IMG/VR virus record: IMGVR_UViG_3300042502_001233 | Coordinates: 186,001-250,000 of that record | DNA length: 64,000 nt | Reading direction: 5' to 3' (one strand) | Part shown: piece after piece, positions 1 through 64,000 of the stretch | Numbering within the stretch: the stretch's first letter is position 1 | Layout of the letters: each line of letters starts with the position of its first letter | Notes under the pieces: generated by a model | Databases searched by the model: none | Seen by the model: the letters and a program-made list of their open reading frames with translations, nothing else | What the model was told of the DNA's origin: nothing | Translations under genes and position numbers: made by a program

Positions 1-2
1 TA

Positions 3-1457
3 ACTATTGACACAAAACAATGGGGTAATAAATTGGTTAAACTATTCGAAAAAAATCCTGAATATGGTATCATCGGTGTTGCTGGTAGCAAAAACATGCC
101 AGAGTCTGGTCAATGGTGGGAAAATAGAAGTAAAATGTATGGTCGCGTTCAACACACGCACGAAGGCAAAACTTGGTTATCAAGTTATTCTGAGGACTTA
201 GGTCAAGAACTTGAAGAAATTGTTGTTTGTGATGGTGTTTGGTTTTCTGTTGATAAAAGAAGATTGAAAAAAGAATTTAACGAAGAAGTTGAAGGGTTTC
301 ATTTTTATGATGTAACCTTTGCTTTTGAAAATTACCTACAAGGTGTTAAAGTTGGTGTAACAACTGCTATTAGAATCAATCACCAATCTATCGGTATGAC
401 CAACGAAGCGTGGGAAAAAAACAGAGCCGATTTCGCTGAAGCTTTTCAAGCATTCTTACCAGCAAACGTAAAGAAAACACTTCGAAAAGGGCAAAAACTT
501 AAAGTACTTATTGGTTGTTTAAGTTTTTCAAATTATACTGGTTCTGAGTTATATGTTTTTGAATTGGCAAAACAATTAATCAAACAAGGTTGTGAGGTTT
601 CTGTGTGTTCTAGTATCGGAGAACCTTTGTTATCTGCGGCAAATAAACTAGGGGTTAAAATGTATAGTATACAAGAACCACCTGGGTTTAAGTTAGGTGA
701 TGGTAAATGGATGTTAAAATCACCACAAGGTGATGTAGTCTCACAACCAAACACATTGTACAAAGTACAAGATGTTAATTTTGATGTGATTCACTTAAAC
801 CACAAACCAGTTACGGAACATTTATTGAGATTCTATCCAGAAACACCAGTAATTTGTTCTATACATTCAGAAGTAATATCTTTGGAGGAGCCAGTTATTT
901 CACCTCAAATAAAACAATACATCGCCATTAGACCAGAGATTAAAAAACACATTGTGGATACTTTTGGTGTTGATAAAGATTTGGTTAGTGTTATTTATAA
1001 CCCAATTGATGCTGATAAATTTAAAGTAGTTAACACAACTGAAAAACGAAATAAAAAAAGAATACTTTTTGTTGGTACCATTGATTATCTTAGAAGAAAC
1101 ACAATTCAAGATTTGATAAATGTTACTCGAGAAAACAACCAAGAACTTTGGATTCTTGGGAAGAAAAACGATACGTATTTAGATGAGATAATAACCAACG
1201 AACCACATGTAACATATCATGAACCTACATCTAATGTTGAAAAATTCATTCACCAATGTGATGAAACCGCTGGGATACTTTTAGGTAGAACAACTATTGA
1301 AGGTTGGATGTGTGGAAAATCTGGTTGGATTTACAATGTTGATTCTACTGGGGTTATATTGTCAAAAGCATTACATGAAGTACCTACAGACGTCGATAAA
1401 TTCAACAGCAAAAACATAACAACCCAAATAATTGAAGAATATAAAAAAATATTATAA
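3..1457 (+). CDS. Two-domain glycosyltransferase (N-terminal GT2-like, C-terminal GT4/GT-B); 5' end truncated by the window
   Basis: The frame is open back to position 3. GIIGVAG and FHFYD motifs (GT2-like), then TGSELY and ILFVGTID (GT-B fold). Confidence 0.8.
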   Translation, partial: TIDTKQWGNKLVKLFEKNPEYGIIGVAGSKNMPESGQWWENRSKMYGRVQHTHEGKTWLSSYSEDLGQELEEIVVCDGVWFSVDKRRLKKEFNEEVEGFHFYDVTFAFENYLQGVKVGVTTAIRINHQSIGMTNEAWEKNRADFAEAFQAFLPANVKKTLRKGQKLKVLIGCLSFSNYTGSELYVFELAKQLIKQGCEVSVCSSIGEPLLSAANKLGVKMYSIQEPPGFKLGDGKWMLKSPQGDVVSQPNTLYKVQDVNFDVIHLNHKPVTEHLLRFYPETPVICSIHSEVISLEEPVISPQIKQYIAIRPEIKKHIVDTFGVDKDLVSVIYNPIDADKFKVVNTTEKRNKKRILFVGTIDYLRRNTIQDLINVTRENNQELWILGKKNDTYLDEIITNEPHVTYHEPTSNVEKFIHQCDETAGILLGRTTIEGWMCGKSGWIYNVDSTGVILSKALHEVPTDVDKFNSKNITTQIIEEYKKIL

Positions 1458-2407
1458 TGAATGTAATAGAATGGTTTAGAAGAAAAGTTGCTGTAGTGTC
1501 ATTAGCTTTAAGCAACGTTGAAAAAGGTGCGTTGACGCAGACTGGTGAAGGTTTATCTAGCGATGTAACACATAGTCAAAGACTTAGTCAAGGTCAAGTT
1601 GCTGATTCGTTGATAAATGGCGAGGTGACGCAAGAGGTCTTAAACCTAAAATGGAGAACATACAAAGTTTTAAAAGCTACTGAAGGTCTTACAGCTGAAA
1701 TAGTTGGTTATGATGAAGACGGTATGCCTATTGTTAAAACTCAAAAAAAAAGTAAGAAAAAAGGTCTTAAAAAAGTAAAACTAGATACTGTTGATGATTA
1801 TGTGTTAGAGATGGTTGTCGACAATAGTGAGATTGTATTATCTGGAAGTCAAGCGATGGATAACGAACATATTAGCTTGTTAGATGAGGTTATGTTAAAC
1901 GATGGAGAGATGGGTCAAACAGCTACTCATGGTAGTATTGATTCTGACAAATATTTTATAACGAGTAAAACTGAACGACCTATAAAAATTGGTAGAGACA
2001 CAGTACCAAATTTTTACATAGAAAATTTTGCTAAAAAATTAAATGTTAGAAAAATAAATAAAAATAAAAGACTTTTAGAATTCTATGTTAGTAAATATGT
2101 TAACGAAGACAACAGAACTAGTAGACTATTTATTAGCGCTATAAAAAAAGTTATGAACGGTAACGCACAAAAACAAAGTTTTATAGACCTTAAAGATGTA
2201 GAATTTGTTACTTACAAAAGTTTAGGTGTTGAAGATTATTTAGAGTTTAAATACGATATAGAATCTTTTGATAAAATAATTGAATTTAACGGATTCTATG
2301 TTATAAAATTTGTGGCCAAAGTTACGACTAACGGTAAATATATTTTTGAAGAACATAGAGTAGATGAGTTAGATAAAAAATACGAACAAAAAGCTAGTAA
2401 AAAATGA
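1457..2407 (+). CDS. Hypothetical protein
   Basis: 316-aa ORF coupled to its neighbours by stop/start overlaps; no recognisable motif. Confidence 0.7.
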   Translation: MNVIEWFRRKVAVVSLALSNVEKGALTQTGEGLSSDVTHSQRLSQGQVADSLINGEVTQEVLNLKWRTYKVLKATEGLTAEIVGYDEDGMPIVKTQKKSKKKGLKKVKLDTVDDYVLEMVVDNSEIVLSGSQAMDNEHISLLDEVMLNDGEMGQTATHGSIDSDKYFITSKTERPIKIGRDTVPNFYIENFAKKLNVRKINKNKRLLEFYVSKYVNEDNRTSRLFISAIKKVMNGNAQKQSFIDLKDVEFVTYKSLGVEDYLEFKYDIESFDKIIEFNGFYVIKFVAKVTTNGKYIFEEHRVDELDKKYEQKASKK

Positions 2408-3123
2408 TAGTGATATTAACAACTTTATATAACGCTGAAGATTATATCGGTAAATGTATCAAATCAATAAAAAAACAAAAAAACACCGATTATAAGTGTT
2501 TTATATTAAATGATTTATCCACAGATATGTCAGCAAATATAGCTGAAGAATTAATAAAGGGTGATGATAGGTTTATGTTGATAAATAATTCAGTGAAAAT
2601 GTATCAACCAGGAAATTATAATCAAATAATCAATGGTGACTACGGATTGAAAGATGATGATATTATAGTCGAATTAGATGGCGATGATTGGTTTCCAGAT
2701 GAGCATGTTTTAGATAGAATTTATGAAGCATACTCAGATGGTGAAACTTGGATTACAAATGGTAGTTTTGTTTACTCAAATGGTCAAGCTGGTTTTTCAT
2801 CTAGACAACAAATAAATAATTTGAGGGCGATTAGTTTTACCGCGTCACACCTTAGAACATGGAAAGCTTTTTTATGGAGAAAAATAAAACAGGAAGATTT
2901 AAAAGATGAAAACGGTGAATATTGGAGAGTTGCTGGTGATTTATCTTTTATGTTCCCAATGCTAGAAATGTCTGGTGATGAACATTATAAATTTTTGTCA
3001 GAGACAAATTATGTTTACAATGAACAAAACCCATTAAATGACCACAAAGTCAATATGAGTTCAGTAAATGATATTGTTACAAAATTAAGAAACAAAACAC
3101 CTTACAACAAACTAAATAACTAG
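2404..3123 (+). CDS. GT2 family glycosyltransferase
   Basis: YNAEDYIGKCIKSI, FILNDLSTD and ELDGDD (DxD) motifs. Confidence 0.85.
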   Translation: MIVILTTLYNAEDYIGKCIKSIKKQKNTDYKCFILNDLSTDMSANIAEELIKGDDRFMLINNSVKMYQPGNYNQIINGDYGLKDDDIIVELDGDDWFPDEHVLDRIYEAYSDGETWITNGSFVYSNGQAGFSSRQQINNLRAISFTASHLRTWKAFLWRKIKQEDLKDENGEYWRVAGDLSFMFPMLEMSGDEHYKFLSETNYVYNEQNPLNDHKVNMSSVNDIVTKLRNKTPYNKLNN

Positions 3124-3125
3124 AA

Positions 3126-3926
3126 ATGATTTATACAAATTTAAAAGGTGGGTTAGGAAATATGTTATTTCAAATCGCAGCTACAAAATCTTTTTCAATT
3201 GATTATAATGTAGGTTTTTGTTTTACAAATTTTGATGACCAATTAAATTATTTAAACCGTGATAACCTTTATAATCCATCATTAAAACACGCAAATGAAT
3301 ATAGATTAATTTTTCCAGTGTTTTGTACTGATAGACCAAACCATGGCGTTCAAATAATAAATTTTCCTTTCGAGTACCATGATATCAAATTACCACAAAA
3401 TGATGTTTATATTGATGGGTTTTTTCAAAGTGAAAAATTTTTCAAACATAACAGACAACACATTTTAGAAATGTTTGAAACACCTAGTTTTATTAAAGAA
3501 ATCATAGATGGAAAATACCCATTTATTAAAAATAAAAGAACTAGTTCTTTGCATATTCGAAGAGGTGATTATGTTAAACATGAACAATTTCACCCATTAC
3601 AAAGTTTAGAATATTATAACAACGCAATTCAAATTCTTAAAGAAAAAACAGATTTATTTGTTGTTTTTAGTGATGATATTCCATGGTGTAAAGAAAACTT
3701 AAATATAGATAATATTGTTTACATTGAAAATGAAAAAGATTATATTGAATTGTACTTGATGTCAATGTGTGATAATAATGTTATAGCAAACTCTTCATTT
3801 TCTTGGTGGGGAGCTTGGTTAAACAAAAATGAAAATAAAATAGTAATTGGACCAAAAAAATGGTTTGGTCCTCAAATAAAAAGTGACCCTAAAGATATAA
3901 TTCCAGATAATTGGATAAAACTATAA
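3126..3926 (+). CDS. Alpha-1,2-fucosyltransferase (GT11)
   Basis: GGLGNMLFQ, SLHIRRGDY, VFSDD and NSSFSWWGAWL are GT11 signature motifs. Confidence 0.9.
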   Translation: MIYTNLKGGLGNMLFQIAATKSFSIDYNVGFCFTNFDDQLNYLNRDNLYNPSLKHANEYRLIFPVFCTDRPNHGVQIINFPFEYHDIKLPQNDVYIDGFFQSEKFFKHNRQHILEMFETPSFIKEIIDGKYPFIKNKRTSSLHIRRGDYVKHEQFHPLQSLEYYNNAIQILKEKTDLFVVFSDDIPWCKENLNIDNIVYIENEKDYIELYLMSMCDNNVIANSSFSWWGAWLNKNENKIVIGPKKWFGPQIKSDPKDIIPDNWIKL

Positions 3927-3935
3927 ATTTTTAAT

Positions 3936-4346
3936 ATGGAAAAAATATATTCAAAAGTTGAAGAAGGAAAATTGCTTCACATTATAAACAGATTAGACGA
4001 AATAAATGGTCGTACTGAAGTAGTACCTGAAAATAATTTCATACAATGTGCGACATTGAAAATGGAAAAGGGTAAAACTTTTAAACCTCACAAACACATC
4101 ACAAAAGATAGACATCATCCAGAACAAATCGCCCAAGAATCTTGGGTTGTGATTAAAGGCAGTGTTAAGTGTATTTTTTATGACATCGATGATACTATTA
4201 TTGCGACACCAATTCTTAAAGCTGGTGATGCAAGCTTTACTTTATATGGTGGTCATACTTATGAAATCTTAGAAGAAGATACCATAGTTTATGAATATAA
4301 AACAGGTCCTTATGAAGGACAAGCCTTAGATAAAACTTTTTTATAA
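3936..4346 (+). CDS. Cupin-fold protein (WbuC/sugar isomerase-like)
   Basis: PHKH...QESWVV...GGH...YEYKTGPY cupin metal-binding pattern within a sugar gene cluster. Confidence 0.6.
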   Translation: MEKIYSKVEEGKLLHIINRLDEINGRTEVVPENNFIQCATLKMEKGKTFKPHKHITKDRHHPEQIAQESWVVIKGSVKCIFYDIDDTIIATPILKAGDASFTLYGGHTYEILEEDTIVYEYKTGPYEGQALDKTFL

Positions 4347-4347
4347 T

Positions 4348-5211
4348 ATGAAATTATATTCTATTATCACACCTACAAAACACGGGTGGCATTATGGTTA
4401 TGGTTTTTTTTCTAATTATAGAATATGTTTAGAGGAACTTATTAGTCACCATGAAAATGGTAAACCTGAAATACCTTATATTTCATGGGCTAACACAACA
4501 TGGGTTGAAGATATAAACCCATTTGAAAATAAAGTAGAACCTTCAGATATAAACCCATTTGATTTTTGGTTTGAACAACCAAAAATAAACCCTGAGGATA
4601 TTGTGACTATAAACAATTACCCACCTAGTAATTATGGTACTATAATAGACCACGCACAACATTATTTTGATAATAAAATCGAATTAGAAAGACAACAAAC
4701 AATAGATAGGTTATACATTAAACCAAAACAATATATTTTAGATAAAATCGATGAAATATATGAAAAAGAATTTAAAGGACATGTTGTCTTGGCTGTGATG
4801 GCTAGAGGTACTGAATATAATCTACACCATCCAATGTATGGCGTTTTCGGTGTTGAAGATTATATAAAAGAAATTAGTAAAATATTAGAAAACCATAAAG
4901 AAATAACAAAATTATTTATTGTTAGTGAAGATATGGAATATATAACAGCCCTAGCCAACGCCTTCCCTAATTCTTATTTCATGCCAGACGTATTTAGACG
5001 AACTGACGAAACGATGGAATATATAAACCACGTACATTGTTGGCCAAATGTTAGTAAAAAAAGACCAGACCATTGTAGATTATTAGGAGAAGAAGTAATC
5101 ATCCAAGCTAAATTAATGGGTAAATGTGATTATTTATTTGGTAGACTATCTGGTGTTTTAGCTGGAGCGGTGCTTTGGAATGATAACTTAAAACAAATAT
5201 TTAAAATTTAA
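4348..5211 (+). CDS. NodZ/GT23-like or O-fucosyltransferase-like protein
   Basis: LAVMARGTEY, LFIVSED and MGKCDYLFG resemble GDP-fucose-binding motifs I-III. Confidence 0.5.
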   Translation: MKLYSIITPTKHGWHYGYGFFSNYRICLEELISHHENGKPEIPYISWANTTWVEDINPFENKVEPSDINPFDFWFEQPKINPEDIVTINNYPPSNYGTIIDHAQHYFDNKIELERQQTIDRLYIKPKQYILDKIDEIYEKEFKGHVVLAVMARGTEYNLHHPMYGVFGVEDYIKEISKILENHKEITKLFIVSEDMEYITALANAFPNSYFMPDVFRRTDETMEYINHVHCWPNVSKKRPDHCRLLGEEVIIQAKLMGKCDYLFGRLSGVLAGAVLWNDNLKQIFKI

Positions 5212-5214
5212 CAA

Positions 5215-5796
5215 ATGAATAGAACAGAAATAATACAATTTTTAATTGATAAAATAGGTGGTAAAAAATATCTAGAAATAGGTATGGGTCCAGGTCTTAA
5301 TTTCAACACTATTAAATGCGACTATAAAATAAGTGTTGACCCAAACCCTACAGTTCCAGTAACACATTCAATAACCTCAGATGAATTTTTTAACCAAAAT
5401 AATGAAACTTTTGATGTTATCTTTATTGATGGGTTACATTGGTCAGAACAAGTTTATAAAGACATTGTAAATTCTTTAAACGTACTAAATGACAATGGGT
5501 ATATTATATGTCATGATATAAACCCTCATTCCGAATTCATTCAAAGATACCCACAAGCTATTCGAGAATCAGAATGGACTGGAGATTGTTGGAAAGCGTG
5601 GGTAAGGTTGAAAAGTGAACGAAGTGATTTAAACATGGCTGTTATTGACACTGATTATGGTTGCGGTGTTATAACCAAGGGTAAACAAAAATTAATAACT
5701 GTTAATGAAGAATTAACTTGGGATTTATTAGATAACAATAGAAAAGAGTTGCTTAATTTAATAACAACAGAAGATTTTTTAAAGATACATGGTTAA
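5215..5796 (+). CDS. Class I SAM-dependent methyltransferase
   Basis: YLEIGMG and FDVIFIDGLH motifs. Confidence 0.8.
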   Translation: MNRTEIIQFLIDKIGGKKYLEIGMGPGLNFNTIKCDYKISVDPNPTVPVTHSITSDEFFNQNNETFDVIFIDGLHWSEQVYKDIVNSLNVLNDNGYIICHDINPHSEFIQRYPQAIRESEWTGDCWKAWVRLKSERSDLNMAVIDTDYGCGVITKGKQKLITVNEELTWDLLDNNRKELLNLITTEDFLKIHG

Positions 5797-6319
5797 TATT
5801 ATTGGTGAAGATGTGTATATGGATTCAGATGTAGTAATAAAACACGACAATACTATTGAAGGTTCACACGTAGCTATAGATAAAGGGTTTTATTGTACGA
5901 CTAACATATCAATTGGTGATTATATACATATTGGACCATACGTTACCGTTATTGGTGGTAAAAATTCTAATTTTATCGCCAAAGGTTTTAATAACGTAAT
6001 GGCTGGTGCTAGGATTATATGTGGTTCAGATAGATTTGATGATTCTGGTTTATTTGGCGCCATGATACCTCAAGAATTAAAAGGTAAACAAATTATCAAA
6101 CCTGTAATTATGGAAGAATTTTCAAATATAGGTACTAATGCGATTGTTCTACCTGGTTCTACATTAAGAAAAGGGGTCTTATTAACCGCTGGTAGTTTAT
6201 TGATTGGTGACACAGAAGAATGGGGTGTATATAAAGGTAACCCAGCTGTTTTAATAAAAAAAATAGACGGAACTAAAATAATAGAAAATGCTAAAAAATT
6301 AGGTTATAATGAAATATAA
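5789..6319 (+). CDS. Hexapeptide-repeat (left-handed beta-helix) acyltransferase
   Basis: IGDYIHIGPYVTVIG, IGTNAIVLPG and GVYKGNPA. Confidence 0.75.
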   Translation: MVNIIGEDVYMDSDVVIKHDNTIEGSHVAIDKGFYCTTNISIGDYIHIGPYVTVIGGKNSNFIAKGFNNVMAGARIICGSDRFDDSGLFGAMIPQELKGKQIIKPVIMEEFSNIGTNAIVLPGSTLRKGVLLTAGSLLIGDTEEWGVYKGNPAVLIKKIDGTKIIENAKKLGYNEI

Positions 6320-7136
6320 ATTAGAATTTGTAAAAATAAGCCCAGAACATGAATTTGCTGGTGTTGGGTTTGCTGGTAATATTTTTATTACGTTAAACGC
6401 TTTAACTCATTTAAGTGACGATGATAAGTTATTTGTCGACATGGAAACTAACGAATGTGTGTGTACTGAGGTTGGTGTTGAATTACACGGTACTAAAAAT
6501 TCGTGGGAATATTATTTTGAACAGACAAAAATAGAACCAGAAGAAGAATATAAAACAATAAATAGTCTTATTTCAGCTAACATACATTATGAGAATAGAG
6601 ACGCTTTCATGTATCCGAATAATTTTATTTCACTTAAAAATAAGTTTTATAATTCTTTTAAGTTAAAACCTTATCTAGTAAAACTGTTAGATGATTATTA
6701 TGATGAAAATATAAAAGGAAAAATCACCTTAGGTGTCCAAGTTAGACTAACAGATATGAAACATTATCATAATGTTTCACCAGTATCTAATTACATATCA
6801 AAAATAAAAGAAATTTTATCTGAAAGGCCAGAAATTGAACAAATATTTTTAGCAACTGATGATAGTGAAGTTATTAACATAATTAAAGAAAATGTTAATA
6901 TACCTGTAATTTATTATAAAGATATGTTTAGAGCAGATGCTGCAAACCCTCATCTACACCCTTATGACAGGTTTAAAGCTAAAAGAGAATTACATAGATA
7001 TAAATTAGGTATTGAATGTATACAAGAAATATTCACACTATCTAAATGTGATTATCTATTAAAAGCTGACGTTTCCTCAGTATCAATAATTGCTAGCATA
7101 TTATCAGAAAATATAAAACAAGTATATAAATTATGA
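6309..7136 (+). CDS. Second NodZ/O-fucosyltransferase-like protein
   Basis: LGVQVRLTD, IFLATDD and LSKCDYLL motifs. Confidence 0.55.
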   Translation: MKYKLEFVKISPEHEFAGVGFAGNIFITLNALTHLSDDDKLFVDMETNECVCTEVGVELHGTKNSWEYYFEQTKIEPEEEYKTINSLISANIHYENRDAFMYPNNFISLKNKFYNSFKLKPYLVKLLDDYYDENIKGKITLGVQVRLTDMKHYHNVSPVSNYISKIKEILSERPEIEQIFLATDDSEVINIIKENVNIPVIYYKDMFRADAANPHLHPYDRFKAKRELHRYKLGIECIQEIFTLSKCDYLLKADVSSVSIIASILSENIKQVYKL

Positions 7137-7837
7137 TTTACATTATTGGAGATAGCCACGTATCTGTATTTTCTGGAACAGATACCACACATGATGGACT
7201 TAGACACATTCAACCAGAATTTGGTACTTGCTATACGTTAGAAAAAGGTCAATTAAGACCAGTTATAAATCGATTTGAACAAAAAATACCATATTTTTGT
7301 CCTATAAAAATAGGTTCACATACAGCTTATAATTCATTTAACAAAATAGAAAAGATAGATAGGGTAATTTTAGAATATAATATCACTGATAAAGATTATA
7401 TTGTTCTATGTTTTGGTGAAATTGACATTAGAAACCATGTAGGTTTTCAAGCCCAAAAACAAAACATTTCAATTGAAAAAGCGATTGAAAATTGTGTAGA
7501 CGAATACCTTAAAACTATTTTATATTATAAAGGAAAAAAATTAAACCTCTATGTTTATGGACCGCCAGCATCATCAGTGGGTTGGGCTCATAATTTAGCT
7601 GTAGATTTTGGCGATGTTGTTACTAGAAACAAAATGACATTATATTTTACTGATTATTTAAAAGAAAAACTAAAAGAACATGACATTGAAGTTTTAAGTA
7701 TCGCAAAACAAATGATGAACAATGATGGTACTACAAACCAAAAATATATTATGGATGATATACATCTTTCACAAGAAACTATGCCTTTTTTAATAGAAGA
7801 ATTTAAAGATTTAATATGCAAAACAGATTTAAAATAA
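7133..7837 (+). CDS. SGNH/GDSL hydrolase-like protein
   Basis: IIGDSH near the N terminus, GEID, and DDIHL near the C terminus. Confidence 0.65.
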   Translation: MIYIIGDSHVSVFSGTDTTHDGLRHIQPEFGTCYTLEKGQLRPVINRFEQKIPYFCPIKIGSHTAYNSFNKIEKIDRVILEYNITDKDYIVLCFGEIDIRNHVGFQAQKQNISIEKAIENCVDEYLKTILYYKGKKLNLYVYGPPASSVGWAHNLAVDFGDVVTRNKMTLYFTDYLKEKLKEHDIEVLSIAKQMMNNDGTTNQKYIMDDIHLSQETMPFLIEEFKDLICKTDLK

Positions 7838-8625
7838 ATTTAATTGGTGGTGGTTTTCAACACAGCCCTTCAACTTCTGGTTACGAACCATTATATATTG
7901 AATGGGTTAAAGGGTTACAAACAGAACCTGTATCGATGTATGTTGATTTTGCAATAAAAGGTAACATAAACCCAAACACCACTAATTACGCTTGGTTATG
8001 TGAATCTAGAACAATAAACCCAAGTATTTATGAATTTTGTTTAAACAACACAGAATACCTTAAAGAAAAATTCAAACGTGTGTTCACACATGATTCTGAA
8101 TTAAGCAAAACTTCCGATATTTTTCAACTAGTCCAATGTAGTGGTAAATCTTTTATCAATGAAGGTAAAATATACAACAAAACAAAACTAGTATCCATGG
8201 TAGCATCAAATAAACAGATGTGTGAAGAGCATAGGTATAGACAACAAATGATTCAAAAATTCTCAACCAAATGTGACCATTATGGTTGGGGTTTTAACCC
8301 TACCCCAAACAAATTAATTGCTTTAAAAGATTATTGTTTTTCCATCACTATGGAAAATGCAACATACTCAAATATGTTCACGGAAAAACTAACAGATTGT
8401 TTTATGACTGGTACGATTCCAGTGTATTTTGGTATGCCTAACATAGGTGATTTTTTTAACATGGACGGTATAATAATATTAGATGAAATTTTCAACATAG
8501 AGACCTTGACATTTTCATTATATTTAAGTAAATTAGAAGCGGTAATTGAAAATTTTGAAATTGCAAAAAATATGTTAGTTGCCGAAGATTACATCTTTAA
8601 ACACTTTTTATCCAATGAAATTTGA
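7816..8625 (+). CDS. GT10 (alpha-1,3-fucosyltransferase)-like protein
   Basis: FSITMEN...FTEKLTDCFMTGTIPVYFG matches the GT10 motif. Confidence 0.65.
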   Translation: MQNRFKINLIGGGFQHSPSTSGYEPLYIEWVKGLQTEPVSMYVDFAIKGNINPNTTNYAWLCESRTINPSIYEFCLNNTEYLKEKFKRVFTHDSELSKTSDIFQLVQCSGKSFINEGKIYNKTKLVSMVASNKQMCEEHRYRQQMIQKFSTKCDHYGWGFNPTPNKLIALKDYCFSITMENATYSNMFTEKLTDCFMTGTIPVYFGMPNIGDFFNMDGIIILDEIFNIETLTFSLYLSKLEAVIENFEIAKNMLVAEDYIFKHFLSNEI

Positions 8626-9325
8626 AACAATATATAGTTTAGGTAGTAGATGTCAAAACTCAGAAATATTAAAACATTATGGTTTTAGAGAATTTTCTGG
8701 TTTTTTTGATTTTATGAATACTGCGAAAATAGAAAATATTTTACATATACTAAAAGATGATTTTAAGGAATTGTTAAAACCTGAAAATAATTTTAGTATA
8801 ATTTGTAATCAAACAACTTATGAACCAGAAACTGGTATACCTTTACATTCATCAGTTAGAACTAGTAATAAATATTATAATGAAGACTACACAGGTGTTC
8901 ATAGCGCTATTTTTCCACACCATGATTTAAATTCTGAAAAAGATAGAAAACACTTTGAAACATGTTACAAAAGATTTAAAAATTTAATAAATTTTAACGT
9001 ATTGTTTAATTATACTTTTAATAGTTGGGAAAACAACATAACAACAAAAGATATGGAAACCATGGTCGAGACAATGATTAACGTTCATGGTTTTAAAACT
9101 TTTAAAATATGTTTTATTAGATTAAAGTTTGGTAATAATAATGAATATAAATTAATTCATGATGAAGAAAAATATAATTTATGGGAATTAACTATTTCAC
9201 CTAATAGTTTTACTGGTGGTCGTTTTTTAAACACAAAAGATAATGAAAATTATATAGAAATAATAAAAAATAATGGTATTTGCGATTCGCGAATCACAAA
9301 GGAAAAAATAGATGATTATGAATAA
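8615..9325 (+). CDS. DUF1796 (papain-like peptidase)-like protein
   Basis: The ATG at 8615 overlaps the upstream stop; SLGSRC...LK...FREFSGFFDF pattern. Confidence 0.5.
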   Translation: MKFETIYSLGSRCQNSEILKHYGFREFSGFFDFMNTAKIENILHILKDDFKELLKPENNFSIICNQTTYEPETGIPLHSSVRTSNKYYNEDYTGVHSAIFPHHDLNSEKDRKHFETCYKRFKNLINFNVLFNYTFNSWENNITTKDMETMVETMINVHGFKTFKICFIRLKFGNNNEYKLIHDEEKYNLWELTISPNSFTGGRFLNTKDNENYIEIIKNNGICDSRITKEKIDDYE

Positions 9326-10073
9326 AACCCAACATTACAATCCATGGCCTATAGGTAAGGTGCCAAAAGAATTACAAAGACCTGAATTAGATAGGTTAAA
9401 AGAATTAGGTTATCATTGGGATGACCCTAGAGATGTTGTGTTAATGTTTGAAGAAAAAGTTGCTGCTTTTGCTGGTAGTAAATATGCGGTATCTGTTGAC
9501 TGTTGTTCACACGGTTTGTTCTTATCTTTAGAGTATTTAAAACACACTAAAGAAGTTAAAAAAGATGATATAATAACTATACCAAAAATGACGTATGTGT
9601 CGGCTCCGATGCAAATTATACACGCTGGATTGGGTGTTAAATTTGAAGATTTAGAATGGTCTGGTTTATACCAATTCAAAAGCACTAGAATTTGGGATGC
9701 AGCTGTTAGATGGAACAAAGGTATGTATGTTGGTGACAATGCTTTACAAGTGGTTTCCTTTCAAATAAAAAAGAGGGTACCTATCGGAAAAGGTGGTATC
9801 ATTCTTACTGACGATTTTGAAGCTTATAAATGGCTTAAATTGGCTTCATATGATGGTAGAGACCTAAACACACAATATACTGACGTAAATCACGTGCAAA
9901 TGCTTGGATATCATATGTACATGACACCTGAGGATGCAGCTAGAGGTATAATTCTTATGGATAGCGTCCCAGAATATAATGAAGACACTGGTAACCATAC
10001 AACATATGTTGATGTAAGTAAAATATTTGATAATATTTTTTTAACCATTGACAAAATTAAAAAAAATAACTAA
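9312..10073 (+). CDS. DegT/DnrJ/EryC1/StrS PLP-dependent sugar aminotransferase (short form)
   Basis: FEEKVAAFAGSKYAVSVDCCSHGL, IWDAA and SFQIKK (PLP lysine region). Confidence 0.8.
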   Translation: MIMNKTQHYNPWPIGKVPKELQRPELDRLKELGYHWDDPRDVVLMFEEKVAAFAGSKYAVSVDCCSHGLFLSLEYLKHTKEVKKDDIITIPKMTYVSAPMQIIHAGLGVKFEDLEWSGLYQFKSTRIWDAAVRWNKGMYVGDNALQVVSFQIKKRVPIGKGGIILTDDFEAYKWLKLASYDGRDLNTQYTDVNHVQMLGYHMYMTPEDAARGIILMDSVPEYNEDTGNHTTYVDVSKIFDNIFLTIDKIKKNN

Positions 10074-10088
10074 ATTTAAAATAAAAAA

Positions 10089-11069
10089 ATGGAAAAAAAG
10101 AAAAAAGCTTTTATCACTGGGATTAACGGTCAAGATGGTTCATATTTGGCTGAATATTTATTATCCTTAGATTATGAAGTTCACGGTATAATCAGAAGAA
10201 ATTCAACTGTAGAATCACAACAAAGTAGATTCAGTGAAGAATTAAGACATAAAGTAAATATTCATTATGGTGACTTATTAGACCAAGGTGGTTTAGAAAA
10301 ATTGTTAGACCAAATACAACCAGATGAAATATATAACTTGGCGGCTCAAAGTCATGTTAGAATTAGTTTTGATATCCCACAATTTACAGTACAAACAAAC
10401 GCAATAGGTGTGTTAAACATATTAGAGGCATATAGACGCGCATGCCCAACAGCTAAATTCTATCAAGCAAGTTCTTCAGAAATGTTCGGTAACTCAGTAG
10501 ATGCTGATGGGTTCCAAAGAGAAACAACACAAATGACACCAGTTAGCCCTTATGGTTGTTCTAAGGTATTTGGATATAATATTACTAGAAACTATCGTAA
10601 TGCTTACAAATTACACACATGTAACGGAATTCTTTTCAACCATGAATCACCAAGAAGGGCCTCAAATTTTGTAACCAACAAAGTTGTTAAAACTGCTGTT
10701 GAAATTAAATTAGGTTTAGCGGATAAATTGGTACTAGGTAATATGGATTCGTATAGAGATTGGGGTCATTCAAAAGACTACGTTAGAGCCATGCATTTGA
10801 TTATTAACCATCACACTCCAGATGACTTTGTTGTATCTACAATGACAACGCATTCAGTTAGAGAAATGGTTGAATACGTATTTAAAAAATTAGATTTAGA
10901 TTACACACAATATGTTTCACAAGATTCTAAGTTTCTTAGAGCTGAAGAATTAAAATATTTAAAAGGTGATTCTACAAAAATTAGAGAAACATTAGGTTGG
11001 AAACCAGAATATACATTTGAAACCTTGATGGATGATATGATTAACGGTTGGTTAGAAAAATTAAAATAA
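10089..11069 (+). CDS. gmd: GDP-mannose 4,6-dehydratase
   Basis: FITGINGQDGSYLAEYLL, YNLAAQSHV, YQASSSEMFG, SPYGCSK and RDWGHSKDYV. Confidence 0.97.
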   Translation: MEKKKKAFITGINGQDGSYLAEYLLSLDYEVHGIIRRNSTVESQQSRFSEELRHKVNIHYGDLLDQGGLEKLLDQIQPDEIYNLAAQSHVRISFDIPQFTVQTNAIGVLNILEAYRRACPTAKFYQASSSEMFGNSVDADGFQRETTQMTPVSPYGCSKVFGYNITRNYRNAYKLHTCNGILFNHESPRRASNFVTNKVVKTAVEIKLGLADKLVLGNMDSYRDWGHSKDYVRAMHLIINHHTPDDFVVSTMTTHSVREMVEYVFKKLDLDYTQYVSQDSKFLRAEELKYLKGDSTKIRETLGWKPEYTFETLMDDMINGWLEKLK

Positions 11070-11075
11070 AATAAT

Positions 11076-11112
11076 TATAAATATCCTAGTGTTTGCATTA
11101 GGATATTTATAT
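11076..11112. terminator. Long hairpin (terminator-like) whose 3' arm contains the ATATTTAT motif upstream of phoH
   Basis: TATAAATATCCTAGTG-TTTG-CATTAGGATATTTATA inverted repeat. Confidence 0.55.
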
Positions 11113-11135
11113 TTATAGTATAATCCATTAAATTT

Positions 11136-11996
11136 ATGACTAGAAAAGCTACAACAGTTCCAAAAAGTGGTACCACAAAAACTACTAGAGCTAAAAAATC
11201 AGTTTTACCAAAAGAATCGACAATTAACCTTAAACAAGATTTATTGTCTCAAATCAAAATAGATTTGAAACATAAAAACGAAACTCAAAAAAAGCTAACT
11301 AATTCTATTAAAAATGGCGACGTAACCGTATGTATCGGCCCAGCTGGTACGGGTAAAACTCTTCTTAGTGTTGCTGAAGCTTTATTGTTGCTAAAAACAC
11401 ACCCAGACAAATATCATGACATAAAATTGGTTAAGTCTATAGTCCAACTTAAAGATGAAGACCTAGGTACTTTGCCAGGTGATGAAAAAGATAAACTTAA
11501 ATTCATCATGATGTCTTTCCTTGATGCTTTCTACCAATTAATCGGTGAAGAACTTACAGATAAACTTATAGAGGTTGGGTATATTAAAATGGAAGTTTTT
11601 GGTTCTGTTAGAGGTAGGTCAATCCCAAATTGTATTCTATTGTTTGATGAATTTCAAAACGTAAACGACGGTAACGCAAAAACACTTCTTACAAGATTTT
11701 CTGAAAACACCAAAGTTGTAATCTTAGGTGATACAAATCAAGTAGACCTTAAAAAGAAAGAAGATAGTTCATTGGGTGAGTTGGTTAAAATGATTAAAAT
11801 GTTACCAGATGAAATGGGTGTTAGTGTTATTGAATTTAACGAAAACGAAATTGTTAGACACAGACTGACAAAGTTCTTTGTAAAACTTTTTGAACACCCA
11901 GAATATAAAAAACAAAACAAACCAAATAACCTAAATATTCGAGTGGTCACCAAAAAGAAAACTTTATTAGAAAAACTTTTAGATTTATTTAGATAA
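11136..11996 (+). CDS. phoH: PhoH-like ATPase
   Basis: GPAGTGKT, LGTLPG, RGRS, DEFQN, LLTR and GDTNQVD; IVRH near the C terminus. Confidence 0.9.
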   Translation: MTRKATTVPKSGTTKTTRAKKSVLPKESTINLKQDLLSQIKIDLKHKNETQKKLTNSIKNGDVTVCIGPAGTGKTLLSVAEALLLLKTHPDKYHDIKLVKSIVQLKDEDLGTLPGDEKDKLKFIMMSFLDAFYQLIGEELTDKLIEVGYIKMEVFGSVRGRSIPNCILLFDEFQNVNDGNAKTLLTRFSENTKVVILGDTNQVDLKKKEDSSLGELVKMIKMLPDEMGVSVIEFNENEIVRHRLTKFFVKLFEHPEYKKQNKPNNLNIRVVTKKKTLLEKLLDLFR

Positions 11997-12045
11997 ATTG
12001 TGATTTTTGCTTTACTTATCAATTTTTAATCAGTAAATTGGTTAT

Positions 12046-12675
12046 ATGAAAATAGGAATAAGCATAAATGAGGTTTTAAGGGATTTTATTGGACAGTTCA
12101 TCTACACCTATGACAAGTATATTGTTCCAGAGCTAGAAGCTAATGGGGTAACAGTACCAGACTTAGAGATAGAAGATGTAACCAGTTTCAATTTAATGGA
12201 CCATTTTGAATTTAAAGACATCAACAGATTCAATACGTTTCTATATTTAGAAGCACCTCTAGAAATTTTTGGTCATGCCGACCTGATGTCAGATGGTTTA
12301 ATGAACCATTTTAATAACTTTTTAGTTAACATTAAAGACGACGAAGAACACGAAGTATTTTTGGTTAGTCGTGAAGTTGATAAAAGTATCCCATCTACTT
12401 ATTTTTTCCTTTCTAAAACTGGTTGTAAAGCCGATAAAATACAGTTCTGTTCTAATAATGAAAATGAATGGGATGGAATTGACGTTTTGGTAACTGCTAA
12501 CGTAATAGCTTTGGAAAACAAACCACAGGGTAAAATCAGTATTAAAGTTAAATCACCTTACAATAAAGATGTAAAAGCTGATTACGAAATTGACACACTT
12601 TTAGATTTTATAAATGATGAAGAATTCAGAAATAGAATTTTAAATACAATAATAACAACTTACGAAGAAATTTAA
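12046..12675 (+). CDS. HAD-like 5'(3')-deoxyribonucleotidase-fold protein with a degenerate catalytic motif
   Basis: MKIGISINEVLRDF resembles the IGIDxDEVL motif but lacks the aspartates; PYNKD near the C terminus. Confidence 0.45.
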   Translation: MKIGISINEVLRDFIGQFIYTYDKYIVPELEANGVTVPDLEIEDVTSFNLMDHFEFKDINRFNTFLYLEAPLEIFGHADLMSDGLMNHFNNFLVNIKDDEEHEVFLVSREVDKSIPSTYFFLSKTGCKADKIQFCSNNENEWDGIDVLVTANVIALENKPQGKISIKVKSPYNKDVKADYEIDTLLDFINDEEFRNRILNTIITTYEEI

Positions 12676-12680
12676 AAATT

Positions 12681-13034
12681 ATGATTGATTTTGGCGGAGC
12701 GATTTATTATCTAGATATTGATAGATTTACAGAACTTATCAAAATGGATGACAAACAAGATGACAAAGTTTACGAAACGGTTATCAAAAATTTTAAAGAT
12801 GAAAAAGGAAAACTTCTTACTACTGAAGAATTAACAACATGTAGAGAAAGAGACGTTTTCATCAATACTAACAAATATGAAATGTTCAGATTAATGATAG
12901 AAATTATCTTAGATGACATTGAAGAAGCTGACGATTCGTTAGGTTCAGAAAGAGCTTTATCAAAAGCTTTATTCTCTTACAAATTAGCATTTAATACTCT
13001 ACTACATTACGGAATATTAGTAGAAGTTGAATAA
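12681..13034 (+). CDS. Hypothetical protein
   Basis: 117-aa ORF in operon context. Confidence 0.65.
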   Translation: MIDFGGAIYYLDIDRFTELIKMDDKQDDKVYETVIKNFKDEKGKLLTTEELTTCRERDVFINTNKYEMFRLMIEIILDDIEEADDSLGSERALSKALFSYKLAFNTLLHYGILVEVE

Positions 13035-13056
13035 TAAAATTAAAATAAAAAAACAA

Positions 13057-14205
13057 ATGGAAGAACAAAAAAAACAAATGGATGAACAAATCAATCAATT
13101 AAAATCTGTGATTGATAAATTAGAAACAAAAGATTTTAGTTTGTATTTTTTCACATTGGATACAAAAGGTAACCCTACTGCTGGAATAGCCAACATCTAC
13201 GAACACGTTAAAGTGTTGAACGAATTAGGTTATAAAGCCGCTATCCTTCATGAAAAAAACGATTATAAACTTAGAGGTGATGAAAACGGTAACGGAGTTG
13301 CTGATTGGTTAGGTGAAGAATACGCACAATTACCACACATTTCTATTGAAGGACAAGAATTACAAATTAGCCCAGCTGATTTTATTATCATCCCTGAGAT
13401 TTTCTCAAACATCATGGACCAAGTTAAAGGTTTTCCATGTAAAAAAATCGTATTGTCACAAAGTTACGATTACTTATTAGAATTACTACCTGTTGGTAAA
13501 AGATGGGATATGGATTATGGTTTTATTGATGTGATAACAACTTCTGAAAAACAATCACAATACGTTAAATCATTATTTCCATCTATTAGAACACACGTTG
13601 TTCCAGTATCAATTCCAACATATTTCAAAGATAGTGATAAACCTAAAAAACCTATCGTTGCTGTTCACACTAGAAACCAAGGTGATGCGGCTAAATTAGC
13701 AAAATCATTCTACCTTCAATTTCCAATTTACAAATGGGTTACATTTAAAGAATTAAGAGGGTTGAGTAGAGAAAAATTTGCGGCTCAATTAAGTGAATCA
13801 TGTGTTGCTGTTTGGATTGATGATGTGGCTGGTTTTGGTACTTTTCCGTTGGAAGCCATTGAATGTAACACTCCAGTAATCGGAAAAATGCCTAACATGA
13901 TTCCAGAATGGATGGAGGCTATTGATGAAGAAGGAAACTCATATATTAAGAACAATGGTGTTTGGACAAACACTACACTTAACATTCCAGAACTAATCGC
14001 AACTTATATGAAAGTTTGGTTAGAAGATGCCGTACCACAAGATTTATTGGATAGTATTAAAGATAGTCAAGGTAAATATACACCTGAAAACCAAAAAACA
14101 ACAATGGAAAGTGTTTACGAAAATTTAGTTTATACAAGAACTAACGAACTTAAAATAACTTTAGAGAAATTAGAAGAATCTCTATTAGAAACAACTAACG
14201 CATAA
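13057..14205 (+). CDS. GT4-like glycosyltransferase
   Basis: ATG at 13057 preferred. AGIANIYEHV, DFIIIPE and FGTFPLEAIECNTPVIG (EGFGLP.LEA-like). Confidence 0.6.
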   Translation: MEEQKKQMDEQINQLKSVIDKLETKDFSLYFFTLDTKGNPTAGIANIYEHVKVLNELGYKAAILHEKNDYKLRGDENGNGVADWLGEEYAQLPHISIEGQELQISPADFIIIPEIFSNIMDQVKGFPCKKIVLSQSYDYLLELLPVGKRWDMDYGFIDVITTSEKQSQYVKSLFPSIRTHVVPVSIPTYFKDSDKPKKPIVAVHTRNQGDAAKLAKSFYLQFPIYKWVTFKELRGLSREKFAAQLSESCVAVWIDDVAGFGTFPLEAIECNTPVIGKMPNMIPEWMEAIDEEGNSYIKNNGVWTNTTLNIPELIATYMKVWLEDAVPQDLLDSIKDSQGKYTPENQKTTMESVYENLVYTRTNELKITLEKLEESLLETTNA

Positions 14206-14210
14206 TACAA

Positions 14211-14258
14211 ATGAAAGAAATAAATAATATCTCTGTCATTCTTCCAAATAAAAAATAA
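14211..14258 (+). pseudogene. Orphaned 5' fragment of the GT2 gene (MKEINNISVILPNKK*)
   Basis: The mini-ORF matches the N terminus of the downstream GT2 gene (NISVIIP) and sits just upstream of the endonuclease gene. Confidence 0.6.
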
Positions 14259-14307
14259 GAATTCTGTCTTTTTACCGAAAATAAGATATTTATTATGAAA
14301 GAAAAAT

Positions 14308-15147
14308 ATGGTAATATATAAGACAACAAATTTAGTAAACGGTAAATTTTATATAGGTAAAGATGAAAACAATAACAATAACAATAAATATTTAGGTTCT
14401 GGTAAAATACTTAAATTAGCTTTTGAAAAATATGGAAAAGAAAATTTTAAAAAAGAAATTATTGAATCATGTATCTCAAAAGTCGAATTGGAGGAAAGAG
14501 AAAAATATTGGATTGACAAATTATCAGCAACAACTCTTGGTTATAATATAACTGAAGGTGGTACTGGGGGTCAAACAAAATTTAAAACAATTTATCAATA
14601 TGGTAAAAATGGTGATTTATTAAAAAAATGGGATTCTTCTTCCTTAGTTGAAAAAAAATTAGGTATTGATTCATCAGCAATATTAAAAAATTGTAAAGGT
14701 GTTTTAAAAAGTGCTGGTGGTTACATATGGTCATACGAATCTAATGGGGTAGATAAATACAATGATAATAAATCAATTAGTATTTTACAATATGATATGA
14801 ATGGTGATTTTATCGAATCTTGGGTTTCAATGAGTAAAGCTGAGAAAAATTTAGGGTTAACCAGAGGTAATATTTATAAAGTTATTGACGATAATTCAAA
14901 AACTTCTGGTGGTTATTATTGGGCGTCGAATAAAGGTATAATAGAACAAAAAATAAAAATAAAGTACCCATATAAAACATCTATAGAAGTTTTACAGTGT
15001 GATGTTAATGGGAATATTGTTAAAACATGGAAATCAATAAATGAAGCTGCTAAAGGATTAAAATATTCAGCATCTAGCATTTTATCAGCAATTAAAAATT
15101 TTAAACAATATAAAAACCATTATTGGTATAATAAAAATAATATATAA
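14308..15147 (+). CDS. Free-standing GIY-YIG homing endonuclease with NUMOD1-like repeats
   Basis: VIYKTTNLVNGKFYIGK...YLGSG...YNITEGGTGG, plus three IxQY(D)xxG...W.S repeats. Confidence 0.9.
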   Translation: MVIYKTTNLVNGKFYIGKDENNNNNNKYLGSGKILKLAFEKYGKENFKKEIIESCISKVELEEREKYWIDKLSATTLGYNITEGGTGGQTKFKTIYQYGKNGDLLKKWDSSSLVEKKLGIDSSAILKNCKGVLKSAGGYIWSYESNGVDKYNDNKSISILQYDMNGDFIESWVSMSKAEKNLGLTRGNIYKVIDDNSKTSGGYYWASNKGIIEQKIKIKYPYKTSIEVLQCDVNGNIVKTWKSINEAAKGLKYSASSILSAIKNFKQYKNHYWYNKNNI

Positions 15148-15158
15148 AAAAATTAAAA

Positions 15159-15971
15159 ATGAAAACAAATAAAAAAAATGATAGTAACATAAGCGTTATA
15201 ATCCCAATACACGAATTGGATGACATTACAAAACAATTATTTGCAAACGCTGTTAAAAGTGTTACAGACCAAACAGTTAGACCTGATAGCTTAATCATCG
15301 TAGTACCTAAAGGTAGTGACGTTGTTAAATATGTGAAAGAGTTTGATTATGATAATTACTCAAATTCAGTTACCGTTGTTGAAAATGACGGTGAAACAGA
15401 TTTTTGTTCACAAGTTAATTACGGTGTATCTCAATGTAAAACTGAATGGTTTAGTATTTTAGAATACGATGACGAATACGCTAAGATTTGGTTTAAAAAC
15501 GTTGTAGAATATAAAAACGCGCATACAAACGTTGACTTATTCTTACCAATCATCGTGGACGTTGACGCTAAAGGTTCTTTTGTTGGTTTAACAAACGAAG
15601 CAGTTTGGGCCAACAGTTTTTCAGATGAATTAGGTATTTTAGATAACAACGCGTTGTTAACATATCAAAATTTCAATACTGATGGGATGGTAATTAGAAA
15701 ATCGACCTATGAAGATTTAGGTGGGTTTAAAAGTAATATAAAATTAACATTCGTTTATGAATTTTTACTACGTATGACATTTAAAGATGTTAGAGTTATG
15801 GTTGTACCTAAATTTGGTTACAAACACGTAAACCAAAGAGAAGGTTCTCTATTCTCTTCATACAAACAAACTATCGACCCAGTTGAAGCTAGATATTGGT
15901 TATCAGCAGCTAAAAAGGAATACTATTTTGCAAATGATAGAAAAATAACATACGAAGTTCAAAATGGATAA
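15159..15971 (+). CDS. GT2 family glycosyltransferase
   Basis: ISVIIPIH, KSVTDQT and ILEYDD. Confidence 0.75.
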   Translation: MKTNKKNDSNISVIIPIHELDDITKQLFANAVKSVTDQTVRPDSLIIVVPKGSDVVKYVKEFDYDNYSNSVTVVENDGETDFCSQVNYGVSQCKTEWFSILEYDDEYAKIWFKNVVEYKNAHTNVDLFLPIIVDVDAKGSFVGLTNEAVWANSFSDELGILDNNALLTYQNFNTDGMVIRKSTYEDLGGFKSNIKLTFVYEFLLRMTFKDVRVMVVPKFGYKHVNQREGSLFSSYKQTIDPVEARYWLSAAKKEYYFANDRKITYEVQNG

Positions 15972-16700
15972 ATGGCTACGAAACGAGGACGCAAAAGAAC
16001 AAACGAAATGTATTTTGGTCCAGAAGAAGAAGAAGCTGTTGTAAAATTTTTAGAGTCAACTGACGAATCAGAAAGAAACATCATATTCAACGAGTGGCTT
16101 AAAGCCCCGTTGGATAAGATGATTGAATCAATTATAAGAAGGTACAAATTATATAGAAAGGGTGAAACTTTTGAAGAACTTCATAGTGACACCGTTTCTT
16201 TTTTAATGACAAAGGTTCATAGGTTTGAAGCTGGACGAGGTAAAAAAGCTTATTCATATTTTGGAACCATTAGTAAAAACTATATCTTAGGTTTACTCAT
16301 CAAAGATGAGAAATATCTTAGACAAACTTCATCATATGAAGACATGGCTAATGAATTTGAAGAAAGAGAAGATTTAACGTATGTTATTGATAACGATGGA
16401 TTTGTTATGGATGATTTTATTGTAAAACTAATCGAAGGTATAAAAGAAGAGATGAATGATGAAGATTTACCACCCAAAAAGAAATTAAATGACAACGAGA
16501 AAAAAGTTGGTTTTGCTCTGATTTATATTTTAGAAAATTGGGAAACAGCTTTTGAAACTATGGAAGGTGGGTCAAAATACAATAAAAACTCTGTTTTGGA
16601 AACTATGAGAAACTATACTTTACTATCAACCAAAGATATACGTATAGCTATGAAAAGGTATAAAGACTTGTATGAATTGCTTACAAAACACGGTTTGTAG
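15972..16700 (+). CDS. Phage sigma factor, gp55/sigma70 region-2-like
   Basis: EELHSDTVSFLMTKVHRFEAGRGKKAYSYFGTISKNYIL parallels sigma region 2.2-2.4 (DL.Q....L..A...FD..RG..F.TYA). Confidence 0.6.
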   Translation: MATKRGRKRTNEMYFGPEEEEAVVKFLESTDESERNIIFNEWLKAPLDKMIESIIRRYKLYRKGETFEELHSDTVSFLMTKVHRFEAGRGKKAYSYFGTISKNYILGLLIKDEKYLRQTSSYEDMANEFEEREDLTYVIDNDGFVMDDFIVKLIEGIKEEMNDEDLPPKKKLNDNEKKVGFALIYILENWETAFETMEGGSKYNKNSVLETMRNYTLLSTKDIRIAMKRYKDLYELLTKHGL

Positions 16701-16726
16701 ATATTTATATATAAAAACTAATTATC

Positions 16727-17116
16727 ATGCCTAGAAAAAGAAAACAAGACGTTAAAGTAAACAATACCGAATCATTAGAGGGTCTTATGCAAGAAACTTA
16801 TAACGATGCATGTTTACAAATAAATGATGCTCAAAGAACTATCAATGAGCTTACAGTTAGCGCAGCGCCAGACGGTGTTGATGATTTAACAAAAATAGCT
16901 AAAGAAAAAGGTGGTTTATTAAAAATCAAAGATTCTGCTATCAGAATTAAATTAGAATTGGCTAAACTACAAAGTGATATCATTAAAAATCGTGGAGATG
17001 TTGAAACCGCAGTTTCTGAAAGAAGCAATGGTTTAGCGTCTCTTAATGATTTTAAGTCTATTAGACAAATGATTAAAAACAGTAATAACCCAGAAGAGGA
17101 AGAAGAAACAGATTAA
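16727..17116 (+). CDS. Hypothetical coiled-coil protein
   Basis: 129-aa ORF preceded by ATATTTAT at 16701. Confidence 0.7.
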   Translation: MPRKRKQDVKVNNTESLEGLMQETYNDACLQINDAQRTINELTVSAAPDGVDDLTKIAKEKGGLLKIKDSAIRIKLELAKLQSDIIKNRGDVETAVSERSNGLASLNDFKSIRQMIKNSNNPEEEEETD

Positions 17117-17117
17117 T

Positions 17118-18545
17118 ATGTCATTAGTTGATAAAAAGAAAAAAGTTTTTGGTGAAATAGCTGCTGCTAGAACATTGACAGAAGGAATGCCTAAGTTCAA
17201 ACTTGATTCATCCTTTCCGTCGATTAATAATGGTTCTGACCCGATTGTTTTTTTGGTCGATTTAATTAAATCATTAATCGGTCAGTCAAATTTTGTTAAT
17301 AAAATTTCAAAAATGTTGGTGACAACACTTGACATTATTGAACAAAAATTAAAAATAGTTCTTAAAAAAACATTAAGAGGTATAGTTACTTGCGGTGTTG
17401 ACCCAAGCATACCAGCATTTATGAGGTCTGGTCCAAACACTACTGGCATTGTTATAGAACTTAGTAAAATAGATTTTTTTGAACAATTTAAAACAGACCC
17501 AACAACACCTATTGGTAAACTAATGTACAACGACGTAACACCAACATTGGTTACTAGTAGTGATATGAATACTTTTTTATATGGTGTTATTAGAGATGAA
17601 GGTACTACACGTACATGGCAGAATATTTTGGATTTTACATTTTATTCTATAGGTACAAATGGAAACCCAAACAATTGTCTAGTTATCAAATGCAACCAAA
17701 CATATGACAATAAAAAACTTAACCAATTAAATGATAATTTTATTGATTCTTTGGATTTGTTTGAAGCTAATAATATAATAAACAAAATTATCGATGCTTT
17801 ATTCGGTTCAATTTCTTTTAATTTGAACAAAACTAATAAACAACTTGAGATGGAAGCTCAAATAAATGACGTTATCGATAGGTTATCAAACGCTGATATT
17901 AATAAAGAAATAACTGATGATTATTTCGCGTTTTCAAATGAAGAGATTGCTCAACAACAATACTTAGCAAACGATAGGAAAAATGGTATTATTAGAGTTA
18001 AAACTAGTGTAGAAACTAAAGCCAATATGTCAATTAGTTATTTAGAAACATTGACCAATGATTTAAACGAACCTAGTATTACGTTAGTACAAAAAAGAGA
18101 CATTATAAATACTAGTCTAAATAACATGGCTGATAACCTAAGTAGTCAAATACCTAACAATCAAGATGGTCAAACTGTTAAAATTAGTTTTTTTAAAGAT
18201 TTAATAAAAAATTTAATAAAATCAATTACTAGTGTTTTATTATCACCAAAAATTATAATTATTTTTTTAATTAATTTTAAAATAATTTTCGGGGTTGCAT
18301 CAACATTTAAAGACCCTATTGATTTTATAAAGAAAAATAGAGCACTATTTAATGTTGTAACTAAAGAAATTACAAACATTATCGTTCAATACCTTATGAC
18401 TATCGCTATGAAAGAAATAAGTAAATTAGCTGGTAATGCAGCTGTTATTAAATCAAAAGAAAAGGTTGACAATAAAAAACAACAATTGATAAGCTTATTA
18501 GGGGTCTCACAAGACGCTATTAGAAAAATTAAAGGGTTAATATAA
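17118..18545 (+). CDS. Hypothetical protein (possible virion/baseplate component)
   Basis: 475-aa ORF in an operon with the gp5-like gene. Confidence 0.6.
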   Translation: MSLVDKKKKVFGEIAAARTLTEGMPKFKLDSSFPSINNGSDPIVFLVDLIKSLIGQSNFVNKISKMLVTTLDIIEQKLKIVLKKTLRGIVTCGVDPSIPAFMRSGPNTTGIVIELSKIDFFEQFKTDPTTPIGKLMYNDVTPTLVTSSDMNTFLYGVIRDEGTTRTWQNILDFTFYSIGTNGNPNNCLVIKCNQTYDNKKLNQLNDNFIDSLDLFEANNIINKIIDALFGSISFNLNKTNKQLEMEAQINDVIDRLSNADINKEITDDYFAFSNEEIAQQQYLANDRKNGIIRVKTSVETKANMSISYLETLTNDLNEPSITLVQKRDIINTSLNNMADNLSSQIPNNQDGQTVKISFFKDLIKNLIKSITSVLLSPKIIIIFLINFKIIFGVASTFKDPIDFIKKNRALFNVVTKEITNIIVQYLMTIAMKEISKLAGNAAVIKSKEKVDNKKQQLISLLGVSQDAIRKIKGLI

Positions 18546-19039
18546 TGAGTGGATTAAACAACTTAGCGGGTCAAGGTGGTAATACACTAAACCAAAGTAA
18601 AGAAAAATTTTCAGAACTTAAAAAAAATACTGAAAACGTGTTTGATTTTTCAAACATATCTGGAATTCTAAATACAATTTTATCTTTGTTTAAAATCCCA
18701 GATACACCTGTAGAACCACTACCACCACCACTTATTATGATAGGTGCACCACTAAGACCAGGAATGTCATCCAAAGCCGTAGCTTCTAGAATTATAAGTA
18801 GACAATCCGAAGCTGGCTTGCCAGTTGGTGATGTTTTTGCTGATGGAAATAATACTAGCGAAGCTATGTTAGCTATACAAATTGATGAGATTATAAATAC
18901 TTTGTTGACTGAATCAGTGGTTAACGTTGTTATACCACCTGGAATTGCGATAACAGCGGTAGGTGCTAACTTAGGTGGACCTATCGTAGTGCAAGGATTT
19001 ACAACAACTATGGGTATTGGTAATGGAATAATGAGATAA
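18545..19039 (+). CDS. Hypothetical protein (possible baseplate component)
   Basis: 164-aa ORF with a Gly-rich C terminus. Confidence 0.6.
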   Translation: MSGLNNLAGQGGNTLNQSKEKFSELKKNTENVFDFSNISGILNTILSLFKIPDTPVEPLPPPLIMIGAPLRPGMSSKAVASRIISRQSEAGLPVGDVFADGNNTSEAMLAIQIDEIINTLLTESVVNVVIPPGIAITAVGANLGGPIVVQGFTTTMGIGNGIMR

Positions 19040-19052
19040 TTAAAATAATATT

Positions 19053-19235
19053 ATGTACGAAGAATTAGAATCAAAATCAAATAATGAAATATTATTTCTT
19101 ATAAAACAATATGAAGCCGACCACGAAGCTATAAAACTTAAAATGTTGCAAGACTATGATAAACTAGTTGAAATTGAAAAAAGATTTGACGTAGCTAATA
19201 AACTAATAGTAAAAAGACTTAAAGGAGAACAATAA
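19053..19235 (+). CDS. Small coiled-coil hypothetical protein
   Basis: 60-aa ORF coupled to the next gene. Confidence 0.55.
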   Translation: MYEELESKSNNEILFLIKQYEADHEAIKLKMLQDYDKLVEIEKRFDVANKLIVKRLKGEQ

Positions 19236-20257
19236 TGTTAAATAACAAACATACTAGAGGTGAAAAAAGCCAATACGATACTTATAAAACATTTAATTAT
19301 TTAAAATATGGTGAAGTAATGTCCGTTAACGACCCAAGTAGTTTGGGGCGTATAAAAGTATGGATTAAAGGTTCTGTAAGTAATGGTGGTGATGATGAAA
19401 TAGTAAATAGTGGTGTCAATTATGATAAACTACCATGGTGCCATCCTTTATTACCTAAACATTTATCAATTCAACCAAAAGTTGGTGAAGGTGTTTGGGT
19501 TTTTGTTTTTAGCAAAGAAAAGGAAAGTGGTGATAGAATGTTTATCGGACCTATCATTTCACAATTAAATAAACTAGATTTCGATAGTGCTAAAACAACT
19601 GCGTTATCTGGATATAATTTTGGTCCAATAAAACCAACTATAAATATTACAAACAAAGGTGGTGCTATTGCAATACCAGAATTAATTGGTGTTTTTCCTA
19701 ATCCTGAAGATGTATCAATTCAAGGTAGGTACAATACTGATATCACACAAAAAAAGAATGAAATAGTTCTTAGAGCTGGTAAATTTGTTGAAGCACCAAT
19801 ATTTAACCCTAGTGAAAACCCATACCCTTTTGTTTTTAATACCGCAACGCAAGGATTTATTCAAATTAAAAATAATGCTGTATTAGAAACAACAAACGTA
19901 GACCAAACACTAGTTAACAATAAAATTGGGACTATTACCAATATAGTGTCAAACAAAATAAATCTTATCACACATGGTGGTTCACCAACTTTCGAAGTTA
20001 CTAACCAACAAAACCTGATTAGTGATAAAGAAATGTCAAGAATTCTTTCTCAAGCTCACCAACTACCTTTTGGTGATATATTACTACAATATTTAAAATT
20101 GTTAAAAGAAGCTTTTCTAAATCACGTACACAATGGACATGGTAATAAAGCTACTGATTTAACTATTGAAGGAAATAAACAAGCAATAAAAGTTTTCCTA
20201 GATAAAGCCAAAGAATTAGAAGATTCGATGTTATCTAAAAACATTCGTATTAATTAA
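19235..20257 (+). CDS. Baseplate central spike, gp5/VgrG-like (OB-fold N terminus)
   Basis: GEVMSVNDPSSLGRIKV...LPWC...PKVGEGVWV; C-terminal HVH metal-binding spike-tip motif. Confidence 0.75.
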   Translation: MLNNKHTRGEKSQYDTYKTFNYLKYGEVMSVNDPSSLGRIKVWIKGSVSNGGDDEIVNSGVNYDKLPWCHPLLPKHLSIQPKVGEGVWVFVFSKEKESGDRMFIGPIISQLNKLDFDSAKTTALSGYNFGPIKPTINITNKGGAIAIPELIGVFPNPEDVSIQGRYNTDITQKKNEIVLRAGKFVEAPIFNPSENPYPFVFNTATQGFIQIKNNAVLETTNVDQTLVNNKIGTITNIVSNKINLITHGGSPTFEVTNQQNLISDKEMSRILSQAHQLPFGDILLQYLKLLKEAFLNHVHNGHGNKATDLTIEGNKQAIKVFLDKAKELEDSMLSKNIRIN

Positions 20258-20299
20258 GCTTATTACTGTTTTTGTGATATTTATAATAAAAACAAAACC

Positions 20300-21706
20300 A
20301 TGGTAATACGTACATATTTCGATAAAAACAACACAATAGTTAGTAACTCAATTGTCAACACTGGGCTAAACCCAGTGGCCGAGTTATTTTATGGTGGTGC
20401 TGACGGTGCTGAAAAATATAGTAGGTTTTTATTTTACTTTGATGAGACTAGAATTAAGAATTTATACACTGGCGGCACGTATACAGACCTAACTAAACTA
20501 AAACACACTCTTAGACTAACAAACACAGCATCATTCGATAAAGGTCTTTTAAATGGCACGATGGAAGCCAAGGATAGAGCTTCATCATTTGATTTGATTC
20601 TATTTGAAATAAATCAGGATTGGGATAACGGTGTTGGTTATGATTATGAAGTTCCTATAATTGTAAGTGGTGATTATTTTTATTCTAGTGACCCATCAAA
20701 TTGGACAGCACCTAAAACTGGTGAAGCTTGGGCTAATGGTACAGGCGTTTACTCTGGTTCACCTTCAGGTATTACCATAACAACACAACATTTTGATAAA
20801 GGTAATGAAAACATAGAAATGGATATTACCGACTATGTTAATGGATTGTTAACTGGGGATACAAACTATGGTTTAGGTATCGCATATGCTAGAGGTTATG
20901 AACAATTAAATACTTCGGCTCTTCAATATGTTGGCTTCTTTACCAACAACACACAAACTTTCTACGAACCGTTTGTTGAAACAATCTACGATAACCACAT
21001 TAAAGACGATAGGAACAACTTTTTCCTAGATAAACATAACAAACTATATCTTTACGTAAATCTTGCGGGAAATCCATCTAATTTGGATTCTATACCTAGT
21101 GTAGACGTTTACGATGAAAATGGTGTTATATTTTCATCATATACATCTTCAGATGTAACACACGTTACGTTAGGTGTTTATTCTATAGATATCATAGTAC
21201 CAACAACCGAGTCAAACGAAAATACAATGTACAATGATGTTTGGAAAGGTGTGGTGATAAACGGTGTTACAAGACCAAATATTAGTTTAGATTTTGTAAT
21301 GAGACCATCTATGGAATATTACAATATTGGAAACAACGATATGTTACCTAAAAAAATTGCTGTATCTATTGGTGGTATCAGAAACCAAGAAAAGATAAAA
21401 CGTGGGGATGTTCGTAAGGGTATCGTATCAGCTAGAATACCTTACACTGTAGAACAAACACAAACCATCGACAACCTTCAATATAGACTATATGTAAAAG
21501 AAGGTGTTAGAGAGTTAACAGTGATTGATTTCCAACCAGTTGAAATGGCAAATAATTACTACTATTTCTTGTTAGATACAGCTAGCCTTATCCCTAACAC
21601 TTATTATTTAGATGTACTTGCAACATCAAATTTAGAGGTTACAACAATTAAAAGCGTGGTTCAATTTGATATTGTAAACCAAGTTGAATTAAGAAAAGGC
21701 CAGTAA
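20300..21706 (+). CDS. Putative virion structural protein
   Basis: 468-aa, rich in beta-forming residues, Thr, Asn and Tyr; preceded by ATATTTAT at 20277. Confidence 0.55.
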   Translation: MVIRTYFDKNNTIVSNSIVNTGLNPVAELFYGGADGAEKYSRFLFYFDETRIKNLYTGGTYTDLTKLKHTLRLTNTASFDKGLLNGTMEAKDRASSFDLILFEINQDWDNGVGYDYEVPIIVSGDYFYSSDPSNWTAPKTGEAWANGTGVYSGSPSGITITTQHFDKGNENIEMDITDYVNGLLTGDTNYGLGIAYARGYEQLNTSALQYVGFFTNNTQTFYEPFVETIYDNHIKDDRNNFFLDKHNKLYLYVNLAGNPSNLDSIPSVDVYDENGVIFSSYTSSDVTHVTLGVYSIDIIVPTTESNENTMYNDVWKGVVINGVTRPNISLDFVMRPSMEYYNIGNNDMLPKKIAVSIGGIRNQEKIKRGDVRKGIVSARIPYTVEQTQTIDNLQYRLYVKEGVRELTVIDFQPVEMANNYYYFLLDTASLIPNTYYLDVLATSNLEVTTIKSVVQFDIVNQVELRKGQ

Positions 21707-21707
21707 T

Positions 21708-22448
21708 ATGAAAAGTTTTATAAAACAAAGACTCAGAGAACAATTAGTTGAGAGTATGCCAAATGAACTTATTGGTAATATAACAATTAATATTCCGTTT
21801 AACAAATTAGTGTTAGATAAATTAAATTTAGAATGGGCTATTAGAAACATAAAAGAAAAACGACCATCCAGAAGCACCAATAAACCAATGCAAGTAGCGG
21901 TTAGCCATGACAACAAATATTATTTATTAGATGGTTACCATAGACTAATAGAAGCTGTGTTAAACGGTGAAACTAGTACTAAAGGTATTGGGTTAAATAA
22001 ATCTTATGAAGAACTTAAAAAAATGAATAAAATTGGTGTTGGTTGTGCTGGTGGTTCTGGTGATGAATTTTGTAATAACTTTAAAACCGTTGGTTCTATT
22101 GATATGATTAAAAATGAGTTTAAACAAAACAATTTATCTGAGCAAATGATTGATGGACAAAACATGAATGGCACTATGCAAAATAGTTGCAACACAATGA
22201 CTATTAATAGTTACGATGAAGCTTTGAGTAGGGTAGAAGCATCGCTTAAAGGTGTTAGTCCAGAAACAAGACAACAAGTTATGCAAAAAATTCACGTTCC
22301 GTTGGAAAATCTTAAACAAGAAGAACAAAAATTAAACCGTGAAGAAAAATCACAACACATGACTGGTGATTCAATGCCAGACCAAGTAGACACCTATTGG
22401 CACCAGATTCAATCAACTTTGTGTGAATTGGGACCAGATTTTGAATAA
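21708..22448 (+). CDS. ParB/Srx-like nuclease-domain protein with the N-terminal MKxxIKxxLRE tag
   Basis: YYLLDGYHRL motif; N terminus MKSFIKQRLRE. Confidence 0.6.
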   Translation: MKSFIKQRLREQLVESMPNELIGNITINIPFNKLVLDKLNLEWAIRNIKEKRPSRSTNKPMQVAVSHDNKYYLLDGYHRLIEAVLNGETSTKGIGLNKSYEELKKMNKIGVGCAGGSGDEFCNNFKTVGSIDMIKNEFKQNNLSEQMIDGQNMNGTMQNSCNTMTINSYDEALSRVEASLKGVSPETRQQVMQKIHVPLENLKQEEQKLNREEKSQHMTGDSMPDQVDTYWHQIQSTLCELGPDFE

Positions 22449-22450
22449 CT

Positions 22451-22897
22451 ATGAAACGATTAATAAAACATTTATTACGAGAAGCGATGTTGGAGCCTAT
22501 CTTAAATGATAATTTTCACCAATGGTTTGATGGTAGTCAAGTTGTTGATGACAATGGTAACCCACTTGTGTGTTACCATGGTACCAGTAAAAGTTTTTCT
22601 ACTTTTAATCGTAAACATTCAGCACAAGGTGTGTTTTGGTTTACTAGTGATAAAAACAAAATAATCGCTGGAGAAGCTGGTGCCGCATCTAGAGATGCGA
22701 TTATCCCAGTATTTTTATCAGCTAAAAACTTAGCTGGATGGAGCGAATATGGAAAACTAGGATTAGGTCAAATACAAGGTAGAGGTTACGATGGTGTTAA
22801 ATTAGATGATGATTACATTATTTTTGAACCAACTCAAATAAAATCTATTAACAACAAAGGTGAATGGAGCTCAAACAATAAAAATATTTTTAAATAA
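22451..22897 (+). CDS. ADP-ribosyltransferase-like (ART-PolyVal type) protein with the N-terminal tag
   Basis: WFDGSQVVDDNGNPLVCYHGT...FWFTS...GYDGV...YIIFEPTQIKS; N terminus MKRLIKHLLRE. Confidence 0.65.
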   Translation: MKRLIKHLLREAMLEPILNDNFHQWFDGSQVVDDNGNPLVCYHGTSKSFSTFNRKHSAQGVFWFTSDKNKIIAGEAGAASRDAIIPVFLSAKNLAGWSEYGKLGLGQIQGRGYDGVKLDDDYIIFEPTQIKSINNKGEWSSNNKNIFK

Positions 22898-22948
22898 TAT
22901 TTACATTTAAAATAGTTTTTATTATATTTATGATTATACGTTAACTCC

Positions 22949-23007
22949 GTATTGGTTTTGAGTCAGAAATGGCTTCAGAGTTGTCTAGGCAACAAAGAAA
23001 TTAGTAC
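22949..23007 (+). ncRNA. Candidate structured 5' leader (three-way junction)
   Basis: Closing stem GUAUUGGUU/AAUUAGUAC, a GAAA-capped hairpin GAGUCA/UGGCUU and a CUAG-capped hairpin GUUGU/GCAAC. Confidence 0.35.
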
Positions 23008-23039
23008 AATAATAACAATAAATTAAAAGTTAATTAAAC

Positions 23040-24026
23040 ATGAAAAACTTAAATTATGTGGTACCAAAAATGCCAACAGCTAATTTGGCTGTAAACAAAA
23101 GTAGAGTTAAGCTCTACAACAAGCAAGGCGATTTGCCAACTTATTACTTACAAAAAAAGCAAGAGTTCCAGATTGAACTTTTCAATCCAACTACGGACAC
23201 TGTACTTGCTAAAATTACACTTAACGGAAATGTTATCTCACAAGGTGGTCTTGTTTTAAATCCTGGCCAAAGAGTATTCCTTGACAGATACTTAGACGTT
23301 GCCAAAAAATTCTTATTTGATACTTACGAAGTAGCTAACACACAAGAAGTTAAAGAAGCTATTGTAAACAACGGTGACTTCAAAGTAGAATTCTATAGAG
23401 AATCAAAACCAAGACCTAGAAATCCAATAATAACTCTTGGTGGTCTTGGCAAAAGAAGCGTTTTTGGTGGACCAAATTATGACCAAGGGATTATTCGTTA
23501 CGACAGTACAAACACTGGTGGTTACGTTTACAATTCAGGCACTGCACCTAACACACCGTTGTGTAATACATTCACAACGTCTACTAATGCTGTTGGTGGG
23601 TTATATTCAACAACTGGTTTGTTAAGTGGTGATATTTCAAACACCGTTTCAACTAGCGCATTCTATAGTTCAAACGTAAATTATAGCGACACCTTAAACG
23701 GTGAAGTTACAATGGATTGTATGTCGACTGAAAAAAGTGTTGAAACACCTAAAGATTTAACTAGAAGCAAAGGTTTAAAAGCTAAAAAATCTAAATCAAT
23801 TGAAACTGGTAGAGTTGAACAAGGTTCACATTCTGACCAAAAATTCAAAACTGTTGATAAAGATTTTGAATGGTTCGCATTCCATACTGTAGAAGCAAAA
23901 TTACTCCCAATATCTCAAAAAATAAACACAGCTGAAGATATCAACGTAAAAAGATATTGTACAAACTGTGGTGCCAAACTAAGTAAAGGACAAAAGTTCT
24001 GTGCTAACTGCGGCACAAAAGCTTAA
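23040..24026 (+). CDS. Hypothetical protein with a C-terminal double zinc ribbon
   Basis: CTNCG...FCANCG at the C terminus. Confidence 0.75.
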   Translation: MKNLNYVVPKMPTANLAVNKSRVKLYNKQGDLPTYYLQKKQEFQIELFNPTTDTVLAKITLNGNVISQGGLVLNPGQRVFLDRYLDVAKKFLFDTYEVANTQEVKEAIVNNGDFKVEFYRESKPRPRNPIITLGGLGKRSVFGGPNYDQGIIRYDSTNTGGYVYNSGTAPNTPLCNTFTTSTNAVGGLYSTTGLLSGDISNTVSTSAFYSSNVNYSDTLNGEVTMDCMSTEKSVETPKDLTRSKGLKAKKSKSIETGRVEQGSHSDQKFKTVDKDFEWFAFHTVEAKLLPISQKINTAEDINVKRYCTNCGAKLSKGQKFCANCGTKA

Positions 24027-24055
24027 AAAAAAAATAATTAATGTTAACGTATATA

Positions 24056-24086
24056 AAAACCCTAGATTTCTCTAGGGTTTTTTTTT
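24056..24086 (+). terminator. Rho-independent terminator (probably bidirectional)
   Basis: AAAACCCTAGA-TTTC-TCTAGGGTTTT followed by a T run, between convergent genes. Confidence 0.85.
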
Positions 24087-24312
24087 ATTTTATTAATTTA
24101 TTTAATTGGTTTATTATTTCATTTGATTGGGTATCCCATTTTATTATAATATCAACACCATTTGATTTTTTTGGATGGTCAGATATACGTACTGGTATGC
24201 CATTAAATGTAAAATAAATAGAATTTGTTGAAATAGATGCGTTAAAATCATCCATTTTACCTTTATTATTTAACCATTTTGTTGTTTTATTTATTTTATG
24301 ATTAGTTAACAT
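24085..24312 (-). CDS. Hypothetical protein
   Basis: 75-aa ORF containing VRISDH. Confidence 0.55.
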   Translation of the reverse strand: MLTNHKINKTTKWLNNKGKMDDFNASISTNSIYFTFNGIPVRISDHPKKSNGVDIIIKWDTQSNEIINQLNKLIK

Positions 24313-24423
24313 GTTCTTAAAACTATTATAACTATATGAACCTTTATTTTTTTTTTGTAATTTATAAAAAATCTTGGTTTTTCTGTTAAATCATAGTGTG
24401 TAGAAACATTCCTTACAGATAAA

Positions 24424-24525
24424 TTAGGGAAATATTTTTTTACCTTCAATATATAACGGGTCATTTAAAATTTCATTATCGTTTGTTAGATTTTCTCTAA
24501 GTAATTTTTTTATCAATCTTTTCAT
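24424..24525 (-). pseudogene. 33-aa mini-ORF or gene remnant carrying the N-terminal tag (MKRLIKKLLRENL...)
   Basis: Translated by hand; starts 1 nt after the upstream stop and ends early after an A7 run. Confidence 0.5.
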
Positions 24526-24526
24526 A

Positions 24527-25306
24527 TTATCCATATACTACTTCACCCATAACACACAATTGTAAAAATATATCAGCATCGTTAGCATCATATTGCTCGT
24601 CAAGTATATTTTCCCAAACATCTGGGTAATCTTTTTTAACTATTGTTATTGCTTCAAGAATTGAATTCATATCTACAGTACCTAACAATCCTTTATCAGA
24701 ATGTGTTTCAGTGTAATCATCTTCATCATATTCTTCTTCAGCATCATAAAATTGAACATAACCACCTTTAAGGATATATTCACCAATGGCTTCAGATACT
24801 GGCTGACCCATTTCCTTGGCTTTATAACGAACTTCTTTTGGTAAATGCTTTATGTGGTACCAATAATTTGAACCACCCTCTAACGCGTCTACAAATAGGT
24901 TTATAATATCTTCTTTCCCAAAGGTTCTAGATTCTCTAGCTTTAAGTTTTTCTTCTTCGTATTTTTTATTGTTCAAATATTGTGTTGAAACTCTATTAAA
25001 AATATCTTCTCTATTAATATTCTCCCAATTTTTAACATATTTTTCTAATGTATGTATTCTATCTTCTTTTTCTTTCTTTATATTAAGAATATAATCCGTT
25101 GGAACACCTTCAAGTTTACCACTAGCCATTGCAGTCAATATAGAATCCAAAACTTTATGCGTTGTTTCTAACTCATCTTTTAATTTTTCTTGTTGTTCTT
25201 TGGCTTGAATCATTTCTCGATTAACAATTTGGTTTATCTGGTCCAAATCTTCAGGTGTTAACCCTTCTAACCCTTCTCTAAGTAATTTTTTTATATATTC
25301 TTTCAT
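24527..25306 (-). CDS. Hypothetical protein with the N-terminal tag
   Basis: MKEYIKKLLRE start; ATATTTAT 4 nt upstream. Confidence 0.75.
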   Translation of the reverse strand: MKEYIKKLLREGLEGLTPEDLDQINQIVNREMIQAKEQQEKLKDELETTHKVLDSILTAMASGKLEGVPTDYILNIKKEKEDRIHTLEKYVKNWENINREDIFNRVSTQYLNNKKYEEEKLKARESRTFGKEDIINLFVDALEGGSNYWYHIKHLPKEVRYKAKEMGQPVSEAIGEYILKGGYVQFYDAEEEYDEDDYTETHSDKGLLGTVDMNSILEAITIVKKDYPDVWENILDEQYDANDADIFLQLCVMGEVVYG

Positions 25307-25326
25307 ATCTATAAATATCCTATAAC

Positions 25327-26010
25327 TTATAAAAGTTTCGTACCTTTACTTAAATTATCTGGACCCCATAACGGTTGAAGATTGCTTAATTTCCAACACT
25401 CTTTAAACCCAATATCATCAGTACTCTCAAATTGAAAACTATTCATCGGTATCTTATGGTCAACATGCCATTCACCATAATTATCCCATGTCATTCCAAT
25501 AGCGAATAATGCTTCTAAATGTATCATTAATTCTTCTATTGAATAACCTAATAAATCAAAAGTTTTATTGGTTTTCTTAACACCACGTTCTTTTAATAAT
25601 TGCCATACAGCGGTTCTAGTTCTAACACCTAATCGGTATTTAGGGTCTTCAGCACGTCTTTTACGTTCATAGTCTCTAGCGTATTTATTTACGTGTTCAC
25701 GATTATTTTCTCGCCAATTAGTGTGATATTCACGTAAACCATCTCTATTACTTTTAGACCATTTTTTATTATATTCACTTATTTTTTCTTTATTTTTTTT
25801 AATGTATTTTTTGTTAGCCACGGATTTACCACCTATATTTCTCCTACCAGATGGACCGATGTTCACTCCATTTTCTTTAAGTGTTCTTAATATTATTGTT
25901 TTATGAAAACCCATACGTTCACTAATAGTTGTAGAACCTAATAATTCATCATTATACATTTTTAAACATTCTAAAATTTGTTCTTGTGTTAATTCTATTT
26001 TTTTGCTCAT
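25327..26010 (-). CDS. HNH endonuclease (probable homing endonuclease)
   Basis: MTWDNYGEWHVDHKIP...CWKLSNLQPLW...NLSK; ATG at 26010 follows a TTG-N20-TATATTTG promoter. Confidence 0.85.
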   Translation of the reverse strand: MSKKIELTQEQILECLKMYNDELLGSTTISERMGFHKTIILRTLKENGVNIGPSGRRNIGGKSVANKKYIKKNKEKISEYNKKWSKSNRDGLREYHTNWRENNREHVNKYARDYERKRRAEDPKYRLGVRTRTAVWQLLKERGVKKTNKTFDLLGYSIEELMIHLEALFAIGMTWDNYGEWHVDHKIPMNSFQFESTDDIGFKECWKLSNLQPLWGPDNLSKGTKLL

Positions 26011-26070
26011 TTTCTTATAATTTATACAAATATATAAATAATAGATTATAAAGTCAAGGATATAACGCAA

Positions 26071-26096
26071 AAAAGGTGGAAATAAATCCACCTTTT
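26071..26096 (-). terminator. Terminator after the major capsid gene
   Basis: AAAAGGTGGA-AATAAA-TCCACCTTTT. Confidence 0.8.
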
Positions 26097-26118
26097 AAGT
26101 TTATATTATTAAGAGTGA

Positions 26119-28008
26119 TTATCTCAACTCATTAATATTGAATGTTTGTACACCATCCACTCTTAAATGTCCGTAGAAACGGTTGTTAACAGTTTTTTTC
26201 GCGTAACGAGTCATGATACCTTTCACTGGAGCAAAGTTGAATGGGTTATACATTGTAGGTGTCAATTGTAATGGCACGTATGGAGCATAGATGTATCCAG
26301 TGTCTAACAATGATTTACCTTTGTGACCAATGATGATAGAGTAAGATGGTGCATAAGGGTCACGGTACACTTGGTAACGTCCACTTAAAGAACCGATTCT
26401 TTCAATACCCATGTTGTATTGGTCTTGCTCTGGGTTAGCGTCACTTACGTGGAAGTATTCTAAGTCATCAAAGATAGCTGAGATTTCTGAAGATACTACG
26501 ATAAAGTTAGCACCACCTCTAAGAGTTGATTTATGGATTTGAGCAGAGATTTGGTTTAATTTAGTAATTAAAGTTTGGTTCCACTCTTTTTGTGTGTATG
26601 GTGCAGCAGCATTACCTGTAGCTTTTCTCCATCCGTTGTAGTCCCAACGCAATTGCCATGCAGCAGCTTTACGTAAGTCTCTAAGGATTTCACGGTCGAT
26701 TTCAGCAGCAACTTGCTCAGAAAGCATTGCAGTTAATTCAGCTTCAGCGTCGATGTTGTGGAATGCACTAACGTCTTGCGCTAACTCTGGAGACCATGTA
26801 GCTCTTAATTTTCTTTCTTCAACTGATACTACAACTTCATCTAATCTGAAAGATACTTCTCCCATTTCAGTTTCAAGTTCTAATGTAGCGTATTCAGCCC
26901 AAGTTACAACTAAACCAGCACCACCTAAAGCACTTGTACTAGTGATAGCAGATACAGTAGTAGCGGAAGCACCTACATAACCATCGTATGTTGCAGTACC
27001 TACAGCAGCAGCACCTGTACCAGCAGTTGAACCAGCTGGGTGAGTCAAGTCTAACTCAATGTACATAACACCGTTTGGTGTAGTTAATATTGGGTAACCA
27101 CTAGCGTTAGTGTTTTTAGTTTGAACAATACCACTACCGTATTTTTGAGTTACAAGACGGAATGGAACTTCACCACCAGCAGCGATAATTTGGTTACCAT
27201 CACGGTCTAAAATAGCGTTAGTAGAAACAACTTTCAACGAAGCCAAGAATGACTCAGTATCCATATTGTTACCATCAGGACCAGTTAATACTTCTCTACC
27301 AGCAGCAGAACCAGCACCACCTGTGAAACCTGAAATAGACAATAAAGCATTTCTTACAGAACCATCAGCAGCTGTTGGGTAACTATTTGATGGAGTTGCA
27401 GTAGTAAATTCACCATTAGTTCCTAAAGTTTGACCGTTAGCGTTAGTAATACTATAAGATACAATTGTAAGAGTACCTTTTGAGTTATCGAATAAACCAT
27501 CATTGTAGAAAATATCATACAAGTTTTTAGCCATCCAAGGAGTCATTGTACAAGTACTAGTAGCAGTTTTAACACATGAAGGAATACCATCATACCCCAT
27601 TGAAGTGTGAGCAGAGAAAGTAGGTCCATCACCGTTGTAGTAATCACCACCTTGACCAGCAGCGTTTACACGCTCTGAAGTTAAAGGTACGAAGAAGAAC
27701 AATTTACCGATTGGCATGTTCATAGCTTGTACTGATACAACGTCATTAGCTAATAATTTTGAGAAAACTCTACGTACAATTGGGAATACTACAGTTTCAA
27801 AAGAACCTGAGCTACCAGCAGTAGTTGATTCAGTCAATAATGAAGACGCTTGGTTTTCATATAATTGAGCGATGTTTTCTTTAACGTGGCCTCTAAGACC
27901 ATCTAGGAATCCTAATGAATCCCATTTTTGTTGAGTCTCTAAACGGATAGCCTTCATGTGGTTTAATCCGATGTTACCAACTTGTCCAGATGTTAATAAA
28001 TGTGACAT
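26119..28008 (-). CDS. gp23: Major capsid protein, T4 gp23-like
   Basis: PIVRRVF...VQAMNMPIGKLF, RKLRATWSPELAQD...IDAEAEL, EIDREI, YAPYVPL and GIMTRYA; LLTE|S maturation-site-like motif. Confidence 0.97.
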   Translation of the reverse strand: MSHLLTSGQVGNIGLNHMKAIRLETQQKWDSLGFLDGLRGHVKENIAQLYENQASSLLTESTTAGSSGSFETVVFPIVRRVFSKLLANDVVSVQAMNMPIGKLFFFVPLTSERVNAAGQGGDYYNGDGPTFSAHTSMGYDGIPSCVKTATSTCTMTPWMAKNLYDIFYNDGLFDNSKGTLTIVSYSITNANGQTLGTNGEFTTATPSNSYPTAADGSVRNALLSISGFTGGAGSAAGREVLTGPDGNNMDTESFLASLKVVSTNAILDRDGNQIIAAGGEVPFRLVTQKYGSGIVQTKNTNASGYPILTTPNGVMYIELDLTHPAGSTAGTGAAAVGTATYDGYVGASATTVSAITSTSALGGAGLVVTWAEYATLELETEMGEVSFRLDEVVVSVEERKLRATWSPELAQDVSAFHNIDAEAELTAMLSEQVAAEIDREILRDLRKAAAWQLRWDYNGWRKATGNAAAPYTQKEWNQTLITKLNQISAQIHKSTLRGGANFIVVSSEISAIFDDLEYFHVSDANPEQDQYNMGIERIGSLSGRYQVYRDPYAPSYSIIIGHKGKSLLDTGYIYAPYVPLQLTPTMYNPFNFAPVKGIMTRYAKKTVNNRFYGHLRVDGVQTFNINELR

Positions 28009-28041
28009 AATTTGTTTTTTTATTTTTTTATTGGGTTATTG

Positions 28042-29391
28042 TTATCTTTTTTCAACTCTGTGAATTAAATCCATAATTCTTTTAGTTGAAGGGTCAACAT
28101 ACGCAGTGCTTTCGTTCAATTGTTTTGAAGTACTTGTAGTTGCCTCTTTTATAATTTTGTTTTCTACTGATTCTGAAATTGGTTTTCTTGATTCCAATTC
28201 GTTAGCAATAGTTTTGTAAAGTCTTTTTGACTCTTTAAGGTTTGTTACTTCTTCATCAAATCTTTTGATGATAGTTTGTTTCTCACCTTTTGTTGTAGAG
28301 TGTTCCATAAACAATCTAGTTACATATGTTAAATTGCTGTTGAATACTACAGTTTCTACTAATTTTGTTCTAAATTCTTTAAGAGCTACTCTGAATTCTT
28401 GATTCTCAGCTTTAAGTTTAGTTGCTTCAGTTAATAAACTGTTATATTTTTTAGCTGTTTCAGAAACTATCTGTTTTGCTTTGTTTACTGTTTCATCGAT
28501 TTTTTTACCGTCTACAGATTTTTTACCGTATCCTAAGTGAGAAGAACCGTGTCTTCTTTGACCTTGATGACCAGCATAACCATTAACGTTACCGATGTTT
28601 TCTTCCAATTCTTCCTCTTCTTCGTCCAATTCTTCCTCTTCGTTCAAATTTTCTTCTTCATCAGATTCCTCTTCAGTTTCTTCACCTTCTTCGTCTTCGT
28701 CATCACCTTCTACATCATCACCTTCTTCGTCATCTAATTCGATTTCGTAGTCCATGTCTTCACCTTCTTCGTCTTCTTCTTCACCACCCATTTCAGCTGG
28801 TTCTAAATCTAACTCTTCTTCACCACCCATTTCAGCTGGTTCTAAATCTAACTCTTCATCATCACCCATTTCTGGTTCTGAAGATGGAGCTTGACCGTCA
28901 AGTTTAACAACATATTCTCCTGGTTCTGTAATGTTTAAGTGAAGTTCATCACCTACAATTTCAATTTCGTCTTCGCCACTTAATTTTTTGTAAATTGCGA
29001 TTACTTCATCGTCTGGTGCTCCAACCATATCGATTTCATCTGATGCGTCTATATCATCCATTCCTATACCACCCATGTCGTCACCCATGTCGTCACCCAT
29101 GTCAGTATCAGGTTCTAAACCACCTTCTACATCACCCATGTCGTCGCCCATTTCGCCACCAAGGTCTTGGTTATCGATATCATCTCCACCTAATGTTTCA
29201 ACGTCGTCACCCATTTCGGTGTCAACATCTTCTTCGTCGTAAATCTCTTCTTTTAGAGATTCTTTCACAACACCATTAATTTCTTCTTTCGCAACCGAAC
29301 GAAGTATTTCTTTGGTATTGGCATTAAGAGCATTCTGAATATTGTTAATATCCAAAAGTGCTTCTTCAAGTATAGATTTTTTATCTGCCAT
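28042..29391 (-). CDS. Prohead core/scaffold protein (gp22-like position), highly acidic
   Basis: Lies between the protease and MCP genes; D/E-rich middle, coiled-coil C terminus and many L/I-x-E sites. Confidence 0.75.
   Translation of the reverse strand: MADKKSILEEALLDINNIQNALNANTKEILRSVAKEEINGVVKESLKEEIYDEEDVDTEMGDDVETLGGDDIDNQDLGGEMGDDMGDVEGGLEPDTDMGDDMGDDMGGIGMDDIDASDEIDMVGAPDDEVIAIYKKLSGEDEIEIVGDELHLNITEPGEYVVKLDGQAPSSEPEMGDDEELDLEPAEMGGEEELDLEPAEMGGEEEDEEGEDMDYEIELDDEEGDDVEGDDEDEEGEETEEESDEEENLNEEEELDEEEEELEENIGNVNGYAGHQGQRRHGSSHLGYGKKSVDGKKIDETVNKAKQIVSETAKKYNSLLTEATKLKAENQEFRVALKEFRTKLVETVVFNSNLTYVTRLFMEHSTTKGEKQTIIKRFDEEVTNLKESKRLYKTIANELESRKPISESVENKIIKEATTSTSKQLNESTAYVDPSTKRIMDLIHRVEKR
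28781..28858. repeat. Near-perfect 39-bp tandem duplication within the scaffold gene
   Basis: Encodes EELDLEPAEMGG(E) twice. Confidence 0.85.
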
Positions 29392-29511
29392 TTTATCTTT
29401 TTTTATATGTTTTTTTTTTATTAGATAAACAATAAGATGTTTTTCATTTGTTAATAAATATGTGTGGTTTTACCAAAAATCACTTTTTTGATAAAAAATT
29501 ATTATTTTTAT

Positions 29512-30237
29512 TTAGCCATTTAAAAAATTATCCAATTTATCATTCAGTGATTCAGTCATAAGTGGCTTCTTAATCTCGGTATTTTCCACATATGGTCGCG
29601 CTTCTTCATGATTTTTAAAAATCCAAGCGTCTGGTGTTGAAGGTGCTGTAACAACATCCCAACAAATAATTTCGAAGTCATCTTGTACAATTTGTTCTCC
29701 ATTTTTACCTTCTTTTAACGAACCAACTCCTCTGGAAGACACACCAATTTTTATTCTGTTTCTTAATAGATTAGCTACTTCATCACCTTTGGTAGATACA
29801 ATTCCCAAATTAATAAACCCAGGTGTCATTAGAATCTCCATCTTACCCATAAGTGTTTTACCTTCCCACCATGTTTCTACAATGTTGTGGGAAATTCTAT
29901 CACCAGCAATAATAGAAGACTCAGGGTGGTCTAATTCACCCACAGCTCTACGCTCACGTATGGCTTCTTGATATATTTGATTTTGTTTTTTTAAAATTGA
30001 TTCTGGGTAAATTCTACCGTTACGATTAAGTACATCGTATTTTTGTAGTACCACATAGACAATTAACGGTTCAACTATTGCTAGTTTGCTGCCTGTGTCT
30101 AATTTCTTTATTTCGTTTATGAATGCTTGGTTTCTTGGTTCATCAGGGTTGATGTACCCAGCGTCTTGTTCAATTAGACCACCCCAACCAGTTTCTCCAC
30201 GTTTTAATACTTTGAAGTCTTTATAATTTATATCCAT
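29512..30237 (-). CDS. gp21: Prohead maturation protease, T4 gp21-like
   Basis: NRNGRIYP, AVGELDHP, IGVSSRGVGS and WDVVTAPS. Confidence 0.95.
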   Translation of the reverse strand: MDINYKDFKVLKRGETGWGGLIEQDAGYINPDEPRNQAFINEIKKLDTGSKLAIVEPLIVYVVLQKYDVLNRNGRIYPESILKKQNQIYQEAIRERRAVGELDHPESSIIAGDRISHNIVETWWEGKTLMGKMEILMTPGFINLGIVSTKGDEVANLLRNRIKIGVSSRGVGSLKEGKNGEQIVQDDFEIICWDVVTAPSTPDAWIFKNHEEARPYVENTEIKKPLMTESLNDKLDNFLNG

Positions 30238-30275
30238 AATTTGCTAGCTTATAGATATAAATATATTACAATAAC

Positions 30276-30302
30276 AAAAAAACCCCAGTATTACTACTGG
30301 GG
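30276..30302 (-). terminator. Rho-independent terminator
   Basis: CCCCAGTA-TTAC-TACTGGGG next to an A7 run (U7 on the minus strand). Confidence 0.8.
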
Positions 30303-30307
30303 CTTAA

Positions 30308-30754
30308 TTATATTTTCTTTTTATGATATTTAAAATTTTTATCTAACTCAAAAACTTTATTAATTAACATCGATGTAACATCATTTAGCGAAGTTTTTGT
30401 TTTGTCAGATATGATTGAAATCTCTTCAGTTTGAAACAATGTTATTTCACAACTCATAAAACTACGTTTTCCGTATTTTATACCAGATTCTCTGATATCC
30501 AAATCAACAATTGTGTTGTTTTTTAAAAAATCATATTTTTCGTTTAAATTAAAATAATTAAACAAATCTTGTTTTAATTTTTTATTTATGTCTTTAATTA
30601 TTCTAGAGTAATTAACATCCTCATCTTGGGTTAATGGTTCAGCCCACGCTGAAATGTTTATATAAAACGATTTTGGGTGTTTATTATCCACACAACCATA
30701 AATTATATTGTAGTTATTATGGTCGTCATTTTTGAATTGTTTTCCTGTTTTCAT
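30308..30754 (-). CDS. Hypothetical protein
   Basis: 148-aa ORF with a host-type promoter at 30774-30804. Confidence 0.7.
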   Translation of the reverse strand: MKTGKQFKNDDHNNYNIIYGCVDNKHPKSFYINISAWAEPLTQDEDVNYSRIIKDINKKLKQDLFNYFNLNEKYDFLKNNTIVDLDIRESGIKYGKRSFMSCEITLFQTEEISIISDKTKTSLNDVTSMLINKVFELDKNFKYHKKKI

Positions 30755-30809
30755 ATTCTGGTAATTTAATATACAAATATAATTAATTTCCAGGAATTAG
30801 TCAACACAT

Positions 30810-31151
30810 TTAACGACCCATTTTACCCCAAATTGAAATACCAATTCCGACAATAATTTGGATAAACGACATAATAGCTATAGCAGCTACCCAACGATTT
30901 TTTTGACGATACAATTCATCTTTGGCCTCCTTCATTTGGCTAGGTGACCAAACGTCGTTTACTTTGGCTATCCACCCTGTGTTAGCTTCAACATTTCTTT
31001 CAATGTTTTTTACATCGTTTAACTTAAGATTCATTTCGTTAAGTTTTTTATCAATATCGGTACGCATTTTTTCTTGAGTTTCAGCCAAACGTTCTAATTC
31101 TTTTAGAACTAATTTACTATAGTCTCCCCATGTATCTTTACTTTCAGCCAT
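30810..31151 (-). CDS. Coiled-coil protein with a C-terminal transmembrane helix
   Basis: WVAAIAIMSFIQIIVGIGISIW is a hydrophobic segment. Confidence 0.65.
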   Translation of the reverse strand: MAESKDTWGDYSKLVLKELERLAETQEKMRTDIDKKLNEMNLKLNDVKNIERNVEANTGWIAKVNDVWSPSQMKEAKDELYRQKNRWVAAIAIMSFIQIIVGIGISIWGKMGR

Positions 31152-31155
31152 TTTT

Positions 31156-31389
31156 TTATAAAATTTTAATATTATTTAATATTGTCTTTATTGTTGCACA
31201 CATATTTTCGTAACATTTCATTTTTGATTTAGGGGTTTTAGAACCTTCAATCTCAACAACACCTTTTTCTACAACATTTTTTAAATGTTTAATTATTTTT
31301 TTATATTCTACTTCTGATTCTTCACGACCACATATTTGGTCCGTTAATTCTCTTAATTTTAAAATATTTTCACTTGGAACACTTTTCAT
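31156..31389 (-). CDS. Hypothetical protein
   Basis: 77-aa ORF. Confidence 0.55.
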   Translation of the reverse strand: MKSVPSENILKLRELTDQICGREESEVEYKKIIKHLKNVVEKGVVEIEGSKTPKSKMKCYENMCATIKTILNNIKIL

Positions 31390-31411
31390 GATTTTTATTT
31401 ATTAATCAATG

Positions 31412-32176
31412 TTATATTAGACTATTTTTTAATTCTAATAGTTTAGAAATATTTTTGTTAAAATTTTCATTGATTTCAAATTTGTCATTTAAAAGTTTAT
31501 CTTTAACTCGCAATAATCTATCTTTTGTTTCTAAATTAGAATCCGTTAATTTAACATTAATCATATCGATACATTCTCTTACAACACCAGTATAAACCTC
31601 TTCCTTTTTAGTGTTATCCGAATCAATTAAAACTTTTAATACTTTTTTTTCAGTCTCACTTAGAGAAGCATATTTTTCATTATACTTATCAACCATGATT
31701 GTTGATAACATACTGTTAGGTAAATCAAACGATTCGTTAACATTTTTTTCTTTTTTGTTTTTCATGTGGTTTATAATATAAGCAGTTGCTTCTACTATAG
31801 CGTCAATATTTTTAGCTGTTTTCTTTGTAAAAATAAGCTTAGTGATATTTTCATGTAACACAATATTATCATCAGTAGATTCTGTTTCAAAAATAATTGG
31901 GTCAGCCAATTTAAAATTAGCTTCCATAATATCTTTTTTAGAGAATTTTTGTAACAAAGCTATGTTTTCTTGAAGGAATAAATTAGCTTTTAATTCATTT
32001 TCTTCAATCTTGTTTTCTATGTTGTCATAAACCAAAAATTGAGTTTTTAATATCTCATTTTCTTTGATTGTTTTAACGTAATGTTTGAAAAGGTTTTTGT
32101 TTTCTTCTTTGTTAGAAACAATACCTTCAACCATTAATTCGTTAAATTTGTTTTTTATTTTACCAAAATTTTGCAT
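31412..32176 (-). CDS. Hypothetical head-module protein (between portal and protease)
   Basis: ATG at 32176 follows ATATTTAT at 32193-32200; the position matches the T4 prohead-core genes. Confidence 0.65.
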   Translation of the reverse strand: MQNFGKIKNKFNELMVEGIVSNKEENKNLFKHYVKTIKENEILKTQFLVYDNIENKIEENELKANLFLQENIALLQKFSKKDIMEANFKLADPIIFETESTDDNIVLHENITKLIFTKKTAKNIDAIVEATAYIINHMKNKKEKNVNESFDLPNSMLSTIMVDKYNEKYASLSETEKKVLKVLIDSDNTKKEEVYTGVVRECIDMINVKLTDSNLETKDRLLRVKDKLLNDKFEINENFNKNISKLLELKNSLI

Positions 32177-32221
32177 AGGTTTATTTTTATTAATAAATAT
32201 AACTAATCGATACAAAAAACG

Positions 32222-34303
32222 TTATTCATCTAACATTTTATTTATGTCTTTTATCATAGAATCGATATCGTTATTTATTTTAATTGTTTTGTCGTAAATT
32301 TTAACGTTTTCATCTACAACGTTTGCATCACTATTAACTGACTCAATTAATTTATTGACAAATCTACCTTGATATTTGGTACTTCTATCTTCTAATTTTT
32401 TAGCAAGTTGTGTTTTACGTTCTGTCAATAAGTTATCAGCTTTCTTTAGCATCTCTGTTAACTCAGCTTCAGCTTCAGTTCCAGCTTCAGCACCAGCTTC
32501 AGCACCAGCTTCAGTTCCAGTTTCACCACCAGCTTCAGTTCCAGCTTCAGCACCAGCTTCAGCTCCAGCTTCAGCGCCAGCTTCAGCACCACCAGCTTCT
32601 CCAGAGAAATCTAAGTCTTCACCGCCTAGACCACCGCCACCGAATGAACCACCTAGGCCGCCTCCACCGCCACCGCCACCAGCGGCACCACCTTCACCTT
32701 CAGCTCCACCACCGCTACCACCAGCTAGCGCTGCTTGATAATCACCATAGATTCTATCAACTGTGTCAAACATACCAGTATGTTTAATAATACTAGCAGT
32801 ATTAGCTAATTCAGCCGCAGCGGCTTTCTCCATACGTTGTTCAAGTAAATCTTGTTTGATTTCATCATCAGCCCAACCCATGATTTCTCTATGAGCTCTA
32901 GTCCATGACATAGCAGCCAATCCATTTCCAATGTCTGAGGTAGCATCTTTAAGTAAAGCAACTTTAGCAGCCAAATGTTCAACTTTAAGCATTTCAGCTT
33001 GTGTTGATGGGTTGTTAAGTGTAAGTGTAAAGTTATCCAAATCTTCTTCAAAACCTAAGATATACAAGTGTATGATAGCAATCTTGTTAAGTTCTTGAAG
33101 CATTGATTGTTGAATACGGTTAATCGTTCTAGAAAAACGAATATCTTGTAGTGCTAGGTTTTTACCATCACCAGCAGTTTCTTCAAAACCTAAGAATGGT
33201 TTTGGAACACGTAACGCAGTAAATAAGTTTCTTTGCAAATATTCAATATCAGCAATTTGGTCCAAATTAGATGCACCAGGTAAAGTCTCAATCGGATTAG
33301 GTGCGTCTTCACTTCTAACAGGGATAAAGAAATCTTGGTCGTTAGATAATTGATTGTATCTTAAATCTATTTGACCAGTTTGTGGGTCAACAATTGGCAT
33401 ACGTTTAAACCTGTCAGCGATTTCATTTACGTATTGTGCAACGTCAGCGTCGTCAATGTTACCTACATATATTTTATAAACACGTCTTTCTGGCGCCCTT
33501 GTAACACGATATACAAGCATTGAATCTTCAGATAAGATAAGTTGTTTCCAAATACGTCTAGCTTTTTCTAGTACAGATGTACCGTAAGGTAAACGTCTAT
33601 CATCACCCAACAAACGGAAGTGAGCAATTTGCCATGAGTTGAATTCGATATCACGACCTCTCCAATAAAACTTTACTCTGTCTTTATCGTTTTCATCGCT
33701 AGATGCTTGCTCTCTACCACTAACCAAATCATACAATCCAGCTTCCCTACGTTCCATTTCGTAGTTAGGCATTTGTTTGGCACCAAGAACACCTTGTTTA
33801 TCGCTGATATTTAAGTATATGAAATTATCTCCATATTTACAAGTGTTTCTAGTCCACATTGGTAAAGTTGTGTGTAAATCCAAACGGTTGAAGAATAAAT
33901 CTTCTATAATACCTTTAACACGTTTACTATCAGAATAAATGTTAAGCACTCTACCGTTGTTATTTACAGTTGTAGATTCTTCCATCATAACATCCAAAGC
34001 GGCTGCGATAGTTGGGTAAAACTCCATAGCTTCAAAATCTGAATATGAACCAACACGCGTTGTTTCATAATTGATAGATTGTTGAAACATACCATTTTCT
34101 ACTTTTTTCCAAACTTGACCTAAGTATTTGTTTTGTTGAGCTTGAAGTTTTGCTGTTTCGTATTCTTCTTTACTTGTTGTTTTTAATAACTCACCATTGC
34201 CAACATTATAACGTTGTGTTGGTTGTTTTTGAGTTGGTTGTGTGTAATTAGGGTCAAGTACTCTACCTAACCTTTGAAATATTGTTAAATTTTCTTTTGC
34301 CAT
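32222..34303 (-). CDS. gp20: Portal protein, T4 gp20-like, with a low-complexity C-terminal extension
   Basis: VYRVTRAPERRVYKIYVG, DFFIPVRS, IETLPGASNL, ALRVPK and DIRFSRTINRIQ. Confidence 0.95.
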   Translation of the reverse strand: MAKENLTIFQRLGRVLDPNYTQPTQKQPTQRYNVGNGELLKTTSKEEYETAKLQAQQNKYLGQVWKKVENGMFQQSINYETTRVGSYSDFEAMEFYPTIAAALDVMMEESTTVNNNGRVLNIYSDSKRVKGIIEDLFFNRLDLHTTLPMWTRNTCKYGDNFIYLNISDKQGVLGAKQMPNYEMERREAGLYDLVSGREQASSDENDKDRVKFYWRGRDIEFNSWQIAHFRLLGDDRRLPYGTSVLEKARRIWKQLILSEDSMLVYRVTRAPERRVYKIYVGNIDDADVAQYVNEIADRFKRMPIVDPQTGQIDLRYNQLSNDQDFFIPVRSEDAPNPIETLPGASNLDQIADIEYLQRNLFTALRVPKPFLGFEETAGDGKNLALQDIRFSRTINRIQQSMLQELNKIAIIHLYILGFEEDLDNFTLTLNNPSTQAEMLKVEHLAAKVALLKDATSDIGNGLAAMSWTRAHREIMGWADDEIKQDLLEQRMEKAAAAELANTASIIKHTGMFDTVDRIYGDYQAALAGGSGGGAEGEGGAAGGGGGGGGLGGSFGGGGLGGEDLDFSGEAGGAEAGAEAGAEAGAEAGTEAGGETGTEAGAEAGAEAGTEAEAELTEMLKKADNLLTERKTQLAKKLEDRSTKYQGRFVNKLIESVNSDANVVDENVKIYDKTIKINNDIDSMIKDINKMLDE
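32465..32730 (-). repeat. Gly-rich tract and (GAEA/GTEA)n coding repeat in the portal tail
   Basis: Repeated CCAGCTTCAGCA-type 12-mers on the + strand. Confidence 0.85.
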
Positions 34304-34353
34304 AGCATTATCTTTTTCTTTAATTATAATAAAAATTTTGTGGAATTAAATAG

Positions 34354-34593
34354 TTATTCTACATAATCACAAGCAACATAAGCAACACGTAGTTGCTCGC
34401 TGTTAGCCAAAACAATGTTATACGAATATGTCGATATCCAATCTTGACCTTGTGTGTTAGGACGAGCATCACAAAAATAATTTCGTCTATTATTTACAGC
34501 TGGTTTTCTTTCGAAATTATTTGGTGTTGGCGACCATTTATATAAATTAGGTCCCACACCTTTACGTATAAATACTTTTTTACCTAAACCCAT
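34354..34593 (-). CDS. Small hypothetical protein
   Basis: 79-aa ORF directly after terL. Confidence 0.55.
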   Translation of the reverse strand: MGLGKKVFIRKGVGPNLYKWSPTPNNFERKPAVNNRRNYFCDARPNTQGQDWISTYSYNIVLANSEQLRVAYVACDYVE

Positions 34594-34595
34594 GA

Positions 34596-37595
34596 TTATC
34601 TTCTATTATTTAAGTTTCCAAACAGCCACATATGTTCACCTCTAGGGTCTTGAACATTTCTATATGCTCTATGTTCTGGATTTATTTTTTTTGTTACCTC
34701 ACCAGTTGCTGGGTTAGTTACTTTAGTTGTTGTTTGAGTATTTGATGAACCACCCAACCAACTATTTAAAATTGCTTTATTTTGTTTTTCTAATCTTTCT
34801 AAATTTTTAAACGAATGTTCAACAACCCACAAAGCCATACCCAACGACATAAGCAAATCATCATGATACCCTTCCATGTGGTCTGGTCTACCATTTTTAT
34901 AAACAAATGTTTTCATTTCTGATGTAAGTCTGCTTGAACGAATTTTAACACCGTTGGTTCTAATTTTATATTCTAAATTAGAAATCATAGGTAGACGAAC
35001 GTTGGTTGCGTGAAATCCTGGGATTTTGTTATCTTTGTTGAAATGTGTCAACTCTCTTTGTCTAGCAGAAAGAATTTTACCGTTGGCATTATCGTAATGC
35101 AAACGTTTGTAATCAAATTCTAACAATTTCAATACTGTAGACACACCCATACCACCAGTAACATCGACTACGGTATATGCTTTGTATAAATTACCGTATT
35201 CTTCGACGATTTGAGCCAATAAATCTGGTTGTATCTTACCTTGGTATTCCATCACCTCTTCCATTGTTGTAAAATCGATTACAACGATTGTAGAAGCATC
35301 TTCACCATCACCCCTAGATACGTCACAATTATGTGTTGTAATGTGATGACACATAAATGTATGTGTCTCACATTCAAAATTGTAAACGTTACCAGTATAT
35401 TTTGATTTATCTATATTTTTAATCCTAAAATAAATAAAATCTTTATTTTCATCAAAATGACATGATTTTATTGTTCTATCATTAATTACACTAAATTGGT
35501 TAAAATTAAACTTATTAAGTTTAGGGTCTAAAGCATCATTATTTAATAATTTTAGTAAATCTAAACTATCCTGATTAGCTAGTGTTAAATTATACGTTTC
35601 TTTTTGGTAAGTTATTTTACCACAAATTATTGATTCTTTAGCGTCTCTTAATTTATTCAAACACGATATAACCCCAAGTGAAAAAATGATATCTTGAATT
35701 GATTCTAATAATTCTAAATTAACACTAACAAAAGAAATTTTAGAATTAACTTTATTTTTTTTAATAGTTTTAACCCAACACCCATCACTGTCAAAATAAC
35801 CTTTTATTAATTCTATTTTATTTTCTTTAGAAATATATTTAACCCATTCAGATATTTTTTTACCATTAGAATACTGACCAAAATTTTCAATTAAAAAACC
35901 ATATAACTCTTTTGAATTAAAAACAATTTCATATGTTGTATCTTTTTCTATTATGGTTGGTTTTCTTTCAAATAATCGCCCAACTATTTCATATAATTTA
36001 TCAACATAGTACGTTTCATTTTTATTAAAACATACTGATATAGAATAATCATAGTTATTATAATGACCAACCCAACCATCTCCTAACCACATACCAATAA
36101 ACCACCAAAAATCTTTATCATTTAAAGGGTTTTTTAACCAAAAATCTTCTCTTCCATTAAAATTATCACCCCATACGTCTTTAATTTCTATTTCTTTTTT
36201 ATATATGTTAGGAACTTTAATCCAATCATCAATTTTAATATCACTAACTTTTTTGTATTGAAAATCTAAATCCCAATATCTTTCATTAAATTTATACTTT
36301 TTATGTTTTTTATTATAGTTTCTAATTAATTTAGAATCACTAACTAAAATAGGGTGTTCTTTAGTAAACTTGGTTTTTCTAAAGGTATTATCAACAGTAA
36401 TTTCATAGATATCTTCATTAACAACAGGGTAAATTTGTTTATTGATTATTTTAACGTAATCACCATTTTCAGATATTAAGTTATCATTACTTGAAACATC
36501 TTGAATATTAATCAAACCTCTATTAGTCAAGACTTTTTCGTCTGGCGGTAAACAACCCATAATGTATTGATGACCTTCTTGTGGTTCTTCCCAAATCCAA
36601 ATTTCATTCTCAGCACCCAAAGTATATTTAGGTTCCATAACGTTATTTTTATTTTGAAAATCAATATGTTCTTCAGCAATAACGTTACCACCAGACCCAA
36701 TGAACGATACATCTAACTCTTGCGCAATCATTTTGGCATCGTTGTTCATACCCAAACACATTTCTTCATACCATGATGATGTTGGTTTCCAACCATCATT
36801 TAACATTCTCTCATATGATTCATATGTGAATTCATATTCAATTTCTACATGGTCTTCTTTTAACCACCTAAGGTCTTTGTTGTAACGCAAATCCTCATAC
36901 CATTTCATTTCAATAATATTGAAGTTGTTCTTTTTCTTTTTGGCTTGGTCATAAGTTTTGTAGTATAACGCATCCATACCTTTTGGTGTTGAAATAAGAG
37001 TAGCTTTACCCCCAGTACCTAACGCTGTAAGAGCAGCACCAAATACTTCGGCACCATTGTCAATATACGCAGCCTCATCCATTACAAGATAAGTCGGTGT
37101 AAAACCACGCAATGCATCCTTAGATGTTGCAACCGCTTTAACACGGCTACCGTTAGGAAGTCTGATTTCTTTTTTAGAGTCAGTAATAAAGATTGATTTA
37201 GCTTCAGCCTTAGCGTTACCATAGTATTCGGCACCCCATACCCATCTAGGTAATTGACCCAAAAAATCTTTAATTTTTGCTAGGAACTCAAAAGCTAACT
37301 CTTGTTTGTTCGCGATGATAAGAACCGCCTCTGGGTTGTCCTCATCGGCCCACCCAACTTTTATTGCCATATATGCTGCTGTTGTAGTAGACACACCAGC
37401 TTGTCTAGGTTTAGTAACTAAATTAAACCTGTGTTTATCGTATGCTTGTATAATTTCCTTTTGTCTAGGAAATAGTTTGAAAGGTACAAAACCTTCTTGC
37501 GTTTTGTCAAATGTTTCCAAATACGTTTCAATGGCGTAAACTGGATTCATTAGACACTTTGTATATTCTTTAAATATTTCTTGTGTTGTCAACAT
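34596..37595 (-). CDS. terL: Terminase large subunit (gp17-like) with an in-frame intein
   Basis: KPRQAGVST (Walker A), LVMDEAAY (Walker B), G|CDVSRG nuclease motif and HDDLLM. Confidence 0.95.
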   Translation of the reverse strand: MLTTQEIFKEYTKCLMNPVYAIETYLETFDKTQEGFVPFKLFPRQKEIIQAYDKHRFNLVTKPRQAGVSTTTAAYMAIKVGWADEDNPEAVLIIANKQELAFEFLAKIKDFLGQLPRWVWGAEYYGNAKAEAKSIFITDSKKEIRLPNGSRVKAVATSKDALRGFTPTYLVMDEAAYIDNGAEVFGAALTALGTGGKATLISTPKGMDALYYKTYDQAKKKKNNFNIIEMKWYEDLRYNKDLRWLKEDHVEIEYEFTYESYERMLNDGWKPTSSWYEEMCLGMNNDAKMIAQELDVSFIGSGGNVIAEEHIDFQNKNNVMEPKYTLGAENEIWIWEEPQEGHQYIMGCLPPDEKVLTNRGLINIQDVSSNDNLISENGDYVKIINKQIYPVVNEDIYEITVDNTFRKTKFTKEHPILVSDSKLIRNYNKKHKKYKFNERYWDLDFQYKKVSDIKIDDWIKVPNIYKKEIEIKDVWGDNFNGREDFWLKNPLNDKDFWWFIGMWLGDGWVGHYNNYDYSISVCFNKNETYYVDKLYEIVGRLFERKPTIIEKDTTYEIVFNSKELYGFLIENFGQYSNGKKISEWVKYISKENKIELIKGYFDSDGCWVKTIKKNKVNSKISFVSVNLELLESIQDIIFSLGVISCLNKLRDAKESIICGKITYQKETYNLTLANQDSLDLLKLLNNDALDPKLNKFNFNQFSVINDRTIKSCHFDENKDFIYFRIKNIDKSKYTGNVYNFECETHTFMCHHITTHNCDVSRGDGEDASTIVVIDFTTMEEVMEYQGKIQPDLLAQIVEEYGNLYKAYTVVDVTGGMGVSTVLKLLEFDYKRLHYDNANGKILSARQRELTHFNKDNKIPGFHATNVRLPMISNLEYKIRTNGVKIRSSRLTSEMKTFVYKNGRPDHMEGYHDDLLMSLGMALWVVEHSFKNLERLEKQNKAILNSWLGGSSNTQTTTKVTNPATGEVTKKINPEHRAYRNVQDPRGEHMWLFGNLNNRR
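35328..36554 (-). mobile_element. Intein (409 aa) with a LAGLIDADG homing endonuclease
   Basis: Starts CLPPDEKVLT and ends THN followed by Cys+1; FIGMWLGDG and IKGYFDSDG LAGLIDADG blocks. Confidence 0.93.
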
Positions 37596-37654
37596 AATAT
37601 TCTAATTTACTAATAAATATGCTGAAATCAAGGAAAATAGCTTATTATAAATAA

Positions 37655-37678
37655 TAAAGGGCCCAAACAGGCCCTTTA
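37655..37678 (-). terminator. Terminator-like hairpin
   Basis: TAAAGGGCC-CAAACA-GGCCCTTTA. Confidence 0.7.
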
Positions 37679-37699
37679 TAAATTAATATGTGTATATTT

Positions 37700-38974
37700 T
37701 TAGAACATCTCGTCTATTCCGAATACATCGTCGTCGTCATCTTCTTCACCACCCATACCTAATAGTTCGTCAATACCGAATACTTCTTTTTCTGTCGAAT
37801 TAATTTCAGTCATAGCTTCATTAAATTCTTCTTCGTTTAATTCGCTTTTAACTTTTTTGGCTATTTCTTTAACAACTTTTTTACCTTCTTCAGTACCAGC
37901 CATTATCTCTCTCATTCTAACGTTAAATTCTCTAACTGGTAACGAAACTAATTCAGTGTATATATGATGCTTGTTACCAAAATCTTCAGAATCTATAGCG
38001 TCTGTAAATCTTTCCCACAATGCTGGTCCTAATCTCATATCCCATGGCTCAGCGGCCAAGAAATCAGCTTTATCAACAACATATTTACCAATCTTTTTAT
38101 CTTTTGGTAAACCATGTCCAGATAACAATTCCATAACACCTTTTACCAATTCATGAATAAGAACTGGGAAAACCATAGCTTCAGCTTCAATAATAGCTTT
38201 AGGGTTATCTTTGGTTGGGAATGTTACTCTAACAACACCACCGTTAACACCGTTTTCCATATTAGGAATTACGTAGTACATGTAATCAGCAGCGGCCATA
38301 AGCTTTGTATATCTGTTCACCAATTTAGGGTCCATGTTAGTTAACTCATCATCAACGTTATGGAACATGTGACTACATTTTTTAGCAGCACCTTGAATCA
38401 TCGCGTTAAGAAATCTACGCTTGTAAACTTCTTCCTTAGCGTTGACTATCGCATCATGATTTTCAAATGTCATATCAGTCGATTTAGGTGTTGGATTCTT
38501 TTTAGTACCTTCCATGTTTATCCTAGGTGTAATAGTAGCTTTGATTTCTACTATGTCGTCTGGCATGTCATATTCTTCACGAATCATTTCCTCAGCCAAT
38601 TTCTCCAACTCTTTGATGTGTTTTGATTCCATTGACATTGTTTCATGAAGCAATGGCATCATTTCCATCATTACTCTTTGATTATCAATTGAATCCGAAT
38701 CAAATGCTCTTTTGTATCTATTAACAACTTCACTAAAACGTTTACCCATAATTTTTTGTTCAAAATGGTTTTCATCACCTTCTGGGATTATTGGATGTAC
38801 ACCCAATGAATGTTTACGTTCAGCCAAGTCTTTTTCTAGTTGAGGATGCATTCTTTCGGAAATACCGTCTAAGTAAACTAACCCTTCATTAAGGGTTGGT
38901 TTAACTTCTTTCTTCTCTCCAATTATTTTGGAGTTCTGCAATGCTTTTTCAGCTATTTTTCTGTAATCGCTCAT
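37700..38974 (-). CDS. Hypothetical protein (head/packaging region)
   Basis: 424-aa ORF with an acidic C terminus. Confidence 0.75.
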   Translation of the reverse strand: MSDYRKIAEKALQNSKIIGEKKEVKPTLNEGLVYLDGISERMHPQLEKDLAERKHSLGVHPIIPEGDENHFEQKIMGKRFSEVVNRYKRAFDSDSIDNQRVMMEMMPLLHETMSMESKHIKELEKLAEEMIREEYDMPDDIVEIKATITPRINMEGTKKNPTPKSTDMTFENHDAIVNAKEEVYKRRFLNAMIQGAAKKCSHMFHNVDDELTNMDPKLVNRYTKLMAAADYMYYVIPNMENGVNGGVVRVTFPTKDNPKAIIEAEAMVFPVLIHELVKGVMELLSGHGLPKDKKIGKYVVDKADFLAAEPWDMRLGPALWERFTDAIDSEDFGNKHHIYTELVSLPVREFNVRMREIMAGTEEGKKVVKEIAKKVKSELNEEEFNEAMTEINSTEKEVFGIDELLGMGGEEDDDDDVFGIDEMF

Positions 38975-40011
38975 TACTTAATATCTTTAATTTTTATTGT
39001 TTTTACTACTTTTCTATTTTCACTAATTGGCGCCAAATCTTGTTCTGGTGGCATTTGATTACCTTGTGCTTGACCAGTTTGTGGTTGTTGTTGCTGTTGT
39101 GTACTAGTTTTAGCCAAATCTTTAATTCCAGTAACCAAATTACCTAAACCAGCTCTTGGAACACCAATAAGTTCAGCAAATGCAGCAATAACTTCTCTTT
39201 GTGCTACTTTGTTCTTTTTTATCGTATCTATAACTATAGGTGGAATTCTTTTAGAAATCATAACCATAAGCTTTTTAGCTTTAGCATGCATATCCTCATC
39301 AGTCTCTTGACCAGTAGGTGTTACTTCATTTAATCCTTGTTTTTGACTACCACCAAAAACTTTGCTATGAAAAAATTTTTTAAACTCTGATAAACCCATA
39401 TATTTTTCATTGTCAGACATTGGGTATTTTGCCAAGTCTTGAATGTTTTGGAATTTTTTAAATTTACCAGTTGTCTCGTCAACTATGAAGTGTTTATAAT
39501 CACCCAATCTCAATGAATCTGGGTTATCACCTTTAGGTTGTTCACTTGGTTTAGTTTCAGGTTTAACTTCTTTTTTTTCCGCTATAGAAGCTTCCATTGT
39601 TTCACGCATTGGCTTAGCAATAGTTTTCTCAAAATGGTCAACTGGGTGAATTATATTTTCACCAGATTCATTTAAATCATCAAAACAATACACACCTAAA
39701 ACTACTTTTTTCTGCGGTGTAATACCTCTAACCATTTGATATTGTTTACCACCTATGTTAAATGGTTGTGAAATTTTATTTTTTTCATCTTTAACGTTAG
39801 ACAAGTATTTTATAGTTGCTTGGTCTTGTGGTTCAATGACAGCTTCAGCTTCTTCACCAACTACATTAACATTAACACCTTTCATTTTAGACAATGACGG
39901 CCCAACTTTTGGTAAATCTTTAGCTGATACGGTTAGATTAGCACCAGAACCACCAGAAGTGCTAGATGTAGTTAAACTAGTGTCGTATTCTTTTAATTTA
40001 TTTTTGCTCAT
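38974..40011 (-). CDS. Hypothetical protein (possible head-associated)
   Basis: 345-aa ORF with several L-x-E sites. Confidence 0.7.
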   Translation of the reverse strand: MSKNKLKEYDTSLTTSSTSGGSGANLTVSAKDLPKVGPSLSKMKGVNVNVVGEEAEAVIEPQDQATIKYLSNVKDEKNKISQPFNIGGKQYQMVRGITPQKKVVLGVYCFDDLNESGENIIHPVDHFEKTIAKPMRETMEASIAEKKEVKPETKPSEQPKGDNPDSLRLGDYKHFIVDETTGKFKKFQNIQDLAKYPMSDNEKYMGLSEFKKFFHSKVFGGSQKQGLNEVTPTGQETDEDMHAKAKKLMVMISKRIPPIVIDTIKKNKVAQREVIAAFAELIGVPRAGLGNLVTGIKDLAKTSTQQQQQPQTGQAQGNQMPPEQDLAPISENRKVVKTIKIKDIK

Positions 40012-40408
40012 GTGTTTTAATATTATAATTCAATATTAGGTCTTTTTCATATAATTTTTCTTCAACGTCACCTATAGGTTCGCCAAATCTAAAACATAGC
40101 CTTGTCTCTGGGTAAGCATCGTATGCGTTTATATTTTCCCAAGCCAAAGCTATAACACCGTCAACAGCGTCCCAAACAGCAAACGTATCACTGTTTTGAA
40201 CAACATCCAAATTCAAATCTGATTCAAGTCTTCCAACTTTTTTTATGAATTTATCATGTGGTGCTTCTGGTCTCCCAGACGCTGGGAATGTATCCCATTC
40301 TTCACCGTCAATGTCTTTTGTGGTATCAGAAAAAATAAACTCGTAGATAAAGTTACCTTTGTAATCTTTACCTACTCTGTTTACATATATCAAATACATT
40401 TTATTCAT
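39998..40408 (-). CDS. Hypothetical protein
   Basis: 136-aa ORF. Confidence 0.7.
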   Translation of the reverse strand: MNKMYLIYVNRVGKDYKGNFIYEFIFSDTTKDIDGEEWDTFPASGRPEAPHDKFIKKVGRLESDLNLDVVQNSDTFAVWDAVDGVIALAWENINAYDAYPETRLCFRFGEPIGDVEEKLYEKDLILNYNIKTHEQK

Positions 40409-42204
40409 TATTTTTTAGCTTTTGGGTCTGGTTGAGTTTCAATTTCTGGCAAGAATGTTTTTTGTCTTCTTGTCGGTTGAACTGGTTGAGTTTCCGCTGG
40501 TTTTGTTTTTGGACCAGCTGGTAATGTTTGTGGTTCTGCGTTGTTCATATTATCTTGATTTAAACTTTCGTGTAATTTATTTAACAATGTTGTTTTGTCA
40601 AATATACTAAATTTATTTGGATTTATCAAGTTTTCTTCAACTATTTTAGAAACTGGTTTCTTAGACCACATTTTACATGACCAATATTTAGGTTTTGTTC
40701 TGTCTTTAGCTTGAGCACATTTATGTCTAGCTCTAAAAGATTTTCTTCTTTTTGGGTCATCTCTTTTAATTTCCATATTAGGGTCACCAAAATTAACTTT
40801 GACTATATTACCTTTTTTGTTTCTAACATAAACTTTAAATTTTTTAACGTCACCTTTCATTGGTTTACCTAATGGTTTCCCATCATATTTTCCTTCAGCC
40901 ACCATACGTTCAACATTACCATATTCATCTTCATAACCACCTTCAGTATCACCATCATAAGCGTTTAATGTGTTAGCTAGGAAATGGTAAACTTCTTCCA
41001 TATCATCATTAGCTGTTGCGATGTGGTCCAAGGCCCAACCGTGTCCGTTTGAAAGTATCCTATCTACCATAGAGTTATCCATTTCTAACAATTCACCAGA
41101 TGCATGTGCAATGGTTTTAAGGCTAGACCAAAACATATAATTGTTTGTTTCACCCATATCACCTTCCATCATGTTACCAGTTTCCATATTTCCTTCCAAG
41201 AAATGATAAACTTCTTCAATATCATCTTTTGATGTGATAACGTGTTCTAGAGCCCATTGATGACCATCAGCAATTAAATTATCAACACCTAACTTATCCA
41301 TATTCAACATTTCTATAGCGTCATCATGAATACCTTTAAGGTTTAACCAAAACATATAGTTGTTTGACTCACCTTCATTTTCTTCAGTTAATTTATCCCA
41401 TTGTTTTTTATCTGGATAGTCTTCATCGCCTGGTTTTGCTGGTGACTCACCTCTTTCTTTTTTAGCACGAATGTTGGCCCATAAACCTTCTGATTCTTCA
41501 TTAACTGGAACACAATTAGGGACTTCTTTACCGTTTTTTTCTTTCATCCCAACTTGTTTGTATCCTTTCCAACAAGCTTCAGTTAGTCTATTTTCTTCCA
41601 TAAACTCTGGACTATCTTCAGGTGCGAAAATGCTCATTCTTTTTGGGTTTTCCAAAAAGAAATCTTCATTCTCATAAATTTGGTAACTGTTTTCTCCAAG
41701 GTCTTCTTCATCTGATGAAAAGTCAAAATCATCATCACCAGCAGCCCCGTCATCGGGTCCACCTTGAGTATCGTCTCCAAAATCGGTGCTATCCTGATTA
41801 TCCGAACCAGAATCTTGTGCGTCATCTTTACCAGCGCTATTAATTTTCTTAATTATATCTTTTCTGTCGTTTTCATCCATTTCAGATGTGTGAGTAGCAG
41901 ATATCACCGAGTTTATTGCAAACTTCTCTAAATCAAAATCTGGTTGACCAGATTCATCGGAATAGCTTCTTAATGACTGACCTAATTTACCACTCAATTG
42001 TTCAATGAATTTCTTTGGGTCTGTTTCTTCATCAGCGTCAACACCCGCATCAAATGGTTCTTTGTCAAATGGTGCATCGTCTGCTGGAGCAGCTTCTTCC
42101 TCACCACCAAAATCACCAAAACCAGCGTCATCAGCTGGTTCTGTCATGGGTTCAGCTGGAGCGGGTGCAGGCGCAGCGGGTGCTGCTGGTGCAGGTTTAT
42201 CCAA
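40408..42204 (-). CDS. Large acidic multi-module protein, probably the -1 frameshift extension of the upstream ORF
   Basis: The only start is a TTG with no obvious initiation context, while the frame stays open up to the A10 run (KKTLNEAKKYTLKLDKPAP). Contains a duplicated NNYMFW...GHxWALxH module. Confidence 0.7.
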   Translation of the reverse strand: MDKPAPAAPAAPAPAPAEPMTEPADDAGFGDFGGEEEAAPADDAPFDKEPFDAGVDADEETDPKKFIEQLSGKLGQSLRSYSDESGQPDFDLEKFAINSVISATHTSEMDENDRKDIIKKINSAGKDDAQDSGSDNQDSTDFGDDTQGGPDDGAAGDDDFDFSSDEEDLGENSYQIYENEDFFLENPKRMSIFAPEDSPEFMEENRLTEACWKGYKQVGMKEKNGKEVPNCVPVNEESEGLWANIRAKKERGESPAKPGDEDYPDKKQWDKLTEENEGESNNYMFWLNLKGIHDDAIEMLNMDKLGVDNLIADGHQWALEHVITSKDDIEEVYHFLEGNMETGNMMEGDMGETNNYMFWSSLKTIAHASGELLEMDNSMVDRILSNGHGWALDHIATANDDMEEVYHFLANTLNAYDGDTEGGYEDEYGNVERMVAEGKYDGKPLGKPMKGDVKKFKVYVRNKKGNIVKVNFGDPNMEIKRDDPKRRKSFRARHKCAQAKDRTKPKYWSCKMWSKKPVSKIVEENLINPNKFSIFDKTTLLNKLHESLNQDNMNNAEPQTLPAGPKTKPAETQPVQPTRRQKTFLPEIETQPDPKAKK

Positions 42205-42230
42205 CTTTAATGTATATTTTTTAGCTTCGT

Positions 42231-43466
42231 TTAAAGTTTTTTTTTTAAATCAGCTATAGCTTCTTTTATTTCTTCAAGAGTTAATGCTTCATCCATAGCG
42301 TCATTTTTAGTCGCACCAGCGATTTTATCAGCGTATGTGATTTTATCTTTAGGTTCAGCCAAAGCAGCAAATTCTTTATCTTCATCTGACATTTCTTCAT
42401 TAATATCTGGATATTGTTTGTTGAAATAATCTCTAGCTTTATCCATACCAGTAGACAATTTTTGAGAAATAACATTTTTAAAATCTCTACCAGCATCACC
42501 TAATAATTGAAGTAATTCAGCAGCAGACATATTGTCTAATCTATTCATCAATTCATCATTCGACATGTTATCATCATTTACCATGTTACCTTCTCCGTAC
42601 ATGTCTTCTTCCATGTAACTTTCGTCATACATGTCTTCTTCCATATAACTTTCGTCATTTCTTAATTTAGAAAAATCATCCCCATCAAGTTTGCCGTTAC
42701 GATTCATATCAAGTTTATATTGGTTTCCACGCAATTCTTCATCAACTGGTATCTCCAATTCGCTTGGTGGGTTTGGTATTTGGTCTTCAGCATCGGTTCT
42801 ATAAAAATCATTACCGTTATCTTCTATCATTTTGTCAATGTATTGTTCTTCTTCAGACATTTCCATATCATCACCAAACATACCTTCATCAACAAATCCG
42901 TTACCTGACATTTCAGCAAATCCAGCCCAACCTTCATCAATTTTTTTAACTTTTTCAAATTCTTTTGCTGTTTTACCTTTAGCAACATTGTCACCAAATC
43001 CGTCTTCCTCAGAACCTTCTTTAGCTTCTTGTTTTAACTCAGAACCTTTTTTGTCTACAATGTGTTTAGATGCAAAGTTTTCTTCGTTCAACAAATCATC
43101 GTCTTCAAATACGTTGATGTTACTATCTGTACCATAAGCTTCTGCCAAAGATTTAAACGTTAAGTTTAAATGTTTAGTTGCTTTAGCGTATGATGGATAA
43201 GCTTCTTTCTTTTTGTTTTGCAAACCACCAATGTATTTAAAATCTTCAGTTACAAGTTTTGAAGTTTTATCTGATACTTTGATGTAATATTCGTGATTTT
43301 CTCTAACAATAGCATAAGCTTTACCGTCAGGACCCATTTTAGTCAATTCAATAACTGAACGAGAAACATTTTCGTTGATAGGTGTAATACCCATAAGTTG
43401 CTTCATACGTTCATTGATTTCGTTTCCTTTTAAACCAACTGGGTTAATTTTAAAATCTTTTTTCAT
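42231..43466 (-). CDS. Acidic hypothetical protein ending at a slippery site
   Basis: Ends GAT TTA AAA AAA AAA CTT TAA; internal DESYMEEDMY duplication. Confidence 0.75.
   Translation of the reverse strand: MKKDFKINPVGLKGNEINERMKQLMGITPINENVSRSVIELTKMGPDGKAYAIVRENHEYYIKVSDKTSKLVTEDFKYIGGLQNKKKEAYPSYAKATKHLNLTFKSLAEAYGTDSNINVFEDDDLLNEENFASKHIVDKKGSELKQEAKEGSEEDGFGDNVAKGKTAKEFEKVKKIDEGWAGFAEMSGNGFVDEGMFGDDMEMSEEEQYIDKMIEDNGNDFYRTDAEDQIPNPPSELEIPVDEELRGNQYKLDMNRNGKLDGDDFSKLRNDESYMEEDMYDESYMEEDMYGEGNMVNDDNMSNDELMNRLDNMSAAELLQLLGDAGRDFKNVISQKLSTGMDKARDYFNKQYPDINEEMSDEDKEFAALAEPKDKITYADKIAGATKNDAMDEALTLEEIKEAIADLKKKL
42237..42246 (-). other. A10 putative -1 frameshift/transcriptional slippage site
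   Basis: T TTA AAA and A AAA AAA heptamers two codons before the stop; the -1 frame is open for about 610 codons. Confidence 0.6.
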
Positions 43467-43489
43467 ATTTTTAATTTTATTTGTTTTTA

Positions 43490-43732
43490 TTATAATTGAG
43501 TCGACCCTTGATAAACATCTTGGTTAGTACCTAATAACCAACAACCAGACCCACCACTAACAGTTTTAACCCAAACACTTATATTTGATGAACTAGCTAC
43601 GCTTATATTTACACCGTTTACGGTTATATTACAACCAGTGCTACCACCATATATTTCAGTATATGTGTGTGCTGTTAAATTAGCTGTTTGTGCTGACACA
43701 ATAACGTCATGTATGTTTGAAAAATTTGCCAT
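43490..43732 (-). CDS. Small hypothetical protein (possible virion protein)
   Basis: 80-aa ORF after ATATTTAT at 43749-43756. Confidence 0.6.
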   Translation of the reverse strand: MANFSNIHDVIVSAQTANLTAHTYTEIYGGSTGCNITVNGVNISVASSSNISVWVKTVSGGSGCWLLGTNQDVYQGSTQL

Positions 43733-43766
43733 ATTCTTATGTTTCTTAATAAATATTCATAAAAAC

Positions 43767-43793
43767 AAAAAAAGCTCTGTAATAGAGCTTTTT
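43767..43793 (-). terminator. Terminator after the thyA operon
   Basis: AAAAGCTCT-GTAAT-AGAGCTTTT. Confidence 0.75.
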
Positions 43794-43795
43794 AT

Positions 43796-43918
43796 TTAAT
43801 TTTTAAAACTAAATACCATTAACAAGACAAAACCTATTGCGATTATGACTTGACCCAACAATACCCAACCACTATATTTTAAATCTTTTAGTAATTTTCC
43901 ATATTCATCATGCTTCAT
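43796..43918 (-). CDS. 40-aa single-pass membrane protein
   Basis: Translated by hand as MKHDEYGKLLKDLKYSGWVLLGQVIIAIGFVLLMVFSFKN; overlaps the upstream stop. Confidence 0.45.
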   Translation of the reverse strand: MKHDEYGKLLKDLKYSGWVLLGQVIIAIGFVLLMVFSFKN

Positions 43919-44111
43919 CTTTTTTTATACCTAAGGTTGCGTTTTTATATATTTTTAGTTGGTCTGAAAGATAATGTCTAACATCACCACCATCACAAAG
44001 GACGACACACCAAATGTCATTTTCAAATTGACCACCGTTGGTCACATATATTGCGTAACCTTCTTTGTTACCTTCTACAATTACTGGTATTGGATTTTGG
44101 AACTCTAACAT
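43908..44111 (-). CDS. Small hypothetical protein
   Basis: 67-aa ORF directly after thyA. Confidence 0.6.
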   Translation of the reverse strand: MLEFQNPIPVIVEGNKEGYAIYVTNGGQFENDIWCVVLCDGGDVRHYLSDQLKIYKNATLGIKKDEA

Positions 44112-44114
44112 AAT

Positions 44115-44562
44115 TTAGTTGCTTAAAGGTGCTTTAATTGTTGAGTGTGATTGGTAATTTTCTAGTTCAAATTGAGCTATACTCAGGTAATCTATGTCAA
44201 TTCCTGTTATAGGGCAAGGGTTGAATTTAAGTGTTGGTAACGGAAAAGGTTCTCTCGTTCTTTCAGGAACACTTCCTTGGTGTCTACCAGATAAAAATAT
44301 ATGTTTATGTGAATCAGATGTTAACTTATTATATGTATCCATCGCATATTCATTTTCTTTATTACCCCATAATTCAAATCTTTCATTTAATATTAATTCT
44401 CTACCAATCTGTTCTTTTGCTTGTTCAATATGGTTTGAATATAAATGAACATCACCCAAATTCCCAATCAATTGGTCAGGAACCATATTAACTGATTTTG
44501 CTATTATTTCTAATAACAATCCATAAGAAGCAATGTTAAATGGTAACCCTAAAAACGTATCT
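44115..44562 (-). CDS. thyA: Thymidylate synthase C-terminal chain, exon 2
   Basis: After splicing it reads (V)DTFLGLPFNIASYG...GDVHLYSNH...IKAPLSN. Confidence 0.92.
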
Positions 44563-45577
44563 CATTATATTCATATAAGGTCGTTAATCTTACACAGTTC
44601 TCTTATGAACTTCTTTATGTTTCCATAAAGATTAGACTATATCACAACCCAAATATTTGGGTTTTCATCTTTTCCACTCACTTGAGTGTACTCCCTGTCG
44701 GGATAGTCGTTAGGCATTTATTTATATTGATAATCTGGGTAATTAATACTTTTAATTCTGTTTAAAATTGTTGCTGGTTTAACATTGAAAACTCTAGCAC
44801 ATTCTGATAAAGATTTAAACTCTTCATCGTTAACGATTACTATTTTTTCTTGGTTACCATTATATTTCCCAGTTCTTTTCTCACTTAAAATTTTTTTGGT
44901 TTCTTGTGAATGTTGTTTATTAAAAAATGGGTTATTTTCACCACTTCTATCTAAACATTTTATACATTTTTTTGTCACACTATCTATTCTAGAACCACAT
45001 TCACAAAAAGTTTTACCACCTTTCCAATTAGGATTATCACTTTTAAATCTTGGTTCTTGTTTAGGTGCCTTTCTAAGGTTTTCAATCGCTTTTTTGATTA
45101 TATTAACTTTATTTGGGTGGTTAGATATTAAATCACCACCACTAGCACTTTTCGAAACATTGTATAGTTCATTAAAAGATATTGAATCTAATAATTCTTG
45201 TTCTTTATCTTTATAATTTTCACATTCTAAAATAATTTCTAATTTAAAATTATCTTCACCGTATTTATTAAACGCTCTTTGTAAATGAATACAATGGTGT
45301 TTATTTTTTCTAAGTTCGTTAAAATGTTTTAAAGTTCTTTTTTTTATTTCTTTAGTACTACCTAAATAGTATTTGTTCGTTTCTAAATTAATAATTTTAT
45401 AAATGTATCCCATAATGTTTTTATTATAAATATGTAGATAAATTAAAAAGTAACCCTAAAACGGTATCATCATAAATTTTAGCACGGGATTGTCTACAAC
45501 ATAACTTGTTTAGGTGTTCCCCGTTTAGATGAATTTTTCGAAACATATTACTATGTTAAGCCGCAGATTTTTCGTTT
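44563..45577 (-). mobile_element. Group I self-splicing intron (1015 nt) in thyA
   Basis: The 5' exon ends CCGU and pairs with IGS GCGG (U-G wobble). IGS AUCU pairs with 3' exon AGAU (P10). P3 UUCAUCU/AGAUGAA, R element AACGACUA, S element GAUAUAGUC and a terminal G are all present. Splicing restores RSVDTFLGLPFN in frame. Confidence 0.92.
44718..45413 (-). CDS. Intron-encoded GIY-YIG endonuclease (I-TevI-like architecture)
   Basis: YIYKIINLETNKYYLGST, a CECG...CIKC zinc finger, NUMOD3-like NPFFNKQHSQETK and a C-terminal HTH; has its own ATATTTAT motif at 45426-45433. Confidence 0.9.
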   Translation of the reverse strand: MGYIYKIINLETNKYYLGSTKEIKKRTLKHFNELRKNKHHCIHLQRAFNKYGEDNFKLEIILECENYKDKEQELLDSISFNELYNVSKSASGGDLISNHPNKVNIIKKAIENLRKAPKQEPRFKSDNPNWKGGKTFCECGSRIDSVTKKCIKCLDRSGENNPFFNKQHSQETKKILSEKRTGKYNGNQEKIVIVNDEEFKSLSECARVFNVKPATILNRIKSINYPDYQYK

Positions 45578-45999
45578 ACGGAACGTTGACTCCACATTAA
45601 AGAGATTGTTCTGGTTGGAATCCCAGTTAAATCATTACCTTCCATATTTACTGAATCGTAACCATATTTTTTCCAATATAAATCTTCTCTTTCTTTTTGA
45701 CTCAACTCTCTTGTATAAACTTGAAAATCTGTGTGACAAGGTGGTAGCACCATATCTTTAAGTTTATGTGGTTGCCAAGCAGAAACTCTAAGTCTTCTAG
45801 AATCTGGGTTATTTTTTAACCCATCTATTAATTCAGTTATTTGGTCAACACCTTCAAAGTTACGCCAACCAGAACCATAAATAGGTCCTAAATCACCAAA
45901 ACGTTTAGAAAAGTCCTCATCGTTTTTAATTCGTTCAATAAATTCTTCCTGACTCAACGGTCTACCAGATTCATGTAAATCTTCTTTTTTTACTTTCAT
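45578..45999 (-). CDS. thyA: Thymidylate synthase C-terminal chain, exon 1
   Basis: [20 protein letters not shown] (catalytic Cys) and WSQRSV. Confidence 0.9.
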
Positions 46000-46331
46000 T
46001 CTTTTTTATTTTTATTTATGTTATTTAATTTCTCACATTCTTTTAGATACGCTTTATAAGCATCTCCATTCCAAATGTTACAGTCATTCTTTAAAAGATA
46101 TTCTATTGAAGTATCACCTCGTAAGAACCAAAGAAGTTCTGTTACGATTGTTTTAAATGGCATCTTTTTGGTTGTAAGTAAAGGAAACCCATCTTTCATA
46201 TCGTGACGTATTTGTCTTCCGAATACTGAGATTGTTCCTGTACCAGTACGGTCAGATTTAGGGGTGCCGTTATCAAGAATGTCTTGAAGAAGTTCCGTGT
46301 AATCTTTGTCTAACTTGTTTATAAATCCCAT
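45996..46331 (-). CDS. thyA: Thymidylate synthase N-terminal fragment (separate ORF)
   Basis: [23 protein letters not shown] and NIW; ends in a TGA that overlaps the ATG of the next part (ATGA). Confidence 0.9.
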
Positions 46332-46355
46332 AGGCTTTTTCTTTTACGTTTTATT

Positions 46356-46508
46356 TTATCTAGTAGTAACTGTAGTATCAGCGCTATCATTTGTATCTTC
46401 TTCTTCATCTTTTATTTCTGTAATGTGTTGATACCACAATGGGTTTGGTAATCCACTATAATGGTCCCATAACCCATCATCAATAAGATTTACTTTATTT
46501 TTCGTCAT
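46356..46508 (-). CDS. 50-aa hypothetical protein
   Basis: Translated by hand as MTKNKVNLIDDGLWDHYSGLPNPLWY... Confidence 0.5.
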   Translation of the reverse strand: MTKNKVNLIDDGLWDHYSGLPNPLWYQHITEIKDEEEDTNDSADTTVTTR

Positions 46509-46713
46509 TGAAATATTTGTTAATAATTTCCAATCTATCTTCAGCGTCAGCTAAAAGGCGTAGTGATTCTGTAGCATCTGCTAAAAAATCGTTAGCAGTG
46601 TGGTCACCAATACCTACACCTTGGTTTTCTAATAAGTCTAAAGACATTAATGCTTTTTCTTTATCAGCTAGCGCTTGCGCTTTTAATGCTGATATTACTC
46701 TTGTTTTTCCCAT
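46495..46713 (-). CDS. Small hypothetical protein
   Basis: 72-aa helical ORF containing GIGDH. Confidence 0.65.
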   Translation of the reverse strand: MGKTRVISALKAQALADKEKALMSLDLLENQGVGIGDHTANDFLADATESLRLLADAEDRLEIINKYFNDEK

Positions 46714-46722
46714 GTTTTTAAT

Positions 46723-47001
46723 TTATTCGTCTTTTTGTAATTTTAAATATTCGTCTATTTGTTCTAAACTTGGTTTAGCGTTTTCGTGTTCTTTGGTAAA
46801 GTTGTAGGTTTTACCGTAGCTAGTTGTAATTTCTTTTGTACCTTCAAAAAACTCAATAAGTTCTTTTTTGGTACATGACTCAACAACATGTCCTTGGTCA
46901 TCAATAATTAGGAAAATGTTACCTGTTGGAATATGATACGCTTTAAGCACATCACCTTCAAAATTTAACAACCCTAATCGTTTGTAGTCTTTGTTTTTCA
47001 T
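46723..47001 (-). CDS. Hypothetical protein
   Basis: 92-aa ORF. Confidence 0.6.
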   Translation of the reverse strand: MKNKDYKRLGLLNFEGDVLKAYHIPTGNIFLIIDDQGHVVESCTKKELIEFFEGTKEITTSYGKTYNFTKEHENAKPSLEQIDEYLKLQKDE

Positions 47002-47423
47002 TATCTTCTAATTAAAATGTATTTGTAATTTTTTTGTGGTATTTCAACTTCTGGTTCAGAAACTTTTCTAACAGACTCATAAACCTTTTGGTTAAAATGA
47101 TAGTTGGTCAGTTTTACTTGAGCCATGCGTACATATTCACCATCTGGACCCCTATGCACTAGATAACCATCAATTGTTGGGTAAAAATAAACCATACCAC
47201 CTTTACATCTAGTGTTTTCAACCAAATCTCTATAGTTACCTCTAAATGTTTTGGTGTTAATAGGTTTAGTATTCATTACAACTTTACTGTGTTCATGAAA
47301 ATCTATTGGACTATAAATTTTATGTTCATCCATTTCAATATGCATAAACATTGGCATATCAACAACACCAATAAAAGGACATCCTTCGACGTCCTTTACT
47401 GTTGTTTTATTTGTAATTAACAT
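47001..47423 (-). CDS. Hypothetical protein
   Basis: 140-aa ORF. Confidence 0.6.
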   Translation of the reverse strand: MLITNKTTVKDVEGCPFIGVVDMPMFMHIEMDEHKIYSPIDFHEHSKVVMNTKPINTKTFRGNYRDLVENTRCKGGMVYFYPTIDGYLVHRGPDGEYVRMAQVKLTNYHFNQKVYESVRKVSEPEVEIPQKNYKYILIRR

Positions 47424-47425
47424 AA

Positions 47426-47893
47426 TTAGTCAGTTACCACACTGGCACCAGCAGAAGCTGTTATGTTCTCGTAATCACCCATGGTTGATTTTAGCTTGGT
47501 GTACAATGCTGGGTCTATACTATCAGTTGTTTCATAGTAAGCAATTACAGCTTGCATCTTTGCAATCATTTCTTTGGTGTAATGATTTACTTTGATTTGT
47601 TTGTCAGCGTCTTTTAACTCGTTAACTTCTTTGATGATAGCTGCTGTGTCAACCTTGTCTAATTTTTGAAAATCATATTTTTTGATATGAGAATTGAAAA
47701 TAACACCTTGACTGTCTGCTATTTCAAATCTGGTGTAATCTGTCTCAGAAACATTAGGGTACTTGTACTGCCCACCGTTGTTAAAAATAATAACCAAATC
47801 TTTGGTTTGAGTGTTGTAGGTTGAAGCGCAAATATTAGAAGATGCGTAGATTGCTTTAACCAAATTGTCTTTTGTTTGTTTTTTTAAAATCAT
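47426..47893 (-). CDS. KTSC-domain protein
   Basis: SSNI...YNTQTKDLVIIFNNGGQYKYPNV...ADSQGVIFNSHIK is a KTSC pattern. Confidence 0.8.
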   Translation of the reverse strand: MILKKQTKDNLVKAIYASSNICASTYNTQTKDLVIIFNNGGQYKYPNVSETDYTRFEIADSQGVIFNSHIKKYDFQKLDKVDTAAIIKEVNELKDADKQIKVNHYTKEMIAKMQAVIAYYETTDSIDPALYTKLKSTMGDYENITASAGASVVTD

Positions 47894-47914
47894 TCTTTTT
47901 GTATTAATAAAATG

Positions 47915-48151
47915 TTATTGTGCGTGTGTTTTATAGGAAACAATATCTTTCATTGGATATATTTTCCCAGTGCTAGTTAGCGAATTGTTGATGTCATCTC
48001 GTTCATCAACTATTACGATGATATAATCACCAGTAATCATAAGACCACAATCCAAATATTCTAATCTTGTGACTGAAGGTAAACCCTTGGTAATTACCGA
48101 ATCTTTAAGCAGAAGTTCAACTTTGCTAAATTTAGGTGCTGTATTTGTCAT
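47915..48151 (-). CDS. Hypothetical protein
   Basis: ATG at 48151 lies downstream of a host-type promoter. Confidence 0.6.
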   Translation of the reverse strand: MTNTAPKFSKVELLLKDSVITKGLPSVTRLEYLDCGLMITGDYIIVIVDERDDINNSLTSTGKIYPMKDIVSYKTHAQ

Positions 48152-48169
48152 GTCATTATATAGTTTGTA

Positions 48170-48233
48170 CAAATATACGAATATTTATCTAATAAATCAA
48201 TATTGCATTATTAAAAATAAATTAGTATCTTTG
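48170..48233. promoter_or_regulatory. Divergent Bacteroidota-type promoters
   Basis: Minus strand: TTG(48200-48198)-N20-TATATTTG(48177-48170). Plus strand: TTG(48203-48205)-N20-TATCTTTG(48226-48233). Confidence 0.75.
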
Positions 48234-48259
48234 CTAAAAATAAAATTAACCCGTTTACT

Positions 48260-50068
48260 ATGAACAGAGAAATTTATCCTAAAGTTAAAATAATTATGAA
48301 TCAAGCTATCAAAGAAGCTAAAAGTTTCGATGATACTAAAATAAGACCTGAACATATTATCCTATCAATGATGATTGATAATGATAATGAATGTACTAGG
48401 CTTTTAAATCAAATGAAAGTAGATACCTTTGACTTATATGATAAAGTCTCTGATTATTTAAGACAAAGCGATTTAACCCCAAGAGTTGCAAACACAAGTA
48501 GAAAAACGTTACCATTTTCAGATGAAACAAAAGCAATTATCAAAAGCCTTGATAAAGAATGTGAAAAGTTAAATCATAATATGATTGATACAACACATGT
48601 TATGCTAGGTATTTTAGCAGCAAAGCTACCGATAAATGAATTGTTATCTAAAAGTGGTATAACGTATAACCGTTTTAAAAAAACATTAAAAGATATGGAA
48701 AATTACGATGTAAAAAACAGTGCATTTAGTGGTGATGACCACGAAGAAAACGACAGTTTTAGAAAAAAACCTAACAGACCAAACGACTCTAAATCAAAAA
48801 CACCAGTGTTGGATAACTTCTGTAGAGACGTATCCAAAGCTGTAGAAAAAGGAGAAATAGACCCAGTGGTTGGTCGTGAAGTTGAAATCAAAAGAGTTTC
48901 ACAAATACTTTCACGTAGAAAGAAAAATAACCCAGTACTTATCGGAGAACCAGGCGTTGGTAAAACAGCCATCGTAGAAGGACTCGCACAGCTTATCTAT
49001 GAAGGTAACGCACCTAGAACACTTACTGGTAAAAAAATATTTACCTTGGATTTGGCTAGTATCGTTGCTGGTACAAAATATAGAGGTCAGTTTGAAGAAC
49101 GAATGAAAGCCGTGTTGGAAGAATGTAAAGCCAACCCAGATATTGTGTTATTTATTGACGAGTTACACACAATTGTTGGTGCTGGGAATTCCTCAGGTTC
49201 GTTAGATGCTAGTAACATCTTTAAACCAGCTTTGGCCAGAGGTGAAATACAAATCATCGGAGCAACAACACTAGATGAATACCGCGAAAACATTGAAAAA
49301 GATGGTGCGCTTACTAGACGTTTCCAACAAGTTCTTGTTGAGGAACCTACTCTAGAGCAAACCAAAACTATTTTGATGAATATCAAAGAAAAATACGAAA
49401 AACATCACAGAGTAAAATATACTGAAGAAGCTATTGACGAGTGTGTTAAACTATCTTCTAGATACATAATGGATAGAGCTATGCCAGACAAAGCCATCGA
49501 TGTATTGGATGAAGCTGGCGCCACCACAAACGTTAGTGTTGAAAAACCAGAAAATGTCAAGACTTTAGAATCTCAAATTAGTGAAATCCAAGTTCAAAAA
49601 AATGAAGTTGTTAAAAAACAACAATACGAAGAGGCGGCCAAGTTAAGAGATAAAGAAAAAGAATTAGATGACAAATTAAAAGAAGCCAACGCTAAATGGC
49701 AAGAAGAATTAGAATCTAATATTACGGAAGTTGGTGTTGACTTGATTTCAGAAGTTGTTTCTATGATGACTGGAATCCCACTTAATAAAATTTCAACACA
49801 AGAAACCAAAAAATTACTTAACATGGACAAAGCTCTTATGGGTAAAGTTATCGGTCAAGACGTAGCTGTATCTAAAGTAGTTAAAGCCATCAAACGTAAC
49901 CGTATCGGTATCAAAGATAAAAACAAACCAGTTGGTTCGTTCATCTTCTTAGGTCCTACTGGAGTTGGTAAATGTATTTGTGGTGATACAGAAATAATAG
50001 TCAGAAATAAAGTAACTGGTGAGATTAAAATTATTAACATAAAAAATATCGTACCCGACACCAATTAG
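48260..50068 (+). CDS. clpC: ClpC-type AAA+ unfoldase, N-terminal half fused to a split-intein N fragment
   Basis: Clp N-domain, [15 protein letters not shown], a UVR-like M-domain ([11 protein letters not shown]), then FLGPTGVGK|CICGDT... Confidence 0.93.
49973..50065 (+). mobile_element. Split intein N fragment (31 aa)
   Basis: [31 protein letters not shown], an intein block A beginning with Cys1 right after the Walker A lysine. Confidence 0.85.
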
Positions 50069-50114
50069 TCCGAACTTTTTAAAACTTCATGATATTTATT
50101 ATAAAATAGATATT

Positions 50115-51335
50115 ATGAAAATAAAAACGAGTAAAGGTATTAAAGAAATAAATGAAGTTTTTACAGATTTGGAAAGTTTAAAAAACCAAGTCTTAAAATT
50201 AGATAAAAACATACGCTACGATAACGAAACAATTAAAAAAGAAATAGAATCACTGATGGTTAAATTAAAAGAACAAGAAGGTGTTGTTTCATTATCGTTG
50301 ATGCGTGGTTGGTTGGTGAAAAATTACGGTTTTAAAACTAAGAAATGGGGTAATATAGAGTATTTCATTGAACGTGGTTGGAATGATAAAGACGCTTTGA
50401 TTGAGTTGGATAAACGTAATAAAGAATTAAAACAAAGGAACCGTTTATGTGAAGAGTATTGGATTAATAAAGGTTACACTAAAGAAGAAGCTATTAACGA
50501 AATTTCTAAACAACAACAAAAATCATCTAAATGTGTTAAAACTTATCATGGTAAATCTAAAAAAATGTTAGCTGATAAAGGTTACACCGAAGAAGAAATA
50601 AAACGTATTTGTTTAACACCAACAAATTCTGAATTCTGGGTTAATAAGGGGTATTCTGAAAATGAGGCAAAAGATATTATTAGTAAAAACCAAACTGAAG
50701 CTGCGAAACAAGTTGATTTTGAAAAAAGACTAATACCATCAAATATTGAGTATTGGGTTGAGAAAGGTTTTAATTATCAACAAGCTAAACTAAAAGTAAC
50801 TGAACAACAAACAACTTTTAGTTTAGCTATATGTATTCAAAAATATGGTGAAGAAGAAGGTAAAAAAAGATTTACTGAAAGACAAAATAAATGGTTAAAT
50901 TCATTATTAACTAATGGTAATATGGTTATTGGATATTCTAAAATATCTCAAGATTTGTTCTATAAAATTTTAGAAATATATGATATTAGTGATAAAGATA
51001 AGGTTTATTTCGCAACACACAATAGTGAGTTCAAATTAGGTAAAAAAGAAGGTGGTGTTTGGTTATATGATTTTACCGATATTAAAAATAAAAAAATAAT
51101 TGAGTTTCATGGTGATATGTTCCATGGAAACCCAAATAAATATAAAGCTGGTGATTATCCACACCCATTTAGGAAAAATATAACCGCACAAGAAATGTGG
51201 AATAAGGATAAAAGTAAATTAGATGTTGCCTTAGAAGAAGGTTTTGATGTGTTGGTTATATGGGATTCAGAATATAGATGGGGAAACAAACAAGAAATAA
51301 TAAATAAATGTGTTTCTTTTCTAAATAAAAAGTAG
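50115..51335 (+). CDS. Vsr/DUF559-like (PD-(D/E)xK) putative homing endonuclease with repeated (Y/F)WxxKGY...EEA modules
   Basis: C-terminal YDF...IIEFHGDMFHG...DKSK...EEGFDVLVIWDSE; located between the intein halves. Confidence 0.75.
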   Translation: MKIKTSKGIKEINEVFTDLESLKNQVLKLDKNIRYDNETIKKEIESLMVKLKEQEGVVSLSLMRGWLVKNYGFKTKKWGNIEYFIERGWNDKDALIELDKRNKELKQRNRLCEEYWINKGYTKEEAINEISKQQQKSSKCVKTYHGKSKKMLADKGYTEEEIKRICLTPTNSEFWVNKGYSENEAKDIISKNQTEAAKQVDFEKRLIPSNIEYWVEKGFNYQQAKLKVTEQQTTFSLAICIQKYGEEEGKKRFTERQNKWLNSLLTNGNMVIGYSKISQDLFYKILEIYDISDKDKVYFATHNSEFKLGKKEGGVWLYDFTDIKNKKIIEFHGDMFHGNPNKYKAGDYPHPFRKNITAQEMWNKDKSKLDVALEEGFDVLVIWDSEYRWGNKQEIINKCVSFLNKK

Positions 51336-51346
51336 TATATTTGTAT

Positions 51347-51724
51347 ATGAAAATAAAATTTAATATAAAACTATATAAGATAAAAATTATACTGTATATT
51401 TCAGATGATTTAATTAGTGTGGCTGACAAGATTAAGAAAAACCACAAAGTAAAACTATATAAATTATCGAATAAAGAAATAAAAAAAATAGATGGTTGTG
51501 TTATTGGTCAATTTATGGAAAATGATAATTTACTTTATGTTTTGATTCAATCTAAAAATGGTAAGGTATGTATTAACACACTAACACACGAAATTTATCA
51601 TTTAACTAGTAAAATAATGAAACATAATGATTTTGATTTTTATCATTCTGACGAACCATTTGCAAGATTAAATGCTTTTTTAAATAAAAAAATTATTAAA
51701 AATAAAAAAATTAAATTAATATGA
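51347..51724 (+). CDS. Small HExxH (zincin-like) protein nested in the fractured clpC
   Basis: NTLTHEIYHLT...DEPFARL; TATATTTG promoter element at 51336-51343. Confidence 0.55.
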   Translation: MKIKFNIKLYKIKIILYISDDLISVADKIKKNHKVKLYKLSNKEIKKIDGCVIGQFMENDNLLYVLIQSKNGKVCINTLTHEIYHLTSKIMKHNDFDFYHSDEPFARLNAFLNKKIIKNKKIKLI

Positions 51725-51924
51725 ATGAAATTAATGCTGGTTGTTATAAATTAACAACAACTAAAAAAACCACAAATGGTTTGAAAACACAAGAATATAT
51801 TGTTTTAATTAGTGGTTATAAACCCTTCTTAAAGATGGAATCGTTCTGGTCAATAAAAGATAATTGTTTTGTTAGTTCAGATATTCTCAGAGCTGTAGAA
51901 ACTAAATACGAAAAAATTAATTAA
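51721..51924 (+). CDS. Small hypothetical protein nested in the fractured clpC
   Basis: 67-aa ORF overlapping the upstream stop. Confidence 0.55.
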   Translation: MNEINAGCYKLTTTKKTTNGLKTQEYIVLISGYKPFLKMESFWSIKDNCFVSSDILRAVETKYEKIN

Positions 51925-51931
51925 TAAAAAT

Positions 51932-53593
51932 ATGGAAGATTTAAAAAAATTCATGGATGACACTGTTAAATGTGAAATTCTAAAATACGCTAGTTATGAC
52001 GATAAAAATGGTGGTATTGCTAAACCAGAATATAAATTTACTGTTCTAATCAGAACGCTAAATTTTGAAAATAAAACTAATAATGATATAAAATTAATTA
52101 TTGATGAGGCTGGTTTGTTATTAAATTACGATAATTGTCATGTTTCAATGTTTTCTATCGGTAAACTAAACGGAGAAGTTTTTTCAGTTAATGAAACTGA
52201 TGATGACTTTGCTGTCTTAGATAAACATTTAAGTGATGGTAAAACAATTGTTTTATATTCTGCTAAAATTGATACTGGAAAAGTGTATTACAGATATTCT
52301 TTGGTTAAAGATAAACCATTAAATAGAATGGAAGAAATTAAAAAAAGAGTTGATAAATCAGATAATGTTTTATTATTTGATAAACACGAATTAGAGTCTT
52401 TAAAAAAGATTACTAAAACAACCAAAATATCTGATTATGAAGTTTTAACTGATGATGGTTTTGTTGACATAGAGGCATTACACGAAACAATACCGTATGA
52501 AGTATATCATCTAAAATTAAAAGACGGTAAAGAACTTAAATGTGCTGATAATCATATTGTATTCGTTAGTGAATACCATGAAACTACTTTTGAACCAATT
52601 GGTTTAACCGAAATATTTGTTAAAAATTTAGAAATAGGTTCGTTTGTTATGGTGTCTGATGATAACGGTAATCTAACAGAATCTGAAGTTGTTGAACTTA
52701 CGAATTTAGGTTATGAAGAAGTAATGTATGACCTTGAACTAAAAGAAGGTTCCAATAGACGATATTATACCAATGGTATTTTATCACATAATACGATGTT
52801 GGCTAAATTGTTAGCAGAAGAAGTATTTGGTGATGCTGATTCATTGTTTAGAATCGATATGTCTGAGTATATGGAGAAATTCTCTGTGTCGAGATTGGTT
52901 GGTCCACCTCCTGGATATGTTGGGTATGAACAAGGTGGTCAATTGACTGAGAAAGTTCGTAGAAAACCACACTGTGTTGTTTTGTTTGATGAGATTGAAA
53001 AAGCTCATGAAGATGTATTCAACTTGTTATTACAAATGCTAGATGAAGGTCATTTGACTGACGGATTAGGTCGTAAAGTTAATTTCAAAAATGCTCTTAT
53101 TATCATGACATCTAACATTGGTGTTAAAGAAGCAAACTCATTTGGTAAGACAATGGGTCTTGAGACACCAAACGGAATGTTAAATGAAGAAAACAAAGCG
53201 CGCGCTATTATCGAAAAAGCTCTTAAAAAGAAATTCAAACCAGAGTTCTTAAACCGTATCGATGAAGCAATTATCTTCAACAGCCTTAAACGCGAAGACA
53301 TCCACGAAATCATCAACGTTGAGTTTGAAAAACTTAGAAAAAGAGTTGTTGAAATGGGTTACGATTTAACCATTGAACAAGCAGCGTTAGATTTCTTGGC
53401 AGAACATGGATACGATGAAGAATACGGAGCTAGACCTCTTACCAGAACACTTCAACATTATGTAGAAGATACGGTGGCTGATGAAATTTTGGCTGACCAT
53501 ATTGTCGAAGGACAAACCATCAATATCGTTTATGATAAAGATAACGATACATTGATTGTAAAACAACCAAAAACACCCAAACCAAAAAAATAA
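51932..53593 (+). CDS. clpC: Split-intein C fragment fused to the C-terminal half of ClpC
   Basis: ...YYTNGILSHN|TMLAKLL..., RIDMSEYMEK, GPPPGYVGYEQGGQLTE, LFDEIEKAH, TSNIG, PEFLNRID and YGARPL. Confidence 0.93.
   Translation: MEDLKKFMDDTVKCEILKYASYDDKNGGIAKPEYKFTVLIRTLNFENKTNNDIKLIIDEAGLLLNYDNCHVSMFSIGKLNGEVFSVNETDDDFAVLDKHLSDGKTIVLYSAKIDTGKVYYRYSLVKDKPLNRMEEIKKRVDKSDNVLLFDKHELESLKKITKTTKISDYEVLTDDGFVDIEALHETIPYEVYHLKLKDGKELKCADNHIVFVSEYHETTFEPIGLTEIFVKNLEIGSFVMVSDDNGNLTESEVVELTNLGYEEVMYDLELKEGSNRRYYTNGILSHNTMLAKLLAEEVFGDADSLFRIDMSEYMEKFSVSRLVGPPPGYVGYEQGGQLTEKVRRKPHCVVLFDEIEKAHEDVFNLLLQMLDEGHLTDGLGRKVNFKNALIIMTSNIGVKEANSFGKTMGLETPNGMLNEENKARAIIEKALKKKFKPEFLNRIDEAIIFNSLKREDIHEIINVEFEKLRKRVVEMGYDLTIEQAALDFLAEHGYDEEYGARPLTRTLQHYVEDTVADEILADHIVEGQTINIVYDKDNDTLIVKQPKTPKPKK
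52328..52792 (+). mobile_element. Split intein C fragment (about 155 aa from the internal Met133)
   Basis: VLTDDGF, ELKCADNHIVF (block B, with a CxxH variant of TxxH), MYDLEL (block F) and SHN|T (block G). Confidence 0.85.
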
Positions 53594-53596
53594 TAT

Positions 53597-53621
53597 AAAA
53601 CCCACGAAAGTGGGTTTTTTT
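53597..53621 (+). terminator. Rho-independent terminator after clpC
   Basis: AAAACCCAC-GAAA-GTGGGTTTTTTT. Confidence 0.88.
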
Positions 53622-53643
53622 GTTTTAGAGAATATTTATTGTT

Positions 53644-54180
53644 ATGAAACAAATGATAAAACAATTATTGCGAGAAGCCATTGATAAAACAATCACATGT
53701 AAAAAATGTGATTGGCATTGGAAAGAGTCTGAATCAGACAAAAAAGATTTGTACGTTTGTCATAAATGTGGTCATGATAACACACCAAAAAAAGAAAATA
53801 TTAACGAACGTTTGCTAACCAAACATAAAGAAGATATTTTGGATGTTGCTGATTTTGTTAATTTTGCTAAAAAATATTTAGATATTGATGATGATATTAA
53901 AGTTGAATTGGCTTTTGAAAGAACACCAGACCTTAGAACAACCGCATATTACAACAACGGTGAAAAACGTATGAAGATATATGTTAAAAATAGAGCTATT
54001 ATAGACGTATGTCGTTCAATTGCTCATGAATTAACACACCACAAACAAAATCTAGAAGGAAGAATAACAGATGCCAGTAAAGATGGTCAAGACGGTAGTG
54101 ACATAGAAAATGAAGCTAACTCAGTTGCTGGAGTTATAATAAGAAAATGGGGTCGTATACATCCTGAAATTTATGAATAA
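53644..54180 (+). CDS. Tagged protein with a zinc ribbon and an HExxH metallopeptidase-like domain
   Basis: MKQMIKQLLRE; CKKC...CHKC; SIAHELTHHKQ...ENEAN. Confidence 0.7.
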   Translation: MKQMIKQLLREAIDKTITCKKCDWHWKESESDKKDLYVCHKCGHDNTPKKENINERLLTKHKEDILDVADFVNFAKKYLDIDDDIKVELAFERTPDLRTTAYYNNGEKRMKIYVKNRAIIDVCRSIAHELTHHKQNLEGRITDASKDGQDGSDIENEANSVAGVIIRKWGRIHPEIYE

Positions 54181-55024
54181 TACAAGAACACTACTAAGAG
54201 AAGAAATTGCCTTAAACGATAGAAAATTGCTATTGAATGAGCACTCTATGTCATTGATACAAAATAGCGAGTATATAAAACATGTTTTGGGTATTCAGAC
54301 ACCATTGTTTGAGTATTATTCTTTTGAACTTAGAAAACAAATAATTGACGAAGCTTTATCAATACAAGGTGTTTTACAATCAGCTAACAGCTATTTAGTT
54401 GGTCAGATTGAAAAAGGTAAAGAATATGTTGTAAAAGCTATTGATACCGTTAAATCAACTAAAGATATTGTAATATTATTTAAAAATTTAATTTTATCAC
54501 CAGAAAATATGGTTAAAGCCAATAGAGGGTTAAATAAAATATGTACAGATTTAACAAATGATGCTCAATCTGTAATTACCTATATAACTGAAAAATTACC
54601 TAATATAGTTAACTTTACCGAAGGAATGGTAAATATGTTAAACAAATTAAAAAGAATTGTAACTGACGAAATAAACGGTAACGGTTGGACAGGTTTTCTA
54701 GCTAAATTTGGTCTTGCATGTTTAATGACTTACATTAAAATAAATGTATTTGATAAAATACTTAAATTAGGTATTCAGTTTATTAAAGATGGTGCAGTAC
54801 TTTTCACAGGGGTTCAAGGGTTGCTTCAATTGTTTAAAAATTTTAAAGAAACAATAATTCAAAATGGTGATATAAAACAAATAATAAATTGGATAACCAA
54901 CATAGGTAAAGAAGCCGCATCATTAAATTTAAGTTTAGCGTTTGATATAATGGTAGCAGTAACAACCGTTTGCACAGCTTTGTTAGCCGTTATTAATTTC
55001 AAATTTGATTTGAGAAAACAATAA
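54173..55024 (+). CDS. Hypothetical protein with a tag-like N terminus
   Basis: MNNTRTLLREEI...LLLNE. Confidence 0.65.
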   Translation: MNNTRTLLREEIALNDRKLLLNEHSMSLIQNSEYIKHVLGIQTPLFEYYSFELRKQIIDEALSIQGVLQSANSYLVGQIEKGKEYVVKAIDTVKSTKDIVILFKNLILSPENMVKANRGLNKICTDLTNDAQSVITYITEKLPNIVNFTEGMVNMLNKLKRIVTDEINGNGWTGFLAKFGLACLMTYIKINVFDKILKLGIQFIKDGAVLFTGVQGLLQLFKNFKETIIQNGDIKQIINWITNIGKEAASLNLSLAFDIMVAVTTVCTALLAVINFKFDLRKQ

Positions 55025-55036
55025 AATAAATATATT

Positions 55037-55345
55037 ATGAAAAATACAATCAAAGGTGGTAAAGCAGATAAAATGACACCACAAGACATCGCAAATAAAT
55101 TCAAAGTATCAGTTTCTGATATTGAAGCTCAATTAAAAAAAGGTATTGAGGTTGAGTTAGAACATACTGATAATAAAGAAAAAGCTAGAGAAATAGCTAT
55201 GGACCATTTGTCAGAATTTCCAGATTACTACGATAGACTTGAAAAAATGGAAAATAACCCTTCTAAAGAATTTAAAACAACTGAAATAAACGAGAACAAC
55301 AAAATATTAATTAAACGTCTCATAAAAGAGAATTTAAACAAATAA
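55037..55345 (+). CDS. DUF5661-like small phage protein
   Basis: LKKGIEVELEHT...AREIAMDHL.E.PDYY..L..ME; C-terminal KILIKRLIKE. Confidence 0.7.
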   Translation: MKNTIKGGKADKMTPQDIANKFKVSVSDIEAQLKKGIEVELEHTDNKEKAREIAMDHLSEFPDYYDRLEKMENNPSKEFKTTEINENNKILIKRLIKENLNK

Positions 55346-55350
55346 AAAAC

Positions 55351-55779
55351 CTATAATGGGTCATCTTTTTTACCAATATATTCATAACTAAAACACAACC
55401 TTTTATTATCGTAAACATGGTCTTTGTATGTGTTGGCAGAACTTACATCTTTTCTTAATTTTTTATTTTTGCTGGTAGGTTTCCAAAGTGGTGAATTCTC
55501 CCAGAAAGCACCCAATCTAGGGTGAGCAGTCCTTGAAAAATATCTGTAACCTTGGTCAATATGATGCTGTGCGATAGCAGTAGAAAATCTAACACCAATA
55601 CCCATCCCTTGAAAATCTGGTAATACAACATTCCTGTGTCCTCTCCATGCATTTTTTAAAGTACCGCTAGGCATTGATATACTAGCGAAAAAACTAACTA
55701 CTTGGTCACCCCAAACACCAATGTAGCATCTAGAAGCTTTGTTTACGTTTCCGTCTAAATAGTGATGGTCTTTAAACAT
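55351..55779 (-). CDS. GNAT acetyltransferase domain (frame open upstream to the T9 run at 55842)
   Basis: FKDHHYL, RNVVLPDFQGMGIG (acetyl-CoA binding) and RTAHP. Confidence 0.8.
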   Translation of the reverse strand: MFKDHHYLDGNVNKASRCYIGVWGDQVVSFFASISMPSGTLKNAWRGHRNVVLPDFQGMGIGVRFSTAIAQHHIDQGYRYFSRTAHPRLGAFWENSPLWKPTSKNKKLRKDVSSANTYKDHVYDNKRLCFSYEYIGKKDDPL

Positions 55780-56444
55780 TCGCCAACTATCATTTGTTGT
55801 GCGATATATTTTGAGAGTGATTTCTGGTCGGACAAAAAAAAACCGTGAAGTAATTCACCTGTATCTGTATTGATAACCCAATCTGGTTCTAACCAATCTA
55901 TAATATCAGAATGACATGTGGATATAACCACATTCTCCAAACCGTTTTTATCTATATATCTTGACAAAGCAACACTGGCCGCTTTAGCCACGTTTCTATC
56001 AACCACACTGGTGTATTCATCAATAACACAATTGGATTTTAATTTACGAGCTAAATCAGCTCTAAACTTCTCACCGTTAGACAACACATGGTAAGGTTTA
56101 TACCAAGAAGGTATTGTGTTTAAACCAACAGCGGTTAGTTTATTTATACCATCATCTGGTGATTCAAAATGCGATACTATGGATTTGTTTGGGTCCCATG
56201 TTGGTGTTTCTTCAACACCAAAATTTTTAAGAAGTGTTGATTTACCAGAACCACTGGAACCAACGATTACACCCAACTTGAATTTTGTTGGTAATTTGGT
56301 TGGAACTTTCCACGGGTAAAATTTTGAGATTCCATCGAATTTACAATCAAACGCTGTTTCACTGGCTTCAATATATTCGTCACGGTCCACACTTGAAGTA
56401 AGAGGTGTGGTTTCTCTTTTTAATTTTTGTATTAATTTTTCCAT
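55755..56444 (-). CDS. ABC-type ATPase domain, joined to GNAT by a -1 frameshift
   Basis: GSSGSGKST, LSNGEKFRA, IDEYTS and STCH; the tail after GFF looks like out-of-frame translation. Confidence 0.85.
   Translation of the reverse strand: MEKLIQKLKRETTPLTSSVDRDEYIEASETAFDCKFDGISKFYPWKVPTKLPTKFKLGVIVGSSGSGKSTLLKNFGVEETPTWDPNKSIVSHFESPDDGINKLTAVGLNTIPSWYKPYHVLSNGEKFRADLARKLKSNCVIDEYTSVVDRNVAKAASVALSRYIDKNGLENVVISTCHSDIIDWLEPDWVINTDTGELLHGFFLSDQKSLSKYIAQQMIVGECLKTITI
55834..55842 (-). other. U9 putative -1 frameshift/slippage site
   Basis: CAC GGT TTT TTT TTG; the -1 frame reads ...VRPEITLKIYRTTNDSWRMFKDHHYL. Confidence 0.65.
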
Positions 56445-56490
56445 GATTTGAAACATTTATAAATAAATATCTCGTTATCATAAAAAAATA

Positions 56491-56526
56491 AAAGACTAAG
56501 GTGATTATTCAATCACCTTAGTCTTT
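56491..56526. terminator. 16-bp perfect hairpin (terminator-like)
   Basis: AAAGACTAAGGTGATT-ATTC-AATCACCTTAGTCTTT. Confidence 0.75.
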
Positions 56527-56545
56527 AATATTTTCTAGTTCGAAA

Positions 56546-56755
56546 TTACTTTCTACCTTCAGTTAATTGTACCAATTTTTTCTCTAATGCAGCAATTCTG
56601 TTTTCAAATAGAGAGTTAGCTTTTTTACTTTTCTGAGCTTGCTCATTAAGCCATTCTTGTTTTTTTACTGCAACTGCTTCATTTACAATGTTGTCGATTA
56701 AATCAACAAGGTGAGATTCTTTGATTTTAACTGTTTTTTTAGTTAAGTTTGACAT
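56546..56755 (-). CDS. Small protein with a KIKESxLVxLI...VNE motif (possible head-associated)
   Basis: 69-aa ORF after an ATATTTAT motif. Confidence 0.6.
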   Translation of the reverse strand: MSNLTKKTVKIKESHLVDLIDNIVNEAVAVKKQEWLNEQAQKSKKANSLFENRIAALEKKLVQLTEGRK

Positions 56756-56822
56756 GTCTTTAAGTTTTTATTAAAATCTTATTTATAAATAAATATATCA
56801 AACATACCAAAAAAACCAATTT

Positions 56823-56978
56823 TTATCTAATAAAAATATCTACATCGTAAATTTCTAATAACGCTTCAGTTTTTAAATTTTTAATTTTAGCAAATAATTC
56901 AGCGGCCTCAATCAAAGTTTTGGCTGAAACCGTATTAATTGTCTCACCATCTTTTGTTTTTAATGCAAATTTTTTCAT
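56823..56978 (-). CDS. 51-aa hypothetical protein
   Basis: Translated by hand as MKKFALKTKDGETINTV...; host-type promoter at 56993-57023. Confidence 0.55.
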   Translation of the reverse strand: MKKFALKTKDGETINTVSAKTLIEAAELFAKIKNLKTEALLEIYDVDIFIR

Positions 56979-57164
56979 AGGTTAATTTTTTACAAATATA
57001 CTTATAAATATTTAAAAAAGCAATAAAAATTTTAATTTATCAAACCTTTTATTTTATTTAACACTTATAGGTTTTTATATCATTCCCTTGGATTATGACC
57101 CTAGAGCGTTTACAACTTTTGGTAGGGTGGTTAAATAACTTACTTTAAAATTATTACTCATATG

Positions 57165-57695
57165 TTAACATTTTCTATCAGCAGCCGTTGAAGCAGCCCA
57201 TGCTTCAGGTTTTATTTTGAAATCGTAACCCATACCTAAAATGTAACCAACAGCAGATTGTAACGCTTTATTAGAATCGTGTCTTGGGTCTGGGTTGATA
57301 TCCGCGTGAATCTCCAATGGAATTTCATATACATCTAACAACTCAGCGATTTTAGTGGCAACCTCGATAGATTTACCTACCTCGAATACCATTCTCTCGT
57401 TAACCAATTCCTTGTCTCTTTTTCTACCGTCAGAATCTTTTTTCATGAAATCATGGTTGTAAGTAGCTGATACTATCATACCACCACGACCCCAAATAAC
57501 GCCACCACCCAAATCTTCAGTTGCGGTAATAAGAATTACCGTAGCAAACTTATAAAGCGTGCCTTTGATTTTTTGTGAGTCAGTACCAATAGATACTTTA
57601 AGTGTACGGTTTTTTTCCATTTGTTCATCGAACAAATTTTGTAAATAATCCACTAAATCTTCTTCAATTACCTTGTTGTTTCTAATCCATTTCAT
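57165..57695 (-). CDS. RNase H-like YkuK/DUF458 family protein
   Basis: VSIGTDSQ...EVGKSIEVA...EIHADIN...KPEAWAASTAAD. Confidence 0.8.
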   Translation of the reverse strand: MKWIRNNKVIEEDLVDYLQNLFDEQMEKNRTLKVSIGTDSQKIKGTLYKFATVILITATEDLGGGVIWGRGGMIVSATYNHDFMKKDSDGRKRDKELVNERMVFEVGKSIEVATKIAELLDVYEIPLEIHADINPDPRHDSNKALQSAVGYILGMGYDFKIKPEAWAASTAADRKC

Positions 57696-57724
57696 AACAT
57701 TTGTTTTTTTGTGTTATATGTAAT

Positions 57725-57751
57725 AAAAAAGGCTCCCACAACAGGAGCCTT
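57725..57751 (-). terminator. Terminator-like hairpin
   Basis: AAGGCTCC-CACAACA-GGAGCCTT with an adjacent A run. Confidence 0.75.
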
Positions 57752-57757
57752 ATATTT

Positions 57758-59167
57758 TTAATTAAAATTGGTTGTTGGTAACAACTCCTTTAATTTGTTA
57801 TACTTTGTTTCTCCTATATCTTCTACATTAACGACAATTCTAAATAACGACCCACCATTACTTTTATCAAGCATGGTTATTTCTTCTGGAATCTCAATAT
57901 CTTTGTTGCCTTTGATGTTTAAAAACTCTAAATTTTTTAAATAACCTATTTCTTTAGGTAACACTTTAAGTTGGTTGTTGGTCAATGCCAACATATTCAA
58001 CGTAGCTAAATTACCTATAGACGGATGTATTTCACCCAATTTTGCGTTGGTGATTATAAGTTGGTCTAGTTTTTTAAACTTAGAAATATTAGGTAACTTT
58101 CTAATCTCTTTGTTCATAAACCTAATCGTAGGCAACTTATCATCCAACAACTCAAATAAACTCTCTGCAAAACCAAATTGCATCAAGTAATCTAAGTATT
58201 TGTTCGAATCAATACCACCTTTATATCCCTTGGCCATTTCCAACAACTCGTCATGGAAATAGTTAGTGATACCTTCACTCTCACTAATCACATTTTCAAA
58301 AATGCTAACGTTCTGTCCATTTTGTCTGTCTTTTAACTGATTGGTTTCAAAATGAATCTGAAATAACTCCTTGGTTTTACCCTCAAAAAACTGATTAGGA
58401 ATTATGATATAAATATCTGATTTCTTCCCGTTAGGTTTTCTATGTCCGTTAGTATATGATTTAAACATACCATTTCCTTCTCTGGCGGTACACCAGTTTG
58501 CGAAATTCGCAAACACTACACTAGCTTCAGTTGTTTTAGGGATATACAGCGTAAACTTTCTATCTCTAACTGGAATAACAGCTTGACCAGCGTCAACAAA
58601 TTTTTGTAACGTTCGCTCAATCGCTGAACTATCTTTTTCAATAAACGGGTCAACAGCGTCAAACAACTGAGACAAAGATTTATATTGATTAATATTTGTT
58701 GGGTCTGTTATTCCTTTAAGGCTATAACTGGCCAAACATAAATCTTTGAATTTTCGTTTTCTTTTGTTATCCTCAAACAAAGTCAAATATTTGTTGGCTT
58801 GTGGTAAATCTTCACTTACAAAACGAACCGCCATATCTCTTGAATTAGGTTTATCGCTCTTTAACAAACGAGAAAATAAATTCAACATCCATTGCAAATA
58901 GATTTTATTTTCAGTTGGGTCAGCAGCTATCATTTCACTAAATACTTTAGAACAAACACTAATTTTTTTAAGAGTTCTTTCTTTTTCGTTACCTTTGCTA
59001 GAAACAATTGCTAATAATCCATAACCGTTTGATACAATGTCAGCATCATAACCTTCAGAGTTAATCGCTGCAAGTTTTGCATCTACTAATACTTCTTCAG
59101 TAGATTCGAACACATCGAATAGTTCCGCTAAAAATACAATTCTATCTGTAATACTGTTTTTTTTCAT
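57758..59167 (-). CDS. Leucine-rich-repeat protein with an N-terminal DPT...YLQW / NWCT domain
   Basis: LxxLxLxxNxLxxLPxxIxxLxxL repeats at the C terminus; host-type promoter at 59184-59214. Confidence 0.8.
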   Translation of the reverse strand: MKKNSITDRIVFLAELFDVFESTEEVLVDAKLAAINSEGYDADIVSNGYGLLAIVSSKGNEKERTLKKISVCSKVFSEMIAADPTENKIYLQWMLNLFSRLLKSDKPNSRDMAVRFVSEDLPQANKYLTLFEDNKRKRKFKDLCLASYSLKGITDPTNINQYKSLSQLFDAVDPFIEKDSSAIERTLQKFVDAGQAVIPVRDRKFTLYIPKTTEASVVFANFANWCTAREGNGMFKSYTNGHRKPNGKKSDIYIIIPNQFFEGKTKELFQIHFETNQLKDRQNGQNVSIFENVISESEGITNYFHDELLEMAKGYKGGIDSNKYLDYLMQFGFAESLFELLDDKLPTIRFMNKEIRKLPNISKFKKLDQLIITNAKLGEIHPSIGNLATLNMLALTNNQLKVLPKEIGYLKNLEFLNIKGNKDIEIPEEITMLDKSNGGSLFRIVVNVEDIGETKYNKLKELLPTTNFN

Positions 59168-59220
59168 AAACTTGTTTTATGGACAAAGATACAAAAATAA
59201 AATGAATAAGGCAATAGGTT

Positions 59221-59559
59221 TTATAAGAATCTTTTAAAAAAATCTTCTTCTAAGTACTCTTCAAGTCTTTTTTTTAAAAACCAAACAACCCCATCTAAAT
59301 TGTCTGACTCTCTGTTAGCTATATCTAAAATCACTTCATTTGGATTCTCACCATCTGTAATCCTATATTTAATTTCTTGTAAAACGTTTTTCCCACCTTG
59401 CTTGACTAAATTTTCTACTATTAAATTATATGTATCCCATCTCATTTCTTCATCCTCATTTAACGTATCTAACATGCAATTTATGTGTTTGTAATACGCT
59501 TTATCTAAGGTTGTTTTTCTTGTTTTATTATCTTTTAAAAGAAATTTTTTAACATCCAT
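59221..59559 (-). CDS. Hypothetical protein (paralog-like to 59685..60005)
   Basis: EIKYRITDGENPNEVILDI. Confidence 0.65.
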   Translation of the reverse strand: MDVKKFLLKDNKTRKTTLDKAYYKHINCMLDTLNEDEEMRWDTYNLIVENLVKQGGKNVLQEIKYRITDGENPNEVILDIANRESDNLDGVVWFLKKRLEEYLEEDFFKRFL

Positions 59560-59684
59560 AATCAGTAAATTTTAATCAATCGTTATTTAATGATAAATAT
59601 CGCGAATCGTCAGATTGGACATTAAATTTTAACTAACAAGTGTTTGATTTACTGGTAATCAGATATATAACGATAAAAAAATAT

Positions 59685-60005
59685 TTACAAATTTTTTATC
59701 TTTTCATAAAGTCTTTGAAGCTCAGGTGATTTATCTTTGATGTCAGATATGACTTCAATACAGACATCGTTAGGGTTAGAATTATCGGTTAGTTTATATT
59801 GTAATTCTTTAACCTTAAGCATGTTTTTTAAGCTGTTTTTAAGTTCTAAAATGACTTGGTTATAAGTTACCCAAGCTTGTCTTATTTTAGTCGTTCCTGA
59901 AACCAAATTTTCAATCAATACGTCTTCATACTTATGTTCTAAGTACGAATCAAAGTTCCCATAGTTTTCTCTTAGAACTTTACGTATTTTTTTCTTCAGG
60001 TCCAT
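59685..60005 (-). CDS. Hypothetical protein with the N-terminal tag
   Basis: MDLKKKIRKVLRE; ELQYKLTDNSNPNDVCIEV. Confidence 0.65.
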   Translation of the reverse strand: MDLKKKIRKVLRENYGNFDSYLEHKYEDVLIENLVSGTTKIRQAWVTYNQVILELKNSLKNMLKVKELQYKLTDNSNPNDVCIEVISDIKDKSPELQRLYEKIKNL

Positions 60006-60012
60006 ACAGCAT

Positions 60013-60351
60013 TTATTTAAGCGGTACGTTTTTAGATAACATAAAGTTGTCGGTTATTGTCCCATCAACCCAATCTCTGATTACTTGTTGAGTGAATTCT
60101 TCACCCATATTGTATTTGTTTTTCATATACTCATACAATGCTCTTGGAGATATAAGCTCTTCATCTAAATTTAGTTTAAACATTGGCATAGCATCGTATT
60201 CACCACCTTCGCGAACATAGTTTTCAGTTGGCGTGTAGTTTGCGTCCAAATCTTCTTTCATCCTTCTAACCATACTAGTGAACGCGGTTTCCACCAAACG
60301 TTGCTGTAGTCTGTTGTATTGTGCTTCTGTTATAATTAATTTTGTACTCAT
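60013..60351 (-). CDS. Hypothetical protein with an IITEAQY...LVE N terminus
   Basis: 112-aa ORF directly after an ATATTTAT motif. Confidence 0.65.
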   Translation of the reverse strand: MSTKLIITEAQYNRLQQRLVETAFTSMVRRMKEDLDANYTPTENYVREGGEYDAMPMFKLNLDEELISPRALYEYMKNKYNMGEEFTQQVIRDWVDGTITDNFMLSKNVPLK

Positions 60352-60372
60352 AACTATAAATATCTAACTAAT

Positions 60373-60400
60373 AAAAAAAGGCCCACAATGTGGACCTTTT
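60373..60400 (-). terminator. Terminator after thioredoxin
   Basis: AAAAGGCCCACAATGTGGACCTTTT imperfect hairpin. Confidence 0.65.
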
Positions 60401-60424
60401 CTTTCTAAAAACCTAAAATAATAC

Positions 60425-60745
60425 TTAATTTAACAAAGCATTAATTGCTGTTTCATAATTTCCTTTAGGTTCCACACCCACTTTTCTTTCCACTACTTCT
60501 CCGTTTTTGAAAATAAGAACCGTTGGAATACCTCTAACAGCATATTTTACCGCCAATTCCTGATTTTCTTCAACGTTAACTTTTGCTATCGTAACATCTT
60601 TACCTTCATATTCTTTAGCTAATGTATCTATTACTGGTACCAACATTCTACACGGACCACACCATGGTGCCCAGAAATCTAATACTGTTACTGATTTTTC
60701 CTTTAAAACATCTTCGATGTTTGTGCCATTTACTTCTAATGCCAT
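60425..60745 (-). CDS. trxA: Thioredoxin
   Basis: DFWAPWCGPCR, KVNVE and RGIPT. Confidence 0.95.
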   Translation of the reverse strand: MALEVNGTNIEDVLKEKSVTVLDFWAPWCGPCRMLVPVIDTLAKEYEGKDVTIAKVNVEENQELAVKYAVRGIPTVLIFKNGEVVERKVGVEPKGNYETAINALLN

Positions 60746-60805
60746 TTACTTAATTTTTTTTTATTGTTATAATTATAAATATACTAAACATAACCCAAAA
60801 TATCA

Positions 60806-61057
60806 ATGTCTGATACCAGAATTATTTATAGATTTTTAACCAACGAGTTTCCAAACGACCATCCAATTGTTTATCTCTATGTATGTGGTCAAGAACGAAG
60901 CCAAACAGCTGCCACTAACAAAGGTTTAGCACTATTGAAAGATATTTTCTGCCCACCTTATACCGTTGTTTACCTAAAAGAACTTCTAATTGAATATCTA
61001 GATATTAAAAAAGAAGAATATAAAAAAGGTATTATACAAGTTAAACCATTGTACTAA
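60806..61057 (+). CDS. Hypothetical protein
   Basis: 83-aa ORF. Confidence 0.55.
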   Translation: MSDTRIIYRFLTNEFPNDHPIVYLYVCGQERSQTAATNKGLALLKDIFCPPYTVVYLKELLIEYLDIKKEEYKKGIIQVKPLY

Positions 61058-61359
61058 TTGAACGCCATAGGAAAATACTCTAACATCTGCTTAACATACA
61101 ACTCAAAATCCATAATTCTATCCGAACCAAAAAATTCATTTATGTACCTAAAACCAGTGTTGTCATCCAACCCATATATCAAATCTAAAATATCTAACAG
61201 TTTCAACAAATCACCATTCTCACGACTACTTAAATCACCACTGGTCATAGATAAATGAAATGTTCTACAATAGTTCGTATATGTTGAGAAATTACTTTTT
61301 TTAAATAACTTAATCGATTCTTCACATATGGTCAAATAAATATAATTATCCAATCTCAC
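61054..61359 (-). CDS. Hypothetical protein
   Basis: 101-aa ORF with a host-type promoter at 61376-61406. Confidence 0.55.
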   Translation of the reverse strand: MRLDNYIYLTICEESIKLFKKSNFSTYTNYCRTFHLSMTSGDLSSRENGDLLKLLDILDLIYGLDDNTGFRYINEFFGSDRIMDFELYVKQMLEYFPMAFN

Positions 61360-61425
61360 TTCAATTTATTTTTTGCAAAGATACGAATAATTATCCAATC
61401 TACAAATATTTATAGTAAAAAAAAT

Positions 61426-61671
61426 ATGTTAACACAAAAAGATAAAGACATGGCGCTAAACTTTCTCAAAACAAATTATCCAGTTATGAGAATGAAAGAT
61501 AGAGATAGATTTAAACGCGCAATCGTTACTGATGGTGGTTTTATATTCTATCTTAACGATAAAAACGTCTACAAAAAAATTAAAGTACATCTTAACTATT
61601 CATTAAAAATTGTTTTCGATATGGAATATCAAACCGCTGAAAATCTTTTGGATGAATATTTTGGGTTGTAA
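61426..61671 (+). CDS. Hypothetical protein
   Basis: 81-aa ORF after ATATTTAT at 61406. Confidence 0.6.
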   Translation: MLTQKDKDMALNFLKTNYPVMRMKDRDRFKRAIVTDGGFIFYLNDKNVYKKIKVHLNYSLKIVFDMEYQTAENLLDEYFGL

Positions 61672-61709
61672 CCACTTGACTGTTTGAGTTTAATTTAGTA
61701 TATTTATAC

Positions 61710-62162
61710 ATGGCAAATTTAAACTTTAAAACAGACCTAATTTTAGGTAACGAAGGCGAACAAAGTCTTGTTGAATACCTGACTACCAAAGGATTATCTT
61801 TTGTTGATTCCAACGATGATAATCGTTACGACATTAAAATGTTAAAAAATAATAAAGAAGTAACCTACGAAGTTAAAACTGACGTAAAATGTGCACCACT
61901 ATTCGACACTGGAAACATATTTGTTGAATTCGAATCAAGAGGTAAAGCATCAGGTATAAGCGTTACACAAGCCGAATGGTTTGTAACTTATTTCCTGTAC
62001 TTGGATGAACTATGGTTCATCAAATCAGACATACTTAAAAATCTTATCGAAACCAACGATTTCCCAAAGTTTTATAACGCTGGAGATATTGGAAGCGAAA
62101 CACACGGTTACCTAATAAAAAGAAAAGATTACAAACAATACTTTCATGTGTGCAAAATCTAA
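61710..62162 (+). CDS. PD-(D/E)xK restriction-fold nuclease-like protein
   Basis: YDIKM...YEVKTD...TGNIFVEFESRGK.SGISVT.AEW. Confidence 0.65.
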   Translation: MANLNFKTDLILGNEGEQSLVEYLTTKGLSFVDSNDDNRYDIKMLKNNKEVTYEVKTDVKCAPLFDTGNIFVEFESRGKASGISVTQAEWFVTYFLYLDELWFIKSDILKNLIETNDFPKFYNAGDIGSETHGYLIKRKDYKQYFHVCKI

Positions 62163-62781
62163 ACCAAAATTACTAGTAGAACTAGTTCCGACAACTTGCC
62201 ACTATAGCAACGTAAGAAGTACCCTAACAACCGAACAATGGGACAAGATTAGAAAATTATCATACGAGGCCGCTGGTAATGTGTGTGAAATATGTGGTGA
62301 CACTGGTAAGAAACAAGGATACAGACACAACGTAGAATGTCACGAAATATGGGAATACGATGACGAAAATCATATTCAAAAACTTGCTGGTCTTATTAGC
62401 TTATGTCCAACATGTCATAGTGTGAAACACATCGGCCGAGCAATAGCCATCGGAAAAGAAAAAATTTGTTTTGCACAATTGGCAAAAGTTAACAAATGGA
62501 CCCCAGAACAAATCCAAGAACACATCGTAGAGTCATTTAAACTACATAAGACGCGCTCAAAATATAAATGGGGGTTAGACCTTAGTTTGCTATCAGAAGA
62601 GCCCTATAACATCAAATTAAAAGAAACTGGGGAAAGAATCTTCGAAGTTAAAAAATACAAAAAAGTAAAAAAGAAAAAGGACCCAAACGCACCAAAGAAA
62701 ATACACCCAAAAGCCAAAATAGCTGCGATTCTTAAACCCAAGAAACCCACCAACAAAAGACCACCAAAAAAAACGGACTAA
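62146..62781 (+). CDS. HNH endonuclease-like protein with a basic tail
   Basis: WDKIRK...CEICG...CHEIW...LCPTCHSVKH. Confidence 0.75.
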   Translation: MCAKSKPKLLVELVPTTCHYSNVRSTLTTEQWDKIRKLSYEAAGNVCEICGDTGKKQGYRHNVECHEIWEYDDENHIQKLAGLISLCPTCHSVKHIGRAIAIGKEKICFAQLAKVNKWTPEQIQEHIVESFKLHKTRSKYKWGLDLSLLSEEPYNIKLKETGERIFEVKKYKKVKKKKDPNAPKKIHPKAKIAAILKPKKPTNKRPPKKTD

Positions 62782-63077
62782 TTATTAGTCCCTTTTCTTA
62801 ATTTTTCAATAAGCTCTTTCATCTTGACATCATCAGCTAACATACCTTTGAATTTTTCAGTACGGTCACCAGTTTCAGAATCCCACGCAACATTGCAGTT
62901 AGGACATTGATAATGAACCTTTTGACCAAAACTCCATGAATCACCATCGGAACTTTCAAGTCGTACTAGTTTACTAGTTGGGTTGTTATCTCTATTTAAA
63001 CCACCATCCCAATCATGGTCACACTCAGGACACTTGCCACAAAAATTTGTTTTGTCAATCAAATAATTTTCTTTCAT
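62778..63077 (-). CDS. Zinc-ribbon protein
   Basis: CPEC...CPNC; ATG at 63077 follows TTG-N19-TATATTTG. Confidence 0.6.
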   Translation of the reverse strand: MKENYLIDKTNFCGKCPECDHDWDGGLNRDNNPTSKLVRLESSDGDSWSFGQKVHYQCPNCNVAWDSETGDRTEKFKGMLADDVKMKELIEKLRKGTNN

Positions 63078-63143
63078 ATATTGCTTTTTGTCAAATATAC
63101 AAATTTTAATCAAAAAAGCAAATATTTATAATAAAAATTAAGA

Positions 63144-64000
63144 ATGAAATTATTTTTGCGCAAAAATATCATTATAGAAAATTATTCAAAACCAGCTACA
63201 ACTCAATTGGATGAAATCGATGAAATAGCCAAAGCTCTTCCAGCAACTATCAACAGCGAAATCAAAATACCACAAGATGTAATCAACAGTTTTGAAATTA
63301 AATCTACACTAAACTCTGAATTCTGGACCGATGAAAAATTAAACCCAGACATCAGAGAAACCCTATTGACAATAGCGACAGACTTCTTTGAAGGTCTTGA
63401 GTTACCATCAAACGTAAAAATCAAAGACATAGTCTTTACTGGCAGCCTAGCCAACTACAATTGGTCAAAATTCTCTGACGTGGATTTACACATAGTACTA
63501 GATTTCGGACAAATAGAAGGTAATGATGAATTAATACAAAAATTCTTCGACGCTCAAAAAAACCTATGGAATCTTAAACACAATATCATAATCCATAAAT
63601 TCCCAGTGGAGATATACGCACAAGACTCTAAAAGCAAATTACACGCTACAGCAGTCTATAGTATTAAAAATGACAAGTGGATATTAAAACCATCAAAAGA
63701 AGAGCTTAGAATCAATAAAAACGTTATTAGAAACAAAGCGCTAAAGTTTGTTGCAAAGCTAAAAGAAATCAGAAAAGATTACAACAATCAAGATTATGCA
63801 GCAGCTATCGAAAAAGCAGAAGCTCTAGGTAAAAAAATTAAAAACTATAGAACCAGTGGTCTAGAAGGTGGTGGAGAATACTCAATGGAAAACCTAGTGT
63901 TTAAAGTATTGAGAAGAAGTCCGTTTATGGAAATACTTAACGACTATAAAGCCAAAGCATATGACGCTGAACAATCACTAGAAGAAGATATGATGCTATA
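63144..64000 (+). CDS. Pol-beta superfamily nucleotidyltransferase (runs to the window end)
   Basis: Translated by hand and open from 63144: FTGSLANYNWSKFSDVDLHI (GS...DxD) and PVEIYAQD. Confidence 0.8.
   Translation, partial: MKLFLRKNIIIENYSKPATTQLDEIDEIAKALPATINSEIKIPQDVINSFEIKSTLNSEFWTDEKLNPDIRETLLTIATDFFEGLELPSNVKIKDIVFTGSLANYNWSKFSDVDLHIVLDFGQIEGNDELIQKFFDAQKNLWNLKHNIIIHKFPVEIYAQDSKSKLHATAVYSIKNDKWILKPSKEELRINKNVIRNKALKFVAKLKEIRKDYNNQDYAAAIEKAEALGKKIKNYRTSGLEGGGEYSMENLVFKVLRRSPFMEILNDYKAKAYDAEQSLEEDMML

What the first reader, a model, noticed from the sequence alone, without database searches (positions are those of the whole stretch)
3..15971. Phage glycan island with three fucosyltransferase classes and decorating enzymes
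The island carries GT11 (alpha-1,2), a GT10-like (alpha-1,3) enzyme and two NodZ/O-fucosyltransferase-like genes. It also has four GT2/GT4-type enzymes, gmd, an aminotransferase, an acetyltransferase, a methyltransferase, an SGNH esterase and a cupin. This is enough to build a multiply fucosylated, modified glycan. Bacteroidota are known to use fucosylated protein O-glycans. The inference is that the phage glycosylates its virion or remodels the host surface (superinfection exclusion, receptor masking or mimicry). DNA hypermodification is less likely because no base-hydroxylase partner was seen.
Basis: partly seen in the sequence, partly recalled or inferred. Interest (0 to 1): 0.62.

Follow-up and report, generated by a model that had tools for sequence, protein, structure and literature searches.

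The report
Lake phage sugar-chain gene island
A 362-kb T4-like phage from lake water, probably infecting Bacteroidota, carries a real 16-kb cluster of soluble sugar-chain-building enzymes; the kind is already known from cyanophages, but its conserved core points to an amino-sugar rather than plain fucose, and what gets glycosylated is still unknown.

Summary
Window 1-15971 (the first gene starts 195 nt upstream) encodes GT11, GT10-like and two NodZ/FUT8-like enzymes, a GT2_5+GT4 fusion, two GT2s and a previously unrecognised GT-B. It also encodes Gmd, a methyltransferase, a left-handed beta-helix (LbH) acyltransferase, an SGNH enzyme, a cupin and a DegT-like protein.

The replicon is a complete 362-kb T4-like jumbo phage. 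TAnnTTTG promoter motifs and start sites without Shine-Dalgarno sequences support a Bacteroidota host.

- The genome has a single SDR (Gmd) and no GDP-fucose synthase. None was found in 80 related loci either.
- The conserved core there is cupin (80/80) + a truncated ~200-250 aa "mini-DegT" that keeps the PLP lysine (72/80) + Gmd (72/80), with LbH in 50/80. In some relatives these form one four-gene cassette, so the phage's own product is probably a GDP-(N-acyl)amino-6-deoxyhexose.
- The glycosyltransferase complement varies between close relatives.
- Every island protein is soluble, and the genome encodes no flippase, polymerase, ligase or priming transferase.
- DNA glycosylation is unlikely.
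- Virion glycosylation is favoured over host-envelope remodelling only weakly.

Similar islands are published for cyanophage S-SCSM1, and cultured Flavobacterium phage immuto carries one.

The parts
1..1457 (+). Two-domain glycosyltransferase (GT2_5 N-terminal, GT4 C-terminal), 550 aa; the gene starts 195 nt upstream of the window. First gene of the island.
   Evidence: Pfam PF13712 73 bits and PF13439 54 bits; start located in L005; homologues in 22/80 related loci.
1457..2407 (+). Unknown 316-aa protein; follows the fusion GT in 9 related loci.
   Evidence: No Pfam, PHROG or Atlas match.
2404..3123 (+). GT2 (GT-A) glycosyltransferase.
   Evidence: Pfam PF00535 64 bits; present in 27/80 related loci.
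3126..3926 (+). GT11-family (alpha-1,2-fucosyltransferase-type) GDP-sugar transferase.
   Evidence: Pfam PF01531 94 bits; GGLGN, IRRGDY and SSFSWW motifs; 33-40% identity to GT11 genes of 84 Synechococcus phage records; present in 49/80 related loci.
3936..4346 (+). Cupin, 136 aa. Conserved core gene; probably a nucleotide-sugar 3,4-ketoisomerase or epimerase acting on the Gmd product.
   Evidence: 187 IMG/VR relatives at 69-96% identity. Model pLDDT 88. Weak best fold matches to FdtD/FdtA/QdtA, WbcA, StrM and RmlC. Sits in a cupin-LbH-DegT-Gmd cassette in LR756511 and in L083, L088 and L048. Atlas cluster labelled QdtA-like.
4348..5211 (+). NodZ/FUT8-like (GT23-type) transferase, paralogue a.
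   Evidence: Pfam NodZ 18.5 bits, below cut-off; family profile hits NodZ 2hhc at E 1e-7; present in 16/80 related loci.
5215..5796 (+). Class I SAM methyltransferase (Methyltransf_24).
   Evidence: Pfam 41 bits; present in 6/80 related loci.
5789..6319 (+). Left-handed beta-helix acyltransferase; probably N-acylates the amino-sugar nucleotide.
   Evidence: Best solved relative is the AntD N-acyltransferase set 3vbi-3vbp, E 3e-12, full length (identity of 3vbn confirmed in PMC6031040). NeuD/PglB/VioB family at 43 bits. Present in 50/80 related loci, adjacent to cupin and DegT in the minimal cassettes.
6309..7136 (+). NodZ/FUT8-like (GT23-type) transferase, paralogue b; its motif LGVQVRLTD resembles the FUT8 donor motif (comparison from memory).
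   Evidence: Pfam NodZ 19.8 bits, below cut-off; profile hits NodZ and FUT8, with invariant R146; present in 20/80 related loci.
7133..7837 (+). SGNH/GDSL-type esterase or acyltransferase.
   Evidence: Weak Pfam SGNH at 18 bits; GDSH and DDIH blocks; present in 17/80 related loci.
7816..8625 (+). GT10-like (alpha-1,3-fucosyltransferase-type) GDP-sugar transferase.
   Evidence: Pfam PF00852 37 bits; hits plant FucTA, H. pylori FucT and FUT9, with the EN...TEK donor motif aligned; present in 43/80 related loci.
8579..9325 (+). DUF1796 protein (annotated as a putative papain-like peptidase); role unknown.
   Evidence: Pfam 52 bits; present in 6/80 related loci, always between GT10 and DegT.
9312..10073 (+). 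Mini-DegT: a truncated PLP-dependent sugar aminotransferase-like protein, 253 aa (about 200 aa in most relatives). Conserved core gene.
   Evidence: Pfam PF01041 62 bits, covering only profile positions 26-94 and 156-243 of 360. Invariant D129, S149, F150, K154, G159, G161 and G162 in 35 homologues. Model pLDDT 87.5; best Foldseek match is GDP-perosamine synthase, E 4e-11. 1753 database relatives. Present in 72/80 related loci.
10089..11069 (+). GDP-mannose 4,6-dehydratase (Gmd); the only SDR in the genome.
   Evidence: Pfam PF16363 385 bits; TIGR01472 383 bits; present in 72/80 related loci at 66-96% identity.
11076..11111 (+). 16-bp-stem hairpin followed by a T-rich tail. Probable end of the island's main transcription unit; overlaps class-B promoter-like motifs ahead of PhoH.
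11136..11996 (+). PhoH-like ATPase; a conserved flank, not a glycan enzyme.
   Evidence: Pfam 167 bits; present in 27/80 related loci.
12046..13034 (+). Two conserved ORFs of unknown function (209 and 117 aa).
   Evidence: No family or PDB profile match; the 209-aa ORF is found in 23/80 related loci and the 117-aa ORF in 6/80.
13027..14205 (+). GT-B (GT4-like) glycosyltransferase, not recognised by Pfam.
   Evidence: Family profile against PDB 8xsg 'putative glycosyltransferase' at E 7e-14, plus BshA-type GT-B enzymes; present in 18/80 related loci.
14308..15147 (+). GIY-YIG/NUMOD homing endonuclease; a mobile insertion.
   Evidence: Pfam; found in only 1/80 related loci; paralogues elsewhere in the genome.
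15159..15971 (+). GT2 (GT-A) glycosyltransferase.
   Evidence: Pfam 35 bits; present in 7/80 related loci; one of only three GT2 hits in the genome.

Best explanation
The island is a glycan-assembly module of a lytic, T4-like, 362-kb lake-water phage whose host is probably a member of the Bacteroidota. All of its enzymes are soluble.

Shown:
- The enzyme families.
- The island genes from the fusion GT to Gmd are tightly packed on one strand and end at a hairpin.
- Neither this genome nor the related loci searched encode a GDP-fucose synthase.
- Relatives share a core of cupin + mini-DegT + Gmd (often + LbH), while the glycosyltransferase complement varies.

Inferred mechanism:
1. Host GDP-mannose is dehydrated by phage Gmd to GDP-4-keto-6-deoxymannose.
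2. The cupin isomerises or epimerises this intermediate.
3. The truncated PLP enzyme aminates it, and the LbH enzyme N-acylates it. The product is a phage-specific GDP-(N-acyl)amino-6-deoxyhexose. Host Fcl may also turn some intermediate into GDP-fucose.
4. The GDP-sugar-dependent GT11, GT10-like and two GT23-like enzymes, with the GT-A and GT-B enzymes, build a short branched oligosaccharide in the cytoplasm. The methyltransferase and the SGNH enzyme decorate or trim it.

The phage encodes no priming phosphoglycosyltransferase, flippase, polymerase, ligase or oligosaccharyltransferase. The least-assumption acceptor is therefore a protein present in the cytoplasm, most likely phage structural proteins (virion glycosylation, as in chloroviruses and mycobacteriophages). 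The variable transferase set suggests diversifying selection on an exposed glycan.
For: - Family assignments.
- Phage identity and completeness.
- Host signals.
- One SDR only, and no nucleotidyltransferase.
- No Fcl among the extra SDRs of relatives.
- Core conservation (80/72/72/50 of 80 loci) and contiguous cupin-LbH-miniDegT-Gmd cassettes in L083, L088 and L048.
- The same cassette order with a full-length DegT in huge phage LR756511.
- Mini-DegT keeps the PLP-binding Lys and Asp in 35 homologues. Its model best matches GDP-perosamine synthase.
- LbH is closest to the sugar N-acyltransferase AntD.
- No TM segment in any island protein. No genome protein has more than 4 predicted TM segments.
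- All GT2 hits lie in the island.
- The island is reproduced in independent lake metagenomes.
- DNA glycosylation is disfavoured.
Against: - No direct evidence identifies the acceptor.
- The cupin's assignment to sugar-nucleotide chemistry rests on weak fold matches (Foldseek E about 8e-3; Z up to 7.4, which is within the noise range) plus gene context. Sequence profiles find no FdtA or RmlC relative.
- The mini-DegT lacks about 60 internal residues and the whole C-terminal domain, so aminotransferase activity is unproven.
- The LbH also resembles O-acetyltransferases.
- GT10, GT11 and GT23 enzymes are known for GDP-beta-L-fucose. Host Fcl could supply it, so plain fucosylation remains possible.
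- The island has no class-B (putative late) promoter motif inside it. It is preceded by an A-like (host-type) motif. That fits early expression and does not favour a virion-directed role.
- Soluble transferases can act on host undecaprenyl-linked intermediates at the inner face of the membrane.
Confidence: 0.4

Rival explanations
1. Host-envelope remodelling. The soluble phage transferases act at the cytoplasmic face on the host's own undecaprenyl-linked LPS, capsule or general O-glycan intermediates. Host flippases and ligases then export the altered glycan. This changes the infected cell's surface and could give superinfection exclusion, stop progeny being lost on debris, or mask receptors.
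For: - This is the reading usually given to the similar 'LPS / cell-wall modification' gene sets of T4-like cyanophages (PMC9602691).
- The island lacks the putative late-promoter motif and sits behind nucleotide-metabolism genes that carry a host-type TAnnTTTG motif.
- The GT2 resembles lipid-linked-glycan transferases such as PglI and TuaG.
- Bacteroidota build fucose-containing O-glycans on lipid carriers (established knowledge).
- A transferase complement that varies between close relatives fits an arms race at the cell surface.
Against: - The 362-kb genome has no priming transferase, flippase, polymerase, ligase or Gtr-type membrane protein anywhere.
- Nine transferase domains plus a private sugar-nucleotide route is far more than known surface-converting phages carry.
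- No lysogeny context was seen in the window.
Confidence: 0.3
2. Plain fucosylation. Phage Gmd only boosts the flux, host Fcl completes GDP-L-fucose, and the GT11, GT10 and GT23-like enzymes add several fucoses. The cupin, mini-DegT and LbH serve a side branch or are inactive.
For: - GT11 has all the signature motifs and GT10 has the donor motif. The NodZ-like profile matches NodZ and FUT8.
- Cyanophage S-SCSM1 pairs the same three transferase classes with Gmd and Fcl.
- Gmd is the committed, feedback-controlled step of the pathway (established knowledge).
Against: - The complete genome has no Fcl, and none was found among the extra SDRs of 80 related loci.
- Cupin and mini-DegT are more conserved and more constant than any fucosyltransferase-type gene: 80/80 and 72/80 loci against at most 49/80. 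The mini-DegT's catalytic residues are invariant. They are therefore not decaying passengers.
Confidence: 0.25
3. DNA hypermodification. The transferases glycosylate a hydroxyl-bearing base in phage DNA, as in T4, RB69 or the 5hmC glycan clusters.
For: - T4-like phages do this, and recent work shows phage transferases related to LPS enzymes acting on DNA (PMC13326640; bioRxiv 10.1101/2023.12.21.572611).
- The island lies just downstream of dUTPase/dCTP-deaminase-like and HD-domain genes.
- A thymidylate synthase homologue is in the window.
Against: - The thymidylate synthase homologue has L143, C146, D169 and N177, which is the ordinary dUMP methylase signature. It has neither the D169N nor the N177D change.
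- The genome has no C5-methyltransferase and no TGT/DpdA, and gave no TET/JBP hit. The TET/JBP search rang in no control genome, so that blank is weak.
- Known DNA transferases use UDP-sugars. This island is built around a GDP-sugar pathway.
- Flavobacterium phage immuto has an analogous island, yet its DNA shows canonical dA, dC and dT by LC-MS; only dG is replaced, by a non-glycosylated deazaguanine.
Confidence: 0.04

Closest known systems
Glycan / 'LPS' gene islands of T4-like cyanophages (e.g. Synechococcus phage S-SCSM1; GT11 genes in 84 Synechococcus phage records)
   Same: - T4-like myovirus.
- Gmd together with alpha-1,2-FucT-type, NodZ-type and further glycosyltransferases in one region.
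- GT11 at 33-40% identity and Gmd at about 47% identity.
- Function known only from annotation.
   Different: - S-SCSM1 has GDP-fucose synthase and GDP-mannose 3,5-epimerase. This phage has neither.
- Among GenBank phages, the cupin was found only in LR756511. The mini-DegT was found in seven records: four immuto records, LR756511, LR756502 and Synechococcus phage S-SCSM2R.
- The host here is probably Bacteroidota, not cyanobacteria.
Flavobacterium phage vB_FspM_immuto (NC_055915), cultured, 160 kb
   Same: - Closest named capsid protein (38% identity).
- Bacteroidota host.
- An island with several transferases, a methyltransferase, a mini-DegT (40% identity) followed by an LbH and an SDR, all on one strand.
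   Different: - No cupin homologue and no Gmd hit was listed for it. It has a full-length aminotransferase and a WcaG-like SDR instead.
- Half the genome size.
- No GT10, GT11 or NodZ-type genes are annotated in the stretch.
dTDP-Qui3NAc / Fuc3NAc pathway (4,6-dehydratase, QdtA/FdtA cupin ketoisomerase, QdtB/FdtB DegT aminotransferase, QdtC/FdtC LbH N-acetyltransferase) and GDP-N-acetylperosamine pathway (Gmd, Per, PerB)
   Same: The same four enzyme classes in one cassette (dehydratase, cupin, DegT-type PLP enzyme, LbH). Gmd and a perosamine-synthase-like fold tie the cassette to GDP-sugars.
   Different: - The nucleotide is GDP, not dTDP. The perosamine route needs no cupin.
- The PLP enzyme is truncated to about 200-250 aa.
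- The cupin shows no detectable sequence similarity to FdtA/QdtA.
- The product is unknown.
Virus-encoded capsid glycosylation machinery of chloroviruses (PBCV-1) and virion glycosylation of mycobacteriophages
   Same: - Soluble virus-encoded transferases, including multi-domain fusions.
- A methyltransferase and virus-encoded Gmd.
- Cytoplasmic assembly without a lipid carrier.
(Established knowledge; reviews PMC9614988 and PMC7019647, listed.)
   Different: - PBCV-1 also encodes the epimerase/reductase for GDP-fucose.
- In mycobacteriophages the transferase genes sit within the late structural operon.
- No glycoprotein has been shown for this phage.
Huge uncultured phages LR756511 (595 kb) and LR756502 (642 kb)
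   Same: - LR756511 has consecutive cupin (54% identity), LbH (47%), DegT and Gmd (67%) genes.
- LR756502 has an LbH at 77% identity, a short DegT (43%) and four GT11 paralogues.
   Different: - In LR756511 the DegT is full length (342 aa).
- In LR756502 the LbH is fused to an SDR.
- Different genome sizes. No capsid comparison with these two records was made.

Membership tests
CAZy GT11 (alpha-1,2-fucosyltransferase family) | Match to the family model above its curated cut-off, with the signature motifs (N-terminal G-x-G-N, HxRRGDY, SxFSWW). | tested here: met
   PF01531 94.1 bits against a 23.9 cut-off. GGLGN, IRRGDY and SSFSWW are read directly from the sequence.
CAZy GT11 (alpha-1,2-fucosyltransferase family) | Transfers L-fucose from GDP-beta-L-fucose in an alpha-1,2 linkage. 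| not testable with these tools
   Needs an enzyme assay. The phage itself cannot make GDP-fucose.
CAZy GT10 (alpha-1,3/4-fucosyltransferase family) | C-terminal donor domain with the FxxxxEN...(Y/F)xTEK motif. | tested here: met
   PF00852 37.1 bits against 23.9. The motif aligns with plant FucTA, H. pylori FucT and FUT9. The N-terminal acceptor domain is short.
CAZy GT23 / NodZ (alpha-1,6-fucosyltransferase family) | Match to the NodZ model above its cut-off; conserved Arg of the GDP-fucose-binding motif. | tested here: inconclusive
   Single sequences score 18.5 and 19.8 bits against a 28.3 cut-off. A 26-member family profile hits NodZ at E 1e-7 and FUT8 at 4e-5. R146 is invariant and aligns to the VHVR motif.
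De novo GDP-L-fucose pathway (Gmd + Fcl/GMER) | Both GDP-mannose 4,6-dehydratase and GDP-4-keto-6-deoxymannose 3,5-epimerase/4-reductase are present. | tested here: not met
   Gmd is present. A PF01370 search of the complete 362-kb genome finds only Gmd. The extra SDRs in relatives score 38-62 bits on the Fcl model, whose cut-off is 500.
DegT/DnrJ/EryC1 sugar aminotransferases | Fold-type I PLP enzyme of about 360-390 aa with a large domain and a C-terminal domain; Schiff-base Lys and PLP-binding Asp. | tested here: inconclusive
   - PF01041 at 62.5 bits, over the cut-off.
- K154 and D129 are invariant in 35 homologues.
- The best fold match is GDP-perosamine synthase.
- Only profile positions 26-94 and 156-243 of 360 are present. 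The family is consistently 180-250 aa.
FdtA/QdtA sugar 3,4-ketoisomerases (or RmlC-type epimerases) | Cupin fold with catalytic His residues; sequence membership in the family; encoded next to a dehydratase, an aminotransferase and an acetyltransferase. | tested here: inconclusive
   - Cupin fold with an invariant H52-x-H54.
- The top Foldseek rows are FdtD, FdtA and QdtA, but E is about 8e-3. VIA Z reaches only 7.4, with WbcA, FdtD, StrM and RmlC among generic cupins.
- No Pfam or PDB sequence match.
- The gene context is met.
Wzx/Wzy- or ABC-dependent O-antigen / capsule locus | Priming phosphoglycosyltransferase, flippase or ABC exporter, polymerase and ligase. | tested here: not met
   No island protein has a predicted TM segment. 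No protein in the genome has more than 4 predicted TM segments in a crude hydropathy scan.
Phage DNA-glycosylation gene clusters (hmC, 5hoC or 5hmC-TET types) | An enzyme that creates a hydroxyl-bearing base: dCMP hydroxymethylase or 5hodCMP synthase variants of ThyA, or C5-methyltransferase + TET. | tested here: not met
   The ThyA homologue has canonical L143, D169 and N177. No PF00145 hit and no PF12851 hit in the genome. The PF12851 search rang in no control genome, so that blank is weak.
T4-like (Straboviridae-type) myoviruses | gp23-type capsid protein, gp20 portal, gp21 prohead protease and T4-type large terminase. | tested here: met
   PF07068 244 bits, PF07230 246 bits, PF03420 92 bits and PF03237. 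Identity to named phages is at most 43%.

The most novel reading that the evidence does not exclude
A widespread lineage of freshwater and marine Bacteroidota phages carries a conserved three-to-four-gene core: Gmd, a cupin, a half-size PLP 'mini-DegT' and an LbH. On this reading the core makes a GDP-linked N-acyl-amino-6-deoxyhexose that has not been described. It could be an L-configured amino analogue of fucose, if the cupin is a 3,5-epimerase standing in for the missing Fcl. The fucosyltransferase-family enzymes would then have been recruited to transfer this sugar onto virion proteins in the cytoplasm, with the transferase complement diversifying between close relatives.
Probability: 0.15. 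Interest if true: 0.75.

Novelty: new variant of a known kind. Interest (0 to 1): 0.5.

Why it matters
Phage glycan islands are common in aquatic T4-like phages, yet no acceptor or glycan structure has been established for any of them.

This island is useful for three reasons:
- It defines a compact, highly conserved core: a cupin at 69-96% identity across 80 viral contigs, with a half-size DegT enzyme.
- Around that core the transferase set varies.
- A related island sits in a cultured Flavobacterium phage, so the questions 'which sugar?' and 'virion or host surface?' become directly testable.

A working 200-aa DegT-type aminotransferase would also be of enzymological interest. If virions are glycosylated, that would extend virus-encoded protein glycosylation from giant viruses and mycobacteriophages to abundant aquatic phages of Bacteroidota.

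Tried and rejected
- Megablast of the island against GenBank phages found no near relative.
- Rfam over the whole window found no family at gathering score, so no group I intron call was made for the split thyA.
- The cupin gave no informative hit by single-sequence or profile search of PDB sequences. Its Foldseek and VIA matches are weak. I therefore do not file it as an FdtA/QdtA member.
- ORF 1457-2407 has no Pfam, PHROG or Atlas lead; the Atlas model has pLDDT 0.32.
- ORF 12046-12675: a profile search of PDB was uninformative. PHROGs gave nothing for the unknown ORFs.
- The T4 late-promoter consensus TATAAATA is enriched (29 against 14 expected), but it lies in the opposite orientation relative to genes. 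I re-read it as the class-B motif ATATTTAT(A/T). Assigning class B to 'late' and class A to 'host-type or early' is an inference from a few genes. I use it only as weak evidence.
- A sigma-70-type promoter scan found no more sites than shuffled sequence.
- I considered DNA hypermodification seriously because of recent papers, and rejected it on the thymidylate synthase residues, the absent partner enzymes and the immuto nucleoside data.
- I searched relatives for a second SDR that could be Fcl. All the extra SDRs are RmlB- or GalE-like.
- I sent no complex prediction, because the report claims no specific protein-protein contact. I did not use the large HMMER representative search, because word search and IMG/VR scans already gave hundreds of relatives.

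Full report
**What the window is.** The 64-kb window is bases 186001-250000 of a 362,018-bp IMG/VR virus record that CheckV rates complete. The window encodes a gp23-type major capsid protein (26119-28008, minus strand), a gp20 portal, a gp21 prohead protease and a T4-type large terminase interrupted by an intein. Capsid identity to any named phage is low. The closest are Flavobacterium phage immuto at 38%, an uncultured 484-kb phage at 43% and Microcystis phage Mel-JY01 at 42%. G+C is about 30%. It is a distant T4-like jumbo phage.

**Habitat.** Near-identical sequence (76-95% of sampled 31-mers) occurs in lake-water metagenomes of six further studies. Contigs from four of these runs tile window 3000-8999 at 100% identity across gene junctions. 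The island is therefore not an assembly chimera.

**Host.**
- The octamer TAnnTTTG lies 20-40 nt upstream of about 100 of 457 called genes. TATATTTG occurs 54 times and TATCTTTG 23 times.
- Shine-Dalgarno cores occur upstream of 3% of genes, which is the random expectation.
- Adenine is enriched at -3 (0.67) and at -11 to -13 (0.61-0.64).
- These are the -7 promoter element and the SD-less, A-rich initiation regions described for Bacteroidota (PMC6847099).
It is an inference, not a demonstration.

**Observation.**
- GT11 and GT10-like pass their Pfam cut-offs and carry the family's donor-binding motifs.
- The two NodZ-like paralogues fail the Pfam cut-off individually. As a family profile they hit NodZ (E 1e-7) and FUT8 (E 4e-5), with an invariant Arg.
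- ORF 13027-14205 is an additional GT-B transferase.
- That gives nine transferase domains in eight proteins, and all GT2 hits of the genome lie here.
- The first gene begins 195 nt before the window. It is preceded by dUTPase-like and HD-domain genes.
- From that gene to Gmd (window -195 to 11069) the genes are packed or overlapping on one strand. They end at a 16-bp-stem hairpin at 11076-11111.

**The sugar-nucleotide part.**
- A search of the whole genome with the SDR epimerase/dehydratase model finds only Gmd. No nucleotidyltransferase is present.
- The phage therefore starts from host GDP-mannose and cannot itself finish GDP-fucose.
- The 136-aa ORF at 3936-4346 has 187 relatives in IMG/VR at 69-96% identity.
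- In the 80 loci fetched, the constant partners are the cupin (80), a short DegT-like protein (72) and Gmd (72), then LbH (50), GT11 (49) and GT10 (43). The remaining island genes are each found in at most 27 loci.
- In L083, L088 and L048 the four genes cupin-LbH-miniDegT-Gmd are contiguous.
- In the 595-kb phage LR756511 the same order occurs with a full-length 342-aa DegT.
- This is the enzyme set of the QdtA/B/C and FdtA/B/C amino-sugar routes, here attached to Gmd.

**The DegT-like protein.**
- It is consistently 180-250 aa.
- It lacks profile positions 95-155 and everything after position 243 of 360.
- It keeps the PLP-binding Asp (D129), the SFxxxK lysine (K154) and the GxGG turn as invariant columns in 35 homologues.
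- It models confidently (pLDDT 87.5), and its best match is GDP-perosamine synthase.
- It has 1,753 database relatives, some on contigs of 340-376 kb.

**The cupin and the LbH.**
- The cupin model is confident, but its structural matches are weak. They mix sugar ketoisomerases and epimerases with generic cupins.
- The LbH enzyme is closest to AntD, an N-acyltransferase for a 4-amino-4,6-dideoxy sugar nucleotide. O-acetyltransferases also score.

**No Fcl in relatives.** The second SDRs found near the island in some relatives are dTDP-glucose dehydratase-like or GalE-like, never Fcl.

**What I conclude about the donor.** The conserved fate of the Gmd product in this lineage is most likely amination and N-acylation, giving a GDP-(N-acyl)amino-6-deoxyhexose of undetermined position and configuration. 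Fucose made with host Fcl is not excluded.

**The acceptor.**
- None of the island proteins has a transmembrane segment.
- No protein in the genome has more than four predicted segments. The phage therefore brings no priming transferase, flippase, polymerase, ligase or oligosaccharyltransferase.
- This fits direct cytoplasmic glycosylation of proteins, as in chloroviruses and mycobacteriophages. It also fits parasitising host lipid-linked pathways.
- A second enriched motif, (A/G)ATATTTAT(A/T)A, lies 20-30 nt upstream of the protease, terminase and scaffold-like genes and of PhoH. It does not occur inside the island.
- The island's first gene is instead preceded by a TATATTTA-G variant of the host-type motif.
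- This weakly suggests non-late expression. It does not discriminate, because virus-encoded glycosylation enzymes can be made early.
- I favour virion glycosylation (0.4) over host-envelope remodelling (0.3) on parsimony only.

**DNA modification.** Recent work shows that T4-like phages can glycosylate DNA using ThyA-derived 5-hydroxy-dCMP synthases or methyltransferase/TET pairs.
- The window does hold a ThyA homologue (44121-46307, minus strand). It is split by a GIY-YIG ORF.
- Its active-site residues are the canonical L143, C146, D169 and N177.
- The genome has no C5-methyltransferase and no TGT/DpdA, and gave no TET/JBP hit. The TET/JBP search rang in no control genome, so that blank is weak.
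- Flavobacterium phage immuto carries an analogous island with a mini-DegT, an LbH, an SDR and several transferases. Its DNA shows canonical dA, dC and dT by LC-MS; only dG is replaced, by a non-glycosylated deazaguanine.

**Comparison with what is known, and novelty.**
- Islands combining Gmd with alpha-1,2-FucT-type, NodZ-type and other transferases are published for T4-like cyanophages. S-SCSM1 additionally has Fcl. GT11 homologues occur in 84 Synechococcus phage records.
- The kind is therefore known.
- What differs here is the probable Bacteroidota host, the absence of Fcl, and the conserved cupin + half-size DegT core. Among GenBank phages the cupin recurs only in LR756511. The mini-DegT recurs in seven records: four immuto records, LR756511, LR756502 and Synechococcus phage S-SCSM2R.
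- I rate it a new variant of a known kind, interest 0.5.

Noticed in passing
window 44121-46307 (- strand): The thymidylate synthase gene is split. About 1.1 kb, carrying a GIY-YIG endonuclease ORF (44718-45413), sits exactly between the ...QRS and D-FLGLPFN active-site segments, which recalls the T4 td intron with I-TevI. Rfam found no group I intron at gathering score. The upstream exon is itself in two overlapping frames (45996-46331 and 45556-45999), so there is a frameshift, a sequencing error or a second insertion.
   Followed up: partly
window 34596-37595 (- strand): The large terminase (999 aa) carries an intein with a LAGLIDADG endonuclease domain.
   Followed up: no
window 48260-53593 (+ strand): A ClpB/ClpC-like AAA+ chaperone is encoded in two pieces. 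The first (48260-50068) has the Clp_N and AAA1 domains. The second (51932-53593) has the AAA2 domain with an intein-splicing domain. Two unknown ORFs separate them.
   Followed up: no
whole genome; examples at window 11104-11117, 16702-16709, 20278-20285, 30256-30263: There are two classes of upstream motif. TAnnTTTG (the Bacteroidota -7 element) is found upstream of about 100 genes. (A/G)ATATTTAT(A/T)A lies 20-30 nt upstream of many genes, including structural ones, and is possibly the phage's late promoter. Start sites lack Shine-Dalgarno sequences and are A-rich at -3 and at -11 to -13.
   Followed up: partly
window 15972-16700 (+ strand): A weak sigma-70 region-2-like protein lies directly after the last GT2. 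It is a candidate phage sigma factor.
   Followed up: no
window 22451-22897 (+ strand): ADP-ribosyltransferase of the ART-PolyVal type (63 bits).
   Followed up: no
window 26119-28008 (- strand): The major capsid protein is 629 aa. The gp23 model covers residues 296-616, plus a short N-terminal piece. About 200 extra residues are unexplained and could be an insertion or decoration domain.
   Followed up: no
L005:15727-17877 (genome 181927-184077), upstream of the window: A 716-aa protein with a LAGLIDADG/intein-type endonuclease domain. With the terminase and ClpB inteins and at least six GIY-YIG paralogues, the genome is rich in selfish elements.
   Followed up: no
window 57758-59167 (- strand): A leucine-rich-repeat protein (469 aa), which is unusual in a phage.
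   Followed up: no
L010 (LR756502.1 446018-482773): The 642-kb uncultured phage has a larger sugar cluster. It holds four GT11 paralogues, an SDR-LbH fusion whose LbH is 77% identical to this phage's, a UDP-glucose/GDP-mannose dehydrogenase and an SDR + C-methyltransferase fusion.
   Followed up: partly
window 12046-12675 (+ strand): A conserved 209-aa ORF found in 23/80 related loci. Its N-terminus (MRIGI-INGVLRD) looks like a HAD/5'(3')-deoxyribonucleotidase motif with the first Asp replaced. No family or PDB match.
   Followed up: partly

Follow-up and report, generated by a model that had tools for sequence, protein, structure and literature searches.

An uncultivated 362-kb T4-like jumbo phage was found to carry one and the same N-terminal leader of 11-16 residues on many unrelated enzymes, and we consider it probable that this leader is a capsid-targeting and processing signal of the T4 type. 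Owing to its resemblance to the capsid-loading signal of T4, it may reveal which proteins this group of phages injects together with DNA. Features of the window, by which we mean the whole stretch of 64,000 nucleotides that was analysed, are collected in Table 1.

The core of the leader reads MKxΦIKxLLRE followed by a small residue, and the full consensus, M-K-x-Φ-I-K-[KQ]-L-L-R-E-[NGSA]-Φ-Φ-x-E, is that of a basic amphipathic helix with N, G, S or A at the P1' position. Its occurrence is real and lies far above chance: five exact matches to the back-translated leader pattern lie in the window, where 100 dinucleotide-preserving shuffles gave 0.00 on average, while I[KR]xx[LV]RE was found 11 times in about 110,000 residues of called genes, 10 of the 11 copies being inside the first nine residues. 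The genome has about 11 leader genes in total; six more tagged genes are situated outside the window, five at genome positions 11313, 11935, 32252, 42974 and 353762 and one, with an internal copy, at 33067-33999. Positions 4, 7, 12, 13, 14 and 16 were not fixed by the search pattern and are conserved nonetheless, and a second Φ-x-E not more than eight residues away is present in 46% of leaders against 14% in the background (3.3-fold enrichment). What is conserved is the amino-acid sequence. An earlier note had described near-identical N termini on unrelated proteins, and this observation is borne out by the five matches against 0.00 expected and by the 36 cargo families discussed below; all its coordinates hold, with ATG-started leader ORFs at 21708, 22451, 24525, 25306, 53644 and 60005.

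Table 1. Tagged and leader-like genes and head genes of the window (a slash marks a putative cut)
Feature	Position	Strand	Description
Tagged gene	21708..22448	+	246 aa; leader MKSFIKQRLRE-QLVE/S, probable ParB/sulfiredoxin-fold domain, C-terminal helical domain
Tagged gene	22451..22897	+	148 aa; leader MKRLIKHLLRE-AMLE/P, then ART-PolyVal ADP-ribosyltransferase domain
Leader stub	24493..24525	-	MKRLIKKLLRE on 33-aa stub
Tagged gene	24527..25306	-	259 aa, no assigned function; leader MKEYIKKLLRE-GLEGL
gp23-like major capsid protein	26119..28008	-	candidate maturation site LLTE/S, residues 57-60, at 27829-27840
Acidic scaffold-like protein	28042..29391	-	starts MADKKSILEE/A
gp21-family prohead protease (Peptidase_S77)	29512..30237	-	candidate C-terminal site PLMTE/S
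Small protein between portal and protease	31156..31389	-	77 aa; starts MKSVPSENILKLRE/L; orthologue in G016
Portal protein	32222..34303	-	LLTE/R near C-terminus (residue 628)
Tagged gene	53644..54180	+	178 aa; leader MKQMIKQLLRE-A, then Zn ribbon and small HExxH zincin
Variant leader	54173..55024	+	MNNTRTLLRE-E; 283 aa; hydrophobic C-terminal half
C-terminal leader-like copy	55037..55345	+	DUF5661 protein ending ILIKRLIKE-NLNK
Looser leader-like form	59685..60005	-	MDLKKKIRKVLRE-N; conserved core protein, 106 aa
Second, longer leader family member	60013..60351	-	M-x-K-L-I-I-T-E-x-Q-Y-x-R-L...[LI]-x-E/[TSG]

The tagged gene at 21708 adjoins baseplate-like genes, directly 3' of them, and its product had been called ParB-like, which finds support at the level of the fold but not in Pfam: no match to Pfam ParB was obtained at E <= 0.05, whereas Noc, ParB and sulfiredoxin were the top matches in Foldseek (E about 2e-3, probability up to 1.00). 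Throughout the alignment of this family the motif LLDGYHR does not vary. An ADP-ribosyltransferase had been proposed for the next gene, at 22451, and ART-PolyVal PF18760 confirms it (E = 7e-17, 62.9 bits, above the cut-off of 31.2); the same domain is recognised above the cut-off, with 44.3 bits, in the gene carrying the internal leader copy. The 22451 protein also matches PHROG families with profiles 1664-2900 positions long. For the HExxH protein at 53644, which sits in the largest tagged-protein cluster of the clade among the matches listed, zincin folds were retrieved by a fold search with its model, in agreement with the earlier assignment. Endonuclease genes apart, the gene starting at 25306 is the first to follow downstream of the capsid gene, and its orthologues in L008 and L020 come immediately after the capsid gene; the C-terminal half of its product matches phrog_2355, and the promoter-like motif ATATTTAT stands 12 nt upstream.

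Less regular copies had been listed as well. That at 24525 has the leader and the position ascribed to it but heads a stub; the frame of this stub crosses two stop codons into a 75-aa ORF (24085-24312), and we therefore regard it as probably a decayed tagged gene. The variant at 54173 is indeed the start of an ORF, whose product gave no family matches in Pfam or PHROGs, and the variant ILIKRLIKENLNK is indeed the C-terminus of a DUF5661 protein (PF18905, E = 2e-17). At 60005 the coordinates and the leader-like start stand, but the status of sure tagged cargo does not: this is a conserved core gene with orthologues in G016, G001, G006, G007 and G008, and the G001 copy reads LRD instead of LRE, which makes the gene uncertain as cargo.

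According to our scan of IMG/VR the leader is clade-wide, being present on at least 118 DNA stretches. Among the leader matches listed, 78 of 89 stand at the start of an ORF of at least 60 aa, and for most of these an in-frame stop is met upstream at a distance of about 20 codons or less. The 75 tagged proteins among these listed matches represent at least 36 unrelated families, and a second tagged set of 50 proteins comprises 32. The cargo that could be identified includes ART-PolyVal, the ParB/Srx fold, the small zincin, PNK/CPD, NUDIX and GNAT, and most tagged proteins consist of a single cargo domain, the exceptions being fusions with internal leaders. Turnover of the tagged genes is high, with 3 of 13 having any match in the relative G016 against 259 of 516 genes overall. 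The supposition that every relative carries many tags was rejected: G016 has about six tagged genes, and the complete genome G001, with 73% capsid identity and the same protease, has one, so the leader system is not universal in the clade. A megablast of the region gave no match among GenBank phages, and among cultured phages the closest capsid protein has 38% identity.

The leader is gained or lost exactly at the N-termini of orthologues. The PNK/CPD gene possesses it here, and the orthologue in G016, which is 64% identical, starts exactly past it; the 53644 zincin has a cyanophage homologue without the leader, other domains are also known in both tagged and tagless versions, and the Zn ribbon between leader and cargo is optional. 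By these comparisons the leader is a detachable module. Two or three copies stand inside the protein or at its C-terminus, some fusions carrying one between domains, and these agree with cleavage and not with a strict rule of N-terminal docking. Both structure models present the leader as a free, poorly packed N-terminal helix followed by a low-confidence linker (a helix at residues 2-13, with low confidence over residues 8-15, in the 21708 protein; a low-confidence free helix, with residues 60-178 confident, in the 53644 protein), and it is thus predicted to lie outside the cargo fold.

The gp21-type prohead protease that the earlier note had presumed is encoded inside a T4-type head module and matches PF03420 (E = 5e-26, 91.7 bits, cut-off 27) and phrog_207, 'head maturation protease' (E = 5e-40). 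All tag-bearing IMG/VR records that are at least 79% complete contain an S77-family match, one of these being below the family cut-off. The capsid protein matches T4 gp23 structures (E = 1e-28), and the candidate site LLTE/S to which attention had been drawn is kept as [LI][LI]xE/[SA], the same form as the leader end, in 17 clade members; in the alignment it falls about 16 residues downstream of the point where T4 gp23 is cut, with other Φ-x-E candidates nearby. The scaffold-like protein has conserved sites VVKE/S (about residue 45) and LLTE/A (residue 322), and all scaffolds begin MA-x-KKS-I/L-x-EE/A. A tagged scaffold N-terminus in a more distant clade was considered and rejected, the matches having begun at an internal Met. 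By its position, the 77-aa protein is a candidate prohead-core protein; the small genes between portal and protease, as well as the scaffold, had no matches in Pfam or PHROGs. L-x-E is a short motif, and LL.E occurs 77 times in the proteome. In the ParB-fold family Glu-11 is kept in only 4 of the 28 leader-bearing members, whereas a Φ-x-E at residues 11-15 is found in 28 of 28. The P3 residue of the leader tracks that of the capsid site (17/18 against 7/13, p = 0.012, uncorrected for phylogeny). A complex prediction for the protease with the tagged ART, run without controls, scored 0.00 and counts neither way.

We propose that the leader acts in two parts. The short basic amphipathic helix M-K-x-Φ-I-K-x-L-L-R would attach the protein to the core of the prohead during assembly, and the gp21-family prohead protease of the phage would cut at one or two Φ-x-E sites that precede a small residue; the cutting would release the cargo inside the head, from which it would exit with the DNA at infection. 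Docking, cleavage, packaging and injection of the tagged proteins are what we infer from these findings, and from the domain types an anti-defence or takeover role may be supposed. As the leader is portable, genes could turn over fast behind a constant address, and the outcome would be a lineage-specific enzyme set including ADP-ribosyltransferases, a ParB/Srx-fold protein, a small zincin, polynucleotide kinase/phosphodiesterase, NUDIX and GNAT. The promoter-like motif ATATTTAT was met just upstream of 16 of 37 tagged genes, and of 219 of the 1561 others (odds ratio 4.7, p = 2e-5). Head and tail operons have it too, since it stands before the protease operon, the terminase and baseplate genes, and it may be a late promoter. 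Every computationally testable prediction of the capsid-targeting reading came out as expected, namely those on the protease, the capsid site, modularity, the keeping of at least one Φ-x-E site, cargo types and the promoter-like motif.

It may be supposed instead that the prohead protease does cut the tagged proteins but that they are not delivered to the next host, serving in the producing cell or head under a late activation switch (zymogen control) or as transient helpers of the prohead core. All the cleavage-site evidence applies equally to this supposition, and some tagged or tag-like genes code for small, conserved proteins in the neighbourhood of head genes, comparable with the degraded T4 core proteins gp67 and gp68. 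We consider it unlikely, however, since the tagged genes are for the most part accessory, with the fast turnover counted above for G016, and the cargo is of host-directed types (ART, NUDIX, GNAT, PNK). Injected effectors, T4 Alt and the internal proteins among them, typically show this combination. The leader might also dock to another partner or place, such as the inner membrane, a chaperone or a Clp-like unfoldase, with the likeness to a protease site being incidental. It is a basic amphipathic helix, as a membrane-binding element could be, and a ClpB-D2-like AAA+ gene is located just upstream of the tagged 53644 gene; docking of this kind nevertheless leaves unexplained the near-invariant Glu with its small residue, the compensatory keeping of a second Φ-x-E, and the fact that the leader matches the capsid maturation site and partly co-varies with it, and we find this reading quite improbable. 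A specific link of the tag to the neighbouring Clp-like ATPase is unsupported: the gene is equally present in G001 with its one tagged gene, and a terminator-like hairpin and a promoter-like motif stand between it and 53644.

The conserved element could, finally, act as nucleic acid and the peptide have no role: the element would then be a region for translation initiation, or else the joint of a recombination cassette (promoter and first 33 nt). When leaders of this genome are compared, the same codon is used in 70% of cases against 57% expected, with isoleucine 5 being ATA in 9 of 10 copies and leucine 9 being CTT in 5 of 10, and two tagged genes have about 20 nt of upstream sequence in common, the promoter-like motif included. 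Such sharing suggests that leaders spread by recombination, which is compatible with a function at the protein level. Across 70 distinct leaders from many genomes, on the other hand, synonymous codons at the fixed residues follow background usage except for CTT at leucine 9, the upstream regions are otherwise unrelated, highly expressed structural genes do without the element, and internal copies retain the peptide without the ATG; a purely nucleic-acid role is accordingly very improbable in our opinion.

The capsid-targeting reading rests on a comparison with T4, where the first 10 residues of IPIII are enough for incorporation into the head and gp21 cuts after L/I-x-E (PMC9026906). The T4 ipII and ipIII proteins start MKTYQEFIAE/A, and the ipI leader has 19 residues and ends ITE/A. 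Both phages put a short N-terminal leader, which starts with MK and a hydrophobic residue and ends in L/I-x-E and a small residue, on unrelated, fast-evolving proteins (IPI, IPII, IPIII and Alt in T4), both have a gp21-family protease and a gp23-type capsid protein, and ADP-ribosyltransferase cargo has its counterpart in T4 Alt, itself a packaged ADP-ribosyltransferase. The leader described here is, however, basic where that of T4 is acidic, often has two Φ-x-E sites, and serves far more cargo families (at least 36; this genome has about 11 such genes), and much of the cargo that could be identified is enzymatic rather than small basic proteins; it also differs in its occasional internal or C-terminal copies and in the second, longer leader family. 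No sequence homology to MKTYQEFIAE was detectable. What the two leaders share is limited to the MK start, their length and the L/I-x-E end, and they are to be taken as analogous.

N-terminal propeptides are also known from ejection proteins of the giant phages phiKZ, 201phi2-1 and SPN3US. Head proteins of these phages are cut after Glu by a diverged gp21 homologue, with redundant sites in the propeptides; in SPN3US the paralogues gp53 and gp54 have the same first 15 residues, MANFVKSKLARESVE, in which two candidate sites occur (PMC5694885). This N-terminus is close in form to MKSFIKQRLREQLVE of our phage, although there the leader is on two paralogues and here on dozens of unrelated families; the proteases of the phiKZ group prefer S/A-x-E, most of their propeptides exceed 100 residues, and their capsid and core gene sets are not T4-like. 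Polyvalent proteins, which occur in phages and conjugative elements, were predicted to be packaged and injected with DNA (Iyer et al. 2017, PMC5512222). They employ the same domains (ART-PolyVal, ParB-like, zincin peptidase, NUDIX, GNAT), with 2-15 of them in one polypeptide and often MuF or portal domains as a packaging handle, whereas here each domain mostly has a separate small gene and its own leader, in place of the multi-domain architecture. A portable address of another kind is known in encapsulins, whose short cargo-loading peptides bring diverse enzymes into an HK97-fold shell. Those peptides differ in being usually C-terminal and uncleaved, with no protease, scaffold or DNA involved. 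Our search of the literature found no account of this leader, and no survey of capsid-targeting sequences beyond the work on T4 and phiKZ/SPN3US.

Should the leader do here what its counterpart does in T4, the proteins that these uncultivated giant phages deliver with their DNA could be recognised by a simple rule of sequence, and this would give a catalogue of candidate enzymes of host takeover and counter-defence, most of them without a known family. The T4 principle of loading would then reach far past the T-even phages, enlarged to dozens of cargo families, and a second, sequence-distinct leader would be available for the study of protein loading into large capsids. More tentatively, and rating it just short of an even case, we suggest that the leader is a readable address label from which all the proteins injected by a large clade of uncultivated jumbo phages could be listed, probably infecting Bacteroidota, with dozens of effector families mostly of unknown fold. 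Internal copies would be protease-cut linkers that make fusions small polyproteins, the other, longer class of leader would serve to load a set of its own, and the whole would be a single-gene counterpart of the polyvalent proteins.

To that second leader family belong five genes of this genome, three of G016 and one of G001, and it is never internal. It came to light when N-termini were clustered de novo at 6 of 11 identities, a procedure that chained unrelated AT-rich N-termini in big genomes and was otherwise useful only for the 160-kb genome of Flavobacterium phage immuto. This cultured relative has recurring leaders of its own, which makes the idea testable at the bench.

According to our analysis, the leader MKxΦIKxLLRE (Φ, hydrophobic), followed by a small residue, is overwhelmingly an N-terminal feature: back-translated MKxxIKxxLRE gives 5 matches in the window against 0.00 expected in 100 shuffles, and 10 of the 11 copies of I[KR]xx[LV]RE in about 110,000 residues of called genes lie within the first nine residues. 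The coordinates listed for its copies in the earlier note are all correct, and five more tagged genes and one internal copy occur outside the window. The copy at 24525 opens a 33-aa stub; past two stop codons its frame leads on to an ORF of 75 aa, which makes a decayed gene probable. At 60005 a looser form of the leader is indeed present; since this is a conserved core gene whose orthologue in the complete relative G001 has LRD, we treat its tagged status as uncertain.

The consensus of 87 distinct leaders is M-K-x-[LFI]-I-K-[KQ]-L-L-R-E-[NGSA]-[LIF]-[LIV]-x-E, where positions 4, 7, 12, 13, 14 and 16 are conserved though the search pattern left them free. In 46% of leaders a second Φ-x-E follows at most eight residues on, compared with 14% of background windows. 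AlphaFold models of two tagged proteins place residues 2-13 or 2-14 in a helix ahead of the folded cargo, with pLDDT below 50 for residues 1-15 of the zincin model and 8-15 of the ParB-fold model. Among 70 distinct leaders synonymous codons at fixed residues follow background usage, the sole excess being CTT at leucine 9, and the constraint acts at the peptide level; within this one genome codon identity among leaders somewhat exceeds expectation (0.70 against 0.57), which fits spread of the leader by recombination.

The strongest single result for a link to the prohead protease comes from the ParB-fold family, where Glu-11 is kept in only 4 of 28 leader-bearing members and Φ-x-E↓S (↓, candidate cut point) at residues 11-15 in 28/28; the sole family member that lacks the second site retains the first. 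The capsid protein carries the site [LI][LI]xE↓[SA]T, with Glu invariant in 17 clade members and P2 variable, as expected for a site of gp21 type. LLTE recurs in head proteins (see the table) and amounts to modest support, with 9 occurrences in the proteome where 3.3 are expected, and the closest relatives have PLMTE↓S or PIIKE↓N near the protease C-terminus. Leader P3 is Leu in 17/18 cases where the capsid site has Leu and in 7/13 where it has Ile; this co-variation is suggestive only, because its p = 0.012 is uncorrected for phylogeny. All tag-bearing IMG/VR records at least 79% complete match the S77 family, in one case with a score below the family cut-off. Clade scaffolds begin MA-x-KKS-[IL]-x-EE↓A, that is 10 residues and then Ala, and retain [VLM][VI]KE↓S near residue 45, likely another pair of candidate protease sites.

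It would be logical to suggest, as the simplest and in our judgement a probable account, that the leader is a T4-style capsid-targeting and processing signal. Its amphipathic basic helix would dock to the prohead core, one or two protease sites would follow the docking helix, and the cargo, freed inside the head, would then exit with the DNA. Three other explanations remain, and each covers a part of the data: the leader may dock to some other partner, it may serve protease-dependent activation of the cargo without delivery, or it may be a purely nucleic-acid-level element. None of them, however, explains at once why the Glu is invariant, why a second site is kept in compensation and why the leader matches the capsid site.

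The leader is widespread in the clade. A related capsid protein is encoded in at least 598 IMG/VR stretches, and at many of these loci tagged ORFs adjoin the capsid gene, often as the immediately next gene. The leader pattern was found in at least 118 IMG/VR stretches; among the matches listed, 78 of 89 open ORFs of at least 60 aa, in most cases with an in-frame stop no more than about 20 codons before the start, and the 75 distinct tagged proteins listed fall into at least 36 mutually unrelated families (32 families for 50 proteins in a second set). Four near relatives have 2-9 tagged genes per 65-100 kb, where the true pattern gives 26 matches and its reverse none.

Natural pairs with and without the leader show it to be an add-on module. 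The polynucleotide kinase/phosphodiesterase gene begins here with MKKEIRTILRE↓DMKK..., and its orthologue in the complete 368-kb relative G016 (64% identical) starts exactly past the leader; the zincin domain is leaderless in a cyanophage and is part of a large NadR-annotated protein in Flavobacterium phage immuto; a CxxL...EVINYV...LLRSGG domain exists in both versions; and a Zn-ribbon module is an optional insert between leader and cargo (zincin or NUDIX). In the protein starting at 53644, ENINERLLTK at residues ~50-60, past the Zn ribbon, aligns with the leader KQLLRERLLTK of short family members and looks like what remains of another leader after fusion of a Zn-ribbon module with a zincin gene, both of them tagged. 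Tagged genes are accessory: only 3/13 have any match in G016, compared with 259/516 genes overall, and G001, at 73% capsid identity, has just one, directly after the capsid gene.

Most of the cargo has no match to a known family. The ADP-ribosyltransferase (ART) proposed in the earlier note at 22451 is borne out as ART-PolyVal, and the HExxH protein at 53644 combines a Zn ribbon with a small zincin, with HExxH and ENEAN invariant and fold matches to minigluzincins, IrrE/PprI and SprT-like proteases. "ParB-like" for the protein at 21708 holds for the fold, predicted as ParB/sulfiredoxin (Foldseek: Noc, ParB, Srx; LLDGYHR invariant), and a Pfam search with it gave no match. Other members of the clade carry the leader on GNAT, NUDIX and GP88 domains and possibly on kinase domains. 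A second ART-PolyVal of this genome lies directly behind an internal leader, ...FLIKTLLRE-NLLPE-S..., preceded by a 120-residue domain, and in G016 a zincin takes the place of the ART in the same layout; these fusions (...NENK-F/P-L/M-IK-T/S-LLRE...) look like two-part polyproteins. ART, ParB-like, zincin, NUDIX and GNAT domains recur in polyvalent proteins, for which packaging and injection are predicted; the prototype of a packaged ART is T4 Alt, whose relatives adjoin baseplate genes (PMC5512222). The ParB-fold and ART genes of the window directly follow baseplate-like genes.

The window (bases 186001-250000 of a viral record of 362,018 bp, 30% G+C) holds a T4-type head module on the minus strand. 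By capsid protein the nearest cultured phages are immuto and a Microcystis phage (38-42% identity), and megablast of the region against GenBank phages gave no match. The large terminase is 999 aa long, with an apparent intein carrying a homing-endonuclease-like insert, and its best matches in relatives span about 350-360 residues. Here the capsid gene is separated from a tagged 259-aa gene by an HNH-like ORF that has a host-type promoter-like motif, TATATTTG, of its own; in relatives the tagged gene directly follows the capsid gene. A ClpB-D2-like AAA+ ATPase is broken by a Hint/intein-like insertion, its ATPase part being kept in G016 and G001.

Coordinates of the head module and of other features (window positions unless stated otherwise)
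Feature	Position	Strand	Remarks
Terminase with apparent intein	34596-37595	minus	head module
Portal	32222-34303	minus	head module; LLTE near C-terminus
Three small genes	between portal and protease	minus	head module
Peptidase_S77 (gp21-family) prohead protease	29512-30237	minus	PF03420, 91.7 bits (cut-off 27); phrog_207, E = 5e-40
Acidic scaffold-like protein	28042-29391	minus	contains LLTE
Major capsid protein	26119-28008	minus	T4 gp23 structures, E = 1e-28
HNH-like ORF	25327-26091	minus	
ART-PolyVal	22451-22897		62.9 bits
Zn ribbon-zincin	53644-54180	plus	
ClpB-D2-like ATPase	51932-53593	plus	AAA_2, 193 bits; ClpB_D2-small
Fusion with internal leader	genome 33067-33999	minus	locus L002:3067-3999
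Fusion with internal leader	G016 71811-72539	minus	
Second leader family	60013-60351	minus	
Second leader family	genome 72141-74606	minus	
Second leader family	genome 140375-141349	minus	
Second leader family	genome 145125-147626	minus	
Second leader family	genome 147946-148356	minus	

In whole-genome upstream regions a motif flanked by T-rich sequence, (G)ATATTTATAA, lies 10-27 nt ahead of 88 genes, among them those of the protease-scaffold-capsid operon, the terminase and baseplate genes; in the form ATATTTAT(A) it precedes 82-88 genes, head and tail operons included. We infer that it is a late promoter. It precedes 16/37 tagged genes and 219/1561 others (odds ratio 4.7, p = 2e-5), and others of the remaining tagged genes lie downstream of a same-strand gene bearing it. 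Ahead of several tagged genes ATATTTAT(A) is just 12 nt before the ATG, implying very short mRNA leaders. The second motif class, TATATTTG, precedes 45 genes and resembles the Bacteroidota -7 promoter element; this likeness and the many lipoprotein-like signal peptides point to a probable Bacteroidota host.

The principle is already known from T4, where gp21 cleaves behind L/I-x-E and incorporation into heads needs no more than the first ten residues of IPIII, the N-terminal part serving targeting and residues 8 and 10 processing (PMC9026906). T4 ipII and ipIII start MKTYQEFIAE↓A, and the ipI leader has 19 residues and ends ITE↓A. The activity of T4 gp21 depends on assembly. The diverse internal proteins of T4 have only a conserved targeting sequence in common (PMC3012670), proposed as a general protein-loading route of T4-like phages (PMC9026906). 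In giant phages of the phiKZ/SPN3US type the propeptides are longer than the leader here, and SPN3US gp53 and gp54 have in common MANFVKSKLARESVE, strikingly similar to our MKSFIKQRLREQLVE (PMC5694885). What is new is the leader sequence itself, without detectable homology to that of T4; the scale, with about 11 genes bearing it in this genome and cargo families that number in the dozens across the clade; the enzymatic nature of much of the identified cargo, drawn from the polyvalent-protein repertoire yet encoded by single genes; the location of internal copies at domain junctions; and the presence, on five of this genome's genes, of a second and longer leader family. We found no earlier description of the leader in the literature.

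This second family, M-x-K-K-L-[IK]-I-T-E-x-Q-Y-x-R-L...[LI]-x-E↓[TSG], about 21 residues long, heads proteins of 112-833 aa; it occurs three times in G016 and once in G001, is never internal, and may represent another type of targeting leader, by analogy with the long leader of T4 ipI. Two recurring N-termini were seen in immuto (MW353176), the nearest cultured relative: MKKSQLRQIIKE... on 4-5 genes (102250, 102836, 113144, 123311) and MENFDLKKFLVEN... on five (1803, 103762, 117587, 118588, 125197). Φ-x-E is present in both, and each has members adjoining the prohead protease, so this cultured phage is a possible laboratory model. At ~15.5-34 kb of G016 there is a very long tandem run of tiny ORFs, ~50-80 aa each, nearly all beginning M[KNDI]LG[KNE].

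Follow-up and report, generated by a model that had tools for sequence, protein, structure and literature searches.

The locus lies on the minus strand of a 64,000-nt stretch (hereafter the window; positions 186,001 to 250,000 of IMG/VR record IMGVR_UViG_3300042502_001233) of the 362-kb genome of an uncultured lake phage. Two open reading frames, referred to here as orfA and orfB, are located beside the head genes, between thyA/orf80 and orf136-orf345-orf424-TerL. orfA (43466..42231, 411 aa, ATG start) consists of a conserved N-terminal domain, an acidic variable linker and a C-terminal helix, and ends GCT GAT TTA AAA AAA AAA CTT TAA (KKKL*). The run of exactly ten A's (A10; T10 on the plus strand) is at 42237-42246 of the window (genome position 228237). 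The −1 frame reads TGA TTT AAA AAA AAA ACT TTA AAC GAA GCT, giving FKKKTLNEAKKYTLKLDKPAP..., and stays open from 42249 to 40408 (orfB, 613 codons from stop to stop). The ORF listing starts this frame at TTG 42204 (598 aa), whereas its first ATG is 29 codons behind the run. The only room for a change of frame is therefore the 22 nt of 42231-42252, from the TGA of the −1 frame (42250-42252) to the TAA of the 0 frame (42231-42233). A −1 shift, or one extra A in the mRNA, gives orfA residues 1–410 plus orfB residues 5–613, which is 1019 aa. The observation made in the earlier note, that orfA ends on an A10 run from which a −1 shift would lead into orfB with a product of about 1019 aa, was confirmed, including the length of the product.

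A survey of homopolymer runs of the genome showed that such an arrangement is more than chance. The genome has 15 A10/T10 runs and none longer; the others sit directly in front of ATG starts or at ATG AAA AAA AAA, and were rejected as recoding sites because an ATG follows at once. Only this A10 and one T9 (55834-55842, also in the window) join two frames of 100 or more codons where the first ATG lies far behind the run. Since a run of A11 in the reads had been named beforehand as the sign of an assembly error, contigs from four independent lake-water metagenome runs of different studies were aligned across the run, and all of them bridged it with 0 other letters and 0 gaps, indicating that it is not an assembly error, although these are contigs and not raw reads, so that minor length variants could not be seen.

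The run is conserved among relatives. Over 54 distinct junctions (39–99% identity), all have A9–A11 at the same −1 junction (A10 in 47, A9 in 5 and A11 in 2), and nine A columns are invariant in the alignment, whereas the codon holding the first A (TTA, GTA, CCA, TCA) and the 3′ context (CTT, GTC, GTA, GCA) vary. The shift window is likewise short in these relatives, with the run 0–36 nt behind the −1-frame stop and the 0-frame stop 4–27 nt behind the run. On the other hand, such runs are avoided elsewhere in these genes. In the genome 89% of Lys codons are AAA, but only 2 of 42 KKK triplets are all-AAA against 70% expected; in the 54 loci, all-AAA was found in 2 of 110 internal KKK triplets, against 56 at ORF ends, where the joint lies (overall, AAA is 84–89% of Lys codons, yet only about 2–5% of internal KKK triplets are all-AAA). 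Only 6 A9 runs lie deep in ORFs in 335 kb of flanks.

orfA forms one family with the upstream ORFs of all relatives (E 1e-23 to 1e-271). Its N-terminal domain (43092..43466, aa 1–125) showed 68% mean column identity, with a nearly invariant [LIV]-x-E at aa 30–32 (INE), and was predicted by AF2 to have an alpha/beta fold (pLDDT 74). A structure search with this model gave no PDB match, and the BFVD hits were uncharacterised viral homologues. A profile search found 967 representatives (clusters at 50% identity) at E<=1e-3 among 1.84 billion. Pfam, NCBIfam and PHROGs gave no function for orfA and only unknown-function PHROGs for orfB, with no hits to tail assembly chaperones, and the ESM Atlas showed only unnamed viral clusters. 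No near-identical DNA was found in cultivated phages, and tblastn of orfA and of two single-ORF relatives against 50,697 phage records found nothing. The two halves were searched separately, and the genome shows no other genetic code. Rfam gave no hit on the whole window at gathering thresholds.

orfB (40408..42249) has 276 relatives in IMG/VR, and 2800 proteins reached E<=1e-5 in a word search. Directly after KKK-T, its frame encodes L-N-E (42226..42234), an instance of a [LIV]-x-E motif present in 54/54 relatives, 0–2 residues before a conserved K[YF]K[LI]K, although the linker to the run varies from 3 to 25 residues; the motif is also present in single-ORF relatives. The conserved part of orfB begins with K-Y-T-L-K (42205..42219), whose Leu codon, the TTG taken as a start by ORF callers, varies among TTG, CTG, TTA and CTA in relatives. 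In relatives the first ATG lies 6–132 codons behind the run; orfB has no conserved start codon. Further downstream is a twofold helical repeat (NNYMFW...GHxWAxxH...EEVYHFL, two copies; 40951..41376, aa 292–433 of the stop-to-stop orfB translation), possibly a DinB/YfiT-like four-helix bundle with conserved His residues: AF2 pLDDT was about 85 in these segments, the His residues are invariant in the alignment, and the top 12 VIA-align hits were nearly all DinB/YfiT-like with about 130 residues aligned, but at Z 9.7–6.9, where values below about 13 are not decisive for helical bundles, and with no Pfam match. A small basic Cys-containing domain (KKFKVYV...RRKSFRARHKC...KYWSCKMW; 40666..40902, aa 450–528) matches phrog_7595 and, weakly, DUF5754. 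It is shared with many marine and freshwater phages, and tblastn found it in pelagiphages, roseophages and Flavobacterium phage immuto and Melnitz, always annotated hypothetical; orfB shares only such small domains with isolates.

The same phage encodes a prohead protease of the T4 gp21 family (29512..30237, minus strand; Peptidase_S77, PF03420, E 5.4e-26, 91.7 bits against a cutoff of 27; phrog_207) in a T4-like order of portal, 3 small ORFs, protease, 449-aa acidic ORF and major capsid protein. This makes it a candidate enzyme for cutting at the [LIV]-x-E behind the joint.

More distant relatives encode both halves as one ORF. About 25 of the 150 best orfA-family representatives carry orfB-like sequence in the same ORF, at the same genomic position. 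The earlier note had held that relatives with a single uninterrupted ORF would refute recoding; this criterion needs correcting, since such relatives show that the fusion is the real protein and do not refute recoding, while all 54 close relatives keep the split plus the run. Moreover, seven single-ORF lineages keep pure A9–A11 runs in frame at the same KKK-S-L-x-E-x-KYKLK place, some with two runs per gene, and a sister lineage has the split with A10, whereas run-less single-ORF lineages write poly-Lys as an AAG/AAA mix. On the tree of the N-terminal domain, split and in-frame states interleave inside a 100/100 clade with at least 4 changes, where the split state of 107 representatives was read from protein C-termini only. 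The second gene in the window has the same architecture at its T9 run, which is conserved in 21 distinct relatives; in one lineage the run is replaced by GGA AAT TTT TCA, a classical A_AAU_UUU ribosomal heptamer, and two relatives have T10 and are in frame.

We also looked for elements that would stimulate a ribosomal frameshift. Two A_AAA_AAA heptamers lie in register in TTA AAA AAA AAA, but no hairpin or pseudoknot was found at the canonical spacing of 5–9 nt downstream, and the first ~30 nt after the run are A-rich and unpaired. Hairpins of different sequence start right after the KYKLK codons in many lineages; however, they lie 29–50 nt from the run (98 nt in one lineage) and the next 50-nt window is about as structured (mean z −1.9 against −1.6; Wilcoxon p 0.45), so we do not count them as a stimulator. 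No consistent hairpin lies upstream of the run either, apart from GGTCTTTCAGACC in one lineage. An SD-like GAAGG/GAGGG 3–8 nt upstream of the run occurs in many lineages, but it encodes a conserved Glu-Gly and is absent in the lineage of the window.

Taken together, orfA and orfB are very probably one gene with a programmed slip site. In this view, standard decoding of the A10 run ends 2 codons later and gives the 411-aa protein, whereas in a fraction of expression events one extra A is read into the message, or the ribosome steps back one base on the run, and the frame continues into orfB to give the fusion of about 1019 aa. Since some single-ORF relatives keep the A10 in frame, the selected element is the run itself and not the DNA frame; in those sister lineages the long form would be standard and slippage would give the short form. 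What the analysis itself establishes is the anatomy of the 22-nt shift window without a start codon, the identity of four assemblies across the run, its conservation against a background that avoids such runs, the conservation of the −1 frame as protein right up to the run with synonymous variation, the existence of single-ORF relatives with and without the run, the interleaving of frame states, and the second gene with T9. The slippage event and the production of the fusion are inferred from sequence, because no RNA run holding this sequence was found, so that neither the slipped mRNA nor the fusion protein has been seen. It is likewise only inferred that the gene belongs to the head/packaging module, that the N-terminal domain may target the protein to the prohead, and that the T4-type protease may cut after the [LIV]-x-E just behind the joint and free the orfB part, in a Gag-Pol-like or T4 CTS-like cargo arrangement. 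T4 gp21 and its giant-phage homologues cut after Glu following a short motif, with determinants at CTS residues 8 and 10 (PMC9026906), and giant phages remove propeptides of more than 100 residues (PMC5694885), but [LI]-x-E is frequent in these Glu-rich proteins (1–4 per 100 residues), so its conservation is necessary but not sufficient, and no homologue is known from any virion proteome. Also against the cleavage and cargo idea, no cultivated phage has the gene and the N-terminal domain has no known fold. The interpretation in the earlier note is therefore partly supported: the single expression unit joined at A10, the absence of a conserved start for orfB, the short and long products and the conservation of the L-N-E site in a phage with a cognate protease are all supported, whereas the fixed ratio of products that it proposed is not shown and the choice it left between ribosome and polymerase is not settled.

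As to the agent of the slip, we lean to RNA polymerase, though with only about an even chance, and a purely ribosomal −1 shift on A_AAA_AAA, by tandem Lys-tRNA slippage or sliding on the poly-A tract of an unedited mRNA, remains a tentative main alternative; both may contribute. The conserved length of 9–11 is that at which selection against A/T runs sets in in many bacteria and at which IS elements fuse ORFs by transcriptional slippage (PMC1088944), both A and T runs are used, the frame flips while the run is kept, and no structure lies at the canonical spacing; in addition, a heptamer would suffice for the ribosome, and the wobble base of the preceding codon is A in 49 of 54 relatives. On the other hand, ribosomes slide on iterated AAA codons (PMC4363877), the A_AAU_UUU heptamer at the second joint speaks against polymerase as the sole agent, and the register xxA AAA AAA AAA is kept in 52 of 54 relatives, which fits tandem tRNA slippage though it may be plain descent.

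Other explanations appear much less likely. DNA-level phase variation, in which subpopulations of phage genomes would carry A10 (short form) or A11/A8 (fused form), could draw on the hypermutability of long homopolymers (PMC1088944), on the different frame states of related lineages and on the two in-frame T10 relatives at the second joint, but four assemblies and 47 of 54 relatives have exactly A10, and in-frame lineages also have A10, so their frame differs through changes next to the run and not in it; we consider it improbable, bearing in mind that contigs drop rare variants. That orfB is a separate gene, translated from TTG 42204 or by termination-reinitiation behind an A-rich leader, is very unlikely. 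Other A10 runs of the genome do lie just upstream of ATG starts and gene callers do start orfB homologues at the Leu codons of KYKLKL, but this Leu codon is not a conserved start, amino-acid conservation ([LIV]-x-E, K) lies upstream of it, the first ATG is more than 100 codons behind the run in about half of the relatives, within conserved sequence, and single-ORF relatives show the two parts as one polypeptide. Homopolymers are a classic source of indel errors, but such an assembly or sequencing error, a caveat raised in the earlier note, or a recent frameshift mutation in a decaying gene is effectively refuted by the four identical assemblies and by the same split in 54 distinct relatives down to 39% identity with both halves under purifying selection.

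A broader reading, which we regard as possible but unlikely, is that a large clade of uncultured aquatic T4-like phages uses homopolymer runs as general, evolvable leaky joints between protein modules. A9–A11 runs sit at module boundaries of the orfA-orfB family, sometimes two per gene, and are kept whether the next module is in frame or in the −1 frame; polymerase slippage would then set the proportions of a nested set of N-terminally identical proteins, a one-base change next to the run would invert the default form, and the same device (T9) would join an ATPase and a GNAT domain in the second gene. The short form of the head-module gene would be an assembly or targeting protein and the long form the same protein carrying cargo (DinB-like and small basic domains) released by the prohead protease inside the capsid, which would be a Gag-Pol-like loading system in a bacteriophage. 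Irrespective of this reading, gene callers annotate these loci as two unrelated hypothetical proteins and start orfB at arbitrary Leu codons, so the inferred real product of about 1000 aa is missing from protein databases. The family offers a tractable system to ask how polymerase or ribosome slippage sets protein ratios in phage assembly and whether phages load capsid cargo by a Gag-Pol-like route.

Programmed slippage on homopolymers is known from dnaX, IS elements and a few secretion-system genes, and the textbook cases in phages are tail chaperones and T7 gene 10. What stands out here is the deep conservation of the joint in a very large, entirely uncharacterised family next to the head genes (967 clusters for the N-terminal domain and thousands of orfB relatives), the coexistence of lineages with the split, with an in-frame run and with no run, and the use of the same device by a second gene of the genome. 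The tail assembly chaperone G/GT frameshift, with which the earlier note had compared the joint, is an analogy of outcome only: it too is a morphogenesis-region gene giving a short and a C-terminally extended product through a −1 shift near the end of the first ORF, but the present gene is upstream of terminase and head genes and not between the tail tube and tape measure genes, there is no sequence or fold relation, the slip site is a 9–11 nt homopolymer rather than a heptamer such as G_GGA_AAG, and the extension of 609 aa is longer than the first ORF. In T4 capsid targeting sequences and giant-phage propeptides removed by the gp21-family protease, as well as in retroviral Gag-Pol, the parallels are the protease encoded nearby, the [LIV]-x-E exactly between the N-terminal and cargo parts, acidic low-complexity proteins like head-internal ones, and the logic of loading a minority cargo by frameshift fusion to an abundant assembly protein; however, the presence of orfA or orfB in the virion is hypothetical, T4 CTS are 10–20 residues (PMC5694885) whereas the part in front of the site here is 410 residues, no T4 internal protein is made by recoding, and cleavage is inferred from a short, common motif. 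In Shigella mxiE/spa13 and Citrobacter tssM, the longer functional product likewise needs polymerase slippage on a homopolymer inside the gene (PMC5009743, PMC4256274), but those are single-lineage cases in bacteria, whereas here the site is conserved across a large viral family. Closer are the orfA-orfB transposase fusions of IS elements made by transcriptional slippage (PMC1088944), in which two partly overlapping ORFs in a −1 relation are joined at a conserved run of about 9 A's whose length wobbles by one, against genome-wide avoidance of such runs in coding DNA; the present gene differs in that it is not a mobile element, its products are acidic modular proteins, and the run is also kept when the ORFs are in frame. 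Also closer is dnaX tau/gamma, made by −1 ribosomal frameshift at A_AAA_AAG in E. coli and by transcriptional slippage on A9 in Thermus thermophilus, where one gene gives a long and a short protein with a common N-terminus, out-of-frame stops lie close behind the run, and different lineages reach the same pair of products by different routes (PMC5009743). The protein is unrelated, the gene is a phage gene next to the head module, the SD-plus-hairpin stimulator of E. coli dnaX is absent, some relatives have two runs in one gene, and the inferred polarity in the window is reversed, with the short form standard and the long form from slippage, whereas the in-frame A10 lineages have exactly the layout of dnaX, in which the long form is standard and the short form comes from slippage.

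The 362,018-bp IMG/VR virus genome, of which bases 186001–250000 are considered here, has 31% G+C and is found in lake-water metagenomes. On its minus strand the region holds a T4-like head and packaging block, in the following order: thymidylate synthase in pieces with a GIY-YIG endonuclease, orf80, orfA/orfB, orf136, orf345 and orf424, the large terminase with a LAGLIDADG intein, the portal, three small ORFs, a Peptidase_S77 (T4 gp21-type) prohead protease (29512–30237), a 449-aa very acidic ORF in the scaffold position and a gp23-type major capsid protein. The thymidylate synthase (44115–46331) is in three ORF pieces (45996–46331, 45556–45999 and 44115–44519), and a GIY-YIG / I-TevI-like endonuclease gene (44718–45413) lies between the last two, which suggests an intron or homing element, although Rfam found no group I intron at gathering score; relatives L084, L089 and L090 (loci whose orfA/orfB genes are described below) have an intact thyA. 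The large terminase gene (34596–37595, 999 aa) carries an intein with a LAGLIDADG homing endonuclease, for which the Pfam hits were Intein_splicing, LAGLIDADG_3 and Terminase_6N. The major capsid protein (26119–28008) is 629 aa in length, and only its residues ~360–620 align to T4-like capsid proteins, leaving an N-terminal part of about 350 residues unexplained; an L-T-E sits at residues 58–60. On the plus strand (48260–53593), a ClpB-like ATP-dependent protease/chaperone (phrog_4871) is split into two ORFs, of which 48260–50068 covers profile positions 5–510 and 51932–53593 covers 510–758. Two unrelated ORFs lie between them and the second piece has 287 extra N-terminal residues, which may reflect an inserted element or an intein.

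The earlier note described a run of ten A's at which a -1 shift, or one extra A introduced by RNA polymerase slippage, would join two large ORFs into a protein of about 1019 aa, and this observation was confirmed base for base. orfA (43466..42231 on the minus strand, 411 aa) ends GAT TTA AAA AAA AAA CTT TAA, and the ten A's occupy 42237–42246. The -1 frame has a TGA at 42250–42252 and then runs open for 613 codons to 40408 (orfB), so that any change of frame must happen within 22 nt, most of which are filled by the run. The TTG start assigned by the ORF caller (42204) lies 15 codons into this frame, and the first ATG is 29 codons behind the run. The predicted trans-frame product is 410 + 609 = 1019 aa. 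The note had named an assembly error as a condition that would refute the reading; however, Logan contigs of four lake metagenome runs from four different studies crossed the run with no mismatch and no gap, indicating that it is not an artefact, although rare length variants would not show in contigs.

In order to evaluate the conservation of the joint, IMG/VR was scanned with orfB, by which 276 relatives were found. In every one of the 54 distinct loci that include upstream DNA (39–99% amino-acid identity), an upstream ORF of 184–570 codons in the 0 frame meets the orfB frame in the -1 relation at a run of A's (A10 in 47, A9 in 5 and A11 in 2 loci). The upstream ORFs are all one family, with a strongly conserved N-terminal domain of about 125 residues, a variable acidic linker and a C-terminal helix before KKK. 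Around the run the sequence is free to vary: the codon that supplies the first A is TTA, GTA, CCA or TCA, the bases after the run are CTT, GTC, GTA, GCA and others, and the 0-frame stop lies 4–27 nt behind the run, whereas nine A columns are the only long invariant stretch in the alignment. Gene order (orf80, orfA/B, orf136, orf345, orf424, TerL) is the same in all loci.

The run is an exception to a rule of these genomes. In the genome under study 89% of Lys codons are AAA, so 70% of KKK triplets should be AAA AAA AAA, but only 2 of 42 are, and one of those is this site. In the 54 related loci, 2 of 110 internal KKK triplets are all-AAA, the usual spelling being AAA AAG AAA, whereas 56 all-AAA triplets sit at ORF ends, where the joint lies. 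Only six A9 runs lie deep inside ORFs in 335 kb of flanking DNA. The genome has 15 A10/T10 runs and none of 11 or more, and most of them (for instance among those at 29410–29419, 24025–24034 and 24347–24356) lie immediately 5' of ATG start codons as A-rich leaders, for example in front of the 449-aa scaffold-like gene. Inside its genes, runs are avoided by spelling KKK as AAA AAG AAA. Avoidance of A/T runs from about nine bases, and their retention where ORFs are to be fused, is the signature that Baranov et al. used to find transcriptional slippage sites (PMC1088944).

orfB is not a gene of its own. Amino-acid conservation in the -1 frame begins at the run, and after KKK and a linker of 3–25 residues comes [LIV]-x-E, then K[YF]K[LI]K within 0–2 residues, in 54 of 54 relatives. 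The Leu codon that callers take as a start is TTG, CTG, TTA or CTA, and in about half of the relatives the first ATG lies more than 100 codons inside conserved sequence. None of the 120 best orfB homologues in the protein collection contains the orfA domain, meaning that gene callers split the gene everywhere.

A profile of the orfA N-domain was then searched against 1.84 billion representatives, and 967 proteins were found at E<=1e-3. Of the best 150, 106 end in KKK within the last 16 residues, which is the split layout, and about 25 carry orfB-like sequence in the same ORF. DNA of the latter showed two further states. In distant lineages (L091, L092 and L094) the N-domain is followed directly by [LIV]-x-E and KYKLK in a single ORF, in which there is no A run longer than 8 and poly-Lys is written as an AAG/AAA mix. 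In L084, L085, L086, L089 and L090, on the other hand, the single ORF still has a pure A9–A11 run, in frame, at the same place (for example TCT AAA AAA AAA AGT CTA AGC GAG ACT AAG TAT AAA), and stops in both other frames follow within 0–8 codons. L086 and L090 have a second run about 160 codons upstream, while L087 and L088 have an in-frame A10 at the first joint and a second A9/A10 run further down, which in L088 leads into a -1 frame of 181 codons. A sister lineage of L084 (L096) has the split layout, again with A10. On an N-domain tree, split and in-frame rows interleave within a clade supported 100/100 and at least four changes are needed, although this tree rests on only 135 columns, has a midpoint root and a bootstrap that had not settled, and the split state was read from protein ends. 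The single-ORF genes lie at the same genomic position. From these results we conclude that the orfA-orfB fusion is a genuine protein, and that selection acts on the run itself, whichever frame follows.

We also found a second joint of this type. On the minus strand (55351–56456) a T9 run (55834–55842) joins a 233-aa P-loop ATPase-like ORF to a -1 frame encoding a GNAT-like part, and the two halves match profile positions 11–194 and 200–353 of a single family, phrog_11143. Twenty-one distinct relatives keep T9 and the -1 relation, two have T10 and are in frame, one lineage has GGA AAT TTT TCA (A_AAU_UUU) instead of the run, and distant relatives are single ORFs without a run. In the whole genome only these two homopolymer sites join long frames without a nearby ATG.

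Regarding the mechanism, RNA polymerase slippage (one extra A) and a ribosomal -1 shift both give the same protein, ...DLKKKTLNE..., and no RNA run contains the sequence. We favour the polymerase, at about even likelihood, because the conserved feature is a length of 9–11 rather than a heptamer, because a second gene uses a T run, because the frame state flips while the run stays, as is expected if transcripts are a mixture of n-1, n and n+1, and because there is no structure at the spacing that a ribosomal stimulator needs. Hairpins of quite different sequence do start right after the KYKLK codons in many lineages (42154–42206 on the minus strand in the genome under study, where the fold has z -3.8), for example GCUGGUUCU/AGAACCAGC, AGAUGC/GCAUCU against AGACGC/GCGUCU, and GGGGCU/AGCCCC; however, they lie 29–50 nt behind the run and the next 50 nt are about as structured. 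On the other hand, the register xxA AAA AAA AAA is nearly constant, ribosomes do slide on AAA repeats (PMC4363877), and at the T9 joint one lineage has the classical A_AAU_UUU heptamer in place of the run, so that a ribosomal shift remains a possible but less likely alternative, and only a small share is left for both agents together or for DNA-level variation.

The function of the two halves can only be inferred, since none of the libraries searched named either of them. The orfA N-domain is predicted to fold with moderate confidence (pLDDT 74) but matches nothing solved. orfB is modular, with a Pro/Ala-rich and acidic start, a conserved helical segment (DPKKFIEQL...), a CWKGY... motif, a twofold helical repeat whose model resembles DinB/YfiT metal-binding bundles (Z 9.7–6.9, which is not decisive), a small basic Cys-containing domain that is widespread in aquatic phages, and a conserved C-terminal P...RR...P.PKA tail that closes the protein. 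In several relatives (L033–L035, L064 and L071–L074) the last ~65 residues of orfB lie 0.8–2.7 kb downstream of the rest, suggesting an insertion (intron, intein or homing gene) between the small basic domain and the C-terminal tail. The fixed place of the gene beside the packaging and head genes, the gp21-type protease, the invariant [LIV]-x-E at the joint (L-N-E here) and the nearly invariant one at residues 30–32 of orfA (I-N-E) suggest that the protein enters the prohead and is cut there. This is a hypothesis without support from virion data, and the motif is short and common in these Glu-rich proteins. The proposed arrangement would resemble T4 internal proteins with their targeting peptides and giant-phage proteins with long propeptides (PMC9026906, PMC5694885).

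Taken together, the sequence comparisons show the anatomy of the joint, the reality and conservation of the run and the existence of single-ORF relatives, whereas the slipping agent, prohead entry and cleavage are our inferences. The interpretation in the earlier note is supported in part: recoding as such has strong comparative support, but the evidence does not decide between the two agents that the note offered. Slippage on homopolymers is already known from other systems; what is new here is the family, its size, its place in a phage head module, the coexistence of split, in-frame and run-less states, and a second such joint in the same genome.
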